Virus record (IMG/VR): IMGVR_UViG_3300026518_000006
Span: 124,001 to 188,000 of that record
Direction: 5' to 3' (one strand)
DNA length: 64,000 nucleotides
Shown: positions 1 through 64,000 of the stretch, piece by piece
How positions within the stretch are numbered: position 1 is the stretch's first letter
How the letters are laid out: each line of letters starts with the position of its first letter
Notes under the pieces: generated by a model
Seen by the model: the letters and a program-made list of their open reading frames with translations, nothing else
What the model was told of the DNA's origin: nothing
The model's database searches: none
Position numbers and translations under genes: made by a program

Positions 1-395
1 TTTTTCTTAAATCCATCTAAAATAGCGTCTGAAATCAATTTTATAGTCGTTAATTCAGGATTAATATTAACTTCCATTGAAACACCTGTATCTGTCCATT
101 TCTGTATTCTTCGTGTAACATTTATCATACTATGAGCACCGTATTGGAATTTCCCTTTATAGTACCAATATCTTGTCTTAATATAGCGTGGCAAAATCGG
201 TACACTAATATCAGCTAAAGTTTGGTAATTTAGTTTGGAGTGTGGGGGTTGCCAAGAAGCAGTAGCCCCCATCAGAATACCGCTTGATGTGTTGTGACTT
301 GCACACCCATTATCTAAGAAGTAATGGTGGTCTACCTCGACTTCAAAATCATAGGTGGGAATGGGGTCTTTTTTTGTTATTTTCTTAATTTTCAT
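1..395 (-). CDS. nrdA: Ribonucleotide reductase alpha subunit, C-terminal fragment (35-aa IntC plus C-extein), runs off the window edge
   Basis: Hand translation from ATG 395: MKIKKITKKDPIPTYDFEVEVDHHYFLDNGCASHN|TSSGILMGATASWQPP. Joined to the upstream ...LLATAPN it restores the NrdA APxxSS motif. ATGA overlap with the upstream stop. Confidence 0.9.
   Translation of the reverse strand, partial: MKIKKITKKDPIPTYDFEVEVDHHYFLDNGCASHNTSSGILMGATASWQPPHSKLNYQTLADISVPILPRYIKTRYWYYKGKFQYGAHSMINVTRRIQKWTDTGVSMEVNINPELTTIKLISDAILDGFKK
291..395 (-). other. Split intein C-half (IntC, 35 aa) of nrdA
   Basis: Block F (TYDFEV..HHYF) and block G (SHN followed by Thr+1). Confidence 0.9.
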
Positions 396-1312
396 AATAA
401 TTCCTTTAATTTATTGATTATATTTTTTAAATCTGAATTTTTGTTTATTCTGATTAATTTGTAGCCTTTTTCTAAGGCAACTTTCTCTTTCGCTTCATCA
501 TTATCGATAATTGATTGTTTATCAATTAGAAAATGGTTTACTCCTATTTCATCCTCATTATAATGATACATATACCCGTCATATTCTATTATAATTTTTT
601 TGTCCAATATTACAAAATCATAATAATATTTTCGGTCTGCTTCAACATAAAACTCTTCCATATCTTTATACCCAAAAGCGACATTCAACCCCATCCCCAA
701 ACAAAACCCCCATATAGGCAATAGAAGCTCAAGAGACTCTTTTGATGCACTCCCTTTTAATTTATTTAAAGGTGTGTATTTCCCATTATAATGTCTCAAT
801 AAAATCTCTTCATCTGATATATCAATATCATATTTTTTTCTAAAATGACTAATTATCATCTTATTGGATTGTTCGAAGTTATTTTTATAATACTTCTCGG
901 TACCTTTTTCGACACCATATCTATCGATATAACCATCTAATGTATTAGCTAATGAAACTTTTTTAGCCTTTTCAAGATATTTTTTAGTTCCTATTTCTTC
1001 ACCATACCTTGAGACGAAAGATTTCAAATCACTTGAAATTTTTCCTTTTAGTTCATTAACTTTTTCAATAGCTTCATCTTCAGAAAGATTATATCTCTCC
1101 ATTTGCTGATTAATATCATATGGATTAAACTTTCTTTTAGATTGTTTAAGGTTAAATTGTTTTCTCCCCTCTACTTCACCTAATCTGTAAATATAACTTT
1201 CTAAACTATGTCCTGTTTTTAATTTTAGTTCATTAACTTTTTCAATAGCTTCATCTTCAGAAAGATTATATCTCTCCATTTGCTGATTAATATCATATGG
1301 ATTAAATCTCAT
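392..1312 (-). mobile_element. Free-standing homing endonuclease, Vsr/DUF559-like PD-(D/E)xK C-terminal domain
   Basis: YYYDF...IIEYDGYMYH...GYKLIRI motif, N-terminal helical repeats, and position between the nrdA IntN and IntC. Confidence 0.75.
1046..1306. repeat. Two identical 84-bp direct repeats (1046-1129 and 1223-1306) inside the endonuclease gene
   Basis: Exact DNA duplication encoding FNPYDINQQMERYNLSEDEAIEKVNELK, period 177 nt. Confidence 0.95.
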
Positions 1313-1342
1313 AGCTAAATCTCCCTATATATTTAATGAGAG

Positions 1343-4300
1343 CTATTGCTTCTCATTGATATTTATAATATCATCACCCTCTTTCAATTCATCACAACGA
1401 ATCCAAATCTCTTCGCCATTTCTATAGACAAGTAATTTGTGATTGTAGGTGAATTCATAAGTATTTCCATCTTCAAATTCAATTTCTATAACAGGTTGTT
1501 TTCCGTTATACCAAATGCGGTTTACTTCACTTTCTCCGTTTAATGTAGGTACTTTTATTGCGTCTATACCTATCCATTGCGGAACATTCAACTCTTCTAT
1601 TTTTCTGTAGTCTATATTTTGTTCTTCAAGAATATCATAAATAGATTTATTGCCGTCTGTTGTTTTCATTTTATTATGACCACTTTGACAGTTTGGTGCA
1701 GTAGCCAATAATAGGAAATTTCTAATCCCTTTTTCTTGAATTTTTTTAGACATTTCAGACCACTTGAAACCATTTAGGCTCTCTTTATCAAGTTGTTTGG
1801 TATTTTTTCCGAACATTTTAGAATAATCGGCTTTATCAAATAAAGGATAAGCACCTTTTTTCTCTGCAAGTTGAACACTTCTCTCATAACAATACCAAGC
1901 GATTTTTTCGTAAACCTTTTCAAGCTCGTCTAAGTCTTCAGGCTTCTCATAAGATAATTTATTATAAGCCATCCAATCACCTGTGCCCAACACTCCAATA
2001 CCAACATTTCTAAGAAGTTTTGATGAATTTTCAGCTTCTTTTACGGGCATTGTTCCTGTTTCAATACTTGCATCCATCATATCAACAGCGTTGTAGCAAA
2101 CTCTCTTCAATAGTTTATCTTCAGGGTCGTTTACAATTAATCCCAAATTGATACTCAAAAGATTACAACTGTGGTATAGCCCATCACTTTCTGTACTCAT
2201 AACTCCATTTTTGTAGCTTTGAACCCACTCGGTAGGTGCTTTAGTAACACTAAACGACTCCGTACAATTCATAGTCATAACACCATTAAACATTAATGTA
2301 TGGTTTTTTGGTTCATTACCACAATAAGTTGCTCCTCTCAACCCTGTTCTATCTATATTTTTAACGGTAACAAATCTAATTGCACTTCTATTATATTCTC
2401 TCATAGTAGGCATAACTCTATAAGCTTTATATCCTAAATCTAATAGTTTGATGCACTCAGAACCTGCAATTAATAATCTATATAGAGGTTTAACCGTGTA
2501 TTCTTTTTTATCAGAAGACCCGTTATTTAGAGGCAATTTTCTTTCGCCTCCATTATGTACTTTTTGTACTTTAGAATTAATACCCATTTCTTGTAAGAAT
2601 AACATTAAATTATTAATGAAAATTTCATTAACAGATGCAAATTGGATGCTTTCACTGCCTTTATCGTTTGTTAGAGTACCATCACTATCCATAATACCTG
2701 CTAACCATTTTAACCGACTTTCTAAAGTGTAATCAGAAGTAGGAATAAAAAATCTATCTTTTAATAATCTTGTGTAACTAATGGTAGTTCTATTTTGGGC
2801 TTCATCTTCATTAAATGAAGTATAACCACTAAAGTTATTCACTAAAGCTCTTTTCTCGTGATACAAATAAATTCTTTGTATTCCATTGTTATCTTGAGAC
2901 CCATCCCCTGAAAAAAACCCATTCTCATAAGCCAAAGGTAGCACCTTGTCCCCACTTAAAACAGGCAAATCGAATTTGGCAAGTCTGTCACCTACACTCA
3001 ATTCTTCAGTTCTCTTAATAATTGGAGCTTTTCTGCTGTCATCCTGTACGACTAACCAACGGTGCGCTAATGTGGCATTTATCGTTTGATTATTTGATAA
3101 AGAAACTGTGACTAATTCATCATCATCACTTGTTTTGAAAAGCTCACTCATAGACCATTCGGTACCGTTCCATACTTCAATAGTTTGACCCGATACAGAT
3201 TCAATGTCCACATAACCTTGTTTGGTAAGAATTTTGGTATCACCTGATACACAAAGGTTGGCACTATTAGCGATTAAATCTTCACCTTTCAGGTAGTTAC
3301 ATAGATTTAGATTGTCTTTATGTGTAATATAAAAGTCGCCTGTTTCAACCCAAATTCTCAGAAACTCTTTCCAAAGTGCTTTTGCATTTTCCTTTTTGCA
3401 GTTTGTTAGTGTGCCTTTTTCGCATAAATCATAGATGGTTTCTTGTGCTTTATACAGCTCTTCATCAATCAAAGAAACAATATCAATCCCTGTTTTTGTT
3501 TTCACTTCATAACTATCAAAGAGATATACATCTTTGTTTTTTAAAACAGCATCCACAAAATAATCATCCACTACTACTTGTGGGAACAAGTCAAAACACT
3601 TATTTCTCAAGTCACCTTGTGTTTCGGATTTCATTTCAATAAAGCTATGAATATCACCGTGCCACCAATCCAAAGCAGGAGTAATAGCACCTTTTCGGAT
3701 TCCTCTTTGGTTTACCGCTACTGCAATATCATTGATTATTTTAGCCCATCTGATGATATTGTTGGCATTTGGGATATTGTCTGAGTACGAACCTTCAGGT
3801 CTTAAACCACCTAAATAAACTCCAATTCCGCCACCCTCTTTGGAGATTTTAGCCATATCCTGCCAAGTTTTTGTAATACTCTCAATATTGTCTAAGGTAG
3901 GAACAATAAAACAGCTACCTACATTACCACCTTCTCTTCTGAGATTTGATTTAAATGGTGTTGCTAATGAGATATACATTCTCTGTAGCATAGTGAAATA
4001 TTCTTTTGTCTTTTTAACTCTTTCACTTTCATCTTCAATGCCACCTAAAATCATAGACGAAGCCATATCAGAAAATTGAGGGTATTCAATAACTCCTCTT
4101 GAATTTTTTAGAATATACTTTGAGCGAAGACTTAACACCTGAGCAATATTCATATCAAAGTCGTACTTCGGGTTAATAGCCTTTTTGATTGTCTTTATAT
4201 CCTCTTCTGAAAAAGGCTTCATAATATCTTTTCTGTAATGATTTGTTCTGACCGCATATTTAATATACTCATCAAATTGGTCATATTCAAATTTTGTATT

Positions 4301-4573
4301 TTTATATACTTGTCTATGGAGTTGGTACATTGATAATCTACCTGCGACAATAGACATCTCAGGATGGTCTTGGTCTATCATTGATGTAGCTGTAGAAACT
4401 AATAAATCTTGAATATCAGAGGTTTTCATATTGTTTTTAAAATTCAGCGTTAGCTTTGCTTCCAACTCAAGTTGATTTTCTTTTAATCCTGTGTATGCGA
4501 ATTCAAGTTGTTTTTTAATTTTACTATTATCAAACGGTTTTTTTGAACCATCTCTTTTAATTACTGTTTTCAT
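1343..4573 (-). CDS. nrdA: Class Ia ribonucleotide reductase alpha subunit, N-terminal fragment with ATP cone, cis intein and terminal IntN
   Basis: ATP-cone start (VIKRDG), GSCF, ANL|C..N|CTE, GIGVLG, LLATAPN. Confidence 0.95.
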   Translation of the reverse strand: MKTVIKRDGSKKPFDNSKIKKQLEFAYTGLKENQLELEAKLTLNFKNNMKTSDIQDLLVSTATSMIDQDHPEMSIVAGRLSMYQLHRQVYKNTKFEYDQFDEYIKYAVRTNHYRKDIMKPFSEEDIKTIKKAINPKYDFDMNIAQVLSLRSKYILKNSRGVIEYPQFSDMASSMILGGIEDESERVKKTKEYFTMLQRMYISLATPFKSNLRREGGNVGSCFIVPTLDNIESITKTWQDMAKISKEGGGIGVYLGGLRPEGSYSDNIPNANNIIRWAKIINDIAVAVNQRGIRKGAITPALDWWHGDIHSFIEMKSETQGDLRNKCFDLFPQVVVDDYFVDAVLKNKDVYLFDSYEVKTKTGIDIVSLIDEELYKAQETIYDLCEKGTLTNCKKENAKALWKEFLRIWVETGDFYITHKDNLNLCNYLKGEDLIANSANLCVSGDTKILTKQGYVDIESVSGQTIEVWNGTEWSMSELFKTSDDDELVTVSLSNNQTINATLAHRWLVVQDDSRKAPIIKRTEELSVGDRLAKFDLPVLSGDKVLPLAYENGFFSGDGSQDNNGIQRIYLYHEKRALVNNFSGYTSFNEDEAQNRTTISYTRLLKDRFFIPTSDYTLESRLKWLAGIMDSDGTLTNDKGSESIQFASVNEIFINNLMLFLQEMGINSKVQKVHNGGERKLPLNNGSSDKKEYTVKPLYRLLIAGSECIKLLDLGYKAYRVMPTMREYNRSAIRFVTVKNIDRTGLRGATYCGNEPKNHTLMFNGVMTMNCTESFSVTKAPTEWVQSYKNGVMSTESDGLYHSCNLLSINLGLIVNDPEDKLLKRVCYNAVDMMDASIETGTMPVKEAENSSKLLRNVGIGVLGTGDWMAYNKLSYEKPEDLDELEKVYEKIAWYCYERSVQLAEKKGAYPLFDKADYSKMFGKNTKQLDKESLNGFKWSEMSKKIQEKGIRNFLLLATAPNCQSGHNKMKTTDGNKSIYDILEEQNIDYRKIEELNVPQWIGIDAIKVPTLNGESEVNRIWYNGKQPVIEIEFEDGNTYEFTYNHKLLVYRNGEEIWIRCDELKEGDDIININEKQ
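1346..1690 (-). other. Split intein N-half (IntN, 115 aa) of nrdA
   Basis: Starts CQSG after APN, block B FTYNHKLL, ends at the stop codon with no block F or G. Confidence 0.88.
2267..3253 (-). mobile_element. Cis-splicing intein (329 aa) with LAGLIDADG endonuclease, at the thiyl-radical Cys of NrdA
   Basis: CVSGDTKIL start, ATLAHRW block B, GFFSGDG and LAGIMDSDG motifs, ends NGVMTMN|C. Confidence 0.93.
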
Positions 4574-4670
4574 ATAGCCTCTTTAGTTAAGTATTTTGAT
4601 TGTATTATATAGTGGTAATTTGAAGCAAGTCTTAAAACCTATACTTTAGTACATCAAAAAGAAAGAAAAC

Positions 4671-5360
4671 CTAAACCTTTTTTAATCTGTCTACTATTAT
4701 ATTATCCATTTTGATTTTATTGTACTTCTTCATCTCATCAAAATATATATTTATTTTTTCTTTTTCAGCGGGATTGTCTATATTAGTGTATATCTCTTTT
4801 AATATATTATATTTTTCTTCCAATTTTTTATCATACTGCATCATAAAATACATAAAACTATAGCTCGTTTTCTTTTCCAGTAAAAATTTTTCTATTCTTT
4901 CTCTTAATTCAAGCGGAGTATTTTTTGAGCCGTACTCTCCGAATATATAATTTAACAGTATAGCACTATCACTGACATATCTCTTAGGTTTAGTTAGAAA
5001 GTATTCTATGTCTTTAGTGAGCTGTGTTTTTTCTTCTTCTGTGAGTTTATCTTGATTTCTTGTTTTGATGTTCATAGTCATCTCAAACACTGCATTTGGG
5101 TACAACTTCTCTATTTGTTCTTTGTGTTCTTCTATGAATTTCAGAGCATCTTCGTAGGTATTTCTTGCCTGTTCTACAACATATTCGATAGTGAAATTTT
5201 CTTTTAGCTCTTCAGTTTCGTGGTTACACTTGTTGTCAAAAGGATTAAATGGGTTGTGAATACCTATTTTTTTAAGAAAACAGTCATATTTGGCTATCAG
5301 TGGTTTAAAAGGAGTTAATAAAAATTTTGTAATTTGTATAATCTGTTCAAGCATAATCAC
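4671..5360 (-). CDS. Hypothetical protein
   Basis: 229-aa ORF on the coding strand. Confidence 0.6.
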   Translation of the reverse strand: MIMLEQIIQITKFLLTPFKPLIAKYDCFLKKIGIHNPFNPFDNKCNHETEELKENFTIEYVVEQARNTYEDALKFIEEHKEQIEKLYPNAVFEMTMNIKTRNQDKLTEEEKTQLTKDIEYFLTKPKRYVSDSAILLNYIFGEYGSKNTPLELRERIEKFLLEKKTSYSFMYFMMQYDKKLEEKYNILKEIYTNIDNPAEKEKINIYFDEMKKYNKIKMDNIIVDRLKKV

Positions 5361-5392
5361 TCTGTTTTTGATTACTTATAAAAGTTAGAAAT

Positions 5393-5408
5393 GGGTGCCG
5401 AAGCACCC
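5393..5408 (-). terminator. Intrinsic terminator with UUCG tetraloop
   Basis: GGGUGC-UUCG-GCACCC followed by a U-rich tract after the SPFH gene. Confidence 0.75.
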
Positions 5409-5419
5409 CAAACTAACCT

Positions 5420-6802
5420 TTACAGGTCATTCATTAATTTAAGGTTTGCTAAATCTTCAAGGGTTGTTTTTCCTTTGGAATCTACACCATTGTTGATGAT
5501 GACTTTATCAGGCATTTGAACAAGACCTTTTCCGTTTTTCATAGCCTCATATTTAGCTAAGTTCGTGATTTTCTTAACCTCAAGCTCCAAAATATCTTTA
5601 CGAACAGCTTCATATTTAGCTTTTTTGATTTGCGCTTCAGCAAGTCCGATATGTAGTTTGGCTTCAGCTTGATATTTAGTCGCAATTTCATTTGCCTTTT
5701 GAATAGCTTGGTTGTCTTTGGCAATCTGAAGCTCTTTCTTTTTATCAATAACCGCAAGTTTAGCCAATTTTTGTCGGTCTACAATCTCCTTTTCAGCTTT
5801 TAGTTTTGCTACTTTGACCTCTTTTTTACGCTCAATGATTTCAGCATCCGCTTTGATAAGTCTTTCTTGTTCTGCCTTTTCACGCATAGCTTGACCTTTT
5901 AGTTTAGCGGTCTTGATGTCTTCTTTTGCGTTATCTTGCTCTTGTACACTCAAGATTTTTTTAGCAACTGCTGACTTTTTAGCCACAAGAAGCTTTTCAA
6001 GAAGTGGCTCAGGAATAGGGTCAGCAAGATTTACCTGAAGTACCTTAATGCCATATTTTTCGAAAGGATTTGATGTTCTGATGATTTTGCCGTCCTTATC
6101 ACGCTTTGGCACAGCTTTCCATACCGTTACAGCTTGCTCTACAGGTTTTCCTGTAGTTTTGTCAACACCAATATCAAGTCGCCCTTTTGTAGCTTGTTCA
6201 ACCACTACTCTCTTACGCTCAGTTACATAAACGCCATTATTAACTTGGTCTTCGATTGCAGATTTAAGACCGTTTAAACCACCTTGAGTTACTTCTTCAG
6301 CTGTAAATTGTTGAGCAGTGTTGGTCGCAACATCAATCATTGTTTTTTGGTAAAGTGAATTTACCAAGTTTCTATATGAGCGAAATGATTTATCAACCAT
6401 CAAAATATGCTCGTCATCGGTAGGAAGCACAAATCTTGCTGTTAGTGGAAGTTTTGCTTCGTATGTATCTGCAAATCTAATATCGATAGGTGTATTGACC
6501 GATGTAAATTTCCCTTTATCGCCACCGTCATTTGTAAACGCTACAGTAGTATCATCCTTATAAGTTCTTTCTGTACCAATCAGAATTGGACTAAAATACC
6601 AATCAGGACCGTGATATACTGTTGTTGTACCTGTAGCTTTGTTTTGATAAACATCTGTATACCCTAGTTCTACGGTACGAAACATCGATGACACTATCAG
6701 CACCGCTATTACACTCAATATACCGTAAATACTATACTTGATGTATTTTTTAAGCGATGATAGCTTTCCTTGTGTTCTACTGTTGTTTAGAATTTCTTCC
6801 AT
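5420..6802 (-). CDS. SPFH/band-7 (prohibitin-like) membrane protein
   Basis: N-terminal TM helix, V..GY..V.Q motif, YGIKVLQVNL, long Ala/Lys/Glu coiled coil. Confidence 0.8.
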   Translation of the reverse strand: MEEILNNSRTQGKLSSLKKYIKYSIYGILSVIAVLIVSSMFRTVELGYTDVYQNKATGTTTVYHGPDWYFSPILIGTERTYKDDTTVAFTNDGGDKGKFTSVNTPIDIRFADTYEAKLPLTARFVLPTDDEHILMVDKSFRSYRNLVNSLYQKTMIDVATNTAQQFTAEEVTQGGLNGLKSAIEDQVNNGVYVTERKRVVVEQATKGRLDIGVDKTTGKPVEQAVTVWKAVPKRDKDGKIIRTSNPFEKYGIKVLQVNLADPIPEPLLEKLLVAKKSAVAKKILSVQEQDNAKEDIKTAKLKGQAMREKAEQERLIKADAEIIERKKEVKVAKLKAEKEIVDRQKLAKLAVIDKKKELQIAKDNQAIQKANEIATKYQAEAKLHIGLAEAQIKKAKYEAVRKDILELEVKKITNLAKYEAMKNGKGLVQMPDKVIINNGVDSKGKTTLEDLANLKLMNDL

Positions 6803-6826
6803 TAGTTTTTTCCTTTGATTTTATCG

Positions 6827-7124
6827 GTACTATATGTACTCATAGAGATGTGACAGCAGAGCGGTACAGTAAACTCACCGACAAGTATAAAACCGTTTCC
6901 CCCTGATTTTATCTATCTTTAAACTTTAAGTCTTGACCTTTAAAATTTTAAACTTTAAGCTTTGAACTTTGAACTTTCATCTTTAAGCTTTAAAGGTTGG
7001 CACATCGCCTATTATTCCTATTTGCTGTAGAATGGATTCAAGTCCATAGATAAGTTCATAATATAGCTTATGAGGGCTGTCGATGTCTTATGTTTCGTCA
7101 CACCTCTATGAGTACATATAGTAC
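6827..7124 (-). ncRNA. Candidate structured RNA with a 28-bp closing stem and an AAAG heptad array
   Basis: Arms 7097-7124 and 6827-6854 pair fully on the minus strand with one G-U pair. Internal hairpins are present, and AAAG repeats at a 7-nt period. Confidence 0.6.
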
Positions 7125-7134
7125 TCTTAGAAGC

Positions 7135-7743
7135 TTATAGCTTGATAGTAGTCGTAGCGTTTGATGTACTTAGTACATAATCGACTTCGTTTTGAAACTC
7201 CATAATCTCGTTTTCAAGGTTATTGATGTATTCACCTAAATTGATTTTATCAAGAAGTTCAGGAGTTCTGAGTTTTAGGTATGTTTCTGTGAAATCTTTG
7301 ATTTTATTCTTGTCCTCAATTCCCTTGAGTTGGTCATCAAGAGCTTCTTGAATCTCATTTTTCAACATTTCAACTTCATTATTAGCACTAGCAAAGTCGT
7401 GCGACAATTTTTGCAGAAGTTGGTCTTTATAATCCATTGTGTCTTTGGTTATAATGGCTTCCGCAACTGTATACTTCTTTCCGCCAATCACCACTTTTGT
7501 TTTCATATTAGAAGCGTTTATGGCACCTTTAATTTTTTCTCTTTGAGCAATGAGGTCTTCAACAGACTGTAAAGAAGATTTAGCCTCATCGGGGTCAAAA
7601 TTTCTTCGTGGTTTACCTGCTACTTGCACACCAACAAAAACATTTTGTCTGATTTTTTTGTTGATTTTTTTGTCAAGAAGTTTAAGTTCATTTAGAGCTT
7701 GTGCGACAGTGATTTCTTTTTCTTTAGTCTTTGATTTACTCAT
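7135..7743 (-). CDS. Coiled-coil protein, possibly DIP1984-like
   Basis: ITVAQALNELKLLDKKI ... EVDYVLSTSNATT pattern. Start set at 7743 from the RBS AAAGGA and a -10 box at 7775-7780. Confidence 0.6.
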   Translation of the reverse strand: MSKSKTKEKEITVAQALNELKLLDKKINKKIRQNVFVGVQVAGKPRRNFDPDEAKSSLQSVEDLIAQREKIKGAINASNMKTKVVIGGKKYTVAEAIITKDTMDYKDQLLQKLSHDFASANNEVEMLKNEIQEALDDQLKGIEDKNKIKDFTETYLKLRTPELLDKINLGEYINNLENEIMEFQNEVDYVLSTSNATTTIKL

Positions 7744-7906
7744 AAAAAGTTCCTTTGTTTTGTTTATAACAGACATTATACAAAATAAAAGCTTTCATAC
7801 AGCTTAATACAACTTACTTTAGAAGTTTTTAGTTCCAACCAATGACTATATCCTATATCAAGGACACCACCACTAAACTTCCACATATTTAAACCTGAAA
7901 CTACTT

Positions 7907-8326
7907 TTAGGCAATCTTTCTTGCACAATTCTTCGAATTGTTTTTTTGTGATTTATATTTATCTATAGATTGTCTTATGATATTCCCACCAACCATATGC
8001 AACAAATAAAAGACACCAAGTACATTATAACCAAAATATACTAGTGTAAATAAAACAATACCGTCAAAAACATTATCTAATGTTTTTGGAACACCACCAA
8101 ACTCAAAATCTTCATCTTCTTCGATAATTTTTTTACTTAGGTAATCACCAAAGAAAATAAATAATGTTCCGATAAGTGAAATAGTCCAATAGAAAAATAT
8201 TGCGATATTATTCAAACCGTTGATGTTATATACTTCGCTGATTAAAAAAATCACAAATATTCCTATATTAACAATAATCCATTTTGCGCTTTTTAGTTGT
8301 TTTTTCGTAAAACTCGGTGCCTTCAT
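7907..8326 (-). CDS. Hypothetical membrane protein
   Basis: Several hydrophobic segments. Confidence 0.6.
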   Translation of the reverse strand: MKAPSFTKKQLKSAKWIIVNIGIFVIFLISEVYNINGLNNIAIFFYWTISLIGTLFIFFGDYLSKKIIEEDEDFEFGGVPKTLDNVFDGIVLFTLVYFGYNVLGVFYLLHMVGGNIIRQSIDKYKSQKNNSKNCARKIA

Positions 8327-8598
8327 TATTTAACTCCTGCTTTGATACTGTTTTCACAATCTTTTAATGTTTTTGTGTGGTAGATTGTTTGGATTACCTT
8401 ATACATAAAAGGTTTATCAACAATCTCCCAACAACAATCATCGAACTGATACTTGTGGTCTCTTCTGATGTTTTTATTCGCTCTCATTTTACCTAAAAAC
8501 TTGAATACATAAACATCTTTTTTGCCTCTTGATGTATTGTGCAAAATTTTACCGTTATTATACGCTTCTACAATTTCAGGCTGTGTTAATTTTTTCAT
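8326..8598 (-). CDS. Hypothetical protein
   Basis: ORF coupled to its neighbours. Confidence 0.55.
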   Translation of the reverse strand: MKKLTQPEIVEAYNNGKILHNTSRGKKDVYVFKFLGKMRANKNIRRDHKYQFDDCCWEIVDKPFMYKVIQTIYHTKTLKDCENSIKAGVK

Positions 8599-8624
8599 TA
8601 TTTCTCCTATTATAATTTAGACTA

Positions 8625-8912
8625 TTATATCAAATATTCTTGGTTTTTGTCAAGATATTTTTTGATATGCCATTTTTCCATAAAAAATAAAAATGAACCC
8701 AAAGGGATAACAATAATCCAAAAATAAGATTCAATTTCATCCAACATCTCAAGCATAAAGTCGCTATAAGTTGTATTTTGTGCTAATTTTAATTCATCGA
8801 TTATATACTTTTTATCAGTCCCCCACTCATCAAAAATATCATACTTAATAAACCCAAAAATATTAAATGAAGTAAAATTATTTATCAAAGACTCTGCTCT
8901 ATTTTTAATCAT
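8625..8912 (-). CDS. Hypothetical membrane protein with C-terminal tag QEYLI
   Basis: ORF, one TM segment, terminal motif. Confidence 0.6.
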   Translation of the reverse strand: MIKNRAESLINNFTSFNIFGFIKYDIFDEWGTDKKYIIDELKLAQNTTYSDFMLEMLDEIESYFWIIVIPLGSFLFFMEKWHIKKYLDKNQEYLI

Positions 8913-8921
8913 TATAGTCCT

Positions 8922-9413
8922 TTATTTTATTATAGATATTTTTTTGGTTGGTGATTGTGATAATTTTGTATTATAGTATTCTATTTTAATATCTACAGTA
9001 TCTTTTTTTATAACCGAAATATCATCGTCAGATACAACATATAAAACCTCTTTTGTTTTTGGGTCAAAAACATAAAATTTTAAAATATTATCCTGTTTTT
9101 TATATGTGAAGGGTAGATTTTTAATTGTTATGGGCTCTTTATTTACAGGGGTAAACACTGTATAGTTTATAATAGATACTCCAAAAAACCCCAATATAAA
9201 ATAAAACCTAGCCATATTAGCCGTAAGCCCTTCAGAATCTGTTCTGTGTAGAACAATTACTAAAGATAAAATTAACAGCCCTATTAAAAAAATACCAATA
9301 TCAAAGTCAAAAAAAGAATACACTACCAATACAATAGTAGAGAAGATAAAAAATACCCCTCTCTCTTTAAAAAATAGTAGCCATAAATTTTTCTTATAAC
9401 TTATCCTGTTCAT
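8922..9413 (-). CDS. Hypothetical membrane protein
   Basis: Three hydrophobic segments. Confidence 0.6.
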   Translation of the reverse strand: MNRISYKKNLWLLFFKERGVFFIFSTIVLVVYSFFDFDIGIFLIGLLILSLVIVLHRTDSEGLTANMARFYFILGFFGVSIINYTVFTPVNKEPITIKNLPFTYKKQDNILKFYVFDPKTKEVLYVVSDDDISVIKKDTVDIKIEYYNTKLSQSPTKKISIIK

Positions 9414-9652
9414 TTTACTTTCCTTGTTTGGGGATATTTAATATGAATCCAATTGAAAAATCTTCTTACAAAATAACTTCTCACAAAAGAAACAGCTGTG
9501 AAAATTACCGCTATTTGCGTGTTTCCTGCTACACCGAAATCTACATCATACATAGCAAATACTATAGGTTGTACGACAAATATAGACAACAACAGCCCAA
9601 ATATAAGCCCGAATGTTATCTCGATTATTGACCATTTTTTAGTTTGCACCAT
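9410..9652 (-). CDS. Small two-TM phage membrane protein
   Basis: SIIE...G....Q...F...FT.VS..RSY..RR.FN pattern, which I recall from small phage membrane proteins. Confidence 0.65.
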   Translation of the reverse strand: MVQTKKWSIIEITFGLIFGLLLSIFVVQPIVFAMYDVDFGVAGNTQIAVIFTAVSFVRSYFVRRFFNWIHIKYPQTRKVK

Positions 9653-9658
9653 AACCCC

Positions 9659-9883
9659 TTATATAAAAAATTCTGAGTTTTCTTTTTTAAATTTCTTTAC
9701 AACATAATTGGAATGCTCTACCCAAATATAAATGAAAGGAAATAGTACTATAAAGATAAATACTCGGATTAAACCGTTTTCTAAATACAACTCTTTTGTT
9801 AGTTTTAAATAACTAAAGTCTTTGTTTAATTTTTTTATATCTTTAGCAATTTTAATTTTAGCTTCTATGGGTAAATTATTCAT
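9659..9883 (-). CDS. Hypothetical protein with C-terminal tag SEFFI
   Basis: ORF, terminal motif. Confidence 0.6.
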   Translation of the reverse strand: MNNLPIEAKIKIAKDIKKLNKDFSYLKLTKELYLENGLIRVFIFIVLFPFIYIWVEHSNYVVKKFKKENSEFFI

Positions 9884-9919
9884 TTTTTGTAATCAAAGAA
9901 AATTCTATATTTAAAAATA

Positions 9920-10228
9920 TCATAACTCATCATTTTCGTACATTTCCTGAAGCAACTCTTCATTAAAAGATTGACTCTTTAAAGATGCTGTTATTCGTGC
10001 TGTATCACTTTCCATCAGTGGAGCTTTAAGAAGTTCACCAACAAGCTCTTTGCTCATTGCTATCTTCAGTTTTAAAGCGTCCTCATACCCAATTTTAGAG
10101 AGCCCCTTAATGCGTTTTCCATATAAGTACACCCCTTTTGGCATAATATCTTTATTTCGGAGATACATTTCATTGATATCATCATATGAGCTTCCATCTA
10201 TCGCATAGTATTTTTTTTGAGGTTCCAT
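9920..10228 (-). CDS. Hypothetical protein
   Basis: ORF with RBS and upstream promoter. Confidence 0.6.
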   Translation of the reverse strand: MEPQKKYYAIDGSSYDDINEMYLRNKDIMPKGVYLYGKRIKGLSKIGYEDALKLKIAMSKELVGELLKAPLMESDTARITASLKSQSFNEELLQEMYENDEL

Positions 10229-10253
10229 ATTTTATCCTATTCTAAATTTAAAT

Positions 10254-10276
10254 ATTATATAGAAAATAAACTTAAA
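10254..10276 (-). promoter_or_regulatory. TTTAAG-N11-TATAAT promoter
   Basis: Same architecture at 15815-15836, 39383-39405 and 54212-54234. Confidence 0.6.
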
Positions 10277-10329
10277 TGTAGGTAAATACAGATAAATATA
10301 GTGGTTTTGAATGAGTTTGAGGGGCGGGG

Positions 10330-10812
10330 TTAGGCGATAACCCCGATTCTTTTTGCTTCGAGTTTGATATAACTATTAACCACATAAGGATATTGTTTAT
10401 AACTAAAAGGAGTGTCGTAGTTGTTTTCTCCTATTAGCCACTTGTCAAGTTGTGCTCTCAATGATTTTCTAAATGGATTTTTAAAGGACTTTTGTTTGAG
10501 AAGTTTTACCATTCCTAATCTTAGTGCACCATCTTGAATAGCGGTAATTTTGAAAAATGCTTCTCTTCCGAGGTCTTCGCTTCCGCCAATTTTTAGGTAC
10601 CACTTCCAATTATGAGTATTAGCCAAATACTCTTCGGGGGTCATCCACTCAGGAATTTCAATTTCCTGAACATCATAAAGTGGAGTTGGGCAAGGTCTCC
10701 AATCAGAGCTTGAGAGGATGGTATTTGCTTGAGCATCAAAATCAACATCTTGCCCGTTGTAAACAGCCTCCACACTCACAGGAGAGTAAGAATACTCACC
10801 GTACTGCTTCAT
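10330..10812 (-). CDS. Hypothetical early protein
   Basis: First long ORF after a consensus sigma70 promoter. Confidence 0.65.
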   Translation of the reverse strand: MKQYGEYSYSPVSVEAVYNGQDVDFDAQANTILSSSDWRPCPTPLYDVQEIEIPEWMTPEEYLANTHNWKWYLKIGGSEDLGREAFFKITAIQDGALRLGMVKLLKQKSFKNPFRKSLRAQLDKWLIGENNYDTPFSYKQYPYVVNSYIKLEAKRIGVIA

Positions 10813-10861
10813 AAGAAACTTAACTTTTTCATTTTCAATCCTTTATCTCTTTTTATACCCT

Positions 10862-10890
10862 ATTATACAATAATCTTTAATAGAAGTCAA
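10862..10890 (-). promoter_or_regulatory. Sigma70 early promoter
   Basis: TTGACT-N17-TATAAT. Confidence 0.85.
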
Positions 10891-10943
10891 GGATTTTTGT
10901 GTATTTTTGAGTATTTTTTTGAGGACTTTTTGAGGACTTTTAA

Positions 10944-10980
10944 AGATTTTACTTTTAAAAAGTAAAATCTCTTGAAGAGG
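10944..10980. repeat. Palindromic intergenic element, copy 1 of 5
   Basis: AGATTTTACTTTT/AAAAGTAAAATCT followed by a TNAAGAG tail. Confidence 0.85.
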
Positions 10981-10982
10981 TG

Positions 10983-11309
10983 TTATTTTGAAGCAGGTGT
11001 CACTTTCACTTTCTTTTTAATTTTTACTTCGGTGGATTTTTCATCTTGGGAATTATCCTCACCATCTCCACCCTCCATATCGCCATCGTTTTCAATTCCG
11101 GGGTTATCAAGCTCTTTTGCGGGGGTATTCTTTTTCGGCTCATTAGGTTCTGTATCTTGTTTTTCTATTTCAGAAGCCTTTTTGTCCTTTTGGATTTTTA
11201 GCTTATCACCGTCTTTTCTTTCTTTATCTTCGCGCTCTTTTTCACTGTCGCTTTGCTTGATAGCTTTTGAAAGTTCGCTTTCTTTTAAAATGTCTGAAAG
11301 TGTCATCAT
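10983..11309 (-). CDS. Charged late protein, possible internal head protein
   Basis: Downstream of TATAAATA, N-terminus MMTLSDILKE, low complexity. Confidence 0.5.
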   Translation of the reverse strand: MMTLSDILKESELSKAIKQSDSEKEREDKERKDGDKLKIQKDKKASEIEKQDTEPNEPKKNTPAKELDNPGIENDGDMEGGDGEDNSQDEKSTEVKIKKKVKVTPASK

Positions 11310-11317
11310 ATATTCCT

Positions 11318-11599
11318 TTAAATGGCTACAAAAACTGAGTTGTTTTTGACTTTATTTGTTTTTATGATTTTACTCGCACTAATTGCGTCATCTTTGTTGA
11401 ATAGTATCACTTCCACTCCAAAGTTAGTCGGAATGATGTTCTTTATTTTTATGTTATTGTCTCTTAGGTCTTTCTTGATTTTTTCAAGTTTTGTTTCAGC
11501 TTCATTAAGCTCCGCTAAAATCTCCTGCTCTCTTTCAGAGCTAATTTCAGTTTCGATTGTAAGCTTTTCTGTAGCTTGTTTAAATTCATCTCTAAACAT
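11318..11599 (-). CDS. Late hypothetical protein
   Basis: Directly after TATAAATA at 11624-11631. Confidence 0.55.
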   Translation of the reverse strand: MFRDEFKQATEKLTIETEISSEREQEILAELNEAETKLEKIKKDLRDNNIKIKNIIPTNFGVEVILFNKDDAISASKIIKTNKVKNNSVFVAI

Positions 11600-11623
11600 A
11601 GTTATCCTTTTAATGTATTGTTG

Positions 11624-11631
11624 TATTTATA
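11624..11631 (-). promoter_or_regulatory. T4-type late promoter TATAAATA
   Basis: Consensus sequence in an intergenic gap. Confidence 0.7.
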
Positions 11632-11638
11632 ATGGGTA

Positions 11639-12136
11639 TTATACCAAAAATTCAGGGGCAAATTCTATAATATGAGATTTTAGTTTATCCATAGTTTTCA
11701 TTATCCCTTCGACATCTACACGACTGTTTGCCAAAGAAAATGATTTAAATTTTCCTCTTTTGTGTTTAAAATCAAAATAAATCCTAAAATCAACACTTGT
11801 AAAGTTAATTATATCACAATTTTCTAAAAAAGTAGGTATTTCCTCATTGACACCTTTTATAAAATTATGTATAGGTTTGTCTTTAAACTCAAGCTCATAC
11901 AATTCAAAACTATCAATTTCATCTCTACCACTAAACTTGAGCTCTATCGCATTTATTTTTACGCTTTCATTAGTGATAAATGTCACTATTTCTTTTATTA
12001 CAGGCTGATTTTTAGTCTTTATTATGAGTTTTTCTTTTGGATTTAAAGAGGATATTTCATCATCAATCACATCTTTGACAATATCCTCAATAATAGGTTT
12101 TAATGTTTTATGTAGTATTTGTTTAAATATATTCAT
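11639..12136 (-). CDS. Hypothetical protein with C-terminal tag PEFLV
   Basis: ORF, terminal motif. Confidence 0.6.
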   Translation of the reverse strand: MNIFKQILHKTLKPIIEDIVKDVIDDEISSLNPKEKLIIKTKNQPVIKEIVTFITNESVKINAIELKFSGRDEIDSFELYELEFKDKPIHNFIKGVNEEIPTFLENCDIINFTSVDFRIYFDFKHKRGKFKSFSLANSRVDVEGIMKTMDKLKSHIIEFAPEFLV

Positions 12137-12171
12137 AAGCGTATAATACCATAAAAAGCAAATATTATCCT

Positions 12172-12419
12172 TTAATTTACTTCTATTTCTAATGCTCTAA
12201 ACACTTCATTAAAAGGTATAATATTAAAGATATCAACATCCACCATTGTGAATTCTTTTGTGTCTTTGTTGTACATAAAATTTCGGGTGGTTGCATCTAC
12301 AGGACAAAAACATAAGTCCATTCCATCACGCTGTATTTTTTTCGGAGTTCTTTTGTTTTAATATATTTTTTATTGTTGTGTAAATACACAATAGGAGTTT
12401 TGTTATTTAATAATAACAT
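12172..12419 (-). pseudogene. Frameshifted small ORF
   Basis: Adding one A to the 7-nt run at 12336-12342 gives an 82-aa ORF, MLLLNNKT...EIEVN. Confidence 0.5.
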
Positions 12420-13061
12420 TTATCCCAAACTCCCAAATACACTATCACTATTTGAGATTCCCACAGATTCTTCGTCTTGGGTTCGCTTTGTTTCTTCAAG
12501 ACTATTAAAATATGAGTCTAAATCTTCGAATGTTTCTTGAACTTCTTCACTTTGTTCGGCTTCTTCGTCTACAGTATCTTGTTGGCTAACATAATAATTA
12601 CGCATAGATAATCTATAAACACTTTCTTCATCTTGATATGTGAAGAGATTGTTTATACCTTCTCCTGTAGTGGTTATATCAGCTATTTCCATTATAGCAC
12701 CACTTGGAAATAGCACAAGACTGTTTATAATATCTTTAGCGTGTTTGTCAAAACTCCAATCTTCAAACAACTTATACATAGTTTTTTTAGATATATATAG
12801 GTGCATTGTACGCATATTATTTAACCCAAATAAATCCCAGTTCAGGTCTTCTTCGAAACTAACCATTTCTTCGGGTAAAAGCATAACTTTTTTGGAATCA
12901 CCCTTTTTAAAGTGTGTGAAATCTCTTAAAATTTTGTCTTGATTTTCTTTTGAAGTATATATGTAATCACACTCTACCCCGTATATATTGATTACTTCTT
13001 CTATATGGTTTTGTTTTAAAATATAGTCAGGGTTTTTACTTCTATTGAGGTTGAATGCCAT
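12420..13061 (-). CDS. gp14: Neck protein, T4 gp14-like
   Basis: EEVINIYGVECDYI motif and acidic tail ending VFGSLG. Confidence 0.7.
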   Translation of the reverse strand: MAFNLNRSKNPDYILKQNHIEEVINIYGVECDYIYTSKENQDKILRDFTHFKKGDSKKVMLLPEEMVSFEEDLNWDLFGLNNMRTMHLYISKKTMYKLFEDWSFDKHAKDIINSLVLFPSGAIMEIADITTTGEGINNLFTYQDEESVYRLSMRNYYVSQQDTVDEEAEQSEEVQETFEDLDSYFNSLEETKRTQDEESVGISNSDSVFGSLG

Positions 13062-13069
13062 TATATGTC

Positions 13070-13222
13070 CTATATTTCAGGTGTAATATCTATCTCTTTT
13101 CCTGCACAATTAGTTTTGGATTTGAGCTCTTTACAATTACATTCTGTGTCCATACTAAATTTCGTAGCTGCACATCCCGCAAGTATGCCTAAACAAATTA
13201 AAACAGTTATAAAGAGTTTCAT
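13070..13222 (-). CDS. Small lipoprotein (50 aa), possibly o-spanin-like
   Basis: Hand translation MKLFITVLICLGILAGC..., with lipobox LAGC. Confidence 0.65.
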   Translation of the reverse strand: MKLFITVLICLGILAGCAATKFSMDTECNCKELKSKTNCAGKEIDITPEI

Positions 13223-13276
13223 AATATTTCCTTTAAAGTTTTAGAGTGCCCTCTAAGAGGACACTAAAAACCTTAT

Positions 13277-13804
13277 TTACGAAACTGTAATAGTGAAAGT
13301 AACTGTGTTAGAAACAACACCATCAACAGAAGCGGTAATATCAACTGTACTACCATCGGTAGCGGTTCCCACTGCAATTTCAACAACGCCTTTGCTACTT
13401 GCATCATTCGAAACAGTTGCTTGAGTTGTATCGCTTGAAGTAAATGTTAAAATACTATGGTCGTTAGATACACTACCATCACTATATGTGATAGTTGCGC
13501 TTTCTAGTACTTCGGAATCTTTACTACCATTAATTAAAGTGGGGTCAGCATAACTAATAGTAATGCTCGCTATTGTAACGGGTGTCGGAATGCTATCGAT
13601 GTATTTCTTTGCATAATATGCTTCGTATGGGTCTCCTACGACTTTTCCACTTCCGTCTTTGTATGAACCTCCTGAAGCAATATCATAAGTGGTTCCAATC
13701 GTGTTACCGTCTTTGTCTTTTGCAGGGTATTCTGCAATGATATCTGTTTTATTGTCAGTTGTTTGTAAATCCAATACAGCTTGTGCTTGTTCTTTTGTCA
13801 CCAT
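13277..13804 (-). CDS. Virion decoration-type protein with C-terminal Ig-like (Big_2) domain
   Basis: ATITYSDGS...LTFTSSD...ATVS...ITASVDGV pattern. Confidence 0.65.
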   Translation of the reverse strand: MVTKEQAQAVLDLQTTDNKTDIIAEYPAKDKDGNTIGTTYDIASGGSYKDGSGKVVGDPYEAYYAKKYIDSIPTPVTIASITISYADPTLINGSKDSEVLESATITYSDGSVSNDHSILTFTSSDTTQATVSNDASSKGVVEIAVGTATDGSTVDITASVDGVVSNTVTFTITVS

Positions 13805-13823
13805 TATATATCCTTTACTTTAT

Positions 13824-14387
13824 TTATATTGTCAGGGTAATAGTCACATCTTGTGTTGAGCCATCAGGTACACTATTAAAATCGCTAATAGCTGTTGCGT
13901 CTTGAGTTTGATAAAAAGGTGTATTTCCTGTTGTTGGTGCAAATGTTAGTGGATAATCATTTCCATTAATAGTGATTACTAAATCTCCATCAACTTTACT
14001 ATTTACTCCATCGACATTAAACGATACTCTCAAAAAGGCTCCGACTTGTGCAAGTTGAGAAGATAGTGTAAAGATTTCATATTTACCTATCATTTTTGGA
14101 GCTAAGTCACCATATCCTGAAGCTTGGGATGTTCCCGATTTATATCCTCTTTGTTGTCCTGAGTCAGATGTTCCCATTGTTAATGTTGCGATTAATGAAG
14201 CACTTGCAGTACCTCCGTTTTTCTTCGCAAACATTAACTCATAAGGGTCTCTGTGGTCAATTTGATAAGAAGTTTTGCCCGATACAATTACGCCATTTTC
14301 ATAAAATGGATATTCAGCTTGAATTTCATCTCCTAAGCTAAATCCGTGTAGTTTTGTAACAGCGTTAGTTTGAGATTGAGTAGCCAT
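13824..14387 (-). CDS. Late virion protein sharing its N-terminal domain with 13277-13804
   Basis: Shared AEYP...DPYE..AKK motif, and TATAAATA at 14410-14417. Confidence 0.55.
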   Translation of the reverse strand: MATQSQTNAVTKLHGFSLGDEIQAEYPFYENGVIVSGKTSYQIDHRDPYELMFAKKNGGTASASLIATLTMGTSDSGQQRGYKSGTSQASGYGDLAPKMIGKYEIFTLSSQLAQVGAFLRVSFNVDGVNSKVDGDLVITINGNDYPLTFAPTTGNTPFYQTQDATAISDFNSVPDGSTQDVTITLTI

Positions 14388-14409
14388 TTCTATTCCTTTT
14401 GTTTTTCTT

Positions 14410-14423
14410 TATTTATATAAATA
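14410..14423. promoter_or_regulatory. Back-to-back late promoters
   Basis: TATTTATA (minus strand, 14410-14417) overlaps TATAAATA (plus strand, 14416-14423). Confidence 0.65.
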
Positions 14424-14440
14424 TCAAAAAGGAAATATCT

Positions 14441-14601
14441 ATGAAAAAATCAAAACACTATCTGCTATTATTCTATTAGTTTATACAACAGGATTATTTT
14501 TAATTTCATGATGTGCCCTTATAAAGGTAAAAATAACACAAAAAACTATCACTGATGATACCCATAAGCCTGTGACAAAAACAAAAGTTAAAGTAAAATA
14601 A
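14441..14601 (+). pseudogene. Disrupted small lipoprotein gene
   Basis: RBS plus ATG. Adding one A in the A-run gives MKKIKTLSAIILLVYTTGLFLIS*CALIK..., with TGA at 14509 where a lipobox Gly is expected. Confidence 0.5.
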
Positions 14602-14619
14602 TGGATTTAATAGGGAGAC

Positions 14620-14859
14620 TTAGAATTTATATTTTAATAACACTCTTATATTACTAATCTCAGCCTCTTTTATTACTTTCCGATTAATTTTAATACCATA
14701 TGTTATTTTTAAAGGTATGTTTTCACTTAATATACCGATATTTTTATCATCTATACTTATCTTTGATATATGAGATGTTCGGAATTTTTTTTGAATAATT
14801 TGGGAGTTATATGCCGTCAGTTTAGTGAAGATTAATATCAAATATAAGAATTTTTTCAT
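14620..14859 (-). CDS. Hypothetical protein with signal-like N-terminus
   Basis: 79-aa ORF after TATAAATA at 14881-14888. Confidence 0.4.
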   Translation of the reverse strand: MKKFLYLILIFTKLTAYNSQIIQKKFRTSHISKISIDDKNIGILSENIPLKITYGIKINRKVIKEAEISNIRVLLKYKF

Positions 14860-14907
14860 ACCCTCTTCTCCTTTTGAGGGTATTTATAAAAAGTATATGT
14901 CTTATGT

Positions 14908-15309
14908 TTAGATGGTGCCTAAGATTTCTCTAATTTTTCGAAGCTGTTCTCTCGCTCTTCTAACGGCAAACGGGTCATTCGGGTCTAGTTTGGAGCCTTT
15001 ATGAAATCCGGGAAGAAGTCTAATAGGAACCTCATCGATTGGTATTCCTACTGTTTCAGGATTTTCTGTGATGTTGTGTTTTGAAGCTCTTTGATTTTCT
15101 TCTAAAATTTCTTTATTTTTCTTAACAACTTCCTTAGTTCTAACAGGTTTTTTGGGTTCTTTTACCTCTTCTTTGACCTCTTCTTTGACCTCTTCTTTGA
15201 CCTTTTTAGGTCTCCCTCTACGCTTTGGTTTAGTTTCTGTTTTTTCAGTCGCCTCAATACTCTCTTCAGATTGTATTGAAGACTCTGTTTTTTTGGTTGT
15301 TTCGGACAT
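14908..15309 (-). CDS. Charged low-complexity protein (EEVK repeats)
   Basis: ORF coupled to the Hsp20 gene. Confidence 0.55.
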   Translation of the reverse strand: MSETTKKTESSIQSEESIEATEKTETKPKRRGRPKKVKEEVKEEVKEEVKEPKKPVRTKEVVKKNKEILEENQRASKHNITENPETVGIPIDEVPIRLLPGFHKGSKLDPNDPFAVRRAREQLRKIREILGTI

Positions 15310-15782
15310 TAAAATACCTTTTTGGTTTTATTTATAGGTTCAGCAAGTATAAACGAAATAGTCAAGATTCCATTTTCAAGTGTTACATCTACTTCCCCAT
15401 CATATGCTTCTTTTGGGATTAACACCTTTGTTTCAAATGGTTTTTTTTCAAACTGTTTTATGGCGTATACTTCATTCATATCATTTTGTGGCTGTTCGGG
15501 GGTTCCGACAATATATGTGATATAAGAATTATCCTCAGCTTTTAACTCAACACTAATTTCATCTTTTGTAAAACCTGTTGCTTGAACCTCAATAAACATA
15601 TTTTTTTCGCCAATTTTTGAAACATTTATAGACGGCATATTTTTTCTCCATTTTGTTTTATCTAAAGTTTCATCTATGATTTCATCTAATGATTTGTATC
15701 TTTTTGCAGGCAATCCATCTTGGTCTTCGAATATTTTTATACCCCAAGTGTCGAAGAAATCTTCAATAAACTTATCTCTCAT
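15309..15782 (-). CDS. Small heat-shock (Hsp20/alpha-crystallin) protein
   Basis: SINV...IEVQATGFTKDEISVEL...LENGILTISF. Confidence 0.75.
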   Translation of the reverse strand: MRDKFIEDFFDTWGIKIFEDQDGLPAKRYKSLDEIIDETLDKTKWRKNMPSINVSKIGEKNMFIEVQATGFTKDEISVELKAEDNSYITYIVGTPEQPQNDMNEVYAIKQFEKKPFETKVLIPKEAYDGEVDVTLENGILTISFILAEPINKTKKVF

Positions 15783-15863
15783 ATGCTTTCCTTTTAATAT
15801 TTTTATAATTAAGAATTATAACATTAAAAACTTAAACAAACTTTAAAATATTTAGTAGAGCTA

Positions 15864-17321
15864 TTAATACCAATAAAATACTTTATTGCCACTATCAAAA
15901 ATTTGTCTATACCCATTATCGAACATATTTTGAAGTGCTGTTTTGTTTTCATCGAAATCAAAATCCTTAATATCTTTTAATTTATGCTTTTGAAACTTTT
16001 GTCTGCTATACAAGATATATGAATTGTGTTTAAAGAAAAAGAAATTTTTATCAGAATTATGACTAAAGAAAAACCCAAGAGTCTGATATAAATTTCCATC
16101 TGACCATCTTCGATTAGCATATGAAATTAAACTTCGTCCAATATGTTTTTTAAATCTATTTAATAGCTTGGAGGCACCACCTATAACAACTGTGTTCAAT
16201 TTTGTGCAAAACCTAACCAACTCATAATCTGCTTTTTTGTTAAATCTATTTTTAGAAAAAGTCATCACTGAAACCAACTTATTATTATAGAACAGCCCGT
16301 AATTTATCGAAGAGTGACTTCCGCCTTGCAGGTGATTATCTTCACAAAAATAAAAAGCATCTTTAGAACTAATCTCTTTAATTTCTGTATCTCTTGCATA
16401 TATTCTGTTATCAGTCTTATTTAGTCTATTTTTTATTACACTCTTCCACTTTTCTTTATTAAGAATCCACTCATTTTCAAAAATGTGTAAAAGTTGTATT
16501 CCGTTTTCTTCACAGACATCAGTTTTATGTTTATGTTTATTGGGGTTGAAATGATTTAAATTGTTCGGAAATGTTGACCCTTTTGAATGAAAGGTCAATC
16601 CATCGTATTCGATGGCTAAATTATATTCAGGTATGTATATGTCCAACTCAAAACCCAAGTGCATATCTCTTTCTATAATATTCTCTACCCCTATATCGGA
16701 TAGAAAGGATATAATCTCTTTCTCTGCATTAGATTGTTTATTGGAACATTTTGAACATCCTTGACCATTTAGATGAGCGTTTGGTTCCATTAAAAACTTT
16801 CCGTGAGTTGGACACAATATCTCAATTTTTTCTTTGCTATGTTTATATTCACTCACATATTGGTATTTGTACTGATGTTTTTTATTAAAATCTTCTACTG
16901 CTTGATTGTGGTCTTTTTTTGAATGATTGTTTCTTATAAGGTTGGCACATTTTGGACACCCAGACCCATTTTTATGGTTTTTGGGTGTCGGAAAAAAACT
17001 ACCGTGTATTTTACAAGTTACTTCGACAGGTGTTTTCATATTAATAAAATTTACTTTATCGTATGAGTATTTTTCACCGTGTACTTTTTTAAATTGTTCG
17101 ATTACGGTTTCAGTGGTGTACTTAGAGGATTTGTTGCATTTGCTACAACCTGCTCCTCTCATATGATGGTTTGGAGTCTGAGGAAACTCCCCGTGTATAG
17201 GACATATTATAATCATTGGGGTGCGGGTGTCCACTATACTATCTTCAATATATGTGTATTTATTATTGTGCTTTTCATGACACTTATTTAGTATTTCGGT
17301 TTTTGATAATTTCTTACTCAT
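15864..17321 (-). mobile_element. Hef-like homing endonuclease
   Basis: Three CPxHG..HxxGxGCxKC repeats, ELDIYIP..LAIEYDG..H nuclease motif, and C-terminal ELVRF..GGASKL domain. Confidence 0.8.
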
Positions 17322-17355
17322 TTTATATTATAGCATTATTGATATTAATTCAAAA

Positions 17356-18477
17356 TTAATCAAAAGCACCACTATTAATTTTTCGCATAGCATCAAAAGC
17401 TACATCAGGGTCATATGAACTCATATTTTGAAGCATACGGTCTTTCGTATAATCATCACTGCCATCATCAAACCCACCATCTGTGTCTAATAATGAATAA
17501 TAATCTGCTGTTTTTACACCATCTTCATCTTCTTCAGTATCTAAATCTATATTCTTTCTTAATACATCTAAAAATAAATCAAAATCATCAAACGCTTTTA
17601 TGTGCATAAATGGGGCAAAAATAATAGCTAAACTCATTATCATATCATCGTGATAGCCCTCTTCAGCTTCATATTTTTTCTTCACATTATCGCTTTTAAT
17701 GAAGTTAAAAAATTCGTTGATAGTATCTCTGTCTTGAACTATTAATTTCCCCTCTTCTATAAAAATCTTCAACATATTGATAATAAGAGGTCTTGATTTT
17801 ACAGTAGTTCTAAATCCGTAATATTTTTTATATTTTTTGTCTCCGTCATCTCTATCCCGATACATATTTGGATATTCGTAGTTGAGGTATAAAATATCGG
17901 CTACACTTTGTCCTGCACCTTCATTATTTTCGATAACTAAAAAAGCTTCATTATAATAAAGCCCTAATGTTTCAATATATTCAGGCATAACAAGATAATC
18001 TACATCTAATTTAGCTGAAGCAACCTGTATAAATGGAAATTTTGTAATATCAACCACTTGAATACTAAAACTATCTATCCCTTCTTTTGATGGGTCAATA
18101 CCAATGATGTAATTATGTCCTTTTATAGGTTTTTCATAAATATTAATCCCGCTGAATATGGTATCTTTAGCGACAGGTTCTTGTGGCACCATTAACTTCA
18201 ATCTTTCTGTACTAATCAGTGTTGAGGCAGAGCCAAGAAATTCACACGCCTCTGTTTGTGCGAAGAATTGTGCTCCATTTCTTGCTATTGTTTGTTTCTT
18301 GTACTCTTGAGGGGATAAAGGATTTCCTTTTTTATCAAAATGAGGAACTTCAGTCCAACTCGCTGTTACCAATCGGTGCCCGCTTTTGGACTTAAAAATA
18401 TTATATTTTACTGTATATGTCCCGTCAGGGTTTTTAATTATCTCTTTAATATCATTTATAGATTTTATTTTAAGCAT
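17356..18477 (-). CDS. gp17: Large terminase fragment 4 (nuclease domain)
   Basis: CEFLGSASTLI, IIGIDPS, IENN, HDDMIMSLAI. Confidence 0.92.
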   Translation of the reverse strand: MLKIKSINDIKEIIKNPDGTYTVKYNIFKSKSGHRLVTASWTEVPHFDKKGNPLSPQEYKKQTIARNGAQFFAQTEACEFLGSASTLISTERLKLMVPQEPVAKDTIFSGINIYEKPIKGHNYIIGIDPSKEGIDSFSIQVVDITKFPFIQVASAKLDVDYLVMPEYIETLGLYYNEAFLVIENNEGAGQSVADILYLNYEYPNMYRDRDDGDKKYKKYYGFRTTVKSRPLIINMLKIFIEEGKLIVQDRDTINEFFNFIKSDNVKKKYEAEEGYHDDMIMSLAIIFAPFMHIKAFDDFDLFLDVLRKNIDLDTEEDEDGVKTADYYSLLDTDGGFDDGSDDYTKDRMLQNMSSYDPDVAFDAMRKINSGAFD

Positions 18478-19100
18478 TATTCAACATCCATTATAATAGG
18501 GTGACGCTCTATAGTATGAAATTCTTTATAAATTTCTTCCAACGAAAATTCACCTAAAGCATCAATTTCGATTGTATCATCTTCAGACAACACAACTTCT
18601 TCGTCTTTAAAATTGATATTTTTAGCACCCTCCACTAGTTGAAAAAAGTGGTTCATACCATTAGCTGTAGAAGTGTTTATAACCTGTTTAAATATCAATG
18701 AGTTCATAGTAGGTATTACAGCATCGATAAAGTCATCCCAATCTTTTGATTTTATATAACCCGCTTCGTCAGTGTAGATAATATTGCAATTATGAGACTC
18801 AATCATATTTGTTGTATATGTGTGCCCCCTTACACCCACAACATCATAAAACTCAAAAGCCCCCTCTTTGTGAGTAATATTTTTTATTACACCATTGGAT
18901 ATTTTATCACCAACTTTTAAATTTTTGGCTTGTCTAAAAATTTTTCCTGATTTTGATTTTCCTACTAATAATCTATGGTCTTCGGTACATTTTAAACTAC
19001 TATTGTCAGTTTCAATATAGTAAAGTATTTTTTTATTAATTCGTCTAACTGTTTCAAAATCTTCATACCCTCTCTCAGTTTTTATCATATAATCGTTCAT
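18477..19100 (-). CDS. gp17: Large terminase fragment 3: IntC2 (104 aa, 18789-19100) plus Walker B and coupling motif
   Basis: CTEDH block B, ends ESHN|CNIIYTDEAG, STANGMNHF. Confidence 0.9.
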   Translation of the reverse strand: MNDYMIKTERGYEDFETVRRINKKILYYIETDNSSLKCTEDHRLLVGKSKSGKIFRQAKNLKVGDKISNGVIKNITHKEGAFEFYDVVGVRGHTYTTNMIESHNCNIIYTDEAGYIKSKDWDDFIDAVIPTMNSLIFKQVINTSTANGMNHFFQLVEGAKNINFKDEEVVLSEDDTIEIDALGEFSLEEIYKEFHTIERHPIIMDVE

Positions 19101-19971
19101 AAAAAGCTCCTATTAGATTTTCTTTTGTTATAGATGATTTCCAATTTTTAGATGAATTTAATTCTGATGGCAACATCTCTAAATTAATGATATTTCCTAT
19201 TATATAAGGAGGGATACCTTCCTTAAACCCCATAATTTTTGAAAATTTATGGTCTATATTATAAAAACCTTTTCCTCTCCCTCTTTTGTTATAGTTCGTC
19301 AAGGTATATAAATCTTGAGCTTTAGTTACTTTATCCACTTCTCTACAGTATAATTCATAATCTGAGAGTTCACTTTCTTTTACCCAAAGTCCGTTAATTT
19401 CCTTTAATTTTCTATAATTTTTTACTCTACATTTTATTTTCCCACAAGTAGGTCTATACCCTTGTCCATATGATAAATATTTTCTTGGTTTACAACAATA
19501 TTCACATTTTGGCTCTTCTTTCATATCATTCATAAATAAATATATATTTTTAGATATATTATTTGTTATTTTAGGTATAGAACCATAGATATCCATTATT
19601 AACTGATTTTTATTATGGTAGTTATCGGGTTTTATTTTGGATATGTAATTTTTAAGGTCATTTACGGATTTATCGAGTTTATTTTCAAGTTTCGGTGCAT
19701 TTAAATCATCCATTTGGCATTTGTGTGAGCAATATTTAGCATAACCATCTGATATATTTTTAAATTTTGTTTTTGCACCACATTTACATATTGGGGGTAT
19801 TAAAATGTTATGTTTTATAATATATAGCAACTCATTCAATTTATTTGTAGTTGGTGGAATTTTTGCATTTTCTAATAATTTTTGATAGTGAATTTTATAG
19901 AACTCAGATTTTGATGTTAATTTTCCAAAGCTTTCAAACTCTAACAACTCAATAATTGACAGTTCTTTCAT
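19075..19971 (-). mobile_element. Free-standing HNH homing endonuclease with Zn-ribbon repeats
   Basis: NIDHKFS...NLEML..LNSSKN motif and two PxC..C..F..GY..C repeats. Lies between IntN2 and IntC2. Confidence 0.75.
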
Positions 19972-20659
19972 ATAACTCTTTTATAGTAATTTTTTCTTCT
20001 TTTAATGTTTTTTTATTTATAACTTCTACCGTAGTATCAGGAGATACACAAGTATATCCACGAAAGCTGTCACTTGATGGGCTGTCTGTCATAATCCTTG
20101 TGCCGTTTTCAAACTCGATATTTGATTTGTTCCACACCGATATCCCATTCATAAGCCATATTGGAAGCTCTAAGAAAACCTTTTTAATTTTATCCAATAC
20201 TTCACGGGCTGTGGACGGTTTATTGGCTACAATCCCAATATTTATAGCAGTATCGTGAAACATAGCTCTCCACAACAGATAGTTGCCCACTGTAACCGTA
20301 TTATGGCTAAGAATATCATTAGTGTAATAAAGATTATCCCCACTAACACTTAAATCATACATTTCTTCTGAGTACCCTAAATCTATTACTTTCGTTACTT
20401 TTGAATCGCCTTTTTTTGTATTTAAGATTTTTCCTAAACTATTTTTTGCAAATACTTCTTGAAAGTCATTAGTAATTAAAATATGGTCATCAGCACACTT
20501 TATTTTTAGTCCATTTTGCAGGTGCACTTCATATAATCTGTATTTAACAGTTTTATTAGTTTTAGTTATATCTCTCCAACCATCGTGGCTTTCGACTTGC
20601 CAATCATTGACATCAAATTGTTCTGTAAATTTTCGGTTTATTTTATCTGATAGTTTCAT
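19949..20659 (-). CDS. gp17: Large terminase fragment 2: IntC1 (120 aa), 83-aa extein, IntN2 (33 aa)
   Basis: CADDH block B, LSHN|TVTVGN...DSFRGYT|CVSPDTTVEV. Confidence 0.92.
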   Translation of the reverse strand: MKLSDKINRKFTEQFDVNDWQVESHDGWRDITKTNKTVKYRLYEVHLQNGLKIKCADDHILITNDFQEVFAKNSLGKILNTKKGDSKVTKVIDLGYSEEMYDLSVSGDNLYYTNDILSHNTVTVGNYLLWRAMFHDTAINIGIVANKPSTAREVLDKIKKVFLELPIWLMNGISVWNKSNIEFENGTRIMTDSPSSDSFRGYTCVSPDTTVEVINKKTLKEEKITIKELYERTVNY

Positions 20660-21918
20660 TATTTTAGCCCATATTTATTTTTAAAATTTGTAGTGAAATT
20701 TTCCAAATCTTTTTTATTTATTTTTAATATGTTTTGTAATATATCTTCATCAAAACATTCAGTAGAAGAAAAATGATTATACTTCTTCGTTACTCTATTA
20801 TTCTTCGATAAAATATATTGCTCTTTATAGAAAGCTTTATCGTAAGGCATTTTCTCTGTATAGATAACATTATATGATAATCCGTTTTTGACTTCAAATA
20901 TTGACTGACTCCCCCACCTTGATATAATTCCTTGAGATGTTATGCCTATTTTATAAAAAACATCTCTTGAATTATAAAACTTAATATAATAAAGAATAGT
21001 TTCTGTATTTTTTGCCCAATAGTTTTTCTTTCTTATCAAATCTATACTCCATCCTATGTGCTCACCTTTCCCTTTATCTCTATTAATTCTCTCTAATTCT
21101 TCTTTTGGTTTTGATTGTAGAGTTTTTTGCCACTTTTGTTGTCTTTGATTAAATATAATTAATCCTTCTTCACCATATCTCTCAATACATTTCTCTAAAG
21201 AAAAAGTGCTTTGTCGTTCTGATAATAATCTTTTAGCTTCATTTTCATTATAACCTCGTTTTAAATAATACTCTAAAGTACAATCATTATTACCATTTTC
21301 CTTATTCGATTTCGATATTTTAGAATGAACTTCATTTATTTTTTGCTGTTTTTCTTCCTCTGTTAAACCTTGATATTTTATAAAGTTTTTAGAGCCACTT
21401 GAATACTTTCCACCGTGATTTTTGGCAGGATTATTATCTGAAGTGAACCCCTTTACTTGTTTGTCAATATTATGTAGTCCATATCGTACAATAGTTCCTA
21501 ATAGTCCATTTGATTTCTTTACATTTAATATATATCGTTGTCTTTCAAGGAACTTTGTTTTCATCCCATCAGATATAAACTTAGCAAAATTATCTATCTT
21601 CATATATTCGCCTTTATTTAAATAATATAGGCACTTTTTTAACTCTCTGAATTGAGATAATGTAGGAAATTTATTTAAGTTACTATAAAAGGATTTTTGA
21701 TTGAATAACCACCTTAAATCTTTTTCTTTATATGGTTTACCTTTGTTATCCAATTTAATTTTCAATTTAATTTTCAATTTATCTATTTCATTTTTATGAA
21801 CTAAATTAGTTGTTTTATTATAAGGAATGTATTCAACTTCTGAAAAGTCTATATATGGTATTTTTGAAACTCTTATATAGTTTGGCGAATAATGAAGTCT
21901 TCTGTTTACTTTGCTCAT
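20659..21918 (-). mobile_element. Free-standing homing endonuclease, GIY-YIG/T5orf172-like C-terminal domain
   Basis: LYYIKF...FYKIGIT....R...EQ motif and RYGEEG repeat. Lies between IntN1 and IntC1. Confidence 0.7.
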
Positions 21919-22480
21919 TTATCATTTCGTGGAATTCACCAATCGGCATTTTCACTAATTCTCCTGTGTGTTTGTTTTTTATATTTATAATAGTTGAAAA
22001 GTCGTTGCATTTACCGCTCTGTCTCGGATAAAGTACAACTAAATCCTCTAAACTCAGGAGCTCATCTTCTAAAAATACTTGGTATCTTCTTGGTTCAGGT
22101 CTTGCCAATCCTGTTTTTGTAGTGATGAAACAATAATTACTTCTGAAATATTTAAATGATTTCTTACACTTTTCTATTTCTATTTTGTGCAGAGTATTTA
22201 AATCTAATTCAGTTTTTTCACGCTTTAAAACACGAATACCATTGTATGATATTTTATTGCCGTATTTATCGGTATAATAACCATTTTCATTTCTTGGAGG
22301 TGTTAATAATAACAACAAGCCATCGTGTTCTTCAGGAGTCCAATCATAGGTATTCTGCACAAATTTTAAAAATGTTTTTTCCTCTAATAATTGGTCTAAT
22401 AAATCATAGATGTATTCATCTTCAGTGAGGTCTTTTACTTTAGTCAGTAGTTTTCTGTATTTTTTATCTAAATTAGTCAT
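21833..22480 (-). CDS. gp17: Large terminase fragment 1: N-terminus to Walker A plus short IntN1 (from 22009)
   Basis: EIEKCKKSFKYF..NY, RRYQ, PRQSGK|CNDFSTIINI. Confidence 0.9.
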   Translation of the reverse strand: MTNLDKKYRKLLTKVKDLTEDEYIYDLLDQLLEEKTFLKFVQNTYDWTPEEHDGLLLLLTPPRNENGYYTDKYGNKISYNGIRVLKREKTELDLNTLHKIEIEKCKKSFKYFRSNYCFITTKTGLARPEPRRYQVFLEDELLSLEDLVVLYPRQSGKCNDFSTIINIKNKHTGELVKMPIGEFHEMINEQSKQKTSLFAKLYKSFKNTIYRLFRS

Positions 22481-22539
22481 ATATTATTTATATTGTAATG
22501 GATATTCTATATCATAAAGTAAAATAGGAGTAGTTTAAA

Positions 22540-22578
22540 AGATTTTACTTTTTAAAAAAGTAAAATCTTTTAAAGAGG
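22540..22578. repeat. Palindromic intergenic element, copy 2
   Basis: AGATTTTACTTTTTAAAAAAGTAAAATCTTTTAAAGAGG. Confidence 0.85.
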
Positions 22579-22585
22579 TTGTATA

Positions 22586-22933
22586 TTAGAATTTGTTTGT
22601 GGTTTTTTCAAGCTTTTTGATTGTAGTTTTTAAGCTCTTTTCAAAAGCACTTAATGCTTGGGCTATTTCTGATGAAGCTTTTTTCATAATCTCAGTGTAT
22701 TGCTTTTCGATTTCAAGCCAATCTTTTTCATCATACTCAGCTTTGGTAGCTTCTACCGATTTTATTTTCGGTAAAAGCGAACTACCTGATACTCTGAAGC
22801 CCATAAGATTGTTGTTGGCTTCTTTTTCTATGAATACATTTACTAACTCACCGAATACAGACAGCCCATTATAATTACCATCAGCCTCTATTCTTTCATT
22901 TAGTACTGCTTCAAATATCTCTCTAAATTCCAT
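22586..22933 (-). CDS. Late protein, possible internal head protein
   Basis: TATAAATA at 22956-22963, N-terminus MEFREIFEAVLNE. Confidence 0.55.
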   Translation of the reverse strand: MEFREIFEAVLNERIEADGNYNGLSVFGELVNVFIEKEANNNLMGFRVSGSSLLPKIKSVEATKAEYDEKDWLEIEKQYTEIMKKASSEIAQALSAFEKSLKTTIKKLEKTTNKF

Positions 22934-22989
22934 AGTACGCCTTATATGTTTTAATTATTTATAAAACAAGCGTTCTATTGTAAAATCTG

Positions 22990-23328
22990 TTATCTATATC
23001 GAACTAACCCGTCTTCCAACATTTCATTAAGATAGGTGCCACCATTATAAAATATTGAAATGAAATCAATAGAGCCGTCATCATTCTCCACAATACTATT
23101 ATAATATGATGGGTCGAATTTTTCAACATCTTCTTTTTGATATAAAATATCATCAATAACAATATACTCATCACTATTTTCTCTGATATCTTCTACATAT
23201 GTTGCACTATACTCACTTTTCTCAATACTATTTTCTTCGTAAATTCTTTTACAAGTTTCTTCGATATCTTCATAACCGTCCACTTCTACAGGAACCAATC
23301 TACCTTTATATCCTACTGTTTCGCTCAT
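22990..23328 (-). CDS. Acidic hypothetical protein
   Basis: ORF with RBS. Confidence 0.6.
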   Translation of the reverse strand: MSETVGYKGRLVPVEVDGYEDIEETCKRIYEENSIEKSEYSATYVEDIRENSDEYIVIDDILYQKEDVEKFDPSYYNSIVENDDGSIDFISIFYNGGTYLNEMLEDGLVRYR

Positions 23329-23345
23329 TATAATCTCCTTTTTAT

Positions 23346-23522
23346 TTAAGCTTTATATCCATCAGCAGTTTTTACACCAAAAGAAGTAAAAACTCTGTAT
23401 AGAACCTCTTTGCATTCACTACATTTTTCTTCTTTTGAACTCTCAGTAACAGGTTTTACAATTTCAACTGTTTTATTATAGTTATTACACTTATCATTTC
23501 TACATTCATATAGATATGTCAT
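23346..23522 (-). CDS. FmdB-like zinc-ribbon protein (58 aa)
   Basis: Hand translation MTYLYECRNDKC...KCSECKEVLYRVF. Confidence 0.7.
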   Translation of the reverse strand: MTYLYECRNDKCNNYNKTVEIVKPVTESSKEEKCSECKEVLYRVFTSFGVKTADGYKA

Positions 23523-23546
23523 TTATTTTCCTTATTTAAAAATTTT

Positions 23547-23783
23547 TTAGTCATAGTCTTCTCCTTTTGATTTCGGGGTGTGATGAAAAATCTTTTTATC
23601 TATAAACCAAAATATAATACCACCAAAAAATGAACCCACCATAAGATTAGTCCATAATGGTAAGTGTGCTTCAAGAAAAGCCATAAACGGAAACATAACA
23701 AAACCGCTTATTTGCCATCTTGCCATATAAATTAACCACTTCTTGTTTATCTTCATTTTTTTAAAACTCAATTGTTCCCCCAT
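23547..23783 (-). CDS. Small membrane protein
   Basis: Two TM segments. Confidence 0.55.
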   Translation of the reverse strand: MGEQLSFKKMKINKKWLIYMARWQISGFVMFPFMAFLEAHLPLWTNLMVGSFFGGIIFWFIDKKIFHHTPKSKGEDYD

Positions 23784-24534
23784 CTACATCCCCATTACAA
23801 ACATCTCTGAACTCACAATAATCACACAGTGGACTTGTTATCTTTTCAAACACTTCGTCTTTTTCTGCTTTGATAATAGGCAGTAAAAGAGCCTTTTTGT
23901 AATCTTGTACTCTTTCTCTTGTAAGAGTGTACTCAAGTGTCGTGTTGTGCTCAACAAAAACGTAGACTATTTTTATTTTATCCACAGGAAATTTAGCAAA
24001 GTACCAACTTCCATAGTGCATAAGTTGGTCAGGTGTCTGTTTTATACCACTACTGCCACTTTTATCTTTGCCAGTCTTCCAATCAATAATTCTAACTAAA
24101 TCTGTGGTTTTATCAACAACAACACGGTCTATCAACCCTCTAAATAGAGTATCTTTATCAAGGTATTCACAAGGCTCTAATTTCTTGTTGAGTGCTACCT
24201 TTAATTCGGTTCCTAATTCAAAATCACCAAAGATACTTTTGGCTATATCTGTTTCTACAAATTTTCTATAAACTTGAATACACTCTTTTATTACTTCTTT
24301 CGTGAAATAAGGGCTTGTATTGATGTCGTCATCAAATTTCAGCTTATCTATACTTTCTTTGAGTGTTAATTTGTTATGGTATTCTAATAGGTGGTGTATG
24401 ATTTTACCTCTTGTCAACGCCAAACTATGTTCTTCAAAAGGAAGCTTTATTTTATCTACATATTTGTATTTGAATTTCCTTGGACATTGCTCATAAGTTG
24501 CCAATCTTGAGGCACTATACGGGGCATATTTCAT
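23761..24534 (-). CDS. Cas4/RecB-like PD-(D/E)xK exonuclease with 4-Cys Fe-S motif
   Basis: SASRL..YEQCP, RG..IH, GLIDRV, IIDWKTGK, Q..Y, CDYCEFRDVC. Confidence 0.85.
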   Translation of the reverse strand: MKYAPYSASRLATYEQCPRKFKYKYVDKIKLPFEEHSLALTRGKIIHHLLEYHNKLTLKESIDKLKFDDDINTSPYFTKEVIKECIQVYRKFVETDIAKSIFGDFELGTELKVALNKKLEPCEYLDKDTLFRGLIDRVVVDKTTDLVRIIDWKTGKDKSGSSGIKQTPDQLMHYGSWYFAKFPVDKIKIVYVFVEHNTTLEYTLTRERVQDYKKALLLPIIKAEKDEVFEKITSPLCDYCEFRDVCNGDVDGGTIEF

Positions 24535-24604
24535 TATTATTTTCCTTGATTTGATTTTATATGGTACCATAAAAATCTTATAAATAACTAAAAAGGTAAA
24601 ATTT

Positions 24605-24895
24605 ATGCTTGGGAATATTTTAGAAGAATTGAGAGAGGAATATAAAACCTACGATATAGAGAAGATAGACGAATATGTTTCTGATAAAGTGATGAATAAA
24701 GTGTATGGTATTTTAAAAGCGTATGGGTTTGACTGCTCTTCAACAGAAGATTATATTATTGATTTTTTGGTCAAAACATCTAAAAAGCTCAGATATCACG
24801 AAATAGAAGAATTGGCTAAAGATTTTTTCGATGGTAATTGTGATAGACATTTATTATTCAAAATATTATCACCAAAAAAGAAATTAGTCCTTTAA
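24605..24895 (+). CDS. Late hypothetical protein
   Basis: TATAAATA at 24579-24586 and RBS. Confidence 0.55.
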   Translation: MLGNILEELREEYKTYDIEKIDEYVSDKVMNKVYGILKAYGFDCSSTEDYIIDFLVKTSKKLRYHEIEELAKDFFDGNCDRHLLFKILSPKKKLVL

Positions 24896-25177
24896 ATCTT
24901 CTTCATAGGGAGGGAGTTCTTGAACTCTCTTCATAACTTCAGTTACTTCAAAATGAGTCAAATACCCCATAACATCATTAGTAATATCTGTATTGTAACA
25001 TATTTCATCCCCTTTAAATATAGCTAACTCGTATGTATCAACACCATTGCTATAAAACATATCGCCAAATACAACACTTACCGAGTAACCATTGTCAAAT
25101 TCACAAAATGCTTTTTTGGCATTTTTATCAAGAGTATTAAAATGTGGTTTAAATATTAATGAGCGAAAAGTTTTCAT
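24884..25177 (-). CDS. Conserved phage hypothetical protein
   Basis: FDNGYSVSV...YELAI..G...Y.T.IT.DV.GYL pattern. Confidence 0.65.
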   Translation of the reverse strand: MKTFRSLIFKPHFNTLDKNAKKAFCEFDNGYSVSVVFGDMFYSNGVDTYELAIFKGDEICYNTDITNDVMGYLTHFEVTEVMKRVQELPPYEEDLKD

Positions 25178-25186
25178 TGATTTCCT

Positions 25187-25459
25187 TTAGACCATATATT
25201 CAGGGTAAGCCTTACTAAGCAACTCTTCCATTTCTATATAATTTTTCTTTTTATCGGCTTTTCTTATTTTCTTGACAAGTTCATTTGGAAGAACTTCAAC
25301 TATTATTATTTCTGTTTCATCTTCAACAGGTATATTATCTTCCAATAGACCTAAATCGAAACCATACACATCAGATATTATGTTTGGTTCAGCAATCTTT
25401 TCAGCTATAAATATACCTCCATCATCAGGGTTTGATGGTTTGTAAAAATATATCACCAT
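25187..25459 (-). CDS. Hypothetical protein with C-terminal tag PEYMV
   Basis: ORF, terminal motif. Confidence 0.6.
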   Translation of the reverse strand: MVIYFYKPSNPDDGGIFIAEKIAEPNIISDVYGFDLGLLEDNIPVEDETEIIIVEVLPNELVKKIRKADKKKNYIEMEELLSKAYPEYMV

Positions 25460-25493
25460 ACCCCAACACTAATGTCTTTAACAAAAGCCTTAT

Positions 25494-25712
25494 TCAACAA
25501 AAATATGCTCCTCCAAGTTTGCTTAAAAAAATTCCACTCTCATATACTACATTATAAAATGAGAAGAAATAATCAGCAGCGGTTTTAGTTTCTAAAATAA
25601 AAAGCTTTTCTCTTTTAGGGTCGTGTATATCTATGTATGCTTTCGCCTTATTTCTTTCATAAAATTGAGCTTCTAAGCCACAACTATTTACATCAATTAC
25701 ATTAAAAATCAT
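25494..25712 (-). CDS. Hypothetical protein
   Basis: ORF in the small-gene cluster. Confidence 0.45.
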   Translation of the reverse strand: MIFNVIDVNSCGLEAQFYERNKAKAYIDIHDPKREKLFILETKTAADYFFSFYNVVYESGIFLSKLGGAYFC

Positions 25713-25955
25713 CTAATTCTTCTTTAAATTATTTTTTATTGCTTCAAGTTTTTCGTATTCTTCTATGGATAACAGTACCCCTTTAGGCTCTCCATTTTCT
25801 AATAGGGTAATACTTCCCAATATAGGCAGAGCTTCAAAGATTTTTTCAAACTCTGATTCAGACACTTTATTAAAATCTTCCACATTTATCATAACAATAG
25901 GAGTGCTAAGTGTATTATTTGATGTGTTGTTTGGTGTTTTGAAATCAGAACTCAT
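25713..25955 (-). CDS. Phd/YefM antitoxin-like small protein
   Basis: ITLLENGEPKGVLLSIEEYEKL resembles the Phd/YefM core. Confidence 0.5.
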   Translation of the reverse strand: MSSDFKTPNNTSNNTLSTPIVMINVEDFNKVSESEFEKIFEALPILGSITLLENGEPKGVLLSIEEYEKLEAIKNNLKKN

Positions 25956-26140
25956 TTATTTCTCCATCTATTGGCTTAGAAAATTTTTTAATAACTTTTT
26001 TCATAAATACTAATTTGTTTTTATCTTTAAAGACTTCCTCTTTTATAGCGTATTTCCACATAGTATCATCCTTATTTTATAATTATAGCATATAAAACTT
26101 ATTTATACCTTAATAAACAAAATGCTTCTACATAATATGT

Positions 26141-26405
26141 TCATATAAAATATTCTCCAAAAGTACTCAAAATAATATCCATAAGAGCTTCTTTTGGTAT
26201 AGGCTCATTTATATTTTGATTAATGAGCAAATTACACCATACTCCTTGTCCATCGTTGGTAAATTGTTTTTATATGTGAAAGTTTGTAGAACCAAATCTG
26301 TTTATCCTCATCACCAAAATCCTTGTATGCTTCTGTGCACTCAAACATATTTAAATTTGATGATAAAAAACCATCTGAACAAGTTATTGAAATTATACTA
26401 TACAT
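26141..26405 (-). pseudogene. Frameshifted ORF ending TFGEYFI
   Basis: Removing one A near 26270 gives an 87-aa ORF ending in the shared tag. Confidence 0.55.
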
Positions 26406-26422
26406 TTTGCTATGCCTGTTAG

Positions 26423-26727
26423 TTAAAATGGCATTTCGTGGAGTTCATAAAAATCAGGAACAGATATCAAGTGTTCAGGAAATTGTCGTTCAAATTCTGC
26501 CATAAGGTGCTCTGTGTTCAAATTAATCTCCTGTATAATCTTTTCGCCATCTTCAGTATCCACTTTAACATCTACTATAAGATGGTTATTACCACCGTAA
26601 TGTTGCCTGTATGTAACACATACAATATTTTCACTTGTAAAGTTGAATAATATACCTTATAATCATAAGGCGTTGTGAATTTTGCGGGCTTTGCTCTATC
26701 AATTACTTCTTTATATCACTCAACCAT
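26423..26727 (-). pseudogene. Disrupted ORF (TGA plus frameshift) containing QFPEHLI near its end
   Basis: TGA at 26716-26718 and a -1 nt lesion near 26657. Confidence 0.5.
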
Positions 26728-26751
26728 AACCATCCTCTATTCTATATGGTG

Positions 26752-26919
26752 TTAATAATCTGAAGGATTATCAATAAATCCAACTAAAGCGATGGCTCCA
26801 ATGATTGCACCAAATACTACCACAGTCTTTAAAACTTTATCTTTGGTATCTTTATCTTCTGCATTAAGCCACTCAAACCCATCATCAATTTTGTTTTCAA
26901 TTTTAACTATTAGTTCCAT
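26752..26919 (-). CDS. Small early membrane protein (55 aa)
   Basis: Hand translation; first ORF after the consensus promoter. Confidence 0.6.
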   Translation of the reverse strand: MELIVKIENKIDDGFEWLNAEDKDTKDKVLKTVVVFGAIIGAIALVGFIDNPSDY

Positions 26920-26950
26920 TTTCAAATCCTTTTCACTCTAAATATACTGT

Positions 26951-26979
26951 ATTATAGTGTAATAATTTTAAAATGTCAA
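26951..26979 (-). promoter_or_regulatory. Sigma70 early promoter
   Basis: TTGACA-N17-TATAAT. Confidence 0.88.
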
Positions 26980-26989
26980 GCTCTTTTAA

Positions 26990-27028
26990 ATATTTTACTT
27001 TTTTAAAAAGTAAAATATTTAAAAGAGC
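26990..27028. repeat. Palindromic intergenic element, copy 3
   Basis: ATATTTTACTTTTTTAAAAAGTAAAATATTTAAAAGAG, with both arms changed in a compensatory way (G to T, C to A). Confidence 0.8.
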
Positions 27029-27045
27029 CCATAAAGGCTCCTCTG

Positions 27046-27771
27046 TTATATAAATACTTCAGGAAACGCTTCTTTGATATACTTGTAAATAGCATTTGTC
27101 ATCTGAAGTTTAAGGAAAGCACTTGAAGACTTTCTTCCCGCTTTGAGTTCAATGTTACCTGTCTTTTTGCTTTTCAGTTTTACAAAATAATCACCTTCTT
27201 CGTATTTTTTAATCATTGCATTGGTGTAGTCGTAAACATTTTTATAAATCTCACTCACATTCCAATCGACCAACTCAACAAAGTTATCTTTTGACATAGG
27301 TTGCTTGAATACAATATCTCTCACAGCAATCTTAAAATCATCTCTCACAGGGGTATGTTTAAGTTTTTCAACAGCCGATTTTGCGTTTTCAATAGCATCA
27401 ATAAGCTCATCTTTATTTACTGAAATGTTGTCTACAATAATTTTTGCTTGCTCTCCAATATGAAGCTTTCTGTTTAGATTTAGTGGGATAATAAAACCAT
27501 TATCGTTGTATTTAAAACTAAACGCACGAGAACGGTCATAAGAGTTTTCAATTGAAATTGTAGCCCCTTTGTAATCTAAATATACAGAGTGAGCTGAGTT
27601 AAAGTTGTAGTACTTTACTCCATACTTAAAACTAAACTCAGGCTCAAGATGTTCAATGATTTCGCTTGTATAGATAGGGACATACTTTTCCGATACATTC
27701 TCATCGATAATTTCGAGTGCCTTTACTTCTTCTTTTGTATTAAGAATTTGAATCTTTCCTGCCATTTGCAA
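27046..27771 (-). CDS. Hypothetical protein with C-terminal tag PEVFI
   Basis: ORF, terminal motif. Confidence 0.65.
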   Translation of the reverse strand: MQMAGKIQILNTKEEVKALEIIDENVSEKYVPIYTSEIIEHLEPEFSFKYGVKYYNFNSAHSVYLDYKGATISIENSYDRSRAFSFKYNDNGFIIPLNLNRKLHIGEQAKIIVDNISVNKDELIDAIENAKSAVEKLKHTPVRDDFKIAVRDIVFKQPMSKDNFVELVDWNVSEIYKNVYDYTNAMIKKYEEGDYFVKLKSKKTGNIELKAGRKSSSAFLKLQMTNAIYKYIKEAFPEVFI

Positions 27772-27906
27772 TCCTTTTTAATAATATGGTAGAGAAAGTA
27801 TAAGACAAAAAGCCTTTAATATACCTTAATAGAATAATATTTTAAAGGGATTTTTAGATTGTTTGTAGATTATTGGATAAGATTAGTGAACACAATGGCT
27901 CACTAA

Positions 27907-28923
27907 TCAGAAGAGTGGTAAAAGCCCAATTAAATCAACAGCACCATACTTCATAAAGTAGTCTATAAGTGCTTGCTCATTCTTTTTGGAAGAGGCATTA
28001 TCGTATTCGTTTATTATGGCTTGTTTTATTTCATCAGGTATTCCGCTTGGAAGTGCTAATTTTTTATTAAGCTCATAATTTAACTTATATATCGGGTTTC
28101 TTGATAAAAACTCATCAATAGTAAACCCCTCTTTTTCCATCTTCTTTTTGAAAGTTTTGGCTCCCATTCGTGGGTGTTTGTATGCACTTTTCCCTGTTTT
28201 TTTACGAAAAGCTAAATCAATTTCGTGTCGCTTTGGGTAAGCTTTAAGTTCTGTTACATCAGGGTACATAGCCTTAAATTCATCGGAAAATTGACTATAA
28301 TAAACAACAGGAAACAGGTAGTCCCCTCTATCTCCAAACATACAATGCTCAAATTTAAGGTTTTCTATTTCTGCTTCATTAAACTCCACCCAACCACATT
28401 GCTTGTCCTTTACATTGTGTTTGGTTTCCCAATATTTTACATTAGGGTGTACCAAATTGTAAATCCAATCGTGGTCTAAAGACTTAATTATAACCTCGTG
28501 ACCTCTTTTGGACAATTCTTCAGACAATACAAATCCGACATCATCACCCTCCGCACCTTTTAGTTTTATAATTTTGAAAGAAGAGTGATTTCTTAAAAGT
28601 TCCACAATCTCAGATTGTGTCTGTTTCACTTTTTTCCAATCAATTCCACTTTTATCTTCTGTCTGTCTACCGTATTTGTAACCACTCCAAAGCTTTTCAC
28701 GCCAGTATGGTTTAGCATCAATAGCGAGTACAAGTTCGTCATATTCAAATTTGTATTTGAACTTTGCTATGTAGTCCAAAACTTTATAGATGAAGATATC
28801 TTTATATTCATCAAAATTATAAAGACCGTCATCGCCTACATTTAAAGTTTTTGAAGCTTCAGTAGTAGTACTAAAAGCCCATCTGTAAAAGATTGGGCTC
28901 ATATCAACGATTAAGGTCTTCAT
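27907..28923 (-). CDS. rnh: T4-type RNase H (5'-3' exonuclease)
   Basis: LIVDMS, LAID...YWR, EGDD, SLDHDW, GDRGD. Confidence 0.88.
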   Translation of the reverse strand: MKTLIVDMSPIFYRWAFSTTTEASKTLNVGDDGLYNFDEYKDIFIYKVLDYIAKFKYKFEYDELVLAIDAKPYWREKLWSGYKYGRQTEDKSGIDWKKVKQTQSEIVELLRNHSSFKIIKLKGAEGDDVGFVLSEELSKRGHEVIIKSLDHDWIYNLVHPNVKYWETKHNVKDKQCGWVEFNEAEIENLKFEHCMFGDRGDYLFPVVYYSQFSDEFKAMYPDVTELKAYPKRHEIDLAFRKKTGKSAYKHPRMGAKTFKKKMEKEGFTIDEFLSRNPIYKLNYELNKKLALPSGIPDEIKQAIINEYDNASSKKNEQALIDYFMKYGAVDLIGLLPLF

Positions 28924-28931
28924 ATGGTGCC

Positions 28932-29864
28932 TTATGCGATTTCCGCTAAGAGGTCGTCAATTTCACTGTCAACATCAGCTTTAGGCTGTTCTTTAGGAGC
29001 TTCAGCTTTTGGTTGTTCTTTGGTTTCAGGTTTTTTATCTCCCAAATCCAATCCTGTGTTGAGTGAAGCTTGCACCTCAGCGTCTTGAATTGCTTTTTCT
29101 TCAGAGCCACTTTCTGCTTGTGGGGCATATTTGCCTCTTTGGAGGAATCTATCAAGCTTATCCGAAAGCTCTTCATATGATAGGAATTTCTCAGGGCTTA
29201 GGAACTCTGAAAGCACATAAGTATTCTCCATAATGTCTTTTTCTGCTTCTTCTTTTGAAGAGTAGATTGAAGTCACTTTATCCGAGAATTTTGAAGATGA
29301 ATAGGTTGGAATACCATTATCACCATCTTTTACTTTGATGAGGTAGTTATTACCCTCAAGAGGGTTGTAAACAGCGATAGGTTCTTCTTCGAGTGCCTTC
29401 ATAGCCTCTGTCTGAATCATAACCTCTTTAATGCTATCCATCATAGTGCTTGACATCTCATATAAGAAAATCTTGCCTTCGTTTTCAGGATTTGCAGGGT
29501 CTTTGATAACCTTGATGTTTGTAATGAAACGGAATTGTCTTCCAAGTGTTTTAGCAGTTTCTTTATCTCCTGCTTTCCACAACTTGCTAAACTCATCATT
29601 AAACGGGCACTTCATACCAATAGTCTGTGGAGACCAGTCGTTTACGAAATAACCTTTATTGCCTTTTCTTGCATTGATTTTAATCATCTTTACAAAAGGC
29701 ACACCGTTCTTGTCAGGTAAGAAGCGAATAATCGCACCACCATTACCATTTTCATCACGAGAGAGTTTCCAAAAACGAGAGTCTTCTTCTTTCTCATAAG
29801 TTTTCTTGTCATTAAATGCGTTCTCTTGCAGTTTTCCTGCCATTGCTTCCCAACTAAAATCCAT
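28932..29864 (-). CDS. gp32: Single-stranded DNA-binding protein gp32
   Basis: DSRFWKLSRDENGNGGAIIRFLP, NIKVIKDPANPENEGKIFLY, acidic tail DDLLAEIA. Confidence 0.93.
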   Translation of the reverse strand: MDFSWEAMAGKLQENAFNDKKTYEKEEDSRFWKLSRDENGNGGAIIRFLPDKNGVPFVKMIKINARKGNKGYFVNDWSPQTIGMKCPFNDEFSKLWKAGDKETAKTLGRQFRFITNIKVIKDPANPENEGKIFLYEMSSTMMDSIKEVMIQTEAMKALEEEPIAVYNPLEGNNYLIKVKDGDNGIPTYSSSKFSDKVTSIYSSKEEAEKDIMENTYVLSEFLSPEKFLSYEELSDKLDRFLQRGKYAPQAESGSEEKAIQDAEVQASLNTGLDLGDKKPETKEQPKAEAPKEQPKADVDSEIDDLLAEIA

Positions 29865-30106
29865 AACTTTTCCTTTAAGTCTTTTTACTGTGAGTAGTAC
29901 CCTACTCTAATTTTAAGTGCTTATACCTAAACACTACAAAATTGTTACCATAGTTCGAACCCGAACTAACCAAAATGTTTACGCCTGTCTTGTTGAAAGA
30001 CATCTGTATTCTATGACAATACTCTTAAAATTTTCTTAGGATTTCAAGAGCAATCTTTAGGTTTTACAAAGCCAACAAATACAATATTGACTTCAACTAT
30101 TTTCGC
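29865..30106 (-). promoter_or_regulatory. Structured 5' leader of gene 32
   Basis: 242-nt non-coding gap with hairpins at 29892-29907, 29951-29968, 29986-30002 and 30006-30022. Confidence 0.5.
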
Positions 30107-30802
30107 TTACGCTCTAATAGAAAGTACAAATTTAAAAATAGCATTTTCCATAGTAACACGGTAACTATCTCTTCTTTCGTTATACTTAATTTTAAGTGCG
30201 CTTTCCATTGTTGGAAGAGACAGAAAGTTGTTAATAGGAATAGCGATTTCAAAATTTTTGCCTGTAGATTTTTCAGGGTCTAATTTAATCATATAGCTAT
30301 TATCTCTTGAAGCAAAGGACTCTTTATTTCCTGTTTTTAAAAACACACCTTCATCATTTTTGATAATAAACAGGTCTTTTAATGTCTTAAAAACAGAAGC
30401 CCCTTTTCTAATTTTGGCAATAAGGTCTTTATCAACCTTGACTTCTACAACAGATGGTGCATCTATAATACTCGTGATATTAATCATATCTGTGGTAAAA
30501 TCACTCAAGGAAATAGGAGAAGATGTAATAAAGCTAATTTGAGAAGTGTCATCTTTAGCTATAATCTCTTTGTTTTCGAGAGTAATTGTAGGTTCCTCAA
30601 GCACATCAATAGCGTTTAAAAAACTACCCAAATCCATAATACCAAACTCTTCAAATTCATCAGGGTCAATTACACTAAAATCAATTGTGCCCAATACATC
30701 AGCATCAGCATTGATAATTGTAGTTACAGGGTAAGATATAATTGCAGAGTTGGTGATTGATGTCACACTTTGCAAGACTTTGATAGACTCTTTATTTAAC
30801 AT
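30107..30802 (-). CDS. gp45: Sliding clamp gp45
   Basis: MLNKESIKVLQSVTSI, EEFGIMDLGSFLNAI, length and context. Confidence 0.8.
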   Translation of the reverse strand: MLNKESIKVLQSVTSITNSAIISYPVTTIINADADVLGTIDFSVIDPDEFEEFGIMDLGSFLNAIDVLEEPTITLENKEIIAKDDTSQISFITSSPISLSDFTTDMINITSIIDAPSVVEVKVDKDLIAKIRKGASVFKTLKDLFIIKNDEGVFLKTGNKESFASRDNSYMIKLDPEKSTGKNFEIAIPINNFLSLPTMESALKIKYNERRDSYRVTMENAIFKFVLSIRA

Positions 30803-30885
30803 TTTTGCTCCTAAATTCGTACATTAATTTTTGTATATTACAGGTTTATATTGAAACTAATCTTAAAACTATACCAAAGTATAGT

Positions 30886-31800
30886 TTAAATATTGGGTAG
30901 AGTGACTTCTTTAGTTAAAATGGGGTGTCCTTCTGATACATAGTACATTTCTCTTTCATAAAAGTGTTTTAAACTATAGGTGTCTTTAACATAAGTGAAC
31001 ACATCTACTAAATCAAAAACATATACATTATCACCTTTTTCTTTATGTAACCTCATAATTCTACCCATAGCTTGAAGTACTAGAGTATATGATTTTGTTG
31101 AGCTCAAAAACACAAGGTTCTTTAGTCTTGGGATGTTGATACCTGTACTCAAAACATTATATTGTCCTATTACAATAGCATTCTCACAAGTATTAAGGTA
31201 AAGTCTAATCTGCTCTCTAACACTTGATTTTGTGTTTCCACTCATAAAGAAAACATTGTGTTTTTTCATAAACTCAAAGTCAGATTTTCTTTTATTGGTA
31301 AGCTTCTCACCTGTTAAACTTTCAAAAGTATCTTCCCCGTGTGCAGTGACAGCGTATAAGGCTACTGTAACCCCTTTAAGTTTTTCTAAAAACTGTTTTA
31401 CAAACAACTGTCTTGATTTGCTTTCTCTTATGAATTTTGTTTCTTCCTGATACTTCATACCACTTTTGGTTTGGTTTCGTGGATGTGTTAAGAAAATAGC
31501 CATAATAGTTGTGTCTGTTAATAAGCCCATCTCAATTAGTTGTCTTGCATTAACAATTCTTTCGGGTTTTCCCAATGCTTGCTCTAATAACATAGCATCT
31601 TCTTCTATGATAGGCATAGAGCCAGTCATACCCAATTTTATCTCACAAGGTTGCTTTAATATAGACTGAAGTACTTCAGCTTTAGCTTGGTGACAATTAG
31701 ACACTAAAATGTTATTGGCATAATAATTGTGGTTGTTTTCTATATGTAAATTATAAGTATCACCTTGAAACTCAACCTTTTTTATGGACTTTATCTTCAT
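30886..31800 (-). CDS. uvsW: UvsW helicase C-terminal fragment (35-aa IntC at 31696-31800 plus extein)
   Basis: MKIKSIKKV...ILVSN|CHQAK, GMTGS, STGINIP, QAMGRIMR. Confidence 0.92.
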   Translation of the reverse strand: MKIKSIKKVEFQGDTYNLHIENNHNYYANNILVSNCHQAKAEVLQSILKQPCEIKLGMTGSMPIIEEDAMLLEQALGKPERIVNARQLIEMGLLTDTTIMAIFLTHPRNQTKSGMKYQEETKFIRESKSRQLFVKQFLEKLKGVTVALYAVTAHGEDTFESLTGEKLTNKRKSDFEFMKKHNVFFMSGNTKSSVREQIRLYLNTCENAIVIGQYNVLSTGINIPRLKNLVFLSSTKSYTLVLQAMGRIMRLHKEKGDNVYVFDLVDVFTYVKDTYSLKHFYEREMYYVSEGHPILTKEVTLPNI

Positions 31801-32857
31801 TCTTACCCTTTAGTTTTTCCAATTTTTGTATCGCATTTGTTACTTTATCGGTATTTTCATCATCCAATTTAATATTAGCGAATAACTCTTTTATATTGCT
31901 TAAATTTTTAATCAGATAATCCTCTGTTATAATTTTATATGAGTAATTATTTTCTTCACACCAAACCAAAGCACTATCTTCTTTTGCTATATTTCGAGCA
32001 TTGAGTATTAGTGATTTTGGTTTTATTTCGAATATTATATTATGTTTGTTATCTGTAAAATCCACAATATATGTGTGTATACTATCTTCAAATAAATATG
32101 GTATTCTAGTGGTTTCATATAGTGTATTTGGGTTCAACAAATAAAACATAAATTCCCAAGAGCTCCTAAAATTAAAATTGCCAAATTTTATTCTGCTTCT
32201 CGACCAAGAGTTGGTAATACACGGGGTAAATTCTCCGCTTGCAATTTTTGATTTCATTATTATAGAGTTATGTTTGGCTATCTTCTTTTTTGTCTCTTTT
32301 GACATTTTATGAGCAGGGTTGTTTTTTCTCATCCGCTCAGAACATAATAATTGTCTACATTTTTCATTACAGGTTTTTCTATTCAATGATGAAGATTGTG
32401 CCCTTTTAATTTTATTACCACAATAATCGCAATATAGTGGGTCTATTTCATCAATATATTCTATTCTTGACAATCTAAGCAAGTTCGGAAATTTTAAATC
32501 TGCTCCAACAAAAAGTAAATATTTCATATAATTATCATTATCATCTATAAATGAATATTTAGGGGTAGTTGTTGATTTATACTTTGGTAAATTATTTTTT
32601 AATGTTTCGTATGTAACATTTTCTACAATCCTACCACTATAATCCCAATTTCCAAGAACTAGCTTTAAGTCATAAATGTCATCTTTAAAAGCATTGAATA
32701 TAAAGGCATATTTTATCGTTTTGTTGCCTTTATATTCATAAAAGAGCGTCCTTAAATCTTCACGATATATTAAAATTTGTTTTATTATTTTTGATTTTAA
32801 TGGTTTTGACAGCTTGTTTGGATTAAGTGTTTTTAAATATTTTTTATAATCATCCAT
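31772..32857 (-). mobile_element. Free-standing endonuclease, TnsA-like PD-(D/E)xK domain
   Basis: FRSSWE...YE..IPY...YIVDF...EIKP, with CDYC..C..C and NUMOD3-like segments. Lies between the uvsW IntN and IntC. Confidence 0.75.
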
Positions 32858-32860
32858 ATC

Positions 32861-33817
32861 TTATTTATAGGGCAGAAGCTCATCAGTTAACACCAACTCG
32901 TCTACTCTAACATAACCTCGTTGTGTAAATACCTTATGATTACCTGTGATATATAGCTTTCCGTTATCTGTTTCTATCTCATACATCTGTTCGTTTGATA
33001 TATTTTTATGTGTTTTTAGTACTTGATTGTATTCATTTTGTTTGGTAGTTTCATTGTATGTCATAACTAAATCTCCTTCAGTTATACTGCCGATTGGCAC
33101 ATCTCCATTAATAGTTTTAATCAAAGTATCACCTCTTAGACACTCATCAACCAAGATAGCGTCATATAGTCTTACATCTTTCATAACTTTGTTCAAGCTT
33201 TGCCAAGTGGTGATTATATAGGGTTTATCCAACGCTTTATCATCATTCTCACCACCAATTAGTTTAATACTGTCAAGCATCTCTTTTGGGGCATTGTAAT
33301 CTTTAAAATCTTGGAACATTTGAGATGTTAATCCGATTGTGGGGACTACTAATATAGTCGGGATATCGTGGTCGAAAAAGTATTTTAAAACCAAATAAGC
33401 AACCATTGACTTGCCACCACCTGTGGCAATAATATCCAATTTATTTCTACTTCTAATAAGGCTTAGAAAGCCTTTTAGTTGGTGTTTATAGGGGGTAAAG
33501 GGTAGGGTAGGGATAACGCTTTTCAAGAAGTCTATAGCATCATCACGCTCTAATGGCGGTAATAATTCAACTTTATCGAATTCAATATTTTCTATAAGAC
33601 GCTCTTTAAAACCTTTTTCAACTTTGAAATATTTACCATCTTTATAATTCTGAGCTTGATAAAATCGAGTATATCCATCATCTTTGCCCATTTGAACTCT
33701 AGGTTCGTGCTCTGAATTTAGTCTTTTGGCTCTAAGTAGCTTATCAATCTTGAATACAGTGTCTCTATTATTAGTGAATAGGTTAAGATGATGTTTCGCC
33801 TCATTTAATATTGTCAT
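32861..33817 (-). CDS. uvsW: UvsW helicase N-terminal fragment plus IntN (93 aa, 32864-33142)
   Basis: PYKHQ, ATGGGKS, VVPT, TTWQSL, LVDE|CLRGDT, ITGNHKV block B. Confidence 0.92.
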   Translation of the reverse strand: MTILNEAKHHLNLFTNNRDTVFKIDKLLRAKRLNSEHEPRVQMGKDDGYTRFYQAQNYKDGKYFKVEKGFKERLIENIEFDKVELLPPLERDDAIDFLKSVIPTLPFTPYKHQLKGFLSLIRSRNKLDIIATGGGKSMVAYLVLKYFFDHDIPTILVVPTIGLTSQMFQDFKDYNAPKEMLDSIKLIGGENDDKALDKPYIITTWQSLNKVMKDVRLYDAILVDECLRGDTLIKTINGDVPIGSITEGDLVMTYNETTKQNEYNQVLKTHKNISNEQMYEIETDNGKLYITGNHKVFTQRGYVRVDELVLTDELLPYK

Positions 33818-33827
33818 ATAGTTTCCA

Positions 33828-34040
33828 TTATATTGTGTATTCGGGATTATCCTCAAGCCATTTAATATAAGGCTTTTTTAGTACGATTTCGGTAGACCCT
33901 CTTTTTCGTATATTTCCTTTGATTTTTACTTTATTGTCGATAACATCAGTAACTACACCTTCATTAAACCAGTAGCCGTCTTTGCCTGTGTATAAAACAG
34001 TATCGCCAATCTTTACATTAATCCCGAAATAGTCTTTCAT
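33828..34040 (-). CDS. Small SH3-like protein with tag PEYTI
   Basis: DYFG..VKIGDTV pattern. Confidence 0.6.
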   Translation of the reverse strand: MKDYFGINVKIGDTVLYTGKDGYWFNEGVVTDVIDNKVKIKGNIRKRGSTEIVLKKPYIKWLEDNPEYTI

Positions 34041-34420
34041 TCACAACCCTTTACAATTGATTCTAATTTCTTATATAACTTTAGTTGTTTCATATAAGGA
34101 GTTATGTTGAAATATTGTTGGGCATCATCATCACTCCAACCATCTTTTATTAATGACATACAAGATACCGTTTGTGCCTCAATTATATTTTCCAATCTTT
34201 CTTTGACAGATAAAGTGTCTATATCTACTTCATCTTCATCACAGTATTCCTCTATGCAAAAGAACATACCCTCTCTATAAAGTTTGATGGCGTTATGGTC
34301 GTCTCTTTCGACAAACATATATAAACCTTTTGGAGTGTACTCATTTTCATACTTTTCATCAATTCTAACCAAACAACCGTTCAACCAAATCAAATCTTTA
34401 AGGGTTATCTTTTTATACAT
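34037..34420 (-). CDS. Hypothetical protein
   Basis: ORF with RBS. Confidence 0.55.
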   Translation of the reverse strand: MYKKITLKDLIWLNGCLVRIDEKYENEYTPKGLYMFVERDDHNAIKLYREGMFFCIEEYCDEDEVDIDTLSVKERLENIIEAQTVSCMSLIKDGWSDDDAQQYFNITPYMKQLKLYKKLESIVKGCE

Positions 34421-34447
34421 AAACTCTCCTATTATAGTTAATGTGTA

Positions 34448-34663
34448 TTATATTAGACTTTCAGGATAGTGCTTTTCTAATATTTCATCGATGTCTATAT
34501 TAATACCTTTGTTTGACAGATATTGATTTGCAAACAATTTTATCATTTCTTCAGTATTATTAGGCACAACACCATTCAAAATAACATTCATAGACATCTG
34601 ATGGTGTTTTTTATTGTTAATATCGTACTGCAAACTTACATCATCTATCGCTATAATCACCAT
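34448..34663 (-). CDS. Hypothetical protein with tag PESLI
   Basis: ORF, terminal motif. Confidence 0.6.
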   Translation of the reverse strand: MVIIAIDDVSLQYDINNKKHHQMSMNVILNGVVPNNTEEMIKLFANQYLSNKGINIDIDEILEKHYPESLI

Positions 34664-34675
34664 ACTAATCCTTTT

Positions 34676-34913
34676 TTATATTAAGTTTTGCGGGTATTTC
34701 TCTTTTAAGATACTATCTATATCTTCCTTAATTCCCAATAAATTGAGATATTTTTGAGCCTTTTAACGCTTAATATCTTTTGGGCTACGATTTGCAGTCC
34801 CTTCAGAAATTATTTGCCATTCATTGCCATTAAAAAACCAATACATTATCGTTTTGTAGTGCTATTTCACCAACATTTGGGTTAATGGGTTGATTTGTCT
34901 TAATAGTAATCAT
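34676..34913 (-). pseudogene. Disrupted ORF ending KYPQNLI
   Basis: An extra base in the run at 34832-34837 and an in-frame TAA at 34763-34765; repair gives 78 aa. Confidence 0.55.
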
Positions 34914-34923
34914 AAAATTCTCC

Positions 34924-35184
34924 TTATATCAATACTTCGGGACAACACTTTTCTGCTTCTTCTAAACTTATTTTTTCTTCATACATAAAGTCGAATAATA
35001 CCATCTCAGGGTCATTTTCTATAAAAGAGATTCCCTTTTTGTTTTTATAAACAAGGCGATAATTACCACACCAAAATGGATACTTTTCGAGGAGTCTGAA
35101 CCCCATAGCAAAATTACCATCAATAAAGTATTGTTTTGGTTGTATTTTTATCACAAATGATGGTTTAGCGTCTTTATTATTCAT
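34924..35184 (-). CDS. Hypothetical protein with tag PEVLI
   Basis: ORF, terminal motif. Confidence 0.6.
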   Translation of the reverse strand: MNNKDAKPSFVIKIQPKQYFIDGNFAMGFRLLEKYPFWCGNYRLVYKNKKGISFIENDPEMVLFDFMYEEKISLEEAEKCCPEVLI

Positions 35185-35374
35185 TGTTGAGTATTGATTT
35201 TACTTCTGATGTCAGTTCTTCTATATTCACAAATTTTTTAGAATTAACTACTGCAAAAAATTTAGAGTATTCAAAATTTCTGTTGAAATCTGTAAGTTCT
35301 GCACAATTTGAAACATTATAATACATTCCTGTAGGATTATTTGTTTCTTTTGAGTGTTCGATAATTGTTACCAT
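35177..35374 (-). CDS. Hypothetical protein
   Basis: Start moved to 35374 (ATGA overlap with the upstream stop). Confidence 0.5.
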   Translation of the reverse strand: MVTIIEHSKETNNPTGMYYNVSNCAELTDFNRNFEYSKFFAVVNSKKFVNIEELTSEVKSILNNE

Positions 35375-35375
35375 A

Positions 35376-35858
35376 TCAATCCTTTGGTTGTAAATCTTCA
35401 ATAATTTTCTCAAGAGTGGTAATAATTGCTTTTTGTTTATAATACAACTCACGCCAATAACTATCTTCATTTTTTGGTATGGATTTTGGTATGCTTTTTG
35501 GTATAAATGTAGAGCTTTTGTTAGGAGCAACACCAACGCTATAGTTTGTCAAATCTCTATTTTGAATAGGTGTATCAACCTCAACCTCTTTTCCATCACT
35601 ACCATATACTTTTGGTTTTAGTGCTTCGTTGTCCGCCTGTTTTAGGTCAAACCCATCAGAAACCAATTCTTCATTTCGCTTCAAAGCTTGCTTTATTTCT
35701 TCAGGTGAGCCACCAAATGAAAAATCATCGCCTTTATCTGCGCTTTTGTCCAATCCTTCATCTAAGTTTTTCAAGAAGTCGAAATTCGGTGCGTCATTTT
35801 CAGATATAGATGGAAAGTCATCTGATGGTTTTGGTTCTAGTTTATAATCTGTACTCAT
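35376..35858 (-). CDS. Acidic low-complexity hypothetical protein
   Basis: ORF. Confidence 0.55.
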   Translation of the reverse strand: MSTDYKLEPKPSDDFPSISENDAPNFDFLKNLDEGLDKSADKGDDFSFGGSPEEIKQALKRNEELVSDGFDLKQADNEALKPKVYGSDGKEVEVDTPIQNRDLTNYSVGVAPNKSSTFIPKSIPKSIPKNEDSYWRELYYKQKAIITTLEKIIEDLQPKD

Positions 35859-36145
35859 ATAGTTTCCTTTTTGTTTTCTTTGCCTAATCTTGTTATTTTA
35901 CCATAATTAACAGCTTCAATCAAGTCAAAATCTTTGTTTAATATAGTTTTAAACTGTTTTTCTATTTCTATAATGTAGTGGTCGTGTTTTTCTTCTAAGA
36001 CTTGGAACACAAAACTTTTGGAGAACATATCCTCATCGGAAGATTTATAATAGTAGAATACATCTGCTTCTAAATTTTGAATAGGTAATATAGATGGCTC
36101 TTTGAATACTTCATTAGCCAACAATTGTAAGCCTAAGTTTTTCAT
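35855..36145 (-). CDS. Hypothetical protein
   Basis: ORF with RBS. Confidence 0.55.
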   Translation of the reverse strand: MKNLGLQLLANEVFKEPSILPIQNLEADVFYYYKSSDEDMFSKSFVFQVLEEKHDHYIIEIEKQFKTILNKDFDLIEAVNYGKITRLGKENKKETI

Positions 36146-36160
36146 AGCACCTCTATTACT

Positions 36161-36325
36161 TTATCTGTATTTTGCATTACTTTCTTCTTCTAATATTTGC
36201 TCTATAAGATATTGCTTTTGTTCTTTTAATTCAGCAACCTCTTCTTGGTGTTTAGGGTCATATTTAAATTTTTCTATGAACCCTTGAACCACTGCCAACT
36301 CAGTTAGTAATTCTTGGTATGTCAT
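36161..36325 (-). CDS. Small hypothetical protein (54 aa)
   Basis: Hand translation MTYQELLTEL...NAKYR. Confidence 0.5.
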   Translation of the reverse strand: MTYQELLTELAVVQGFIEKFKYDPKHQEEVAELKEQKQYLIEQILEEESNAKYR

Positions 36326-36366
36326 TTGTAATCCTAAAATTATACTACTGAAATATTAGATTAAAC

Positions 36367-36573
36367 TTATACGAAATATTCAGCGTATTGTTTTCGTATT
36401 GGTTCAATACCTACAACATTATCCAAGAAATATACATTGCCACTTTTTGTTTTAACGGTTTTATCGACTATATCAACTATGACTTCAATTTTTCTGTCGA
36501 TGCCCGACAACCCAAGAATAACATCACCTTTCTTAATTGGTACACCTAGTAAGTCTTTTGGGTCATTCGTCAT
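36367..36573 (-). CDS. Small SH3-like protein with tag AEYFV
   Basis: DLLGVPIKKGDVI, similar to 33828-34040. Confidence 0.6.
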   Translation of the reverse strand: MTNDPKDLLGVPIKKGDVILGLSGIDRKIEVIVDIVDKTVKTKSGNVYFLDNVVGIEPIRKQYAEYFV

Positions 36574-36598
36574 TTATTTTCCTACAATAATATATTAA

Positions 36599-36985
36599 TC
36601 AGATACTGTGCTCAGGTCTGAAAATACTATTATATTTATTGAAATCAAAAACTTCATAATTTGCCCTCAAAATAATACTTCCATTGAGGTCTTTGTGTGT
36701 ACTAATATTTGGGATAAAGAATTGTTTGCCATTGTGATTTCTCAAGATATCATCTTTGATTTGGGTAGAAAAGTGCGATTTAAAATCTTCTTCAAGTCCA
36801 TCATTATAAGTGTGTACATCTACTCTCATTTCAGAAATCATATTCACAACAAAGTCATTTATAATAGCTTTTACATCATCAATATCCAATTCATACTTTT
36901 CCATAAATGGCTTGTATCTTAACATCGGCTCTGTTTCATTTCGGTTAATGATACTTTTAGTTTTATGGTAGATATATTTTTTCAT
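36599..36985 (-). CDS. Hypothetical protein with tag PEHSI
   Basis: ORF; start set from the RBS GGAGG. Confidence 0.6.
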   Translation of the reverse strand: MKKYIYHKTKSIINRNETEPMLRYKPFMEKYELDIDDVKAIINDFVVNMISEMRVDVHTYNDGLEEDFKSHFSTQIKDDILRNHNGKQFFIPNISTHKDLNGSIILRANYEVFDFNKYNSIFRPEHSI

Positions 36986-36998
36986 ATTTTCCTCCGAG

Positions 36999-37256
36999 TT
37001 ATATAAAATATTCAGGTTTATTATCATACAGTAATTCTACCATATCTCCGACTATATCGCAAGCCGATACTCTGAAATCCTGTATGGTTATAATAAAAGG
37101 GTACCCTCTACTATTAATGTCTTTAATTTCTTTGTGTATAATTTTGTCTTTTTCTTGAGCTAAACAAACTATGCTTCTTATTATTTTTGTTGTTCCCATT
37201 TCTAACCCTGTTTCAAAAGAGTATGTAATGATATATGCTTTAACTGCTGTTGGCAT
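36999..37256 (-). CDS. Hypothetical protein with tag PEYFI
   Basis: ORF, terminal motif. Confidence 0.6.
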   Translation of the reverse strand: MPTAVKAYIITYSFETGLEMGTTKIIRSIVCLAQEKDKIIHKEIKDINSRGYPFIITIQDFRVSACDIVGDMVELLYDNKPEYFI

Positions 37257-37264
37257 ATTTATCC

Positions 37265-37564
37265 TTATATTAAATACGGTGTCAATTCTGTATATACTCT
37301 TTCCTCTAACAACTTAAAGAAAGCTATACCACCTTTTGTCTTGTGCTTAAACTCATCCATTTTGATTTCTATCTTTTTGGTAGGCTTGATATAATATAAA
37401 GGCTTATCAGGCACGCCTTTTTGTAAATTGAAATCAATAACTACAAACAAAATTCCTCCGTTATATCCGTGAGAAAAATTTATAGATGTTATGTTGAATT
37501 TTTTCAAAAAGTTGTAAAATGTGTCTAAGTTTTTAGCACAAAAAATCTCATCATAATAATTCAT
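37265..37564 (-). CDS. Hypothetical protein ending ELTPYLI
   Basis: Paralog-like end shared with the two upstream ORFs. Confidence 0.6.
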   Translation of the reverse strand: MNYYDEIFCAKNLDTFYNFLKKFNITSINFSHGYNGGILFVVIDFNLQKGVPDKPLYYIKPTKKIEIKMDEFKHKTKGGIAFFKLLEERVYTELTPYLI

Positions 37565-37573
37565 TACTTTCCT

Positions 37574-37891
37574 TTATATAATATAGGGTTGAATTTCGGT
37601 GTCTATCTCACTGAGGATATTTTTGAAAATATCTTCTATAGAGTTTCCCATTCTAAATTTAACTTTTATATCCCTTTTTGTAGCCCGTTTACCTGTGCTA
37701 TCAACTGTTAAAGCATCTACTTCTTCTTTATCTTTCTGTGTATTAAAAAACAAAAAAAGCTCATATTCATTATCAAAAAAATCTCTACCATATTGATAAT
37801 AAAGTTGAGAATCATATATCTTATACTTGCGCTCCAATATGTGTTTCAACTCATTCAAATGATTGTTTAAATATAAATTGTTTGTAGCCAT
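37574..37891 (-). CDS. Hypothetical protein ending EIQPYII
   Basis: Similar to 37898-38158. Confidence 0.6.
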   Translation of the reverse strand: MATNNLYLNNHLNELKHILERKYKIYDSQLYYQYGRDFFDNEYELFLFFNTQKDKEEVDALTVDSTGKRATKRDIKVKFRMGNSIEDIFKNILSEIDTEIQPYII

Positions 37892-37897
37892 AATATA

Positions 37898-38158
37898 TCA
37901 TATAATATAGGGTTGGATTTCTGCATTTATTTCTTTGAAAATATTGCCAATATCATATGCGGAATTCATTTTTACTAAAATTGAAATTGAATATTTTTTA
38001 TCAGAATCTTTTAATTTAAAAGATAGTTTAAATGGATATGTGCCTTTTGTTTTAGAGTTCTGTTGATAGACTTTTGTATTTTTTAGCTTGTACTTATTTG
38101 CTACAACACCTGATATATTGTGTAGCGTTTGGTCTGTAAGAATACAATCATCTTTCAT
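37898..38158 (-). CDS. Hypothetical protein ending EIQPYII
   Basis: Similar to 37574-37891. Confidence 0.6.
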   Translation of the reverse strand: MKDDCILTDQTLHNISGVVANKYKLKNTKVYQQNSKTKGTYPFKLSFKLKDSDKKYSISILVKMNSAYDIGNIFKEINAEIQPYII

Positions 38159-38242
38159 AAAAATTCCTTTGAGTTTTATTAAGTCTTTCAATTACAATAA
38201 AGAATCAATAAAGCCCAAAGCCTAATGGCTTTGAGTTTGGTC

Positions 38243-39349
38243 TTAAAAGACCTTTTCTGTTACGATACGGAATACCCAACGGTCAGGCACATTTCTTGCC
38301 CACTCGTAATAGAACTCTTCAGTATCGGGGTCTTCTTTCCAAGTTTTGTAGATACTCTGCATAATCTCCATATTGAGAGAGGCAAGGTATGTTGTCAGAA
38401 CATCATATGTTACTTTTGGGTTTTCACCACTTTCGATTTCCGCTTTGATTTTTTGTGCAAGTTCAGAAGCCGAAATTTGCTCCATTTCTTTGGTCATTTT
38501 TCCGATTTTTTCAGCCACTTTTTCTTGTTGTTCACGAGTCTCGATTTTAGCTTTTCCGATAGCTTTGAGGACATCTTCAACTTTCATAACTTTTGCATAG
38601 TCCACATAGAATTGGAAAAATGAAGCCCCAACAGTTTGACCAATTTTTGACTCAATCACTGAGAGTTGCATATTCTCAGGAATAAGGTTAAAGTTCTTCA
38701 TAATATCAGAAAGTTTAGCCCAAGCACGAGGCGTAGCCCCTTTATCTTCAGATTGGTCTTCCGCCATCCAATGGAGTTTGTCAGGGAAATCAGCCAAGAA
38801 GTCGGTGATTACACTTTCAATATTGTTTGCTCGTGCCCACTTCAGCCAACCTTTTACATCTGTCTCGACTTTATAGGTCATAAAACGGTCAAGTAGAGCG
38901 GGGTCAAGCTCATCAGTCTGATATTCGTCAGATGGGTTATCTGCACCAATTACAAGTGTTTCAAGTCCCATTGTATCGACAGGCAGGTGGTGTTCGTGAA
39001 TACGGTGGTCAAGTACCAACTGAAGTGCTGATTGCCGAACTTCAAGCGGTGCTCTTGCAAGCTCATCAAGGAACAGACAACATTGTTTGCCCTGTGCTGA
39101 AGCGTCTTCCATTCTCTTCAACCAAACAGGTTTTGACCAATAAGTTACGCCATCTTTTTCGACTGGCATACCGATAAGGTCTGCTACCTCATTCTGTGAA
39201 AGCATCAAAATTTCAAGGTGGATATCGTTCTCTTTGCAGTACTGTTCGACAACTTTTGATTTACCAATACCGTGAAGTCCAACCATATGTACGGAGTCAC
39301 CTGAAGCCTGTGCCAATTTGAAGATTTTTGTCATATTTGAAATTTTCAT
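38243..39349 (-). CDS. MoxR/dynein-related AAA+ ATPase
   Basis: GLHGIGKS Walker A, LFLDELARA Walker B, DPALLDRF sensor/Arg finger. Confidence 0.88.
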   Translation of the reverse strand: MKISNMTKIFKLAQASGDSVHMVGLHGIGKSKVVEQYCKENDIHLEILMLSQNEVADLIGMPVEKDGVTYWSKPVWLKRMEDASAQGKQCCLFLDELARAPLEVRQSALQLVLDHRIHEHHLPVDTMGLETLVIGADNPSDEYQTDELDPALLDRFMTYKVETDVKGWLKWARANNIESVITDFLADFPDKLHWMAEDQSEDKGATPRAWAKLSDIMKNFNLIPENMQLSVIESKIGQTVGASFFQFYVDYAKVMKVEDVLKAIGKAKIETREQQEKVAEKIGKMTKEMEQISASELAQKIKAEIESGENPKVTYDVLTTYLASLNMEIMQSIYKTWKEDPDTEEFYYEWARNVPDRWVFRIVTEKVF

Positions 39350-39591
39350 CTCAATCCTTTTCTTTTGTGTTTTGGTATTAGCAGTATAACAGTTTAAACC
39401 TTAAATCTACTTAAAGCTCGTCTAAATATTATTCAAAAGAACTAAGCAGAAGGTCAAAACCTCTCTTGCTATGTGCTATTATAATAAGAATAATCTTTTA
39501 AAGAGCTTAAATTTTAAGTAAATTTCAAAATTTTCTAAAATATTTCGAAATATTCGATAAAACCGATACCAAAAGGAGTTCCTACCTTTAA

Positions 39592-39608
39592 TATAAATAC
39601 TATAAATA
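39592..39608 (+). promoter_or_regulatory. Tandem late promoters TATAAATA
   Basis: Copies at 39592-39599 and 39601-39608. Further copies at 42397, 45377, 47951, 54644 and 62813. Confidence 0.8.
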
Positions 39609-39638
39609 AATAAACCTAAATACTCAAAGGAAAATTAG

Positions 39639-40844
39639 ATGAGTGAAAAAATACTTTTTGAAAATCTTTTAACACAAGTACCTGTATCAGAAACACCCCT
39701 AACTGAAGCAGAACCAAATCACGGCTCAAGCACACAAGATACAGGATATAATATCGATGGTAATACTGATGGCAAAAAATTGGGATTTGCTCGAAGTGTA
39801 GTTTCTAAAACATTACCTGCTCTCCTTTCTTATATCCAACCTATTGAATACCCATCAGGATATATTTTCGGTTTGAGAGCAAGAGGCGGAGTTGATAGCC
39901 CTATTGTTATGAACCCTGATAATATTGAATATCAAGGGACAGCATTACAAACAACTGTTTCTGTAGATGACCCATATGGAGCTAATACAAGCGGTATTAT
40001 GGAACACGGTATAGGTCACAACACAAGACAAGAAATAACAGTAGCCCGTAAATCTATTAACACAGGTATTCGTGAGGTTGTAATCAACACCACTAATGAA
40101 GTAGAGCAGGATATTAAGGCTCTTTTTGGAAGTGATTATACTAAAGCATATGAAGAAATTGAAATAGCAGGCTCAGGTGAAAAGAAATCAGTGGCTAAAT
40201 TTTTCAATGAATTTGCATTTTCTGAAATGGTTAAAAAGACAAATGCAGAGTTTACAAACTTCTTAGAAACTTATGCAAGAAATTTAGGTACTGCTACTTT
40301 AAGTGGAGATGAATCCGAAAAACTTTTGGGTATTATAGGTGAACTTCAAGCGGGTCTTATGAAAGGCAGAAAGAAATTTGGCGGTAGAGTGTGGATGATT
40401 GCCACTCCTATTATTGCGGGTATTCTTTCAGGGTTAAAAGGGGCGTATGACAACACACAAAGTGAATTCAGTGTTGTTAAAAAACCAAATTCGTATGATA
40501 ATACTTATGTGACTACTTTAGGAAACATAGATGTTTATGTATCCCCTTATTTCTCCACTGTTTCGGCAGGAGAAGAAAAAATTATTATGGGCATAGTGGG
40601 CGGACCTAACTCGTCTTCTATCTATTACACCCCTTATAAAGAATATGTTGTGGTTGGTGGTTCAGATATCAATACAGGTCACAACAATTTCTTTTATCGT
40701 GTTAGAGATGATTGGCAGACAAATCCATTAGATACATATGGTGATACACAACCTATACCACCATCAACAGAGGTTCAGCCTGTGCCAAATCAGTCTGATT
40801 TTTTAGTATCTGCAACAATAACATACAATAAACTGCTGTCGTAA
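39639..40844 (+). CDS. gp23/gp24-family capsid protein paralog
   Basis: LTE|AE cleavage-like site and IQPIEYPSGYIFGLRAR, which aligns with gp23 VQPMxxPTGxIFALR. Confidence 0.75.
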   Translation: MSEKILFENLLTQVPVSETPLTEAEPNHGSSTQDTGYNIDGNTDGKKLGFARSVVSKTLPALLSYIQPIEYPSGYIFGLRARGGVDSPIVMNPDNIEYQGTALQTTVSVDDPYGANTSGIMEHGIGHNTRQEITVARKSINTGIREVVINTTNEVEQDIKALFGSDYTKAYEEIEIAGSGEKKSVAKFFNEFAFSEMVKKTNAEFTNFLETYARNLGTATLSGDESEKLLGIIGELQAGLMKGRKKFGGRVWMIATPIIAGILSGLKGAYDNTQSEFSVVKKPNSYDNTYVTTLGNIDVYVSPYFSTVSAGEEKIIMGIVGGPNSSSIYYTPYKEYVVVGGSDINTGHNNFFYRVRDDWQTNPLDTYGDTQPIPPSTEVQPVPNQSDFLVSATITYNKLLS

Positions 40845-40853
40845 GGGGTCGCT

Positions 40854-41813
40854 ATGGACTCTTTGGTTTTAGCACAGATAAAAGAAAATTCAAACATAAA
40901 TGAAAACAGTAATAGTGGCGATATAGCCACTATTCAAGGTTTTATTGGTAAGCTGATAGATGAAAAATACAACACCTCATTAATGTATCAGGTTGCTGAA
41001 GTGTTGCCGATACAAAGTAGCTTTGGTAGTGTATATGCCTCAAAACGAAATTATGGAACAAGTAGTTTTGAAATAGTTAGAAAAGATATACACACAAAAA
41101 CTTACACTATTGACACAGGGTACACACAAGAAGTTTGGCAGGATATACAAAAACTTTTTGGAAAAAGAGCTATTCAACAATCTTCAAATATTTTAGGTGG
41201 ATTGAGTGCCGAAGAAGAAAATTACACACTTATAAACTTTTTATTTAATGAAAGTTTAAACAAGCCCGACTTAGAAGTAAATGTAAATAATAGTGCTTGG
41301 GTTACTTCACAAATATCAATGAGAGTTGCTGAGAGTGTTATCGAAATGAATAGATTCGGGTTTAAGTCTTTAGATAGTTTTTGTATTCTATCACCTAAAT
41401 GGGCTTCAGCTTTTTTAGGAACCGCCTCTTATGTCAAAAGTGACAAAGAAAGTGCAGGAGGTAATAGCACATTATTTGTCGGTAGATATGGAAGAACCGA
41501 CTTCTATGTAAATCCTTTCAGAAACGAAAGTAAAATGTTCAACAGTGATTTCAATGATGATTATGCAAACCCAAATGGTGATAGTGGTAATAGAGATGAC
41601 TATTGTTATGTGGGTCTTAAAAGTAGTGTAAGTGGCGAGAGTTCTGTGGTATTTTCACCTTATTTGTATGAAGGTAATATGGTGCCTGACCCTGAAACTG
41701 GAGCAAATAAATTGTTTATATATAATCGATATGGGTTGACTACAAATCCCCTGCATACACCCATAGAAGGGAAGAGTATGCTTCATAAATTTTTAATTAA
41801 GGAAGCACCGTAA
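40854..41813 (+). CDS. Second gp23/gp24-family capsid (vertex-like) paralog
   Basis: VAEVLPIQSSFGSVYA, YTQEVWQDIQKLFG, and terminal RYGL..NP. Confidence 0.7.
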   Translation: MDSLVLAQIKENSNINENSNSGDIATIQGFIGKLIDEKYNTSLMYQVAEVLPIQSSFGSVYASKRNYGTSSFEIVRKDIHTKTYTIDTGYTQEVWQDIQKLFGKRAIQQSSNILGGLSAEEENYTLINFLFNESLNKPDLEVNVNNSAWVTSQISMRVAESVIEMNRFGFKSLDSFCILSPKWASAFLGTASYVKSDKESAGGNSTLFVGRYGRTDFYVNPFRNESKMFNSDFNDDYANPNGDSGNRDDYCYVGLKSSVSGESSVVFSPYLYEGNMVPDPETGANKLFIYNRYGLTTNPLHTPIEGKSMLHKFLIKEAP

Positions 41814-42283
41814 TGTCAAGTAATAATAACCTGAAAGACCAAGTATTAGCTTTATTTCCTGATAATAATAATTTCGAAATAACTGCTCAAGATATGCGGT
41901 TATATATTGAAGCAATATTTGGTGATAAAGAAGTTGTGATAATTAAAATAAAACAAATGTCGGATTTAGCCTTTAATAATTCAAGAATATATGAAGGTTC
42001 AATGGTGGTAATATATAATGATGCTAATCCTGATAGGGTGGGTATATATCTGAGTAAAGTAAATCAGCCCACTGTAGAAACTGACCTTATTCAAGTAACA
42101 AGAATAGGACAGGGGACATCATTTAGAGGTCATTGGGATGCTTCTACAAATATACCCACTCTATCAGATGGAATAGGAGTGAACGGGGATTATTACATTG
42201 TTTCTGTGGCAGGTACTCAAGATTTAGGTTCAGGTGCTATTGACTTTCAACTTGGAGTAGTGATGTTTGGACATCAGCTATAA
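41813..42283 (+). CDS. Truncated fibre-like protein with shared LFPDN..EITA N-terminal motif
   Basis: FRGHWDASTNIP.L..G.G.NGDYYIV fibre motif, ending abruptly. Confidence 0.6.
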   Translation: MSSNNNLKDQVLALFPDNNNFEITAQDMRLYIEAIFGDKEVVIIKIKQMSDLAFNNSRIYEGSMVVIYNDANPDRVGIYLSKVNQPTVETDLIQVTRIGQGTSFRGHWDASTNIPTLSDGIGVNGDYYIVSVAGTQDLGSGAIDFQLGVVMFGHQL

Positions 42284-42366
42284 CGGTTATGCAAGACATC
42301 AAAAATGGGTTAGAGCCATTCCCCACTCACGAAGAGCTGATACAAAAAATACCCCCTGCCCTTTAG
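42253..42366 (+). pseudogene. 3' remnant of a tail-fibre-chaperone-like gene
   Basis: Alternative frame WSSDVWTSAITVMQDIKNGLEPFPTHEELIQKIPPAL with no start codon. Confidence 0.5.
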
Positions 42367-42430
42367 GTGATATCCCAACCTAAAAACTCACGCCCTTATA
42401 AATAAGATAATTAAACTTATAAGGGTTTCT

Positions 42431-42964
42431 ATGACTAATAATAACAATAAACAACGACTACTTAATCTGTTTGCTGATAATATCAATGGAGAGATTACAG
42501 CGGGAACTTTGAGAGATTTTATCGAAACCATCTTTGATGACAAAGAAGAAAATATCATATTGTTCGACAGCTTAGAAGCTTTTGAGTATGCCCCTGCTGA
42601 ACAAAGAGAAAAAATTTATGAAGGCTCTTTTGTAGCTATAACAAACTCTTCAGACGAAGAAAATGGTTTATATCTTTCTCTTATGAATCAACCTCAACAA
42701 AGAGAATTCTTAAAGCAAATTTCAAGTAATTCAAAATTATCAAAAGCTACCGTTAATTATGTAGAGTACACAGCTCAAGACGGTCAGTATCTTTTCAATG
42801 TTGAATATTCAGACAATCTTGTTGAAGTATATGTAGATGGCAATAAGCGTCCTGCCTCAAGAGTTCAATTAAATAGTACTCCTACAAATAATGGGACAAG
42901 TGTAATTCTTTTAGACCCTGCTTTTGCGGGTCAATTAGTAGAGATAAGAGCTACTGTATTATAA
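42431..42964 (+). CDS. Virion protein with shared LFxDN..EITA N-terminal motif
   Basis: Late promoter, and C-terminal TAQDGQ.LF...Y....VEVYVDG repeat. Confidence 0.65.
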   Translation: MTNNNNKQRLLNLFADNINGEITAGTLRDFIETIFDDKEENIILFDSLEAFEYAPAEQREKIYEGSFVAITNSSDEENGLYLSLMNQPQQREFLKQISSNSKLSKATVNYVEYTAQDGQYLFNVEYSDNLVEVYVDGNKRPASRVQLNSTPTNNGTSVILLDPAFAGQLVEIRATVL

Positions 42965-42973
42965 GGATTACTT

Positions 42974-43552
42974 ATGCAAATTGTAAAGAGCAACGGTATA
43001 GGTGTAGACTATGAAAAAAGCATAGAACAAGGCGCAATTTTTATTAGTGGCGGTACTTTTTCGGGTATGAGTTTTGTAGGAAATTTTGAGCCTGTTATTA
43101 CTGATATTGATTGTGTTTCAGAGGGAGAACATTACATACAAGTCTATGTGAATCCGAAAACAGGTCAGGTTTTTTTAGAGGACAAGCCTGTATCTGAAAG
43201 CTATATTCCTCAAACATTGCACATTGGTGGGTTGTCTGTGATTTGTGATGGATGTGGTAATTACAAAATCAAAGAAGAAATACTACCTGAAAATCCCTGC
43301 ATAGTATATGCAAGACCATTCTCAAGTGCTTTTGATATCAGCTTTAATAAAAAACAAGCACAATATGACATCTGCTCAATTATGGTCGGTGAAAAGGAAT
43401 TCAGTAAAGACTATAATTGTGACTATGCTATCCAAGGTACAGATACTATTTGTCCTGAAGAGTTTGCGTTATTTAATGGCAATACTTCGCTAATTAATGG
43501 TAATACAGAATTAGATGATGGAAATAGACCAAACCCAAACCAAAACCCATAA
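42974..43552 (+). CDS. Cys-rich hypothetical protein in the structural module
   Basis: ORF with RBS. Confidence 0.55.
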   Translation: MQIVKSNGIGVDYEKSIEQGAIFISGGTFSGMSFVGNFEPVITDIDCVSEGEHYIQVYVNPKTGQVFLEDKPVSESYIPQTLHIGGLSVICDGCGNYKIKEEILPENPCIVYARPFSSAFDISFNKKQAQYDICSIMVGEKEFSKDYNCDYAIQGTDTICPEEFALFNGNTSLINGNTELDDGNRPNPNQNP

Positions 43553-43563
43553 AGGAAATAAAA

Positions 43564-45375
43564 ATGGCTATGACAGGAATTATCCAAAGATATGGAACCA
43601 AACAAGAGTTAACTGATGCAAATCACGGAAATGACAGACCAAGACAGGGAGAACTTGTATTTGCAACCGATACAGGTGAATTTGGATATTTAGACGAGTA
43701 TTCAAATCTTACTTGGATTAACTTTAAAGAGTATTTTAAAAAAGATGATTTTGTTAGTGTAGGTGGTGATGCTTCAGACGCAGGAAAACCAGTAAAGCTT
43801 AATAGCAGTGGTTACATTGATGAGAGTATGGTGAAAAAACACGCATACCAATTAATAGACGAGTTTACACCAGTTGTAGGAATGGGAACTGAATACCCCG
43901 ATACAACAGGTCAAGAAGTGGGCTCTTTTTGGGTTATCAAGGGTGTAGATTCTATTGATGGATTTAGATTTAGTTATGGTGATTTAAATGGAGAAACGGT
44001 TTACAACGGAGATAATATTATTATCGCAGAACAAGGGTGGCTGATTGTAAGAGGAGCAGTAAACCCTGAAGCATATTATAAACTCGATGGTAGTAAAGCG
44101 ATTATTGCGGATTTTAATGCAGGTGGCTTTAAAGTGTCAAATATGGCTGATGGAGTTGCTTTAGATGATGGGGTTACAGTCGCTCAATGGAATACGAAGT
44201 TCGATGGTCTTTCTTCAAGTGGTATGATGAAAATAGAGGAGGGTGCTGATTTTGTAGTCAGTGGCTCAAACGATAACTTGTTTGGGTATGGGATAGTATC
44301 TGCAACAGACCCTTTATTTCCAAACGGAGTGGTTATTAATATCGGTACAAGTACATCTGCTATTGATATACACAGTACACTATTTAAACCACTTAAACTC
44401 AAAAATGATACTGCTATTCAGGCTTGGGACAATACTTACAATAGTGTAAAGAATTTGGTGAGTAGAACTCCGCAAGACCCCAATATATCAGGCGATTATA
44501 ATAATGATATTCATATAGGTGATTCAGATGTCTTAACAGCCATTAGAGCTACTTCAGGTTTTGACCCTGTTGTAAGAAAAGGTGTATATGGTGATACAAT
44601 TGACTATAAACTTTATACTACTGAGCATTTTGATATAGCAGACTATTATACAAAATCTGAAATTAACACCAATAACTATACAAAACTTGAGACAGATAAT
44701 AAATTTGCAGCGAAGGTTGCGCTTACAGCAGGATTGAATACAAAATTGGATTTACCACAAGGAACGCAACAACCTCTATATGCCGTTACATCTAATTCAG
44801 CCAATAATGGTATTGTGTGGACATTGATAGATAAAACTTTTGTTGGGCTTGGTAATGTAGAAAACCTATCTCCTGCCGATATGCCGATTTCAACACAACA
44901 AAAATCATATGTTGATGGTCACGCATTAGATATAAATAACCCTCACGGTGTAACAAAAGCCCAAATTGGTTTAGACCAAGTTGATAACACATCTGATATC
45001 AATAAACCTATTTCTACAGCTACACAAACAGCTTTAGATGGCAAAGAGGATAGTCTTGGAAATCCATCTGTTGATGGCGCATACCTAACCTCTTTGAGTG
45101 ACGGCAATAGAGTTTGGCAAGAAGTAACAAAAGCACATTTTGGTGGCGATGGGACTAACAATACATTCACAATCACAGGAGTTAATTTAGAGGGTATTGA
45201 AATAAATGTATATCTAAATGGAGTTATGAAAGTGTCACCTCAAGCCGAAAGTGCAGTATCTTCGCTTACAGCTGAGTATACAGCATCTAATAATGGGGCT
45301 GATACCAATATTACAATTTCAGCAGTTCCTTCCAATGGTGATTGGATTATGGTCGAATATAAAGCAAATGCTTAA
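43564..45375 (+). CDS. Fibre-like virion protein
   Basis: N-terminal P..GELVFATDT motif, fibre repeats (LGNVENLS, NPHGVTKAQIGLDQVDNTSD). Confidence 0.75.
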   Translation: MAMTGIIQRYGTKQELTDANHGNDRPRQGELVFATDTGEFGYLDEYSNLTWINFKEYFKKDDFVSVGGDASDAGKPVKLNSSGYIDESMVKKHAYQLIDEFTPVVGMGTEYPDTTGQEVGSFWVIKGVDSIDGFRFSYGDLNGETVYNGDNIIIAEQGWLIVRGAVNPEAYYKLDGSKAIIADFNAGGFKVSNMADGVALDDGVTVAQWNTKFDGLSSSGMMKIEEGADFVVSGSNDNLFGYGIVSATDPLFPNGVVINIGTSTSAIDIHSTLFKPLKLKNDTAIQAWDNTYNSVKNLVSRTPQDPNISGDYNNDIHIGDSDVLTAIRATSGFDPVVRKGVYGDTIDYKLYTTEHFDIADYYTKSEINTNNYTKLETDNKFAAKVALTAGLNTKLDLPQGTQQPLYAVTSNSANNGIVWTLIDKTFVGLGNVENLSPADMPISTQQKSYVDGHALDINNPHGVTKAQIGLDQVDNTSDINKPISTATQTALDGKEDSLGNPSVDGAYLTSLSDGNRVWQEVTKAHFGGDGTNNTFTITGVNLEGIEINVYLNGVMKVSPQAESAVSSLTAEYTASNNGADTNITISAVPSNGDWIMVEYKANA

Positions 45376-45404
45376 TTATAAATAATAAATAAAAGGAAAT
45401 AAAT

Positions 45405-45932
45405 ATGGCTCAAACAGGAATTTTACAACGAAGAGATATAAAGGCTAATTTAATAGCTAATCCTCCCATTGATGGGGAGATAGTATACGCAACCGATACA
45501 GATGAGCACGGTTTTGTAAATAACGGAACTTTGTATTGGAAAAAATTCGATATGCTTCAACCTATTGTAACTGTGGATGCTCCACCTACGGGTCTTGAAA
45601 ATGACCCTATAGGAACTGTTTATCTTGTTGTGTCCAACATAAGAAGCATACAAATTACTCCAAGAAATCCTGAAATGAATACAGATAAAGGAGTTGCTGA
45701 GCCTATACAATTTACAGCCACGGCTACTTATGGTGATGGAAGTAATAGTGATGTCACTACTGATGTCTCTTGGACTTCAAGTGATACAAACATTGTAACT
45801 ATTAATCAAACAGGGTTGGCTGAGTTTGTTTATGGAGATAGATATGGTGGTGTCGTTACAATAACTGCAAGTATCAATGGTATTGTAGATTCAGTAGATA
45901 TTAACATATGGTATAATAGAATAATATTATAA
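45405..45932 (+). CDS. Virion protein with P..GEIVYATDT N-terminus and Big_2 Ig domain
   Basis: N-terminus shared with 43564; QFTATATYGDGS..DVT..VSWTSSD. Confidence 0.75.
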   Translation: MAQTGILQRRDIKANLIANPPIDGEIVYATDTDEHGFVNNGTLYWKKFDMLQPIVTVDAPPTGLENDPIGTVYLVVSNIRSIQITPRNPEMNTDKGVAEPIQFTATATYGDGSNSDVTTDVSWTSSDTNIVTINQTGLAEFVYGDRYGGVVTITASINGIVDSVDINIWYNRIIL

Positions 45933-45950
45933 AGAACAAAAGGAATCAAT

Positions 45951-46145
45951 ATGCCAAAAATACCAAATAGTTATATAAAATCAGAAGACGGTAGCATTAA
46001 AAGAGTTATTGAAATATATCAAAAAGATAGTGATTCAACAGTTGTAAAAATGATGGACGGGTTTACGAAGATTTCGGAAAGAGAAGTGAAATCGTTTTGT
46101 ATTGAAACTAAGCCTAAATTTTATTTAGAATTAACAATAAATTAA
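45951..46145 (+). CDS. Hypothetical protein
   Basis: 64-aa ORF, in frame with the next two. Confidence 0.45.
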   Translation: MPKIPNSYIKSEDGSIKRVIEIYQKDSDSTVVKMMDGFTKISEREVKSFCIETKPKFYLELTIN

Positions 46146-46148
46146 GGA

Positions 46149-46424
46149 TTGAATATGAACAATAACACTTCTTACCAGTTACCATCTACTGGTGAAATAG
46201 GAATACATTTTTTTGTTGTATACCCTGACGGTAGTACCGATTATATTACAAACTCTCAAGATTTAGTAAATTTGAGTATCGACAAAGGAGATGGTGTTTT
46301 TATTGAATATAGAGATGTGTCCTATGTTAATTTTACTCCTGTTGGACAAAAAGTAATTATAAAAAGCAATTCTGATATTCAAAATTTTAAACTAATTGAA
46401 CCATTTGATAAAAAAGGACAGTGA
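46149..46424 (+). CDS. Hypothetical protein (likely ATG at 46155)
   Basis: RBS TAAGGA; in frame with its neighbours. Confidence 0.45.
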   Translation: MNMNNNTSYQLPSTGEIGIHFFVVYPDGSTDYITNSQDLVNLSIDKGDGVFIEYRDVSYVNFTPVGQKVIIKSNSDIQNFKLIEPFDKKGQ

Positions 46425-47489
46425 ATGATTATAGAAGCAAAACTATTAAATGGTTCGACTCTGCAATCTTTAGAGAGCAGTTTTGAGCGATTATCAGATA
46501 TAAATAGTATTGTTATCACCAATACTCCGAATGTAAAATTTTTATCACATTGCTTTTATTTCGATACAAATTTATCAGATATATTTATTGATTATAAGAG
46601 TATTCCAAAAATATCAGGTAATGGACTTGACGGTACTTTTTTTAATACACGGTCTTTATATGAGGGGTTTTTTGATGATTTTATATCCAATAGAGACACA
46701 AGTGAGCTGAATAGTTTAAAAGAAACCTTTAAATATTCAAATCTTATCATATCTCCTTTTGATACTTCCAATGTTGAAGACATACAGAGTTGTTTTTATG
46801 GTGCAAGAGAGATAAAAGGAGGGTGGAATTTTGATAATGTAATAGACGCTTCCTACGCCTTTTCTAATTGCAATAGCTCTACTTTTCCTGTTATAAATTT
46901 TCCAAATTGTACCAATTTCTATTCCACTTGGGCTTATTCGCAATTCACAAGTTTCCCTACTATTGATGTGTCTAACGGTGTGGATTTTGGAAGAGCTTGG
47001 GGCGATTCAACATTAAATAGTTTCCCATCTGATACCAACGGTGTATGTACTCTTGATTTTGGCAATGCTACAAATATGGATAATTGTTTTATAAGAGTAG
47101 GTGTAGCTAATATGCCAAAATTAAACATTAACACCAACAAATATTGTAGTATAGATAATATATTTTATTCATCAAATATGATAACTTTTGGTGGGTTTAA
47201 TAGTGATGCTAAAATAGTTGGTTATAAAGGTGTATTCGTATATTCAGAGTTATTAGAGTGTATAGACGGGGATTTGCCAAGATGCTCAACAGGTGTATAT
47301 TGGCAAGCGTTTGACGGTTGTGAAAGACTAAGAAGTATTAGAAGTATAGACACAACAGGGTTAACTAGTTCAGATTATATGTTTAATGGTTGTACTTCAC
47401 TAGTAGCACCAAACACTACAGAGCAACAGCAATTGACGGTAGCAGGCGGTGCAGTTTATTTTTCAGGAATTGATTGTTCTGCAAAATAA
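46425..47489 (+). CDS. BspA/DUF285-like leucine-rich repeat surface protein
   Basis: Repeats FDTSNVEDIQSCF, IDVSNGVDFGRAW, IDTTGLTSSDYMFNGC. Confidence 0.7.
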   Translation: MIIEAKLLNGSTLQSLESSFERLSDINSIVITNTPNVKFLSHCFYFDTNLSDIFIDYKSIPKISGNGLDGTFFNTRSLYEGFFDDFISNRDTSELNSLKETFKYSNLIISPFDTSNVEDIQSCFYGAREIKGGWNFDNVIDASYAFSNCNSSTFPVINFPNCTNFYSTWAYSQFTSFPTIDVSNGVDFGRAWGDSTLNSFPSDTNGVCTLDFGNATNMDNCFIRVGVANMPKLNINTNKYCSIDNIFYSSNMITFGGFNSDAKIVGYKGVFVYSELLECIDGDLPRCSTGVYWQAFDGCERLRSIRSIDTTGLTSSDYMFNGCTSLVAPNTTEQQQLTVAGGAVYFSGIDCSAK

Positions 47490-47506
47490 GTTAAATAAGG
47501 ATAGAA

Positions 47507-47920
47507 ATGATAACCTTTGAAGAAATTACTAAAGAAGAATATGTCGAGATGTCAAAAAAAAGAGGGGTAAAGCCAAATATACACCCAAAAGCTACTTATC
47601 AAAAAGTGATTCGTGATGGCGATTTTGTAGCAATAAGAGCGTCTATTATTTTATCTCACATTGAAACCTCAAGACAATTCATAATTAACCCTGAATATAA
47701 AGGAAATGGAGGGTATATAATGAAACAAACCATAAAGACCATTCTTGATTCAGGAAAAACCTATCAATCTTTTTGGAATAGTAAAGTATTGACAATACTT
47801 AACGGATTTTTCAAGAATATGACAATTACTAAAATAAATAGTAAACTTAATTATATCGTTATATTTGATGGTGAATTAAACCCAAAAGAAACAATAAAGT
47901 ATAATAGAAATATTGCATAG
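47507..47920 (+). CDS. Hypothetical protein, possibly GNAT-like
   Basis: INPEYKGNGG resembles the acetyl-CoA-binding motif A. Confidence 0.4.
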   Translation: MITFEEITKEEYVEMSKKRGVKPNIHPKATYQKVIRDGDFVAIRASIILSHIETSRQFIINPEYKGNGGYIMKQTIKTILDSGKTYQSFWNSKVLTILNGFFKNMTITKINSKLNYIVIFDGELNPKETIKYNRNIA

Positions 47921-47983
47921 CAGTTTCATTATGCCCCTTATGGTTAAATTTATAAATAAGATAAATACCATAAGGATTATTGA

Positions 47984-50245
47984 ATGGCTAACTCAAAAGA
48001 TACTATACTTAATCTATTTCCTGATAACAATAATAATGAGATTACAGCTTCTAAAATAAGACAATTTGTAAGCTCAATTTTTGATGAGAAAATAGATATT
48101 AATGAAATCCAAAACCGCTTAACATCTACTGACACAGATAAACCACTATCTGCCAATATGGGTAGAGTTTTATCAGAAAGAGATGATAACCTACAACAAC
48201 AAATAGACGGCAAAGAAAACTCTTTACCAAACGGAAATGCAGGGGATATTCTAGTATTAGACCCAAATGGGAATAAAGTATGGGAAGCCCCTACTGTTTA
48301 TAACGAAACTATCGTATATGATGGACTTGATTCTTCATCTTCTATAGAAGCTTTGTCTGCTAATATGGGTAGAGAACTTGATAATAAAATTCAAATTCAA
48401 GCTAATATAAACACAGCCCAAGACACACTCATCTCAGCCCTTGAAAATAGAGCTACTGTTAATGAAGCCGATATTCTTCAAAATAAAACCGATATTTCAC
48501 AAAATGCGTCTGATATAGCTCAGAATAGAACCGATATAAACCAAAATATTATCAGAATTAATGACAACAGAGCTGATATAGTATCAGCTAATCAACGAAT
48601 TTCTCAAAACATCACGGACATCACACAAAATGCTTCTGATATTACAGCTTTGAGAAGTAGCTTAGATGCAACCAATATAAATGTTAGCACAAATACTTCA
48701 AATATTGCTCAAAACACAGCAAATATTTCCCAAAACATAGGAGACATATCAACCCTACAAACACTTGTTGGCTGGGTAAATATTCCGAACCTTCAAGCAC
48801 AAGTATCCGCAAATACAGCAGATATCAGTGGTCTACAGGGGATAGTAAGTGGTTACACAGGAATGATTAATGCGAATACATCAGCAATTCAAGCCAACAC
48901 AAATGCTATTCAAGTAAATAAAGACGCAATTGTAGTGCTTGATACAAGAGTTACTTCAAATGACAGCGATATAACGAATCTACAAAATGTAGACGCTCAA
49001 CAACAAACGGAGATTGATGATTTAGAAAGTCGTGTTACACAAAATGAAAATGACATAGCCGTAAATGCGACTAATATAACAGCTAATGCAAATGCTATAT
49101 CAATCAACACTAATAATATCAATTCTAATGTCACGAATATAGCCAATAACCGCTCTGATATAGTCAATTTGAGAACAGACCTTGACACACAGGGTATTAG
49201 AATTACAACAAATGAAACGAATATTGCGGATAATGTGGCGGATATCGAAAGCAACAGACTCAATATTCTAAGACTTGGACAAGACCTTGAAAATACTGAT
49301 ACTACCGTTGCTCAAATGCAGGTGCAGATTAACAGCAAAGAAGCATTTTTGGGACTCCCACCTGAAGACGGTATGGTGTTAGCTTCGATGACTAACGGCA
49401 CAAGAATGTGGGTAGAAAATCAAGGCAGTGGCAGTGGTAATATCACTGTTATTGACCACTTAAATGGTGTTGGTCTTGCAGATGATGCCTTATCAGCGAA
49501 TCAGGGTTACATATTAAACCAAAAGGTAATCTCTAAAGAAGAATATTTGGGACTTCCATATATGGATAATATGGTCTTAACAAGCACATCTTCAGGGAAT
49601 AGAATTTGGAAAGACCCAAGAATACTTAAAATTGATTATGGGGTATTCTATGGTGCAGGAAATAGAATTGTTAGCGCAACAATTACACCATCAGATGCTA
49701 CATATTTTGAGAGTTCACAACCTGTTCAACTTATAGCGATAGCGACAAGAGCAGGAGGACAAGTTGAGGACATAACAACAAGAGCCGTTTGGAGTACAAA
49801 CAACACGGCTATTCTAACGGTTAGTGATACGGGGGTTATTGTTCCTACAGGTACGGCATATGGTACAGCCATAGTCACAGCAGAAATTGATGATGGTTCA
49901 GGAAGCAATGTTATCGTAGCTACAGCCAATATTACAATAGAACAGGTGCTTATAACTGATTTAACCCTTACCCCTGCTGATGCTGTTGTTGGACAAAATG
50001 TGACAATCCATTATGTAGCCACCGCTACAAATAATGACGGTTCGACTGAAGATGTTACACAACTTTGTGATTGGTCGATAAATGACCCAAGTATAGCGAC
50101 TATACTAAATGCGTATCCTGATAAAGGAACGGTTATCACTAATAATAGTTTTGTTACAGGCACAGCCCATATTTCAGCGACAATTGATAATGGGGCAGGC
50201 ACAGATATTTTAGGCACTACGAGTTTAAGTGTAACAACTTCTTAA
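47984..50245 (+). CDS. Long fibre protein: LFPDN..EITA N-terminus, coiled-coil shaft, two C-terminal Ig-like domains
   Basis: LSANMGR repeats, N..DI heptads, KExxLGLP..DxMVL repeats, Big_2-like C-terminus. Confidence 0.78.
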   Translation: MANSKDTILNLFPDNNNNEITASKIRQFVSSIFDEKIDINEIQNRLTSTDTDKPLSANMGRVLSERDDNLQQQIDGKENSLPNGNAGDILVLDPNGNKVWEAPTVYNETIVYDGLDSSSSIEALSANMGRELDNKIQIQANINTAQDTLISALENRATVNEADILQNKTDISQNASDIAQNRTDINQNIIRINDNRADIVSANQRISQNITDITQNASDITALRSSLDATNINVSTNTSNIAQNTANISQNIGDISTLQTLVGWVNIPNLQAQVSANTADISGLQGIVSGYTGMINANTSAIQANTNAIQVNKDAIVVLDTRVTSNDSDITNLQNVDAQQQTEIDDLESRVTQNENDIAVNATNITANANAISINTNNINSNVTNIANNRSDIVNLRTDLDTQGIRITTNETNIADNVADIESNRLNILRLGQDLENTDTTVAQMQVQINSKEAFLGLPPEDGMVLASMTNGTRMWVENQGSGSGNITVIDHLNGVGLADDALSANQGYILNQKVISKEEYLGLPYMDNMVLTSTSSGNRIWKDPRILKIDYGVFYGAGNRIVSATITPSDATYFESSQPVQLIAIATRAGGQVEDITTRAVWSTNNTAILTVSDTGVIVPTGTAYGTAIVTAEIDDGSGSNVIVATANITIEQVLITDLTLTPADAVVGQNVTIHYVATATNNDGSTEDVTQLCDWSINDPSIATILNAYPDKGTVITNNSFVTGTAHISATIDNGAGTDILGTTSLSVTTS

Positions 50246-50268
50246 TAAATAAATTAAAAGGAAAATAA

Positions 50269-52554
50269 ATGGCTATTCAATTTAAAGGTTCAAATATATC
50301 AGGTGTAGTTCCTGATATGTCTGAATTAGCAGAAAGAGAAATCGGGATAAACACTGCTGATGGTAAACTCTTCACCAATGACGGCTCAGGCATAATTGAA
50401 ATTGATGCTTCAAAAACAAACACAGGTTTAGAATTAATCAATGGTGTTGTTAGTTGGAGATTAGTTGGTCAAAATGTTGGTCAAAGTATTGGGGTTAGTG
50501 CTATTGAATTATGTACAGATAATCCAAGTACAGGAGCGATTGGAAATTTTTCTATCGCAATAGGAGATAAAGCGACAGCATTAAATACAAGAGATATCGC
50601 TATTGGTAATGATGTTGCCGTTGGAAGTCCCGATAGTCTTAGTATTGGTTATGATAATGTTGTTGGCTCAACAAATTCATCAGGCAATATAGTTATTGGT
50701 ATTCATAACACCGCAACAAATTCGAATCCATCAAACAACAACACTATAATTTATGGCAATAATAATGATATTAGTGGATTTAACTCTATTGCGGTGGGAT
50801 ATAACAATACAAATGGAAGCTCAACAAATGAAAATAGTGTACTGTTTGGTGTAGGTTTGTCGGGGGGGGATAAGAAAACTGTAATTGGTATGTATAATGA
50901 CACAACAGCTATTCCAAATAGTGTATTTGAAGTTGGTGCGGGAAATCTTGCAGGAACAAAAACAGTATTCGGTATCAATAATGATGGGGTTGCTATAGTA
51001 CCTACCGCTACACCTGCAAACATCACTAATGCAGGCGCATATGCAATAGTAACATCAGGATATCTTGCAGACCCCGCTACACTTGGTGTTTCTAAGGTAA
51101 ATAATCAAACAGGTGAAGTATTCCTATACACTAATGATGTACCTACTTCGAATGATAAACTTTATATTAGTCAATCGAAACTTGATTTGATAGATACAAA
51201 TGCCTCAAATATCTCAACACTTGATTCAACAAAACAGGATAATATTATATACGGCAACGCAGGTCAAATTATGACCACAAACGGTGCTTCTGATGGATAT
51301 AATTGGATTGATTTCTCTATTCTAAATAATATCGATGTTGTTGACACAATGGGTTCAGCGGGTCAATATATGAGAGTCAACACAGCAGGCACTCAAATTA
51401 TATTTGAAGATATGACTGCTACTGTTATCGGACTTGATAAAGTTGAAAATATGTCGCCATTAGAATTGGCTACTTCTGAGTTTCTACCTGATGGAACCAC
51501 AAGAAACCCTATAGACCAACGATTTGATGGATTGGATGAAAACAAAATAAATGCTCCGGGAGTTCCTGACACAGACCAAGTTGGGGCGGTTTTACAGGTA
51601 GAGTCTACAAATGGCGTGGACGCCTATACTACAAGATGGACGGATTTCACATTTTATGAGCTTGGTGATGTTACTCAATATGTCCCGACAACAGATGACG
51701 GCAAATTTTTGAGATTAGCAACTCCTTTGGTAAATGGTAGCCCTGCTGTTGTTTACGATAACATAGACCTCTCATATACAGCTTCTCCTACTGATGGTAG
51801 TGTAGATATCAATAGCGGTACAAGTGCTGTTATCCCATTAGCTGATGGTACTAATGCGGGGCTTTTGGCACCTGCGGACTTTAATAAACTTAGCTACATC
51901 ACTGTGACTGGAAATGTTGATTTAGATAATGTTGTAAGTGATACTTTAAGTTATGGTACAGCGGGGCAGGTATTAGCCACTAATGCTTCGGGTGATGGGT
52001 ATGCTTGGGGCACAATTCCGAACACAGATTTATCTTACACTGCTTCGCCTACAGATGGTAAAGTAACAAGTTCAACAGGTACAGATGCTACATTGCCTTT
52101 AGCTGATAGTACTAATGCAGGACTTTTATCGCCTGTTGGTTTTGATAAGCTTGGGTATATTAGTGTAACACAGGCTGTTGATTTAGATACAATGGAAACG
52201 GATATAGCCACTAATGCAACCAACATAGCAAACAATACGACAGCAATCAACACAAAAGCGGAAAAGATTACCTACACAAGCCTTACCTCTAATGGGATGG
52301 CTTCCGCTAATAATTACTATTTTGCTGATACTTCAGGGGGAGCAATTACATTAACCCTACCAAACGGTAATGCAGGTGATGTGGTTTATGTGCTTGATGT
52401 TGCAAACAGTTTTGCTACAAATAACTTAACTGTTGCGGTTCAAACTGGCGACTCAATAATGGGTGTTACAGATGGAACTGTTACACTATCTACAGGAAAT
52501 GAAGAAGCGAAAATGATTTACGCAGGTTCTGATTGGAGAGTAATAGAGTACTAA
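50269..52554 (+). CDS. Fibre/adhesin protein with YadA-like repeats and gp34-like C-terminal domain
   Basis: IQFK..P...LAEREIGINTADGKLF, SIAIG repeats, duplicated DLSYTASPTDG unit, YFADTSGGAITLTLP. Confidence 0.78.
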   Translation: MAIQFKGSNISGVVPDMSELAEREIGINTADGKLFTNDGSGIIEIDASKTNTGLELINGVVSWRLVGQNVGQSIGVSAIELCTDNPSTGAIGNFSIAIGDKATALNTRDIAIGNDVAVGSPDSLSIGYDNVVGSTNSSGNIVIGIHNTATNSNPSNNNTIIYGNNNDISGFNSIAVGYNNTNGSSTNENSVLFGVGLSGGDKKTVIGMYNDTTAIPNSVFEVGAGNLAGTKTVFGINNDGVAIVPTATPANITNAGAYAIVTSGYLADPATLGVSKVNNQTGEVFLYTNDVPTSNDKLYISQSKLDLIDTNASNISTLDSTKQDNIIYGNAGQIMTTNGASDGYNWIDFSILNNIDVVDTMGSAGQYMRVNTAGTQIIFEDMTATVIGLDKVENMSPLELATSEFLPDGTTRNPIDQRFDGLDENKINAPGVPDTDQVGAVLQVESTNGVDAYTTRWTDFTFYELGDVTQYVPTTDDGKFLRLATPLVNGSPAVVYDNIDLSYTASPTDGSVDINSGTSAVIPLADGTNAGLLAPADFNKLSYITVTGNVDLDNVVSDTLSYGTAGQVLATNASGDGYAWGTIPNTDLSYTASPTDGKVTSSTGTDATLPLADSTNAGLLSPVGFDKLGYISVTQAVDLDTMETDIATNATNIANNTTAINTKAEKITYTSLTSNGMASANNYYFADTSGGAITLTLPNGNAGDVVYVLDVANSFATNNLTVAVQTGDSIMGVTDGTVTLSTGNEEAKMIYAGSDWRVIEY

Positions 52555-52580
52555 CCTCTATTACTTGATAGTAGTTTTGA

Positions 52581-52620
52581 AGATTTTACTTTTCAAAAAA
52601 GTAAAATCTCTCAAAGAGCC
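52581..52620. repeat. Palindromic intergenic element, copy 4
   Basis: AGATTTTACTTTTCAAAAAAGTAAAATCTCTCAAAGAG between convergent genes. Confidence 0.85.
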
Positions 52621-54179
52621 TACATATCCTCAAAGTTAATTTTTTTGTGATTCTTGAGAGTAGGTGTTACACCATCACCATTTTCTGTAGTATTGAGCCA
52701 CAGAACTTTAGGTTTAAATTTCAACCAATTTTCATCAGTATCCACATCTTCAATATACATATCAGAAATCATAATCAGCACATCGGGCTTCGCATTTTTG
52801 CTTTCAAGGAACGGCACAATAGCACCCATATATGTACCTCCATACCCTCTTCGTTTAAAGTGCTTATTTTTTTCTCCAAATTCTTCAATGCTTTTAATTT
52901 CTGTATCAATTTGAATAACCTTCAAATCGGTACCGTTAAGTTTAGCTACTTCCAAAATCTCAACAAGACCGTCCAAAATTTGTTCATCACTCATAGACCC
53001 TGAAGTATCAACTCCAACATAAATTTCGTGTTTATCTTTTGTGACCTTTTTACCTCTTAGGTCAGTTCTTCTTGGAAATCTTCTATCTCTTCGTTTGATA
53101 GTAGGCTCTCTCTTTCCTGTTTTTGAGCTGAGTATTCTTCTCAGTTCTTTTTTCCAAGAAACTTTTGGTTTTCGTCTAAGGATATCCAAAATCTGCTCAA
53201 TATCTCCCGGAAGATGACCTCTTTGGGTAGAACTCATAGAATCTTTAACCATTTTTTCTGCAACAGAGCGAGCGAGTTCTTCTGAGTCTTCATCACTTTC
53301 ACACCAAGTAGAATGATTGTCGATTGTATAACTTTTGTCGAGATTTGTTAAGTTAGGGTGTCCGTTAGAAGGCTCCCATTTACCACCATCTTGTTTTCCT
53401 GAGCCACCACAGGATTCACAAGGCTCTTTACCTCCATCTTCATTAGCTTGACTTTGACCATTTTCGTCTTTATTTCCATCTTCTTGACTTTGACCATTTT
53501 CGTCTTTATTTCCATCTTCTTGACTTTGACCATTTTCGTCTTTATTTCCATCTTCCTTATTTTGACCATTTTCGTCTTTATTTCCATCTTCCTGATTTTG
53601 ACCTTGGTTATTCTTGTCTTGTTCTCCTGAGCCACCACAACTTGAACAAGAGCTCTGATTTTTCATAAACTCACTTTTCTCTTTTTCTTGTTGTTTTTTT
53701 TCTTCTAAAAGGAGTTCATAGTATTGTTCAGCGGTAAGGTTTTGGGGGAAATCAAAATCTTCAGGATAAAGGGCTCCACCAACTTTTTTGCCTGTCACAG
53801 GGTCTTTTGTTCCTTGGGGAAGGTTTTTGATAAGTTGATTCATAGCGATATCAGAAGCGTAATTGAACAACTGATGGTCACGCTCACCCTGTCTGAAAAT
53901 GTGTCCTGAAATAATATGGCGACTTTCGTGGACAAGAACTGCAATTCTTTCGAGCAAAGACCATTTTTTAAACTCATCCCCAATTGCAAGATTGTATGAG
54001 TTTCCTGAAAATGATACGCCTGCTGTTTTGATTTCGGGAATGAATTTAATGCGACATTTTGCAATAATAAAAGAGTAGAAAGACACATCAAGCATCTCAG
54101 GGTTAGTCATCATATTCGCCAATGCTTCTTCGAAAGCGTCTCTGTCGGGCTGAATGTTATATTTCTTGTTTTCGGTCAT
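52620..54179 (-). CDS. Metallopeptidase-like plus VWA protein (DUF2201-type), typical partner of MoxR-like AAA ATPases
   Basis: LVHESRH (HExxH), DIAMN, VSWKKELRR, VGVDTSGSM MIDAS, GYGGT, ISDMY. Confidence 0.85.
   Translation of the reverse strand: MTENKKYNIQPDRDAFEEALANMMTNPEMLDVSFYSFIIAKCRIKFIPEIKTAGVSFSGNSYNLAIGDEFKKWSLLERIAVLVHESRHIISGHIFRQGERDHQLFNYASDIAMNQLIKNLPQGTKDPVTGKKVGGALYPEDFDFPQNLTAEQYYELLLEEKKQQEKEKSEFMKNQSSCSSCGGSGEQDKNNQGQNQEDGNKDENGQNKEDGNKDENGQSQEDGNKDENGQSQEDGNKDENGQSQANEDGGKEPCESCGGSGKQDGGKWEPSNGHPNLTNLDKSYTIDNHSTWCESDEDSEELARSVAEKMVKDSMSSTQRGHLPGDIEQILDILRRKPKVSWKKELRRILSSKTGKREPTIKRRDRRFPRRTDLRGKKVTKDKHEIYVGVDTSGSMSDEQILDGLVEILEVAKLNGTDLKVIQIDTEIKSIEEFGEKNKHFKRRGYGGTYMGAIVPFLESKNAKPDVLIMISDMYIEDVDTDENWLKFKPKVLWLNTTENGDGVTPTLKNHKKINFEDM
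53448..53602. repeat. 36-bp tandem repeat, about 4.3 copies (QSQEDGNKDENG)
   Basis: Seen directly; flanked by two CxxCGGSG motifs. Confidence 0.9.
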
Positions 54180-54272
54180 TTTTTTACCTCTCTTTGGTTT
54201 TTATATAAGTAATTATAGTGTATAAAACCTTAAAGAGAGGTAAAAACTCATTTAAATATTATTTAAATGAAG

Positions 54273-54623
54273 TTATGCGAGTGGAATTTCTTCTTCATTA
54301 ATATCATCTGTATCGTCAGATTTACACTCTTCATTTTCTTGGATAAAGTCATCAACCACAGTTTCAATAAGACGCTCTATTGTTTGGGTGAGGTCTGCAT
54401 TAGGAAACAGCTTTGAAAATAATTCATTAAAATCATCTGCAATTTCAATTGTAATGCCACCTTCTTGTGTAAGTTCTGTATCTTCAGGAATTTTGATAGG
54501 TTCTTCACCATTCATAGCATACTCAGCCATTACCTGTACAAATAAACCCATATCAATGACCTGATTTGTGTCGAGTGGTTTTACTTCTGTTTCGGGTTGT
54601 TTGGTGTTTTTGTCTTTACTCAT
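54273..54623 (-). CDS. Acidic hypothetical protein
   Basis: Start moved to 54623 (MSKDKN) from the RBS. Confidence 0.55.
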   Translation of the reverse strand: MSKDKNTKQPETEVKPLDTNQVIDMGLFVQVMAEYAMNGEEPIKIPEDTELTQEGGITIEIADDFNELFSKLFPNADLTQTIERLIETVVDDFIQENEECKSDDTDDINEEEIPLA

Positions 54624-54686
54624 AAGAGTCCTTTTTTTGTTTTTATAAATATAGTAATAATACAATACCAAAATTAAAGGAAGCTT

Positions 54687-55331
54687 ATGGCAACTTATAA
54701 AACACCCGATTTCGGAAAATATTTTATGGAAAAAATCAACGAAAAACTCAGAGAGGAAAAATCTGATACCATTGATAAAGTTGATGAGGTTGGTACGAAC
54801 CAAACAGAGGACATTATAGAGAGTTCTGTTACAGATGATGTTGCTTCAACTTATCAAGAAGGTGATGGTGATGCTACATATGGTGATTTAGTAGAACTAA
54901 TCGGAGTCCTTGATGAAGAAGACTACAATGAAATTGCCGATTGTCTACTTGATTTTATGGACGAAAAATACGGTGATTTAGACGATGAAGATATGGAATT
55001 TGACGATGAAGATATGGAAGAAGCCGTAGACGCTTTTGTTGAAACATTGATTATATCTGAGGAAAACCTTGATAATCTTACTGAAGATGAGCTTATTGAA
55101 ATTGCCAAAAGATTTAAAAACTTCAACAAATCCCGTACATTTTTCACAAAAACTGCTTCTAAAATGAAAGTCGATAGACTTAAAAACAGAACAGTAAATC
55201 GTATCAAGAGAATTAAAGGCAGAGTTCAAAGAAAAAGAACTAGATTTGCCCGTAAAAAATACCAAAAATCAAGAAATCAAGCTATAAAGATAGGTAAGCA
55301 TATCGTTAAAAAACACAGAGGTTTAAAATAA
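54687..55331 (+). CDS. Late protein with acidic core and basic tail, possibly prohead core/scaffold-like
   Basis: TATAAATA at 54644; charge pattern like T4 prohead core proteins. Confidence 0.5.
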   Translation: MATYKTPDFGKYFMEKINEKLREEKSDTIDKVDEVGTNQTEDIIESSVTDDVASTYQEGDGDATYGDLVELIGVLDEEDYNEIADCLLDFMDEKYGDLDDEDMEFDDEDMEEAVDAFVETLIISEENLDNLTEDELIEIAKRFKNFNKSRTFFTKTASKMKVDRLKNRTVNRIKRIKGRVQRKRTRFARKKYQKSRNQAIKIGKHIVKKHRGLK

Positions 55332-55337
55332 CCTCTG

Positions 55338-56957
55338 TTAAGCGATTTCTATGTCATCGAATAAGCCCTCTAGTTCTTTATCGAGGGCTTCATCAAGACT
55401 TGATTTAGCTTCTTTTTTTGTGGGGTTTGATGGGTTATTTGTCTCAATTGATGTATCATCTCCTACAGTTACATTTGCATTTTGAGATTTACCACCAAAC
55501 ACACCTATATCCATATTTGGTATAGGCTGTGTTATATTCTCACCTTTTAAGTCTTCTGCTGTTTTAGGTGTTGTTTTAGGCGTTGTTTTTTGGTTGCTGT
55601 ATATAACATTACCTCCATATTTAGACATATTTTCTTCATAATATCTATCTACAAATCTCATTTTGTTATAATCAAAACCCATTTCAACAGGAAATGTTTT
55701 ACCAGTCATACGGTTTTTTTCAAAGTTTACCTTTAATGTGCCTGTTTCTTTCATCTCTTTGGTTTGGAGTAACATAATCATACTATCACTAAACATAGAG
55801 ATACCCGCTGAATCTGATACTGTTTCTTGTCCTGCTTCAACATTCCCGATAGCCTGTCTGTTAAGTTGATGTGCTGTTAAAATAGGAATATATAATTTTT
55901 GGGCAACTCCTCTTAATTCTGCCGTGACCGACTTCATATACTCATATGATGATGTTCCTGTAGCCATTCTTGATGAACTCAATAACCCCAAATAATCAAC
56001 GAATACAACCATATTTGAAAAGATGTCTTCAGGCGTTACTTCTTTTTCAGGGGTGCTTCTATCTTTTGCCAACTTAACAGCATATTTCTCCAAGTAGTTT
56101 TGAATCTGAATAGGAGACACACTGTATGATGGGTATTCTTTTACCACAAGAGTTCCAAGGTCGTGTTTAATATTGTCGAATATATTTTTTGTATTGGTTT
56201 TATTCTCGGTATCAAGAGTTGTTATATCCATATTTAAAATATTAGCATATATACGCTTCATCCACTCAGCTTCATCCATCTCAAGAGTAAACACAACAAC
56301 ATCTAATTGTTGTGTTAGAAATTGACAAGCAAAAGCACTCAACGAAGCCGATTTTCCAACCCCAGGAGGTGCAAGAAATGTGTGTAAAGTTTTCGGCAAA
56401 AACCCTCTTCCAAGCATAAAATCAAAAGTTCCTATGTTTGGCAAAAATCCTTGTGTATCGTCTTGATAATAGTCCAAGCAATAATCTAAATCTTCAACTG
56501 ATGTTCCAAAATCATTATCAAGAGTTACTTTTTGAGCAATTTCAGCTATTGCAAAACTTTCAGCCAATTTCTCATTGTTATTTTCACTCATTGCTTCCGC
56601 ACCCAATATGAGTGATTCTGTATGTATTGCTTTACGAATAAAATCCTCAGTCTTTTCCAAAAGTAGCTTTTCGTTTATGTGGGTGTCGGAATTTTTTATT
56701 TTTTTGAGGGCTTCTACTTCTACTGCTTGAGTTGATTTAGGGTCATCTTTAATCATAACCACCAAATCTTTAAATGTTGGCTTATCTCCTGTTTGAGTGT
56801 AAAAGTTCTTCATCTTTTCAAAGAGAGCACTATTTCCCACATCACTAAAAAATCGTGGCTTCATTAAAGGGACTACACTACCAAAATAAGACCCATCATT
56901 TAATAATTTGTGTAAAATCTCTTCTTCAAACAATCCCCGTGCGTTTATATCTTCCAT
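55338..56957 (-). CDS. gp41: Replicative helicase, T4 gp41/DnaB family
   Basis: APPGVGKS, FTLEM, VFVDYLG, TAHQLNR, KNRMTG. Confidence 0.92.
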   Translation of the reverse strand: MEDINARGLFEEEILHKLLNDGSYFGSVVPLMKPRFFSDVGNSALFEKMKNFYTQTGDKPTFKDLVVMIKDDPKSTQAVEVEALKKIKNSDTHINEKLLLEKTEDFIRKAIHTESLILGAEAMSENNNEKLAESFAIAEIAQKVTLDNDFGTSVEDLDYCLDYYQDDTQGFLPNIGTFDFMLGRGFLPKTLHTFLAPPGVGKSASLSAFACQFLTQQLDVVVFTLEMDEAEWMKRIYANILNMDITTLDTENKTNTKNIFDNIKHDLGTLVVKEYPSYSVSPIQIQNYLEKYAVKLAKDRSTPEKEVTPEDIFSNMVVFVDYLGLLSSSRMATGTSSYEYMKSVTAELRGVAQKLYIPILTAHQLNRQAIGNVEAGQETVSDSAGISMFSDSMIMLLQTKEMKETGTLKVNFEKNRMTGKTFPVEMGFDYNKMRFVDRYYEENMSKYGGNVIYSNQKTTPKTTPKTAEDLKGENITQPIPNMDIGVFGGKSQNANVTVGDDTSIETNNPSNPTKKEAKSSLDEALDKELEGLFDDIEIA

Positions 56958-56972
56958 AATATTCCTTTTATT

Positions 56973-57350
56973 TTAATCATAAAGAGTTTTGAACTCTTCA
57001 ATTTGTGGGTCTTTCATAAGCTCAAGATATTCTATTGCCGTTTCTATATTAATATTATAATATCTGCTTATATTTTCTAATAGTTTATTGTTCAACTTTT
57101 CTTTTTTCTGAGGTTGAATAAATTTTATCTTGCCCTTGAGTAGCTGTTTGGCAATATCATACTGAATGTTCAATGGAATTTCATTATAATATCTATTAAT
57201 AATATTCCCTACAAATACCGACTGTGGATTATTACTCAAATATCTACAAAAGAAAAAAGAATTTATACTCATCTTTTCTTCATATGTTGGTTGATAATCA
57301 CTAAGAATAGATGTCATAATCTTGTATGGGTTTGGTTTTTTTGCCATCAC
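56973..57350 (-). CDS. gp62: Clamp loader small subunit, T4 gp62-like
   Basis: NSFFFCRYLS...N...IP...QY...KIKFI...ISRYYNI...A.EYL. Confidence 0.75.
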   Translation of the reverse strand: MMAKKPNPYKIMTSILSDYQPTYEEKMSINSFFFCRYLSNNPQSVFVGNIINRYYNEIPLNIQYDIAKQLLKGKIKFIQPQKKEKLNNKLLENISRYYNINIETAIEYLELMKDPQIEEFKTLYD

Positions 57351-57737
57351 ATTCCTTTTTTAAAATTAATGTATTTTACTATCTTAAAATCAAGATAACC
57401 TTAAAAGGTTTCTTCAATAAATATCACATCTGTATATATAGTATTATTTGGAAATTTCATAACTATCAGATTGTTTTTATCAAAATTCCCAATATAGTTA
57501 TCTACTTCTTCCCCATATATAAGGTAGTTTTGTTCTTAATTTAAGTTCATTTTCAATATCTTTATATTCTATTTTCTTCACTTTACAAAATCCTTTTCTG
57601 AAATATGTTTGAGCGAGTTTTGATTCGGGCGAAGTGCCTATAAACGCCTCTTCTTTAGTTTTAATACTTATGGCTCTAATTAAATAGTAATTATTAGTCA
57701 TATATGGACTTTCCATAAGCTTTAACGCACATATCAT
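57347..57737 (-). pseudogene. Probably disrupted hypothetical gene
   Basis: The frame shifts near 57540 into EQNYLIYGEEVD...EETF, with TAA at 57401-57403. Confidence 0.4.
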
Positions 57738-57970
57738 ATTAAAAACTCCGCATTTTCATTTTTAAAATTTTCCAACCTCTCTTTAAGTATCTCCAACATT
57801 TTATTTTCATAACTCCACTGTTTTTTTGCTTGGTTTAACCTTTCTTCATCAGAAGTATATCTCATTATGCTATCATAATATTCCAATGCACTATATGTCT
57901 GATTTATAGAATTTTCTATATCAGCTAAAGTCTTGTTAAAATCTGCTTTAGTGAGTGGTCTTGTACTCAT
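57734..57970 (-). CDS. Coiled-coil hypothetical protein with tag AEFLI
   Basis: ORF, terminal motif. Confidence 0.6.
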   Translation of the reverse strand: MSTRPLTKADFNKTLADIENSINQTYSALEYYDSIMRYTSDEERLNQAKKQWSYENKMLEILKERLENFKNENAEFLI

Positions 57971-57983
57971 TTTAATCCCTTTA

Positions 57984-58331
57984 TTATACCCAATATTCAG
58001 GAAACTTTTTTATGTGTGCTTTTATTTCCCTTTTTATTTGTTCGGGAACTTTGGCGTTTTTGTTTGCTGTTATAATATTATGGTAATATTTAAACAAATC
58101 CACTTTATTAGTGTATAAATTTTCCATATCAGTATTAAAAGTCATATAAAATATCTTTTCAGAGCGTCTATTTAAATCCCTAAAGCCATATCTATATGAA
58201 TATGGTTTAGGGTAAGTACTAATATTCTCAATATCTTCGACTATATATATTCTATATCCAACTTTAGTTTGAGAACTTCGTATAGCATATATTTTTTGCC
58301 CAAGCTCCAATTTTTCATCGGCTTTTATCAT
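57984..58331 (-). CDS. Hypothetical protein with tag PEYWV
   Basis: ORF, terminal motif. Confidence 0.6.
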   Translation of the reverse strand: MIKADEKLELGQKIYAIRSSQTKVGYRIYIVEDIENISTYPKPYSYRYGFRDLNRRSEKIFYMTFNTDMENLYTNKVDLFKYYHNIITANKNAKVPEQIKREIKAHIKKFPEYWV

Positions 58332-58340
58332 AACAAATCC

Positions 58341-58613
58341 TTATACAAATAATTCAGGAAATATCTCTTGATATCTCATACAACTCTCTTCTAAAAATTT
58401 TAGGTTCGATGGATTTTCTGTGAGTGTAAATCCAAAAACCTTGTATGCAATATACTCTTCCAAAACATCTAAAAATAAACTTTGGGATATAGTTAATTTT
58501 TTAGAGTGTGACAGCATACCTTCACTTATGTATTGCTCTACCTGCTTTTTAACTTCAGGGTCATAACAAAACTCATCTCCAAGAGGGTCATTCATTTCGT
58601 TTTGATAATCCAT
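58341..58613 (-). CDS. Hypothetical protein with tag PELFV
   Basis: ORF, terminal motif. Confidence 0.6.
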   Translation of the reverse strand: MDYQNEMNDPLGDEFCYDPEVKKQVEQYISEGMLSHSKKLTISQSLFLDVLEEYIAYKVFGFTLTENPSNLKFLEESCMRYQEIFPELFV

Positions 58614-59186
58614 TTATTCGAGTCCAAGATAAGATAGTCTTTCCTCTGCATCAATGAGCTTAATGTAATCTTCTTGAGATAACTTATAGTCATTCAAAGT
58701 GGAAATTAACTTTCTCTTTTCCTCTTCAGATTTACCAACAACATTTATTTCGTCTAATTTCCTACAAAAATAATTGTAATCTTTTGACAACTTTGAAGTA
58801 ATATTTTTAAGCTTGTTATATTCGGCTATAACCGCTCTCCCTGTCATTGGGTTATCTTCTATTTTTAAAAACAGTCTAATGTTAATATCTCCTGTTCTAT
58901 CGAAATCATTACTATAATCTATATAGTATTTTCCTAAGAAGTACTCTCTACTTTCTTGAGAGATATCATCAAAATCATACCAATTGTAATACATTTCACC
59001 ATCAGCTTCATCATATCCTTCATCAACAATATTTCTAATATCTCTATAATCACCGTGGTTATTTGAAAACCCAAAATCAGTGAGAATATTAAAAAAATGC
59101 CCCTTATGACCATAGTGTAGGTCTGCCAAAAACTCAATAACTGCTTTAAAATCCTCTTGCTTGGTTAAATCATATGTTCCTACCAT
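58614..59186 (-). CDS. Hypothetical protein
   Basis: 190-aa ORF with RBS. Confidence 0.6.
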   Translation of the reverse strand: MVGTYDLTKQEDFKAVIEFLADLHYGHKGHFFNILTDFGFSNNHGDYRDIRNIVDEGYDEADGEMYYNWYDFDDISQESREYFLGKYYIDYSNDFDRTGDINIRLFLKIEDNPMTGRAVIAEYNKLKNITSKLSKDYNYFCRKLDEINVVGKSEEEKRKLISTLNDYKLSQEDYIKLIDAEERLSYLGLE

Positions 59187-59198
59187 AATACATCTCCT

Positions 59199-59417
59199 TT
59201 ATTCATCTATATAATCTGCATCGTGTCCGTGTCTTCGCATATCCCGCACTACTTTTCTGTGAAAGTTTGGGTCTGTTGAAGTACAACCAAAATTGATTGT
59301 GTTTCCATTTTCATCACGCCACAAATCACCGTGTTTAGCGTGCCTTACCTTTTTATACCCGTGTTTAGTGGATAGTGCCTCTAATTTTTTGATGGCTGTT
59401 GAGAGTTTCAAATGCAA
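59199..59417 (-). CDS. HicA-like small protein
   Basis: GY..VR..KH..W....G..I...T.TD....KV..D.RR pattern. Confidence 0.5.
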   Translation of the reverse strand: MHLKLSTAIKKLEALSTKHGYKKVRHAKHGDLWRDENGNTINFGCTSTDPNFHRKVVRDMRRHGHDADYIDE

Positions 59418-59510
59418 CCCTTTTGTGGTAATATAATAGTATAGTGTAAAATTATTTAAAATAAACTTAAATTATAGAGGGGATGTTGGGATTGGGAAAA
59501 GCCGATTGGC

Positions 59511-59801
59511 TTAACCCAAGATAATTTCTTGTTTTGGTACTTCAATACCTGAGATTTGTTGTAGATAGCCCTGAAGAAGGTCGTTATTTTCAGCTTCAAC
59601 AGAACATAAAATATGTTCGTTTTTCAGCTCTAATTCAGGCACATTTTGACCGATATGTGCTTCCAAGAATGGAGTTAAAAGGAATGGATTTCCATTACCA
59701 CCTTGGATGCTGTACGGTTTTTTAATAACAATGCCACTATTGGTCTGCTCTGTGTCGCCTATTAAGATTACATTGTTTGTTAAAACAGTGATTTTATTCA
59801 T
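59511..59801 (-). CDS. Sm-like hypothetical protein
   Basis: LIGD....GIVIKKPY...L.PF pattern seen in T4-like phages. Confidence 0.5.
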   Translation of the reverse strand: MNKITVLTNNVILIGDTEQTNSGIVIKKPYSIQGGNGNPFLLTPFLEAHIGQNVPELELKNEHILCSVEAENNDLLQGYLQQISGIEVPKQEIILG

Positions 59802-60088
59802 TATCTTATAGCTTTTTCTTCTTTTTCTTCTTTTTCTTCTTCATACTCAGGAGTAACTTCAGTAAATGTGCCTGTTCTTGACAACAGAAAATTAACAAGA
59901 TACTGTACAGCATAAGTTAAATCCCGTATTTCAAGTTTTTTTGCTCCAATTTTATCATTGATTTCAATGGCTTGAGTAAAAGCATTTTTACTTTCTTCGT
60001 CAAGTGAATTAAATAAATATTGTTTATTATCAATATTTACAATTTTTTGTTCTGCTTCTTGCTCAGTTTGTGGATTTGGTAGTGTCAT
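59801..60088 (-). CDS. Hypothetical protein
   Basis: ORF with RBS. Confidence 0.55.
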   Translation of the reverse strand: MTLPNPQTEQEAEQKIVNIDNKQYLFNSLDEESKNAFTQAIEINDKIGAKKLEIRDLTYAVQYLVNFLLSRTGTFTEVTPEYEEEKEEKEEKAIR

Positions 60089-60223
60089 AACTTTCCTTTT
60101 ATTTTATTTTATTTTATTTTATACCATTATCTTTAATATAAACTTAAATCATATTTTAAAACATAATAGTTTAAGTTATAATTAAATCCTTTAAGGTAAA
60201 ATAGCAGATAAAAAAGGATGTAA

Positions 60224-61030
60224 GTGATAGAGAAAAGTGAAAAACAATATCTCGATATTATGAGAGATATTCTTGATAATGGTGAGATAAAAGACACTAG
60301 AAACGGCAGAACCAAATCTATATTTGGCGCACAAATTCGTGTCACAGAGTTAAAAGAGGGTAGATTCCCCCTTATGACTTCACGAAAAAACTTCTATAAA
60401 GGCATTGCGGGTGAGTGGAGTGCTTTCCTAAATCAACCAAAAACAATCGAAGACTTCAGAAGCAGAGGGTGTAATTATTGGGATTTATGGGGTAATGAAG
60501 ATGGGTCTATAAACATTGATTATGGCAACGCTTGGTCGGCTTTTGATGGTGATGAAAACTATAATCAAATTGAGTATGTGTTAAATCTGTTGAAAAATGA
60601 CCCGAATTCAAGACGAATTATTTTTACAGGTTGGAACCCAAAGAACATTATAGATGATACTTTAAATTTACCTTGCTGTCATCATACATATCAATTTGTA
60701 GTTTCTGAGGGAAAATACCTAAATTTAAAATGGATTCAAAGAAGTGTTGATTGGGCGTTAGGCAACAATTTAACCTTAGCTTCACTGATGTTATTGAGTT
60801 TTGCACGGGCTTCAGGTTATGAAGTTGGGGAAATTCTAATGGATTATACAGATGTACACATTTACGAAGAACATTGGGAAAATGCTCGAAAACAAATTGA
60901 AGCCGAAACATTTAGATTTCCAACTTTCGCCGATACTATATCTAACGATATTTATGCTTTTAATAAAGATATGATAAATCTTCAAAACTATCAATATAGT
61001 GATAGTATCAAATATACACTAAAGGCTTAA
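60224..61030 (+). CDS. thyA: Thymidylate synthase
   Basis: DTRNGRTKSIFG, DPNSRR, LPCCH, QRSVDW..G.N, DVHIYEEH. Confidence 0.93.
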   Translation: MIEKSEKQYLDIMRDILDNGEIKDTRNGRTKSIFGAQIRVTELKEGRFPLMTSRKNFYKGIAGEWSAFLNQPKTIEDFRSRGCNYWDLWGNEDGSINIDYGNAWSAFDGDENYNQIEYVLNLLKNDPNSRRIIFTGWNPKNIIDDTLNLPCCHHTYQFVVSEGKYLNLKWIQRSVDWALGNNLTLASLMLLSFARASGYEVGEILMDYTDVHIYEEHWENARKQIEAETFRFPTFADTISNDIYAFNKDMINLQNYQYSDSIKYTLKA

Positions 61031-61031
61031 A

Positions 61032-61409
61032 ATGATTGTAGGAATGTTACTTATAGACCAAGACGATATATATGTTAGAGAGGATGGCTCTTTACCAAAA
61101 AGACCCGCTTTTGATAAAGGCTTATTATTGGGTGTTGCTACTAATCAAGTTGGTATTTGTAGTGATAACACAAAAAAGGATTTTCCCCCATCACTATTAA
61201 AGGTTATGAAAGATATAACAAATTCAGACAAAGGTGATTTGGCAATGAGTCCTGACAAGATAGATAAAAATGCCCATCTATTAATAATTAGTAGAAGTAG
61301 CGACAGTGGACTTGGGGGTAAGAAATTTCGTTTTGATAAATTCAAACGATTAGTATCTATGTATAGCCTTGAAATTTGGGTTAGAGATTATGAGAAGGAG
61401 ATAAAATGA
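61032..61409 (+). CDS. Divergent, short DHFR-like protein
   Basis: LIDQDDIYVREDGSLP.RP.FD...TNQV.IC..NT aligns loosely with the DHFR N-terminal half; adjacent to thyA. Confidence 0.4.
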   Translation: MIVGMLLIDQDDIYVREDGSLPKRPAFDKGLLLGVATNQVGICSDNTKKDFPPSLLKVMKDITNSDKGDLAMSPDKIDKNAHLLIISRSSDSGLGGKKFRFDKFKRLVSMYSLEIWVRDYEKEIK

Positions 61410-61630
61410 CACCACCTATAAATGCCCCTGAAGATAAGAATATCGAGTATGATGATTTAAGCTCTGATGGGAAAATGATTGTAAGTATTTTTGAAGAGAG
61501 TAGAAAAATAGACACATATATGAGCCAATCAGAATATGGTAGATTTATTAAACATATGTCGTTTTCAGAGCGTGAAAAACTAATTACAGAAATGTTATTT
61601 AAAATAAAACTTGAAAAGGAAAGTAGATGA
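61406..61630 (+). CDS. Hypothetical protein
   Basis: Coupled ORF. Confidence 0.5.
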   Translation: MTPPINAPEDKNIEYDDLSSDGKMIVSIFEESRKIDTYMSQSEYGRFIKHMSFSEREKLITEMLFKIKLEKESR

Positions 61631-62187
61631 ATTTTACAACAAAAGAACTTGAAGAACTAACAGAAATGTGGCTTAGAGATAGAAAGATTACAATCAATGG
61701 GGTCACTAATAGCCAAATTATTAAATTTTTAGAAGAATTTGGGGAAACTGCGTTAGGTATTTTACAAAAAGATAGTAATGAAATTAAAGATGGTTTAGGG
61801 GATATGGCTGTTGTTATGACTGCTATTACAGGGCTTATTATCCGTGATACTCCTGAATTGTCTAAAAATGGTGTGCCGAACATTTTAGATGTATATATAG
61901 AAAAAGACTATAGAAACCACTCTATTGAAACACCCGAAAGACAAGTGTTAAAGCTCATTGTATCGCTTGGAAAGACTTGTGGGTATATTGCACGGGGTAA
62001 GAACGAAGAAGCCTTTAAAATGCTTTCTGAGAACTTTGACAATATTGCACTGTTGGCTATCGCAAACGGATTTGATATTAATGAGAGTTGGAATATTGCT
62101 TATAATGAAATAAAAGACCGAAAGGGATTTTTAAACGAAGATGGGATTTTTATCAAACAGTCTGATATTGATGAAGGAAAAGCATAA
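61627..62187 (+). CDS. MazG-like nucleotide pyrophosphohydrolase
   Basis: KFLEEFGE...EIKDGLGDMAVV, AYNEIKDRKG...GIFIK. Confidence 0.82.
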   Translation: MNFTTKELEELTEMWLRDRKITINGVTNSQIIKFLEEFGETALGILQKDSNEIKDGLGDMAVVMTAITGLIIRDTPELSKNGVPNILDVYIEKDYRNHSIETPERQVLKLIVSLGKTCGYIARGKNEEAFKMLSENFDNIALLAIANGFDINESWNIAYNEIKDRKGFLNEDGIFIKQSDIDEGKA

Positions 62188-62801
62188 TGGAAAAGACTAT
62201 CATTTTAATCAACGGAAAAAAACGAAGTGGTAAAGATTTTAGTGCGGATATACTGCAAGATAAGTTGAGTAGTTTAGGAGGAGCAGATAAGATTTCTTTT
62301 GCTACTCCACTTAAACAAATTATAGCTGATACATTCAATATACCTATGGAAGACTTAGAAACCTTTAAAAATGATGTGAATGGTTATGGTATTGAGTGTA
62401 AAGCCTACCCGAACAATCAGCCTGAAGTGACATTTTTATACACAAATTTCAGAACTATTTTGCAAAGATTTGGTACAGAAGGTATGAAGCCTGTGTTCGG
62501 GAAAAGTGTTTGGGCGGATATCACCTATAAGAACTCCATTGAAAGTGACAGTAAATATATCATTATACCTGATTTTAGATTTTATGTAGAACACGATGTT
62601 TTTTATAAACCATTTAAAGAGGGGAAAATAAAGCTTGTCACCCTAAAAATAGAAAACAGTGATGTGGAGGTTGATGATGCTCACGCTTCTGAAAAAGAAC
62701 TTGATGATTTCCACTTTGATTATATTATAGATAATACAGGATATACAGAGCATCTGCCTGAGTATTTGGACAGCTTTATAGATACCCATTTAAAAGATTA
62801 A
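62187..62801 (+). CDS. Deoxynucleoside monophosphate kinase
   Basis: INGKKRSGKD, SFATPLK, RTILQRFGTE, IPDFRF..E, HASE. Confidence 0.85.
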   Translation: MEKTIILINGKKRSGKDFSADILQDKLSSLGGADKISFATPLKQIIADTFNIPMEDLETFKNDVNGYGIECKAYPNNQPEVTFLYTNFRTILQRFGTEGMKPVFGKSVWADITYKNSIESDSKYIIIPDFRFYVEHDVFYKPFKEGKIKLVTLKIENSDVEVDDAHASEKELDDFHFDYIIDNTGYTEHLPEYLDSFIDTHLKD

Positions 62802-62847
62802 TTTTTAATTTTTATAAATAACATAATAACCTTATAAGGGGACTACA

Positions 62848-63333
62848 GTGGGTATCAAGTACCAATTAAAATTAAATGAAATGCTTGGAAAATTATTGAC
62901 TAATGAGATTTCAGCAAGTTCAATGTATGTTGAGGCTTCAGGATATATAACGGATATTACTCTTTCAAAAGAAATTTTGACACACGCTGAAGAAGAATTT
63001 GGTCATTTTCAAAAACTTATGAAATTTTGTATTAATCACGGACTAAAAACAAATTATGATTTTGACAGAACTGTGATTAAGAAAGTTCCAAAGAATAAAA
63101 AGCAGATAATCAAGTTGATTCAAAATCTTGAGCAACAAGCAATACAAGATTATAAAGAGGCTACTATTTTTGCAAGACAAAATAATGATATCGAAGCTGA
63201 AGCATTATTTACTGAAATAATGAATGATGAGATAGAGCACTTTGATGATTTAGCACAAGAAACAGGTCAAACAAGAAGATTGGGCGAAGGTTTTAAAAAC
63301 TTTAAAGCTCAATTTGAAAAGATTGAGGACTAA
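62848..63333 (+). CDS. Ferritin-like (di-iron four-helix) protein
   Basis: NE...Y, EEFGH, E..A...Y, DEIEH motifs; late promoter at 62813. Confidence 0.75.
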   Translation: MGIKYQLKLNEMLGKLLTNEISASSMYVEASGYITDITLSKEILTHAEEEFGHFQKLMKFCINHGLKTNYDFDRTVIKKVPKNKKQIIKLIQNLEQQAIQDYKEATIFARQNNDIEAEALFTEIMNDEIEHFDDLAQETGQTRRLGEGFKNFKAQFEKIED

Positions 63334-63371
63334 TCAATTACCTTCGGTTAGTCCTTTTTAGTACTTAATTA

Positions 63372-63530
63372 TTAGTCGTAGTGCTCAACCTTTTTCATCT
63401 TCTTTCTGTTGTATCTCTTTTTGTTTTGTGTGTTTCGGATAGTCCCTATCTGACACTCACCACGAATACCTGCTAAAATATTCAAATCCCTTGGTTTAAC
63501 AGTCTTTTTATTTTTCTTTTTCTTAGCCAT
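63372..63530 (-). CDS. Small basic early protein (52 aa)
   Basis: True start is ATG 63530 after the RBS AAAGGA; the longer ORF call runs through the promoter. Confidence 0.6.
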   Translation of the reverse strand: MAKKKKNKKTVKPRDLNILAGIRGECQIGTIRNTQNKKRYNRKKMKKVEHYD

Positions 63531-63560
63531 TTTCAATCCTTTTATAATATTTATAAGACT

Positions 63561-63589
63561 ATTATACAATAATCTTTGAAAGAAGTCAA
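63561..63589 (-). promoter_or_regulatory. Sigma70 early promoter
   Basis: TTGACT-N17-TATAAT. Confidence 0.85.
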
Positions 63590-63629
63590 GGATTTTTGTG
63601 TATTTTTTGAGTATTTTGAGGACTTTTAA

Positions 63630-63669
63630 AGATTTTACTTTTTTAAAAAGTAAAATCTCTTGAAGAGGT
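63630..63669. repeat. Palindromic intergenic element, copy 5
   Basis: AGATTTTACTTTTTTAAAAAGTAAAATCTCTTGAAGAGG. Confidence 0.85.
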
Positions 63670-63678
63670 GAGAAAAGG

Positions 63679-63987
63679 TTATATCCCGCACTCAGGGTAA
63701 CGCTCATATATACTTAGTAGTTTTTCATTTAGGGTATCGACACTTTTTTGTAGGCTTTCGTTTTCTTTCTGTAGAGATTCTATTATGTCTTGAGAATATT
63801 CCACCTCTCCATTTAAATCTTTAATTTCATTGATAGCCACATCTATCTGAAGTTCAAATTCTTTAATTTCTTCATTTGTTTTTTCGATAATAGAACAAAG
63901 TGGACATTCCATACCGTATCCGATAATGGGGTTATGTCTATTGGCAAAATCACCAACACACACCCACAAAAATTCTTCATCTTCCAC
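63679..63987 (-). CDS. Coiled-coil protein with Zn-like motif and tag PECGI
   Basis: C...H....CPLC, terminal motif. Confidence 0.6.
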   Translation of the reverse strand: MEDEEFLWVCVGDFANRHNPIIGYGMECPLCSIIEKTNEEIKEFELQIDVAINEIKDLNGEVEYSQDIIESLQKENESLQKSVDTLNEKLLSIYERYPECGI

Positions 63988-64000
63988 GATAGAATGTAGG

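Follow-up and report, generated by a model that had tools for sequence, protein, structure and literature searches.

Phage-type genes of DNA metabolism and packaging that are laid out on one strand as an extein-IntN ORF, a free-standing homing endonuclease and an IntC-extein ORF were described as fractured genes by Dassa et al. in 2009, with gp41-1, gp41-8, NrdJ-1, IMPDH-1, NrdA-2 and 'Terminase' as the examples (PMC2677866). The IntN (88-105 aa) and IntC (33-54 aa) fragments in that set are similar in size to the conventionally split ones reported here, and one terminase intein is split unusually early, with a 122-aa IntC (PMC2677866). In an S2-type split, the IntN comprises only ~25-37 aa (two strands and the first helix) and the long IntC carries block B (PMC13014065). 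Only four characterised natural inteins with atypical splits are cited in the reviews consulted, namely AceL TerL, GOS TerL, VidaL and PolB16.

Here we compare these systems with a 64,000-nucleotide window of an IMG/VR record, a 235.6-kb metagenome assembly (estimated 86% complete) of an uncultured T4-like phage. Four split inteins, all on the minus strand, fragment the genes for NrdA (ribonucleotide reductase), the UvsW helicase and TerL (the DNA-packaging terminase). The halves of each pair lie in order on the same strand, and between them stands a free-standing ORF that matches endonuclease PHROGs (Table 1). A preliminary description of this DNA had placed the eight intein fragments correctly to the residue, and the fragment boundaries confirm its claim that two architectures coexist within 33 kb: long IntN with short IntC in NrdA (115/35 aa, +1 Thr) and UvsW (93/35 aa, +1 Cys), and short IntN with long IntC in TerL-1 (58/120 aa, +1 Thr; IntN core ~30-35 aa) and TerL-2 (33/104 aa, +1 Cys). 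Besides the inteins described here, no others were detected across the 235.6-kb record, which also holds no second copy of terL, nrdA or uvsW.

Overall, the system is a rich instance of the known fractured-gene layout and not a new kind of system, and all four inteins belong to families common in metagenomes. Compared with the set of Dassa et al., a single genome here bears four such loci, of which the TerL gene accounts for two, and UvsW is a host protein absent from that set. The split NrdA intein also sits elsewhere, at APN/TSS (a slash marks a splice junction), whereas the thiyl-radical Cys site used by the earlier NrdA inteins here holds a contiguous LAGLIDADG intein.

Table 1. Positions in the window of exteins, intein fragments and endonuclease ORFs at the three loci
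Locus	Feature	Position	Strand	Basis
NrdA	N-extein 1 (aa 1-440: ATP-cone, RNR all-alpha, barrel start)	3254..4573	-	Pfam PF03477, PF00317, PF02867; PHROG ribonucleotide reductase large subunit
NrdA	Contiguous intein, 329 aa, LAGLIDADG endonuclease domain, SANL/C...TMN/CTESF	2267..3253	-	Pfam LAGLIDADG_3 2e-10, Intein_splicing
NrdA	Middle extein (aa 770-961)	1691..2266	-	Pfam, boundary mapping
NrdA	IntN, 115 aa, Cys1 after LLATAPN, start APN/CQSGHN, block B FTYNH	1346..1690	-	Pfam Intein_splicing 2.5e-15; PDB PolC, RadA inteins
NrdA	Endonuclease ORF, 306 aa, free-standing	392..1312	-	PHROG 22677 and 559 'HNH endonuclease'; C-terminal D..EYDG..H nuclease-like motif
NrdA	IntC, 35 aa, MKIKKI...ASHN/TSSG, +1 Thr	291..395	-	Boundary mapping
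NrdA	C-extein	1..290	-	Pfam Ribonuc_red_lgC positions 449-514
TerL	Piece 1 extein (aa 1-157), ends in Walker A PRQSGK	22010..22480	-	PHROG terminase large subunit; phiKT1024 TerL alignment
TerL	TerL-1 atypical IntN, 58-aa ORF tail, PRQSGK/CNDFST, core ~30-35 aa (CNDFSTIINIKNKHTGELVKMPIGEFHEMI)	21836..22009	-	Family alignment A8
TerL	TerL-1 endonuclease ORF, 419 aa, free-standing	20659..21918	-	PHROG 681 endonuclease; orthologue at same place in L008
TerL	TerL-1 IntC, 120 aa, block B CADDH, ends LSHN/TVTVG, +1 Thr	20300..20659	-	PDB gp41-1 intein 4.9e-9, CatC 4.9e-5; invariant H59, S118, H119, N120 (A1)
TerL	Piece 2 extein, 83 aa, between IntC-1 and IntN-2	20051..20299	-	57% identity to phiKT1024 TerL residues 169-235
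TerL	TerL-2 atypical IntN, 33 aa, FRGYT/CVSPDTT	19952..20050	-	Invariant C204 in A1; alignment A5
TerL	TerL-2 endonuclease ORF, 298 aa, HNH-like C-terminus, free-standing	19075..19971	-	PHROG 5104, 3339 'homing endonuclease'
TerL	TerL-2 IntC, 104 aa, block B CTEDH, ESHN/CNIIYTDEAG, +1 Cys just before Walker B	18789..19100	-	PDB CatC 3.4e-5; Pfam Intein_splicing 4.4e-6
TerL	Piece 3 extein, with 46-aa C-terminal tail (18480-18617)	18477..18788	-	Tail kept in intein-free relatives
TerL	Piece 4, 373 aa: remaining ATPase domain and nuclease domain; 28-aa N-terminal head (18394-18477)	17356..18477	-	Pfam Terminase_6C
TerL	Extra homing-endonuclease-like ORF, 485 aa, free-standing, just downstream of terL	15864..17321	-	PHROG 559 7e-138, 3339 3e-104
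UvsW	UvsW-like SF2 helicase N-extein (aa 1-238), ends in motif II LVDE	33143..33856	-	Pfam ResIII/DEAD; PHROG DNA helicase; homologues annotated UvsW
UvsW	IntN, 93 aa, Cys1, start VDE/CLRGDTL, block B ITGNH	32864..33142	-	Pfam PT-HINT, Intein_splicing, Hint_2; PDB DnaX, NrdJ-1 inteins
UvsW	Endonuclease ORF, 361 aa, TnsA-like PD-(D/E)xK, free-standing	31772..32857	-	Pfam PF08722; PHROG 15427 endonuclease 4e-41
UvsW	IntC, 35 aa, MKIKSI...LVSN/CHQ, +1 Cys, restores DE/CH	31696..31800	-	Pfam Intein_splicing positions 122-155
UvsW	C-extein (helicase C-terminal domain)	30886..31695	-	Pfam Helicase_C; PHROG 9690

Intein features and fractured-gene organisation

All four pairs retain the residues on which protein splicing depends. 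Cys1 directly follows the host motif in each case (APN/C, VDE/C, PRQSGK/C and FRGYT/C) and is invariant within family alignments A1, A5 and A8. The block B His is likewise present throughout, as TYNH in NrdA, TGNH in UvsW, ADDH in TerL-1, where Ala replaces Thr, and TEDH in TerL-2. The C-terminal Asn and +1 residue read SHN/T in NrdA, VSN/C in UvsW, SHN/T in TerL-1 and SHN/C in TerL-2; the UvsW IntC thus has Ser, not His, before its terminal Asn, and DnaE split inteins likewise end in SN. Pfam Intein_splicing and Hint models (PF14890, PF07591, PF13403) match the fragments, with the Intein_splicing gathering score of 35.8 bits exceeded only by NrdA and most fragment matches lower, as expected for half-domains. 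Sequence matches to inteins in the PDB include gp41-1 (4.9e-9), DnaX (1.1e-6), PolC (2e-6), NrdJ-1 (7e-6) and CatC (3e-5 to 5e-5). Furthermore, removal of the inserts restores a colinear host protein, as seen in the TerL alignment, at intein-free junctions, and in the ribonucleotide reductase and helicase Pfam domains that span the junctions. Because the Pfam and PDB matches, extein colinearity and intein-free junctions agree, chance resemblance is excluded.

Fractured genes with trans-splicing split inteins are very likely the best explanation of this organisation. Inteins would have invaded three essential genes, and free-standing homing-endonuclease genes would later have interrupted the intein coding regions, leaving each host gene as co-oriented ORFs for extein-IntN, endonuclease and IntC-extein. 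The pieces would be translated separately, with the ATGs of IntC ORFs overlapping the 3' ends of endonuclease ORFs, and cognate halves would be expected to form a HINT fold together and then splice in trans to give intact proteins. By this scheme NrdA would require one cis and one trans splice, UvsW one trans splice, and the N-terminal 343 aa of TerL two trans splices joining three pieces. Actual splicing, its kinetics and the orthogonality of the pairs we infer.

The source record being a metagenome assembly, one may ask whether faulty assembly or frameshift errors in the contig produced the breaks. Identical breaks and intervening ORFs, however, turn up in contigs independently obtained from other samples as well as in the genome of a cultured phage, and the intervening segments are coding ORFs of 0.9-1.3 kb rather than indels, which leaves this the least credible of the explanations considered. 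Scarcely more probable is the proposal that the endonuclease ORFs lie inside self-splicing introns, such that the mRNA would encode contiguous inteins and no trans-splicing would occur. The interrupted TerL of Campylobacter phage IBB_35, with 'an intein and an intron enclosing a homing endonuclease' (PMC3322345), offers a parallel, but group I and II intron models gave no match at E<=0.1 in positions 1-34500 of the window. Moreover, IntN ORFs terminate in stops, IntC ORFs start with ATG at structurally expected positions and are mostly preceded by Shine-Dalgarno-like sequences, and the overlap of the ORFs with one another leaves no room for intron cores. The layout instead matches that of gp41-1, NrdJ-1 and IMPDH-1, fractured genes validated by experiment.

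NrdA and UvsW

At the NrdA locus the stop of the endonuclease ORF overlaps the IntC start (ATGA), and the C-extein exits the window at its left edge, the ORF extending ~72 nt more (genome ORF 123928-124410). The same split intein occurs in two other loci (L031 and L033), and NrdA in L031 shows the middle-piece layout also seen in TerL (IntC-extein-IntN). The contiguous intein, whose +1 Cys aligns with the thiyl-radical Cys, had been overlooked in the preliminary description.

The fractured UvsW arrangement recurs in 13 IMG/VR contigs and in the cultured Proteus phage PM2 (NC_055727, Straboviridae), and an ORF homologous to the UvsW endonuclease occupies the same place in L020 and L025. PM2 shares the DE/CH insertion point, an IntN of ~93 aa, an ORF between the halves and a 35-aa IntC (MRLKSIKEI...AHN/CH), whereas the common C-piece (IntC plus C-extein) is ~30% identical. 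In PM2 the pieces bear no annotation beyond 'DNA helicase', 'hypothetical protein' and 'DNA helicase', and we found no description of them as a split intein. The 35-aa IntCs of NrdA and UvsW begin alike, as had been remarked from MKIKKI and MKIKSI, and share 13 of 35 residues, with the identities concentrated in the first strand and the splicing blocks F and G, which are common to all inteins.

Two atypically split inteins in TerL

Both TerL inteins have the S2-type anatomy, with a short IntN (33 aa in TerL-2; a core of ~30-35 aa in TerL-1) and with block B located in a long IntC. In TerL-1, the final 86 nt of the IntN overlap the endonuclease ORF and, beyond the core, third-codon-position bias is absent in the IntN frame; at this GK/C site, tails of 30-72 aa are found in 64 of 75 representatives. 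Joined end to end, the exteins align colinearly with the TerL of Vibrio phage phiKT1024, which is uninterrupted over its 632 aa; one junction falls within Walker A and the other immediately ahead of Walker B. At these junctions, three intein-free alleles (P0040, P0043 and P0048; 343-346 aa, with 86-93% identity to the T2 extein) read PRQSGKTVTVG and FRGYTCNIIYTDEAG, which is precisely what ligation is predicted to yield. One intein-free locus, L016, has identical gene order without inteins or endonucleases, and it also lacks the 485-aa ORF found downstream of terL.

Conservation of this arrangement extends well beyond the window. It recurs in L008, and Cys1, the block B His and SHN of the middle piece are invariant among 25 homologues (A1). 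The double-split middle piece is kept in at least 25 diverged clusters, and the arrangement is therefore evolutionarily stable. A short IntN at the Walker A site is found in at least 64 clusters (50% identity), so that from this site alone atypical TerL inteins are not rare.

AceL-TerL, GOS-TerL and the consensus Cat-TerL (PDB 6DSL) resemble the TerL inteins in being split after the first helix (S2), with a short IntN and an IntC of ~104-120 aa containing block B, in their host, the large terminase of T4-like phages, and in Cys at residue 1; +1 Cys is shared with TerL-2. In contrast to these inteins, TerL-1 sits in Walker A with +1 Thr and TerL-2 before Walker B. The site used by the characterised inteins (TEA/CEFLGS; Cys78 of piece 4, 18244-18246) is unoccupied in the window, an empty site that had previously been overlooked. 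Assignment of TerL-1 and TerL-2 as alleles of AceL, GOS or Cat-TerL was rejected, since the Cat-type site (..TE[AE]/C[AE]FLGS) is empty and the CatC match is weak: CatC matches a third-site IntC of L008, in a CEF or CAF +1 context, at 2e-15, versus 3e-5 to 5e-5 for the IntCs of the window. Among inteins of solved structure, the TerL-1 IntC matches gp41-1 best by sequence (PDB 6QAZ; residues 25-128 of 128). Each interrupts a P-loop ATPase, although the host proteins differ, and gp41-1 has a conventional split near the canonical endonuclease insertion point, whereas TerL-1 is split after ~30 residues.

The window thereby adds two putative natural inteins with atypical splits at TerL sites other than that of AceL and GOS, one of them with a Cys1/Thr+1 pair. 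Atypical TerL inteins form a pool to mine for short-tag ligation tools; the understanding of inteins and fractured genes themselves is unchanged.

A further TerL break without an intein

TerL had been described as three pieces, yet there are four. At position 18477 the TAA stop of piece 3 overlaps the next ATG, and the two adjacent ORFs lack Cys1, HN and a +1 nucleophile alike. The break, which lacks an intein, recurs in at least 10 clusters and reflects a conserved encoding of TerL by two genes. The 46-aa tail and 28-aa head that flank it are absent in contiguous TerLs (phiKT1024 and L011). ESMFold2 modelling of the N and C pieces gave an ipSAE of 0.82, versus 0.00 for the best of three controls, a score that may partly reflect model memory of single-chain TerL folds; the mark is attained by 58 of 80 solved complexes and 2 of 110 mismatched pairs, counts that are only approximate here (own alignments). 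The predicted interface includes tail residues 304-333 and head residues 10-49. The spliced N-terminal part and the separately encoded C-terminal piece would associate non-covalently, and the two-gene TerL is probably the ancestral state in this phage clade.

An analogue is the split NrdA of Aeromonas phage Aeh1, an essential enzyme likewise encoded by two adjacent genes with extra C- and N-terminal tails lacking in contiguous homologues, there derived from mobE insertion (PMC3045599). In TerL, by comparison, the endonuclease gene is gone from between the pieces, and the role of the tails is modelled. Speculatively, and with the odds clearly against it, the tail/head pair may descend from a third intein with an atypical split, one that lost its catalytic core and was kept as a non-covalent clamp between the two TerL polypeptides. 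In that case TerL would mature by two routes at once: natural trans-splicing in tandem by a pair of paralogous atypical inteins, which would have to be orthogonal, and assembly through a domesticated former intein.

Since Aeh1 NrdA is assembled by its tails without splicing (PMC3045599), and the 18477 break of this very TerL clearly functions without an intein, the four sets of intein halves might themselves be non-splicing, either as mere non-covalent association domains or as parts of dead genes. In such domains Cys1, Asn and the +1 nucleophile could be lost, as happened in the TerL tail/head pair, but all catalytic residues are kept in the four pairs and are invariant across diverged homologues. 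In addition, the junctions fall within Walker A and motif II, and ATPase function would probably not tolerate 150 inserted residues there. We thus judge the loss of splicing improbable and retain trans-splicing as the preferred reading.

Specificity of the four pairs

The preliminary description went further, proposing that harm from chimeric mis-splicing had specifically selected the four pairs for mutual orthogonality, making them a ready-made orthogonal toolkit. This proposal supplements the fractured-gene explanation rather than excluding it, and we regard it as possible but doubtful. Like fragments share a pairwise identity of just 30-38%, and for NrdA versus UvsW selection need not be invoked. 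That these two genes are expressed together ('both replication-phase') is assumed, and in T4 itself uvsW belongs to the late genes. Of 16 unrelated split inteins compared in the largest matrix published, 15 showed mutual orthogonality without appeal to a past in a common genome (PMC7090010). Orthogonality, being usual among unrelated split inteins, is therefore the default expectation and not evidence of special selection. Published cross-reactivity mainly concerns atypical splits with short fragments, and the AceL and GOS TerL IntN fragments are interchangeable, such that cross-reaction is predicted by relatedness and not by co-residence.

Relatedness of this kind does exist within TerL: homology between the two IntN families is clear (hhalign probability 98.5%, P 2.5e-15), and the middle piece bears IntC-1 and IntN-2 on one chain. 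Selected specificity is therefore plausibly needed there against exon-skipping or cyclisation. Cross-reaction matters most between the two TerL inteins, not in the NrdA/UvsW pair: TerL-1/TerL-2 mispairing would skip (delete) or cyclise the essential middle segment. The layout of the middle piece implies that in nature two homologous inteins join three pieces and have to avoid reacting with each other, and the TerL double split provides a natural system for asking which residues determine split-intein specificity.

Four split inteins and one contiguous intein in fractured genes

By ORF translation and scripted motif location, which supplied the fragment positions in the table, we reproduced exactly the four split inteins and fragment lengths of the preliminary description, which had proposed them as an orthogonal set. 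Translation, Pfam and PHROGs also showed that inventory to be incomplete: it lacked a contiguous NrdA intein, the endonuclease ORFs and a fourth piece of the terminase TerL. Cys1, the block B His, the terminal Asn and the +1 nucleophile are kept in all four split pairs, including TerL-1 and TerL-2, the two atypical split inteins of TerL. The N- and C-fragments (IntN and IntC) are matched by Pfam intein/Hint models, and their best matches in PDB sequence searches are inteins: gp41-1 (4.9e-9) and CatC (4.9e-5) for the TerL-1 IntC, CatC (3.4e-5) for the TerL-2 IntC, the Pab PolC intein (2.2e-6) for the NrdA IntN, and Spl DnaX (1.1e-6) and NrdJ-1 (7e-6) for the UvsW IntN. The contiguous NrdA intein lies at the thiyl-radical Cys, the commonest RNR intein site (Dassa et al. 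2009, PMC2677866), in the polypeptide that terminates in the split IntN, and brings the inteins of the segment to five. Neither Pfam PF14890 nor phmmer searches of all nine fragments against all ORFs found others across the 235.6-kb genome; the sole extra phmmer match (genome 223639-224250, E 0.006) was dismissed as chance PIPTYD similarity in a secreted-type protein.

Inteins, endonuclease ORFs and TerL sites (window coordinates; a slash marks an intein junction)
Feature	Position	Strand	Details
NrdA split intein	IntN 1346-1690; IntC 291-395	-	IntN 115 aa, IntC 35 aa; +1 Thr
NrdA endonuclease ORF	392-1312	-	endonuclease PHROG
NrdA contiguous intein	2267-3253	-	329 aa; LAGLIDADG domain; SANL/C...MN/CTESF
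UvsW split intein	IntN 32864-33142; IntC 31696-31800	-	IntN 93 aa, IntC 35 aa; +1 Cys
UvsW endonuclease ORF	31772-32857	-	endonuclease PHROG
TerL-1 split intein	IntN 21836-22009; IntC 20300-20659	-	IntN 58 aa, IntC 120 aa; +1 Thr
TerL-1 endonuclease ORF	20659-21918	-	endonuclease PHROG
TerL-2 split intein	IntN 19952-20050; IntC 18789-19100	-	IntN 33 aa, IntC 104 aa; +1 Cys
TerL-2 endonuclease ORF	19075-19971	-	endonuclease PHROG
TerL break region	18394-18617; break 18477	-	two genes overlapping by TAATG stop/start
Empty third (AceL/GOS/Cat-TerL) site	18244-18246	-	Cys78 of TerL piece 4; AQTEA/CEFLGS
Large free-standing HNH/homing-endonuclease-like ORF	15864-17321	-	immediately downstream of terL; not in intein-free locus L016
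Large free-standing HNH/homing-endonuclease-like ORF	52620-54179	-	

A free-standing ORF lies between the halves of every split pair, and all of these match endonuclease PHROGs. Neighbouring ORFs at the split loci overlap or abut; the ATG starts of the IntC-bearing ORFs overlap endonuclease 3' ends, with Shine-Dalgarno-like sequences at most of them. The same arrangement defines the fractured genes of Dassa et al. (2009, PMC2677866), whose set already had NrdA loci and a single terminase intein whose IntC is 122 aa long. The system is a multi-locus example of these known fractured genes, and its atypical TerL split inteins are new, non-allelic members of their group. Joining of the intein halves by an intron is an unlikely alternative, as no intron model was matched in window 1-34500 and the ORFs are arranged too tightly to accommodate one. 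It is also unlikely that the genes are dead: the 235.6-kb record (estimated 86% complete) has no second terL, nrdA or uvsW, and catalytic residues are conserved across the families. Recurrence of the arrangement in independent contigs and one isolate excludes an assembly artefact.

The TerL-1 IntN is 58 aa long because its ORF runs on into the endonuclease gene, with an overlap of 86 nt (21833-21918, minus strand). Between the window and the related locus L008, substitutions by codon position number 8/2/13 in the first 91 nt of this IntN, the usual third-position excess, and 8/7/5 in the overlap, without clear bias; both frames look conserved. In L011 (6651-8843) and L009 (1178-2653), the endonuclease ORF at a third TerL site reads in frame into the long IntC, forming ORFs of 730 and 491 aa, respectively; this suggests forms intermediate between a fractured gene and a full-length intein that carries an early-inserted endonuclease.

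The window covers bases 124001-188000 of an IMG/VR virus record of 235,593 bp whose completeness is estimated at 86%. The window has a GC content of ~31%, all genes in its first 40,000 bases are on the minus strand, and T4-type neighbours include a gp32-like SSB, a sliding clamp, an RNase H-like exonuclease, a DnaB-like helicase and major head proteins. Megablast matched the TerL region to none of 50,697 phage records, and the closest TerLs at the protein level, from Vibrio phage phiKT1024-like and Campylobacter phages, share 44-49% identity. No sequenced isolate is close to this phage.

A TerL encoded in four pieces

Joined together, the four TerL extein segments are colinear with the intact 632-aa TerL of phiKT1024. 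Junction 1 falls within Walker A (RQSGK/T), junction 2 directly before Walker B (FRGYT/CNIIYTDE), and junction 3, the break at 18477, within a ~70-aa insertion that the phiKT1024 and L011 TerLs lack. No intein occupies this break, which is flanked by a 46-aa C-terminal tail on piece 3 and a 28-aa N-terminal head on piece 4, both missing from contiguous TerLs. A programmed frameshift was considered and rejected, since the downstream frame is offset by -1 in both the window and L010 but by +1 in L008 and the break is thus not a frameshift site; the TAATG overlap and a GGAGG Shine-Dalgarno sequence in L016 also speak against it.

The two-gene break is kept in at least 10 clusters and in L016, where the genes for TerL-N (346 aa) and TerL-C (377 aa) lie side by side and overlap, with the same neighbours but without inteins or endonucleases; at least nine further clusters start TerL-C at the same point. 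Three intein-free TerL-N relatives (P0040, P0043 and P0048; 343-346 aa) contain ...LYPRQSGKTVTVGNYLLW... and ...FRGYTCNIIYTDEAGYIK..., identical to the ligation products predicted, and finish with the tail seen in piece 3. Together, L016, these alleles and the further TerL-C clusters show a two-gene TerL to be the ground state of the clade; the two split inteins and their endonucleases were inserted into the N gene later. Modelling with ESMFold2 gave the N and C pieces an ipSAE of 0.82, versus 0.00 for the best of three controls; 58 of 80 solved complexes score at least as high, as do 2 of 110 mismatched pairs, counts that hold only roughly here since our own alignments were used. The modelled interface includes tail residues 304-333 and head residues 10-49. 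The closest precedent is Aeh1 NrdA, whose pieces are assembled by tails of mobile-endonuclease origin (PMC3045599).

The tail resembles an atypical IntN minus Cys1 (..DDTIEIDALGEFSLEEIY.. versus C..G.T.V.VR.K.TG...ITI.ELY; hhalign P 9.8e-5 and 5.9e-4 against the IntN profiles). The head gave no significant match to N-termini of atypical IntCs (6 columns aligned, P 0.04). That tail and head are the relic of an atypical split intein seems unlikely, and we keep the idea as a minority hypothesis because the tail similarity is only suggestive.

Atypical TerL inteins at non-allelic sites

At the third TerL site, L008, L009 and L011 carry a split intein; the one in L010 is a contiguous mini-intein. 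In L008 (..TEE/CAFLGS), the IntC matches the Cat consensus (6DSL_B) at 2e-15, with a common MFK... start and C-E/A-F +1 context, which assigns the AceL/GOS/Cat-TerL inteins to this site. Since it is empty in the window, TerL-1 and TerL-2 are relatives that sit at two other sites and are not allelic. In each, the split follows the first helix, at the S2 position as defined in PMC13014065.

Inteins of this type are not rare. The doubly split middle piece drew 163 homologue matches at E<=1e-5, and Cys1, His and SHN are invariant in an alignment of 25 full-length homologues. Exhaustive searching of representatives was needed because a word-indexed search, run with only the TerL-1 IntN region, recovered just the protein itself. 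In the piece-1 search, the best 150 representatives (50% identity) included 147 new matches; GK/C occurs in 75 of these, and 64 of those 75 end 30-72 aa later, mostly 30-40 aa. Insertion points of homologous inteins in the alignment of 25 homologues and in L010 (37-1062) are shifted by a few residues (PRQ/SGKT versus PRQSGK/T at Walker A; RGYT/ versus RGFSIN/, ..SLLY/ and ..VIDE/ at Walker B), so that intein position appears to slide around both motifs. TerL-1-type IntCs also match the N-termini of ~360-410-aa DnaB/gp41-like (PF03796) and ClpX-like AAA+ (PF07724) proteins (P0103-P0120), so other ATPases may harbour atypically split or P-loop inteins from the same lineage.

Orthogonality of the split pairs

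Like fragments of the four inteins share 30-38% identity. For NrdA and UvsW, identities are 13/35 (IntC) and 28/88 (IntN). Of 16 unrelated split inteins, 15 were mutually orthogonal, residual cross-talk being chiefly among atypical short-fragment splits (Pinto et al., PMC7090010). Given low identity and this default, NrdA/UvsW orthogonality is to be expected, and that of all four pairs is plausible.

TerL-1 and TerL-2 would be the more informative pair, at which the orthogonality claim is better aimed. Their identities are 34/96 (IntC) and 10/33 (IntN); the IntN families align over 34 columns (hhalign probability 98.5%, P 2.5e-15), the IntCs match each other at 2.5e-5 (phmmer), and IntC-1 and IntN-2 lie on one 236-aa chain. 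Wrong pairing would lead to skipping or cyclisation of the 83-aa segment from Walker A to Walker B. Complex-prediction models are not known to discriminate specificity between HINT halves. As relayed in reviews and later papers, GOS and AceL TerL IntNs are interchangeable.

UvsW and NrdA families

A UvsW C piece starting with IntC occurs in 13 IMG/VR contigs, and two loci (L020 and L025) share the order IntN, TnsA-like endonuclease, IntC. In PHROGs, the IntN-bearing N piece and the IntC-bearing C piece already form separate families. The cultured Proteus phage PM2 (Straboviridae; NC_055727, 101056-103788) has a UvsW fractured in the same way, by a split intein of conventional architecture (LMNDE/CFDGDTL..., MRLKSIKEI...AHN/CH), its record annotating the pieces merely as 'DNA helicase', 'hypothetical protein' and 'DNA helicase'.

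L031 and L033 also carry the split NrdA intein (MKIKKIENG...SHN/TSG). Their NrdA is encoded in three pieces, and the thiyl-radical site, which holds the contiguous intein in the window, is taken by a second split intein. L031 has no endonuclease between the NrdA intein halves. In L033 (2207-4201), an 85-aa ORF between the N piece and the IntC piece repeats the distal IntN half, and the split IntN appears to be further broken or partly duplicated.

What the first reader, a model, noticed from the sequence alone, without database searches (positions are those of the whole stretch)
1..4573. Ribonucleotide reductase needs both a cis splice and a trans splice
Seen: a 329-aa LAGLIDADG intein at ANL|CTE, a 115-aa IntN after LATAPN, a free-standing nuclease gene, then a 35-aa IntC ending HN|T. 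Established: CTE carries the radical Cys of class I RNR, and fractured genes with split inteins around a Vsr-like endonuclease are known from metagenomes. Inference: active NrdA requires two splicing events at two active-site loops, and the split intein uses Thr as the +1 nucleophile.
Basis: partly seen in the sequence, partly recalled or inferred. Interest (0 to 1): 0.6.

Follow-up and report, generated by a model that had tools for sequence, protein, structure and literature searches.

The report
Phage RNR gene with two inteins
A hydrothermal-vent phage encodes its only ribonucleotide reductase catalytic subunit as two genes interrupted by two protein-splicing elements, one whole and one split around a nuclease gene. 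It is a clean new example of the "fractured gene" arrangement already described from ocean metagenomes.

Summary
On the minus strand lie NrdA residues 1-440, a 329-aa LAGLIDADG intein at SANL|CTES, NrdA residues 770-961, and a 115-aa N-intein after LLATAPN. A 306-aa free-standing nuclease gene follows, then a 35-aa C-intein ending SHN|T fused to the 121-aa NrdA C-terminus, which runs 75 nt plus its stop codon off the window.

Close relatives (72-75% identical) lack both elements and read ...SANLCTESFS... and ...LLATAPNTSSGILMGATAS... uninterrupted. A near-identical phage lacks only the LAGLIDADG intein, precisely. Nearly all differences between the two genomes fall in the 1.45 kb next to that insertion site, which marks recent intein gain or loss by recombination.

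The split halves match a contiguous 153-aa mini-intein at the same loop of Campylobacter phage NrdA, and they are predicted to dock (ipSAE 0.84, best control 0.01). The nuclease has a Vsr/EDxHD fold (Z 10.3 to Vsr).

Splicing itself was not shown. The kind is known: fractured genes (Dassa 2009), many-intein RNR genes, and split dnaE genes with multiple inteins in Trichodesmium. What is new is modest: the split-intein site in NrdA differs from the published fractured NrdA loci, and it is combined with a cis intein. Verdict: a new member of a known kind.

The parts
3254..4573 (-). nrdA extein 1 (aa 1-440): ATP-cone, all-alpha domain and first part of the barrel; ends ...IANSANL, carrying the Asn of the N-x-C-x-E motif
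   Evidence: dN/dS is 0.057 against the intein-less allele in L020.
2267..3253 (-). Intein 1: a 329-aa contiguous LAGLIDADG intein running CVSGD...VMTMN. It has block B T-L-A-H and two LAGLIDADG motifs (..GFFSGDG.., ..IMDSDGT..). The penultimate residue is Met, not His.
   Evidence: It is precisely absent from P0015/L020 and from P0016-18. Alleles 40-45% identical lie in NrdA of 342 phage records.
1691..2266 (-). nrdA extein 2 (aa 770-961): starts CTES (radical Cys and Glu), contains ..YHSCNL.., ends ..RNFLLLATAPN
1343..1690 (-). IntN: the 115-aa N-terminal half of the split intein (CQSGHNK..., block B T-Y-N-H), with its stop codon at 1345-1343
   Evidence: It is 47% identical to residues 1-113 of the contiguous 153-aa mini-intein of Campylobacter phage PC14 NrdA. 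Docking prediction.
1313..1342 (-). 30-nt spacer between the IntN stop and the nuclease start, with GGGAG 8 nt before the ATG
   Evidence: No hairpin better than shuffles was found (z 0.13).
392..1312 (-). Free-standing homing-endonuclease gene, 306 aa. The N-terminal part is helical repeats, including a 59-codon in-frame duplication (91-nt repeats at 1039-1129 and 1216-1306). The C-terminal Vsr-like/EDxHD nuclease domain is aa 187-306 (window 395-754), with D232, E243, D245, H250 and D272.
291..395 (-). IntC: the 35-aa C-terminal half of the split intein (MKIKKITK...YDFEVEVDHHYFLDNGCASHN). Its ATG overlaps the nuclease stop codon (ATGA), and AAGGA lies 6 nt upstream.
1..290 (-). nrdA extein 3, 121 aa in all. 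It starts TSSGILMGATAS and contains ..AVYYSL.. and the C-terminal CTDC. It continues 75 nt plus the stop codon beyond the window's first base.

Best explanation
The phage's only RNR catalytic subunit is made as two polypeptides.

The first is a 1076-aa precursor. It carries a contiguous LAGLIDADG intein exactly at the thiyl-radical Cys, which is the +1 Cys, and it ends in the N-half of a second, split intein.

The second is a 156-aa polypeptide. It begins with the 35-aa C-half of the split intein.

Mature NrdA of about 753 aa is produced by two class-1 splicing reactions.

1. Cis-splicing uses Cys441, Asn769 and Cys770. It joins ...SANL to CTES...
2. The IntN and IntC halves associate and trans-splice, using Cys962 of the precursor and Asn35/Thr36 of the second polypeptide. 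This joins ...ATAPN to TSSG...

Each intein is kept mobile by a homing endonuclease. Intein 1 has a nested LAGLIDADG domain. The split intein has a free-standing Vsr-like (EDxHD) enzyme encoded between its halves, in the fractured-gene arrangement.

Shown here: the anatomy, the precise boundaries, conservation of the catalytic blocks, homology of the halves to a contiguous intein, the nuclease fold, purifying selection on the exteins, and a recombination tract next to intein 1.

Inferred: that both splicing reactions and both nucleases are active.
For: Boundaries and colinearity:
- P0016-18 (753 aa, 72-75% identical) are colinear and lack both insertions at exactly the predicted junctions.
- P0015/L020 is 97% identical and lacks only residues 441-769.

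Catalytic blocks:
- Intein 1 has Cys1, T-x-x-H, the terminal Asn and a +1 Cys.
- The split intein has Cys1, T-Y-N-H, the YDFEVE..HHYF block F, H-N and a +1 Thr.

Homology and docking of the halves:
- IntN and IntC align end to end with the contiguous 153-aa mini-intein at the same loop in Campylobacter phage PC14 NrdA (47% and 46% identity).
- The same loop is fractured in Klebsiella phage phiKp_21, with an HNH gene between the halves, and in IMG/VR loci L005 and L008-L011.
- The complex prediction gave ipSAE 0.84 against a best control of 0.01. The runs agreed in at least 97% of contacts, and partner pLDDT was at least 80. That mark was reached by 51 of 78 solved complexes and by 2 of 108 mismatched pairs. 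The pass may partly reflect likeness to solved split inteins.

Nuclease:
- The nuclease domain matches Vsr (1cw0_A, Z 10.3, rmsd 2.5 Å over 106 residues) and I-Bth0305I (3r3p, Z 8.5).
- The D/E/H/D positions are conserved.

Selection and need:
- Extein 1 has dN/dS 0.057 between the intein-plus and intein-minus alleles.
- No other RNR catalytic gene is found in the 235.6-kb record.

Mobility:
- 124 of 131 mismatches between the two near-identical genomes lie in the 1.45 kb on the 5' side of the intein-1 site. Only 2 lie in the 990 nt on the 3' side.

Reality and context:
- The arrangement recurs in vent metagenome contigs from three studies, one of which may be the source sample.
- No Rfam family is found in window 1-5000.
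- The same genome has at least two more fractured essential genes, a helicase and the terminase.
Against: - No protein or RNA data exist. No RNA run holds the locus.
- Intein 1 lacks the usual penultimate His (it has Met). Its alleles share this or end in Gly-Gln, so it looks like a family trait, but it could slow C-terminal cleavage.
- The record is only 86% complete, so a second RNR cannot be excluded.
- Fractured NrdA can work without splicing, as in Aeh1 phage (PMC3045599).
- The nuclease carries a recent internal duplication, and its activity is untested.
Confidence: 0.8

Rival explanations
1. The two NrdA polypeptides assemble non-covalently. The intein halves serve only as association domains without ligating, as the Aeh1 phage split NrdA assembles without an intein. 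The cis intein may still splice.
For: There is a precedent for a functional fragmented NrdA without splicing (PMC3045599, listed). The docking prediction speaks only to association, not to chemistry.
Against: All residues needed for the chemistry are retained in both halves: Cys1, T-x-x-H, block F, H-N and Thr+1. They are also conserved across distant alleles. The break falls in a conserved loop of the catalytic barrel, next to residues that are continuous in every uninterrupted homologue.
Confidence: 0.07
2. The gene is decaying. nrdA has been overrun by selfish elements, is no longer functional, and the phage relies on host RNR.
For: Dwivedi et al. 2013 (PMC3653736) suggested that Campylobacter phage nrdA genes with inteins may be degenerating. 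CPt10 nrdA is annotated as disrupted. In locus L007 the IntN is itself interrupted.
Against: There are no frameshifts or stops in any extein. dN/dS is 0.057. The catalytic N-x-C-x-E, the second Cys, the YY pair and the C-terminal CxxC are all present. nrdB lies intact downstream. Independent samples carry the same open frames.
Confidence: 0.05
3. The interruption is removed at RNA level (a group I or II intron carrying the nuclease ORF), or it is an assembly artefact.
For: Phage RNR genes often carry group I introns. The nuclease repeat does break short-read contigs.
Against: No Rfam family is found at E <= 1 in window 1-5000. The flanks of the gap encode in-frame intein halves homologous to a contiguous intein. 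Single contigs in independent runs span 1277-3678, and a source-sample contig spans 1277-4600. The same order is seen in L020.
Confidence: 0.01

Closest known systems
Fractured genes: split intein halves flanking a free-standing Vsr-like or GIY-YIG homing endonuclease (Dassa et al. 2009, PMC2677866), including loci NrdA-1 to NrdA-7
   Same: The gene order is the same: N-extein with IntN, then the nuclease gene, then IntC with C-extein. The nuclease family is the same (Vsr-like). The nuclease 3' end overlaps the IntC start, and the host enzyme is NrdA from uncultured phages.
   Different: The published NrdA loci are all fractured directly N-terminal to the thiyl-radical Cys. Here that site holds a contiguous LAGLIDADG intein, and the fracture is about 190 residues further on, in the ..APN|TSS.. 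loop. The overlap is only the 4-nt ATGA, against 6-69 bp reported. No upstream hairpin was found.
Contiguous mini-intein in NrdA of Campylobacter phages (CP220, PC14/NCTC12673 group), and the unannotated fractured nrdA of Klebsiella jumbo phage phiKp_21/KP13-7
   Same: The same loop of NrdA is used (APTA|C...SHN|TSG and IMPGE|C...SHN|TSS). The intein family is homologous (40-47% identity to IntN), and Thr is the +1 residue.
   Different: The Campylobacter element is unsplit, with no nuclease inside. The Klebsiella phage has an HNH nuclease between the halves, not a Vsr-like one, and has no intein at the radical Cys. An ungapped alignment puts the insertion here one residue closer to the conserved Pro, so the register is ambiguous by one.
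Genes with several inteins: Trichodesmium erythraeum split dnaE genes encoding multiple inteins, and its RNR gene with four inteins (Liu & Yang 2003 and Liu et al. 2003, cited in PMC2874743)
   Same: One essential replication or nucleotide-metabolism gene needs more than one protein-splicing event. In dnaE, by my recollection of the paper beyond its title, that includes both cis- and trans-splicing.
   Different: Those are cellular (cyanobacterial) genes. The dnaE halves are unlinked in the genome with no nuclease gene between them. The RNR inteins there are all contiguous.
I-Bth0305I, prototype of the EDxHD homing endonuclease family (PMC3239194; PDB 3r3p)
   Same: The C-terminal Vsr-fold nuclease domain has the conserved Asp / acidic / His / Asp positions, and the N-terminal DNA-binding region is repetitive and helical.
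   Different: I-Bth0305I is encoded in a group I intron of recA. Sequence similarity to the nuclease here is too low for phmmer. The N-terminal repeats here (YGxExGTxKY and a duplicated 59-residue module) were not matched to NUMOD motifs.

Membership tests
Class 1 intein (contiguous, LAGLIDADG-containing), intein 1 | An in-frame insertion that is absent from orthologues, with the extein sequence continuous across the site | tested here: met
   Residues 441-769 are absent from P0015-P0018, leaving SANL|CTESFS. The DNA is absent from L020.
Class 1 intein (contiguous, LAGLIDADG-containing), intein 1 | Nucleophile at position 1 (Cys/Ser), block B T-x-x-H, C-terminal Asn (or Gln), and a Cys/Ser/Thr at +1 | tested here: met
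   Cys441, T-L-A-H, Asn769 and Cys770 are present and invariant among four alleles. The penultimate His is replaced by Met, as in the Acinetobacter phage AM24 allele.
Class 1 intein (contiguous, LAGLIDADG-containing), intein 1 | Two LAGLIDADG motifs with acidic catalytic residues | tested here: met
   GFFSGDG (Asp557) and IMDSDGT (Asp629/631) are conserved in the alleles. Pfam LAGLIDADG_3 matches at E 2e-10.
Class 1 intein (contiguous, LAGLIDADG-containing), intein 1 | Self-splicing activity | not testable with these tools
   This needs expression and a western blot or mass spectrometry.
Naturally split intein in a fractured gene (Dassa 2009) | IntN at the C-terminus of the upstream ORF and IntC at the N-terminus of the downstream ORF, together making one complete HINT domain | tested here: met
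   The 115-aa and 35-aa halves align to residues 1-113 and 117-153 of a contiguous 153-aa homologue. Pfam Intein_splicing matches.
Naturally split intein in a fractured gene (Dassa 2009) | A free-standing homing-endonuclease gene between the halves, on the same strand | tested here: met
   A 306-aa ORF at 1312-395 has a Vsr-like fold.
Naturally split intein in a fractured gene (Dassa 2009) | The halves associate | tested here: met
   Prediction only. ipSAE was 0.84 against a best control of 0.01, the runs agreed in at least 97% of contacts, and partner pLDDT was at least 80. The mark was reached by 51 of 78 solved complexes and 2 of 108 mismatches.
Naturally split intein in a fractured gene (Dassa 2009) | Trans-splicing gives a ligated host protein | not testable with these tools
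   No proteomic or expression data are available. Uninterrupted relatives show the expected junction APNTSSG.
Naturally split intein in a fractured gene (Dassa 2009) | Regulatory hairpin or promoter upstream of the endonuclease ORF | tested here: not met
   The fold z-score was 0.13. Promoter-like sites number 28, against 23.7 +/- 4.1 in shuffles. This is an accessory feature, not a defining one.
EDxHD / Vsr-like homing endonuclease | Vsr-type nuclease fold | tested here: met
   An AF2 model (mean pLDDT 79.7) was searched against the PDB. Matches were 1cw0_A at Z 10.3, 3hrl at 9.5, 1vsr at 9.3 and 3r3p at 8.5, over residues 187-306. Foldseek probabilities were 0.98-1.00, but E-values were above 0.01 for the whole-length model.
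EDxHD / Vsr-like homing endonuclease | Conserved catalytic Asp, acidic residue, His and Asp (Vsr D51, position 62, H69, D97) | tested here: met
   D232, E243, H250 and D272 are present. E243, G246, H250 and K275 are nearly invariant in 13 homologues. The mapping to Vsr numbering is by motif order as described in PMC3239194, not by a residue-level superposition.
EDxHD / Vsr-like homing endonuclease | [quoted passage not shown] | not testable with these tools
   This needs an in vitro cleavage assay on an uninterrupted nrdA target.
Class Ia ribonucleotide reductase alpha subunit (NrdA) | ATP-cone, all-alpha domain and ten-stranded barrel, with N-x-C-x-E, the paired redox Cys, the YY pair and a C-terminal Cys pair; nrdB adjacent | tested here: met
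   HMMER alignments to solved NrdA structures are. GSCF, NL|CTE, HSCNL, AVYYSL and CTDC are visible. nrdB lies downstream. E. coli residue numbers are quoted from memory.

The most novel reading that the evidence does not exclude
Maturation of the phage's only RNR might be a conditional checkpoint rather than a neutral parasite burden. Both inteins use Cys1, and the cis intein sits on the thiyl-radical Cys itself. Splicing, and so dNTP supply, could therefore be gated by redox state or temperature in the vent host. The split intein would add a requirement for balanced expression of the two fragments. In addition, the site-2 cassette co-occurs with unrelated site-1 split inteins in relatives (L005, L010/L011). 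That would make these naturally orthogonal split-intein pairs that assemble a three-piece enzyme.
Probability: 0.1. Interest if true: 0.65.

Novelty: new member of a known kind. Interest (0 to 1): 0.38.

Why it matters
It adds a well-delimited natural split intein (115 + 35 aa, Cys1/Thr+1) at an NrdA site that the original fractured-gene survey did not report.

Both reference alleles are in hand: relatives with neither intein, and a near-identical relative lacking only the cis intein. The pair of near-identical genomes gives a rare natural before-and-after view of intein homing, with a one-sided 1.45-kb recombination tract.

The same genome and its relatives carry several more fractured essential genes. 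That makes this vent phage group a compact source of new split inteins and EDxHD nucleases for protein-ligation and genome-engineering tools.

It does not change how inteins are understood.

Tried and rejected
- Group I/II intron or other RNA element: the Rfam scan of window 1-5000 at E <= 1 found nothing.
- Regulatory hairpin before the nuclease, as reported for fractured genes: the fold is no better than shuffles (z 0.13). Promoter and terminator scans are not above shuffles.
- Pattern-based searches of IMG/VR with extein 1 and with intein 1 found no relatives. The word-based protein search then found them.
- Sequence search of the nuclease against PDB chains gave only noise. Pfam gave only a sub-threshold DUF559 hit (E 0.026). 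The fold comparison settled the question.
- Expression evidence: no RNA run holds the locus. The laid runs are DNA contigs only and cannot show transcripts. No intein-less joint was seen in those four runs.
- The large representative-protein search was not used, since the word search and family scans left nothing open.
The exteins were searched and aligned separately by reference, and uninterrupted natural homologues served in place of the spliced model.
Full report
**What is there**

The window is bases 124001-188000 of a 235,593-bp IMG/VR virus record, estimated 86% complete. All features of the finding lie on the minus strand.

ORF 4573-1343 encodes 1076 aa. Its parts were located by string positions:
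- extein 1: residues 1-440, ending ...IANSANL
- intein 1: residues 441-769, 329 aa, running CVSGDTKIL...NGVMTMN
- extein 2: residues 770-961, running CTESFS...RNFLLLATAPN
- IntN: residues 962-1076, 115 aa, running CQSGHNKMKT...ININEKQ, then a stop codon

After a 30-nt spacer carrying GGGAG comes a 306-aa ORF at 1312-392. Its stop codon overlaps, as ATGA, the start of the next ORF. That ORF begins with a 35-aa IntC (MKIKKITK...DNGCASHN) followed by TSSGILMGATAS....

This last ORF is cut by the window edge. In the parent record it is 156 aa and ends ...AVYYSLTIDGKKETNCTDCSN. A T5orf172 nuclease-like gene and nrdB follow it.

**Are these true insertions?**

A word-based protein search with extein 1 alone found hundreds of relatives. 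In the alignment:
- Three 753-aa proteins (P0016-18, 72-75% identical overall) run straight through both sites. They read ...LIANSANLCTESFSITK... and ...RNFLLLATAPNTSSGILMGATAS...
- A 747-aa protein (P0015, 97% identical) lacks residues 441-769 exactly but keeps an identical IntN.

Pseudomonas phage Milchi NrdA also reads ...APNTSSS... at the second site. Natural uninterrupted homologues served that purpose.

**The host enzyme**

- Pfam finds ATP-cone, Ribonuc_red_lgN (just below its cut-off) and Ribonuc_red_lgC.
- HMMER aligns the exteins and P0016 with solved class Ia alpha subunits.
- Intein 1 separates the Asn from the Cys of the N-x-C-x-E motif. That Cys is the thiyl-radical Cys, Cys439 in E. 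coli numbering (from memory).
- The split intein lies in the loop after the conserved ...LLA(L/T)(M/A)P. In E. coli-type sequences this loop reads P-S-E-T-S-S and, as I recall it, contacts the substrate phosphates.
- An ungapped alignment places the insertion here one residue nearer the Pro than in the Klebsiella and Campylobacter phage alleles. The register is uncertain by one.
- The three exteins each carry residues that must come together: GSCF in the first; CTE and HSCNL in the second; the YY pair and the C-terminal CxxC in the third.
- No other RNR catalytic gene was found in the record, either by Ribonuc_red_lgC or by NRDD.

**Intein 1**

It has Cys1, block B T-L-A-H, two LAGLIDADG motifs with their Asp residues, a terminal Asn and Cys+1. 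All of these are invariant in alleles from Acinetobacter, Vibrio and Staphylococcus phage NrdA.

342 phage records carry a homologue at 40-45% identity. Dassa et al. call this the commonest intein site in RNRs. The penultimate His is replaced by Met. The Acinetobacter allele shares ...TMN, and the other two end ...TGQ, so the family as a whole does without that His.

**Evidence of recent mobility**

L020 is a 21-kb ENA metagenome scaffold carrying P0015. The same gene also sits on a contig from a Logan run, L021. L020 is about 99.8-99.9% identical to this genome over most of the aligned region, apart from the tract described below. It lacks the 987 nt of intein 1.

Of 131 mismatches in the 7.3 kb upstream block, 124 fall between window 3253 and 4700. 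That is the 1.45 kb immediately 5' of the insertion site, in gene orientation. Only two fall in the 990 nt on the other side.

This is the pattern expected if the intein was gained, or precisely lost, by recombination with a diverged allele, with a one-sided co-conversion tract. The direction cannot be decided without an outgroup. Within the tract, dN/dS is 0.057, so both alleles encode a protein under strong constraint.

**The split intein**

- IntN is 47% identical to residues 1-113, and IntC 46% identical to residues 117-153, of the contiguous 153-aa mini-intein at the same loop of Campylobacter phage PC14 NrdA. The break therefore falls at the usual endonuclease-insertion point.
- Cys1, T-Y-N-H, block F (YDFEVEVDHHYF) and H-N|T are intact.
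- Klebsiella jumbo phage phiKp_21 has the same fracture (IMPGE|CQSW...; an HNH gene...VSHN|TSSQ), annotated only as hypothetical proteins.
- IMG/VR loci show the same family with Thr+1 or Ser+1. It occurs unsplit (L006), split without a nuclease (L005), and split with a 498-500-aa Vsr-like nuclease homologous to the one here (L008-L011).
- L005 and L010/L011 also carry a split intein at or next to the radical Cys. Their NrdA is encoded in three pieces.
- P0036 shows a third site..YHS|CLTGD.
- A complex prediction for residues 957-1076 with the first 42 residues of the downstream ORF gave ipSAE 0.84 against a best control of 0.01. The runs agreed in at least 97% of contacts, and partner pLDDT was at least 80. 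That mark was reached by 51 of 78 solved complexes and 2 of 108 mismatched pairs. Because split-intein complexes have been solved, the pass shows likeness to them rather than proof of binding.

**The nuclease**

Pfam gives only a sub-threshold DUF559 hit. PHROGs gives phrog_22677 and an endonuclease family.

Thirteen homologues were aligned and used for an AlphaFold2 model with mean pLDDT 79.7. Residues 187-306 superpose as follows:
- E. coli Vsr: 1cw0_A, Z 10.3, rmsd 2.5 Å, 106 residues
- A DUF559 protein: 3hrl, Z 9.5
- The I-Bth0305I catalytic domain: 3r3p, Z 8.5

Foldseek on the whole model ranked the same entries with probability 0.98-1.00 but weak E-values.

D232, E243, D245, H250 and D272 occupy the order of the EDxHD positions described for I-Bth0305I. 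The N-terminal 185 residues are helical repeats. They include a 59-codon in-frame duplication, seen as 91-nt repeats at 98% identity. This duplication breaks short-read contigs and is a gap of Ns in L020.

**Alternatives**

- RNA-level removal is unsupported, with no Rfam hit.
- An assembly artefact is excluded. Contigs from an independent study span 1277-3678, and others cross each intein-1 junction.
- Non-covalent assembly without ligation, as in Aeh1 phage (PMC3045599), cannot be excluded by computation. It is hard to square with full retention of the splicing residues across distant alleles.
- Gene decay is contradicted by the open frames, the low dN/dS and the intact catalytic motifs.

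**Comparison with what is known**

- The arrangement is the fractured-gene architecture of Dassa et al. 2009. It differs in the NrdA site used and in sharing the gene with a cis intein.
- Genes with several inteins are on record for Trichodesmium: split dnaE genes encoding multiple inteins, and an RNR gene with four inteins (references).
- Thr is one of the three canonical +1 residues.
- Inteins in Campylobacter phage nrdA have been noted before.

I therefore file this as a new member of a known kind. Its useful extras are the polymorphic pair of genomes and the richness of fractured genes in this phage group, which comes from hydrothermal vent metagenomes in three studies.

**Limits**

No expression or protein evidence exists. 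E. coli residue numbers and the roles of the loop residues are from memory. The direction of the intein-1 event is undetermined.

Noticed in passing
window 30886-33856 (minus strand): A second fractured gene. An SF2 helicase (ResIII/DEAD, then Helicase_C) is split at ..ILVDE|CLRGD.. and ..ILVSN|CHQAK by a split intein, with a 361-aa TnsA-like nuclease ORF (31772-32857) between the halves.
   Followed up: partly
window 17356-21918 (minus strand): The terminase large-subunit region is encoded in several consecutive ORFs that carry intein pieces. ORF 19949-20659 has ..ILSHN|T and later ..GYT|CVSPD. ORF 18477-19100 has a block-B-like motif and ..ESHN|C. ORF 17356-18477 matches Terminase_6C. An HNH-like ORF (19075-19971) and a 419-aa ORF (20659-21918) are interleaved. 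One intein seems to be split unusually close to its N-terminus.
   Followed up: partly
L001 518-1381 (just outside the window, between the nrdA C-fragment and nrdB): A 287-aa free-standing T5orf172/MUG113 nuclease-like gene. Its N-terminal YGxELGTQKW repeats resemble the repeats of the Vsr-like nuclease, which suggests a shared DNA-binding module between two nuclease families.
   Followed up: partly
window 1039-1129 and 1216-1306: A 91-nt direct repeat (98% identical, 177 nt apart) duplicates 59 codons in frame inside the nuclease gene. Short-read contigs break here, and the relative L020 has a scaffold gap at this spot.
   Followed up: yes
L005, L010, L011 (IMG/VR contigs); P0036: Relatives encode NrdA in three pieces, with two different split inteins. 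Site 1 carries a small ORF or a GIY-YIG gene. Site 2 carries no nuclease or a Vsr-like one. P0036 carries a split intein at a third site..YHS|CLTGD, on the second redox Cys.
   Followed up: partly
L007 4692-6698: In this contig the site-2 IntN is itself interrupted, with two ORFs each holding part of it. This may be a decaying or doubly invaded copy.
   Followed up: no
window 3253-4700 versus L020: Sequence divergence between two otherwise near-identical phage genomes is confined to the 1.45 kb on one side of the intein-1 insertion site (124 of 131 mismatches). It extends a little past the nrdA start codon.
   Followed up: yes
window 5420-6802 (minus strand): A 460-aa protein with an SPFH/Band-7 domain and a long Lys/Glu-rich coiled-coil tail is encoded just upstream of nrdA. 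This is unusual cargo for a phage.
   Followed up: no
L002 (Campylobacter phage PC14) 175-5940: The PC14 nrdA reading frame starts only at the region after the radical Cys and is flanked by three large 'Hef' homing-endonuclease genes. The N-terminal part of nrdA must lie elsewhere or be missing.
   Followed up: no

Follow-up and report, generated by a model that had tools for sequence, protein, structure and literature searches.

Does the stretch between a coiled-coil gene and an SPFH gene in a tailed-phage genome encode a structured RNA, and is this RNA functionally tied to one of its neighbours? The stretch lies in 64,000 nucleotides of DNA (the window), which come from a 235.6-kb IMG/VR contig (IMGVR_UViG_3300026518_000006, positions 124,001 to 188,000). 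The window is low-GC tailed-phage DNA with terminase, tail-fibre repeats, DnaB helicase, and an intein-bearing ribonucleotide reductase. An earlier note, made from the sequence alone, proposed a structured RNA with about 11 AAAG heptads at 6827-7124. It suggested, by analogy with TRAP, that the adjacent coiled-coil protein oligomerises on the heptads and that the RNA may be excised by RNase III-type cleavage. As described below, the stretch is a real, previously uncatalogued structured RNA of about 300 bases. It almost always follows the gene of one uncharacterised, predicted helical protein, in thousands of phage lineages (including the model phage T5) and in many Bacillus-like bacteria, so it most likely forms an RNA-protein particle, of unknown function.

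What the earlier note described in the sequence is there in every detail. The inverted repeat arms, 28 nt each, are 96% complementary and 242 nt apart. There is no other copy of the arm in the window, with 0 expected by chance. On the minus strand the stem folds without interruption, while on the plus strand the same position is an unpaired mismatch; the odd pair is G-U only on the minus strand. Fold z-scores are -6.8 (minus) and -7.1 (plus), driven mostly by the long stem. Tandem Repeats Finder reports period 7 and 11.0 copies at 6917-6994. AAAG on the minus strand ends at 6988, 6981, 6974, 6967, 6960, 6953, 6938, 6924, and 6917, exactly the nine positions that had been listed, with two variants besides. 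The pairings ACAUCG/CGAUGU, UCAUAA/UUAUGA, AUGGA/UCCAU, and CGGU/ACCG are all present. The stop codon of the upstream gene is at 7135-7137 and the stem starts at 7124, leaving a gap of 10 nt. The downstream ORF (5420-6802) matches Pfam Band_7/SPFH (PF01145) with 30.7 bits against a gathering score of 23.6. The parts, read together with the relatives described below, are as follows.

7135..7743, minus strand: gene of the partner protein, 202 aa from the ATG at 7743 (an upstream ATG at 7776 would give 213 aa); predicted helical protein with a small beta-sheet head, phrog_1491, distant DIP1984/DUF6847 ('septicolysin'-named) relative.
6827..7124, minus strand: the whole structured RNA (298 nt), from the P1 5' strand to the P1 3' strand.
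7097..7124, minus strand: P1 5' strand (28 nt; family norm 12-17).
6827..6854, minus strand: P1 3' strand, preceded by the conserved GCUG junction (6854-6857).
7092..7096, minus strand: GAAAC, the conserved GAAA junction after P1, overlapping the 5' strand of the long-range pseudoknot (X5').
6995..7091, minus strand: variable 5' domain, the ACAUCG/CGAUGU stem (7081-7086/7002-7007) enclosing the UCAUAA/UUAUGA and AUGGA/UCCAU hairpins; in most relatives this place holds an H-type pseudoknot and a variable insert, in three lineages a whole tRNA gene.
6917..6994, minus strand: heptad array, 11 units of 7 nt (9 AAAG, 2 variants), split by a 14-nt palindrome (6939-6952) where relatives have a small hairpin.
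6905..6913, minus strand: GAUAAAAUC box (family consensus CGAUAAAAUCC), its last base starting P2.
6901..6905, minus strand: P2 5' strand, CAGGG.
6857..6861, minus strand: P2 3' strand, CUCUG.
6892..6895, minus strand: CGGU, pairs with ACCG (6862-6865); extension of P2, equivalent to the family's GG(U)/(A)CC.
6873..6886, minus strand: P3 hairpin region (ACUUGUCGGUGAGU); relatives have a 4-5 bp stem with a conserved GUUGUnUAAUUG-like loop.
6871..6874, minus strand: GUUU, 3' strand of the long-range pseudoknot (X3'), pairs with AAAC of 7092-7095; only 4 bp here, 5-8 bp in relatives (assignment in the window inferred from position).

Is the element a local oddity? A nucleotide search of the region against 50,697 phage records found nothing, and only protein-level searches reached relatives. 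The upstream protein matches phrog_1491 (E 4e-52) and 741 phage records, including T5-like phages, Pseudomonas KIL-like phages, Vibrio JSF10, Bacillus BCP8-2, Lactococcus 949, Erwinia and Klebsiella phages, and jumbo phages. In each record inspected the gene is followed by 440-500 nt without an annotated gene, and the sequences there show the same features as the window. Homologues are also found in 73 bacterial species. The protein family has 3,761 clusters at 50% identity with E up to 0.001, and about 2,700 with E up to 1e-10.

The linkage was examined in both directions. That homologous genes might lack the element had been set beforehand as the outcome that would overturn the proposal; nearly all of them carry it. 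A simple rule, a helix whose 5' strand is followed by GAA and whose 3' strand is preceded by CTG, was applied across 80 metagenomic viral loci. It finds a 12-28 bp closing stem starting 3-60 nt after the stop codon in about 66 of 85 phage loci, enclosing 260-490 nt. It succeeds in 34 of 73 loci from bacterial species genomes, mostly Bacillus, Brevibacillus, Domibacillus, Exiguobacterium, and Clostridium. A covariance model of the 3' domain, which holds only the P2 helix, recovers one same-strand hit 200-330 nt after the stop in 45 of the 54 remaining loci, and none in two unrelated phage K loci. In the reverse direction, 119 viral loci were fetched with a DNA pattern alone, most of them chance matches as expected for AT-rich DNA. 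Of the 24 model hits among the first 100, all 19 with enough upstream DNA have the protein gene directly upstream, and no RNA without the gene was found. In one gut-phage lineage (loci L028, L030, L032, L035, L036, L042, and L046; L numbers denote the loci examined) an extra ORF of about 120 codons lies between the protein gene and the RNA, and the RNA 3' domain is then about 600 nt after the stop (L028:3731-3812).

From 5' to 3', the RNA consists of the P1 5' strand and a conserved GAAA; 5-8 nt that form one strand of the long-range pseudoknot; a 5' domain, in most members an H-type pseudoknot whose two stems both covary; a variable insert; the heptad array, usually in two arms split by a small hairpin; a CGAUAAAAUCC box, the P2 5' strand, and AAAGGUU; the P3 hairpin with its conserved GUUGUnUAAUUG-like loop; the other pseudoknot strand, (A/U)CC, and the P2 3' strand; and GGCUG followed by the P1 3' strand. 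Of this conserved core the earlier note missed the long-range pseudoknot, P2, P3, and the GAUAAAAUCC and GGCUG boxes. Some variation exists at the junctions. In the Bacillus pumilus and B. paralicheniformis groups (L250:4801-4884, L217:4818-4902, and relatives) the otherwise invariant GGCUG reads CAGCAGG, and Exiguobacterium copies lack the GAAA junction; a family model must allow for these variants.

Pairs were counted by script on 30 diverse full-length RNAs. In P1 (12 pairs) 98.9% of cells are paired, against a column-shuffle mean of 59.5% (maximum 65.5%) and at most 51% when slid by 1-3 columns, and 10 of 12 pairs show compensatory change. In P2 (5 pairs) the values are 95.3%, 69% (76%), and at most 44%, with 4 of 5 pairs compensatory. 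In the pseudoknot (6 pairs) they are 79.4%, 56.8% (64.4%), and at most 55.6%, with 6 of 6 compensatory. RNAalifold independently calls P2, while a cognate versus non-cognate test of P2, made with too wide a window, was uninformative. For the pseudoknot, cognate strands pair better than non-cognate ones (p = 9e-7). P3 rests on inspection of individual sequences only, because MAFFT did not keep it in register. In the window P1 is unusually long, the 5' domain is atypical, and by positional homology the pseudoknot is only AAAC/GUUU.

In P1, G-U pairs outnumber A-C 70 to 3, which fixes the transcript to the gene strand. This bears on the possibility of a DNA-level element, either a miniature transposon with 28-bp terminal inverted repeats or a replication origin with iterons. 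Such a reading is suggested by the perfect-looking terminal repeats, the AT-rich tandem repeats, and the two strands folding about equally well. However, it is contradicted by the strand asymmetry, which rules out a purely DNA-level element, and overall it is very unlikely. The element is single copy in the 64 kb, where multiple dispersed copies with conserved terminal repeats are the mark of miniature inverted-repeat transposable elements; the arms differ completely between relatives yet stay complementary; and there is a pseudoknot and a fixed orientation and distance relative to one gene.

The heptads are a conserved feature. Across 42 non-redundant RNAs, the distance from one AAAG to the next peaks at 7 (56 cases), 14 (33), 21 (9), and 28 (5), against about 0.7 expected for each value. 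AAAG is strongly strand-biased, with a median of 7.5 per RNA against 2 for CTTT. The alignment keeps the phase, as an A is invariant every 7 columns and the U two bases before it is nearly so. The next three letters are AAG in most lineages but AUG, GCG, or GGN in others (alignment rows L245, L242, L067, and L280), while the heptads within one RNA are homogeneous. The conserved unit is therefore U-Y-A plus a lineage-specific triplet. This could mean co-evolution with the protein, but equally concerted evolution of a tandem repeat.

What surrounds the module differs between phages and bacteria. In phages, 24 of 42 loci carry co-oriented tRNA genes within 2.5 kb, often starting a few bases after the RNA. 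In three lineages (L026:3304-3376, L039:3318-3392, and L062:3215-3289) a complete tRNA gene lies inside the RNA, between the 5' domain and the heptad array. The RNA would then be made in two pieces held together by P1 and the pseudoknot, or the tRNA stays as a domain. The window itself has no tRNA. Bacterial copies mostly lack tRNA neighbours. They are stand-alone cassettes in non-prophage chromosomal contexts, with a terminator after the RNA (L208:5790-7000; L250, L222, and L240), among unrelated housekeeping genes. The neighbours in Bacillota include a homocysteine methyltransferase, a permease, a subtilase, a two-component system and, in Brevibacillus, an AbiEii toxin gene. The module is thus cellular as well as viral.

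One may ask whether the heptad tract is a sponge or decoy for a host factor (an RNA-binding protein, a ribonuclease, or tRNA anticodon loops), the partner protein only folding, protecting, or delivering the RNA. Repeated short single-stranded motifs on a structured scaffold are how CsrB/RsmZ-type sponges work. The position in tRNA arrays, the tRNA genes inside the RNA, and a protein that is not basic overall are in line with it. While possible, this reading is unlikely. The module occurs in both Gram-negative and Gram-positive hosts and in chromosomes without tRNA neighbours, so a common host target would have to be universal, and lineage-specific heptad letters fit a co-evolving encoded partner better than a fixed host target.

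The SPFH gene is only a local neighbour, as downstream genes differ in every other lineage. Nevertheless, a cis-acting 3' UTR or leader that regulates neighbouring genes such as the SPFH gene, without function in trans, has some support in the window. There is no terminator between the protein gene, the RNA, and the SPFH gene. Moreover, a second GAUAAAAUC box lies directly after the P1 3' strand at 6808-6825 (minus strand). This copy of the CGAUAAAAUC box followed by AAAGGAAAA repeats the box-plus-P2 start of the RNA (15 of 18 identical) and contains the ribosome-binding site of the SPFH gene (ATG at 6802). It could let the partner protein control SPFH translation, or it could be chance. Among 49 distinct loci, only the window has such a box within 10 nt of P1. 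A terminator often follows the RNA in other lineages and the structural complexity far exceeds known attenuators, so a purely cis-acting role is very doubtful.

The nearest strong promoter is at 8653-8624 (minus strand), a perfect 12 of 12 sigma-70 consensus with an extended -10 TG, upstream of the run of small genes that leads into the module. The RNA must therefore be cut out of a longer transcript if it acts as a discrete molecule. RNase III excision is plausible here, with 28 bp and no terminator on either side, but cannot be general because P1 is 12-17 bp in most members, too short for classical RNase III. Elsewhere in the window, on the minus strand at 1343-4573, the ribonucleotide reductase large subunit is interrupted by an intein with a LAGLIDADG domain. 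The ORF ends inside a second intein-splicing domain (residues 1001-1070), so the enzyme may be split or carry a second intein running into the next ORF.

What is the partner protein? AlphaFold gives a confident model (pLDDT 90) with five long helices and a small sheet formed by both termini and a hairpin. The only solved relative is 3kdq, the uncharacterised DIP1984 protein. VIA-align gives Z 10.5 over 151 of 152 residues, with the next hits at 7.7, and Foldseek gives probability 1.0; AFDB and Atlas clusters are named septicolysin/DUF6847. Sequence profiles agree only weakly and stay below the curated cut-offs. NCBIfam DIP1984_fam matches at E 4.5e-6 with 26.9 bits against a cut-off of 70, while Pfam DUF6847 reaches 25.6 against 27 in the homologue P0009 and gives no hit for the window protein. 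The protein has no recognised RNA-binding domain and is not basic overall (median pI 6). It does have a conserved K/R patch at residues 21-100, and invariant S78, N79, T92, S192, S194, N195, and T198 next to the sheet. The family is annotated, if at all, as "tail fiber protein", which is almost certainly a propagated mis-annotation.

A type III toxin-antitoxin pair, in which a repeat RNA neutralises an adjacent protein toxin, was considered because of the tandem-repeat RNA next to a small protein gene, the stand-alone cassette in chromosomes and phages, and the Brevibacillus copy beside an AbiEii gene. In ToxIN, CptIN, and TenpIN an RNA of about 34-36 nt units lies upstream of an endoribonuclease toxin gene with a terminator between. 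Here the units are 7 nt, the RNA is downstream of the gene, there is no terminator between, the protein is predicted helical rather than of a ToxN/Kid-like endoribonuclease fold, and no PADLOC defence-system model matches. This reading is very unlikely.

Taken together, the two-way linkage, the shared transcription unit, and the conserved fold make an RNA-protein particle the best reading, held with somewhat better than even confidence. In this view the region encodes a non-coding RNA that is the obligate partner of the protein encoded just upstream, the two forming a self-contained two-gene module (promoter, protein gene, RNA, usually a terminator) in many tailed-phage lineages and Bacillota chromosomes. 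The analysis establishes that the RNA is made from the gene strand, that its ends are clamped by P1, that a compact conserved core is built from P1, the GAAA junction, the long-range pseudoknot, P2, and P3, and that between the 5' domain and the core lies a tract of about 5-17 phased U-Y-A-A-A-G-N heptads with no covariation support for pairing. The remainder is inference, made without direct evidence of binding or of a discrete transcript. The RNA would be co-transcribed as the 3' part of the protein's mRNA and trimmed out, here probably by RNase III on the 28-bp P1 and in tRNA arrays by the tRNA-processing enzymes. The core would nucleate binding of the partner protein through its conserved basic and Ser/Asn/Thr-rich head, and the heptads would then take up further copies side by side, giving an RNA-scaffolded protein multimer. 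That the heptads are multimerisation sites is the most economical explanation of a phased, strand-specific, apparently unpaired tract, and it has precedent in TRAP and, at the same 7-nt period, in HutP. The interpretation in the earlier note is thus partly supported: a structured RNA on the gene strand, tied to the upstream gene and outside Rfam, is borne out, whereas oligomerisation on the heptads remains an inference from linkage and phasing.

A bolder reading is possible but tentative. The window would hold the founding example of an undescribed class of ribonucleoprotein, in which a pseudoknotted scaffold RNA carries a phased tract on which its own encoded DIP1984-like protein polymerises. 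This class would be carried by thousands of phage lineages (T5 included) and by Bacillota, and phages would use it within their tRNA arrays for host take-over or counter-defence. In any case, a structured RNA of 250-490 nt with a dedicated protein partner has apparently gone unnoticed in bacteriophage T5 and in common Bacillus species. Large conserved bacterial and phage RNAs are rare, and each one studied so far (RNase P, tmRNA, 6S, OLE, GOLLD, and ROOL) has revealed new biology. This one comes with tractable models (T5 in E. coli, and Bacillus pumilus or B. altitudinis) and a clear biochemical hypothesis of phased multimer binding, and it corrects a widespread mis-annotation. Its place in phage tRNA arrays links it to the question of what the other tRNA-associated phage RNAs do.

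Has the RNA been described before? No Rfam 15 family matches at the gathering threshold in the window, and at permissive thresholds only chance-level hits (E 0.5-4) are found in 6750-7200. Nothing is found over the RNA in the T5, 949, KIL1, BCP8-2, JSF10, and four Bacillota loci. Full-text literature searches on T5 non-coding RNA, phage structured RNAs, GOLLD/ROOL successors, DIP1984/DUF6847/septicolysin, and heptanucleotide repeats found no description, although subscription journals lay outside these searches and a prior description cannot be excluded. PMC10690425, PMC5737381, and the Minerva preprint (10.64898/2026.09.22.753630) do not mention it. The two abundant phage K lncRNAs next to tRNA genes, lnc001 and lnc002 (PMC9241854), looked like candidates by context. 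Their flanking protein gp233 is unrelated, the sequence read for lnc001 lacks the motifs, and the covariance model finds nothing in either locus (L205 and L206, Staphylococcus phage K 12800-15800 and 37000-40200). They match nothing here and remain unclassified large phage RNAs. On the evidence available this is a new RNA class with a new partner protein.

Among known systems, the DIP1984/DUF6847 proteins share the fold of the partner protein, but they are about 150 aa while this branch is about 205 aa. Ro60 (Rsr) with Y RNA and SmpB with tmRNA are likewise cases of a protein gene directly followed by its partner RNA, whose 5' and 3' ends pair in a closing stem. Both occur in bacteria and in phages, and both have a tRNA-like or tRNA-adjacent theme. 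Here, however, there is no TROVE or SmpB domain, ARAGORN finds no tmRNA, and there is no Rfam Y RNA or tmRNA match. CsrB/RsmZ-type sponge RNAs also carry many copies of a short protein-binding motif on one non-coding RNA. Those motifs are GGA in hairpin loops and CsrA is encoded elsewhere, while here the motifs are phased, apparently unpaired, and linked to an adjacent gene.

GOLLD and ROOL are large ornate RNAs of unknown function found in phages and prophages, typically beside or within tRNA arrays and sometimes with a tRNA inside a variable region (PMC5737381 and PMC12286853). The resemblance raises the possibility that the present RNA acts on its own, as a self-assembling or catalytic large RNA, with the protein as an accessory chaperone, since its pseudoknotted core is similarly ornate with conserved unpaired nucleotides. 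This is distinctly unlikely. GOLLD and ROOL have no dedicated protein and assemble as RNA-only cages (PMC12286853), whereas this RNA is strictly linked in both directions to one protein family and carries a phased heptad tract. There is no Rfam ribozyme or GOLLD/ROOL (RF01998-type) match at E up to 10, and its size is 298 nt here and 244-490 nt in relatives, against 580-800 nt. A hammerhead reading of the GAAA and CUG boxes was rejected because the AUGA part of the core is absent, as read from the sequence.

TRAP with the trp leader and HutP with the hut leader of Bacillus have short purine-rich motifs repeated at fixed spacing in single-stranded RNA, each read by one subunit of a protein oligomer. 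TRAP-binding RNA has 9-11 (G/U)AG triplets separated by 2-3 nt, while the unit here is the 7-nt U-Y-A-A-A-G-N. HutP sites (UAG plus 4 nt), NAG motifs read by a HutP hexamer, reportedly have a 7-nt period (Kumarevel et al. 2005). A 7-nt period with a G-ending purine motif is present here, but the likeness to HutP targets is one of analogy only. The adjacent protein has no TRAP (MtrB) or HutP domain and no Pfam match, and is predicted to be helical rather than a beta-sandwich. The array sits inside a large folded RNA after the protein gene and not in a leader before regulated genes. The RNA therefore belongs to no known family, and it resembles GOLLD and ROOL in context and TRAP and HutP targets in repeat logic.
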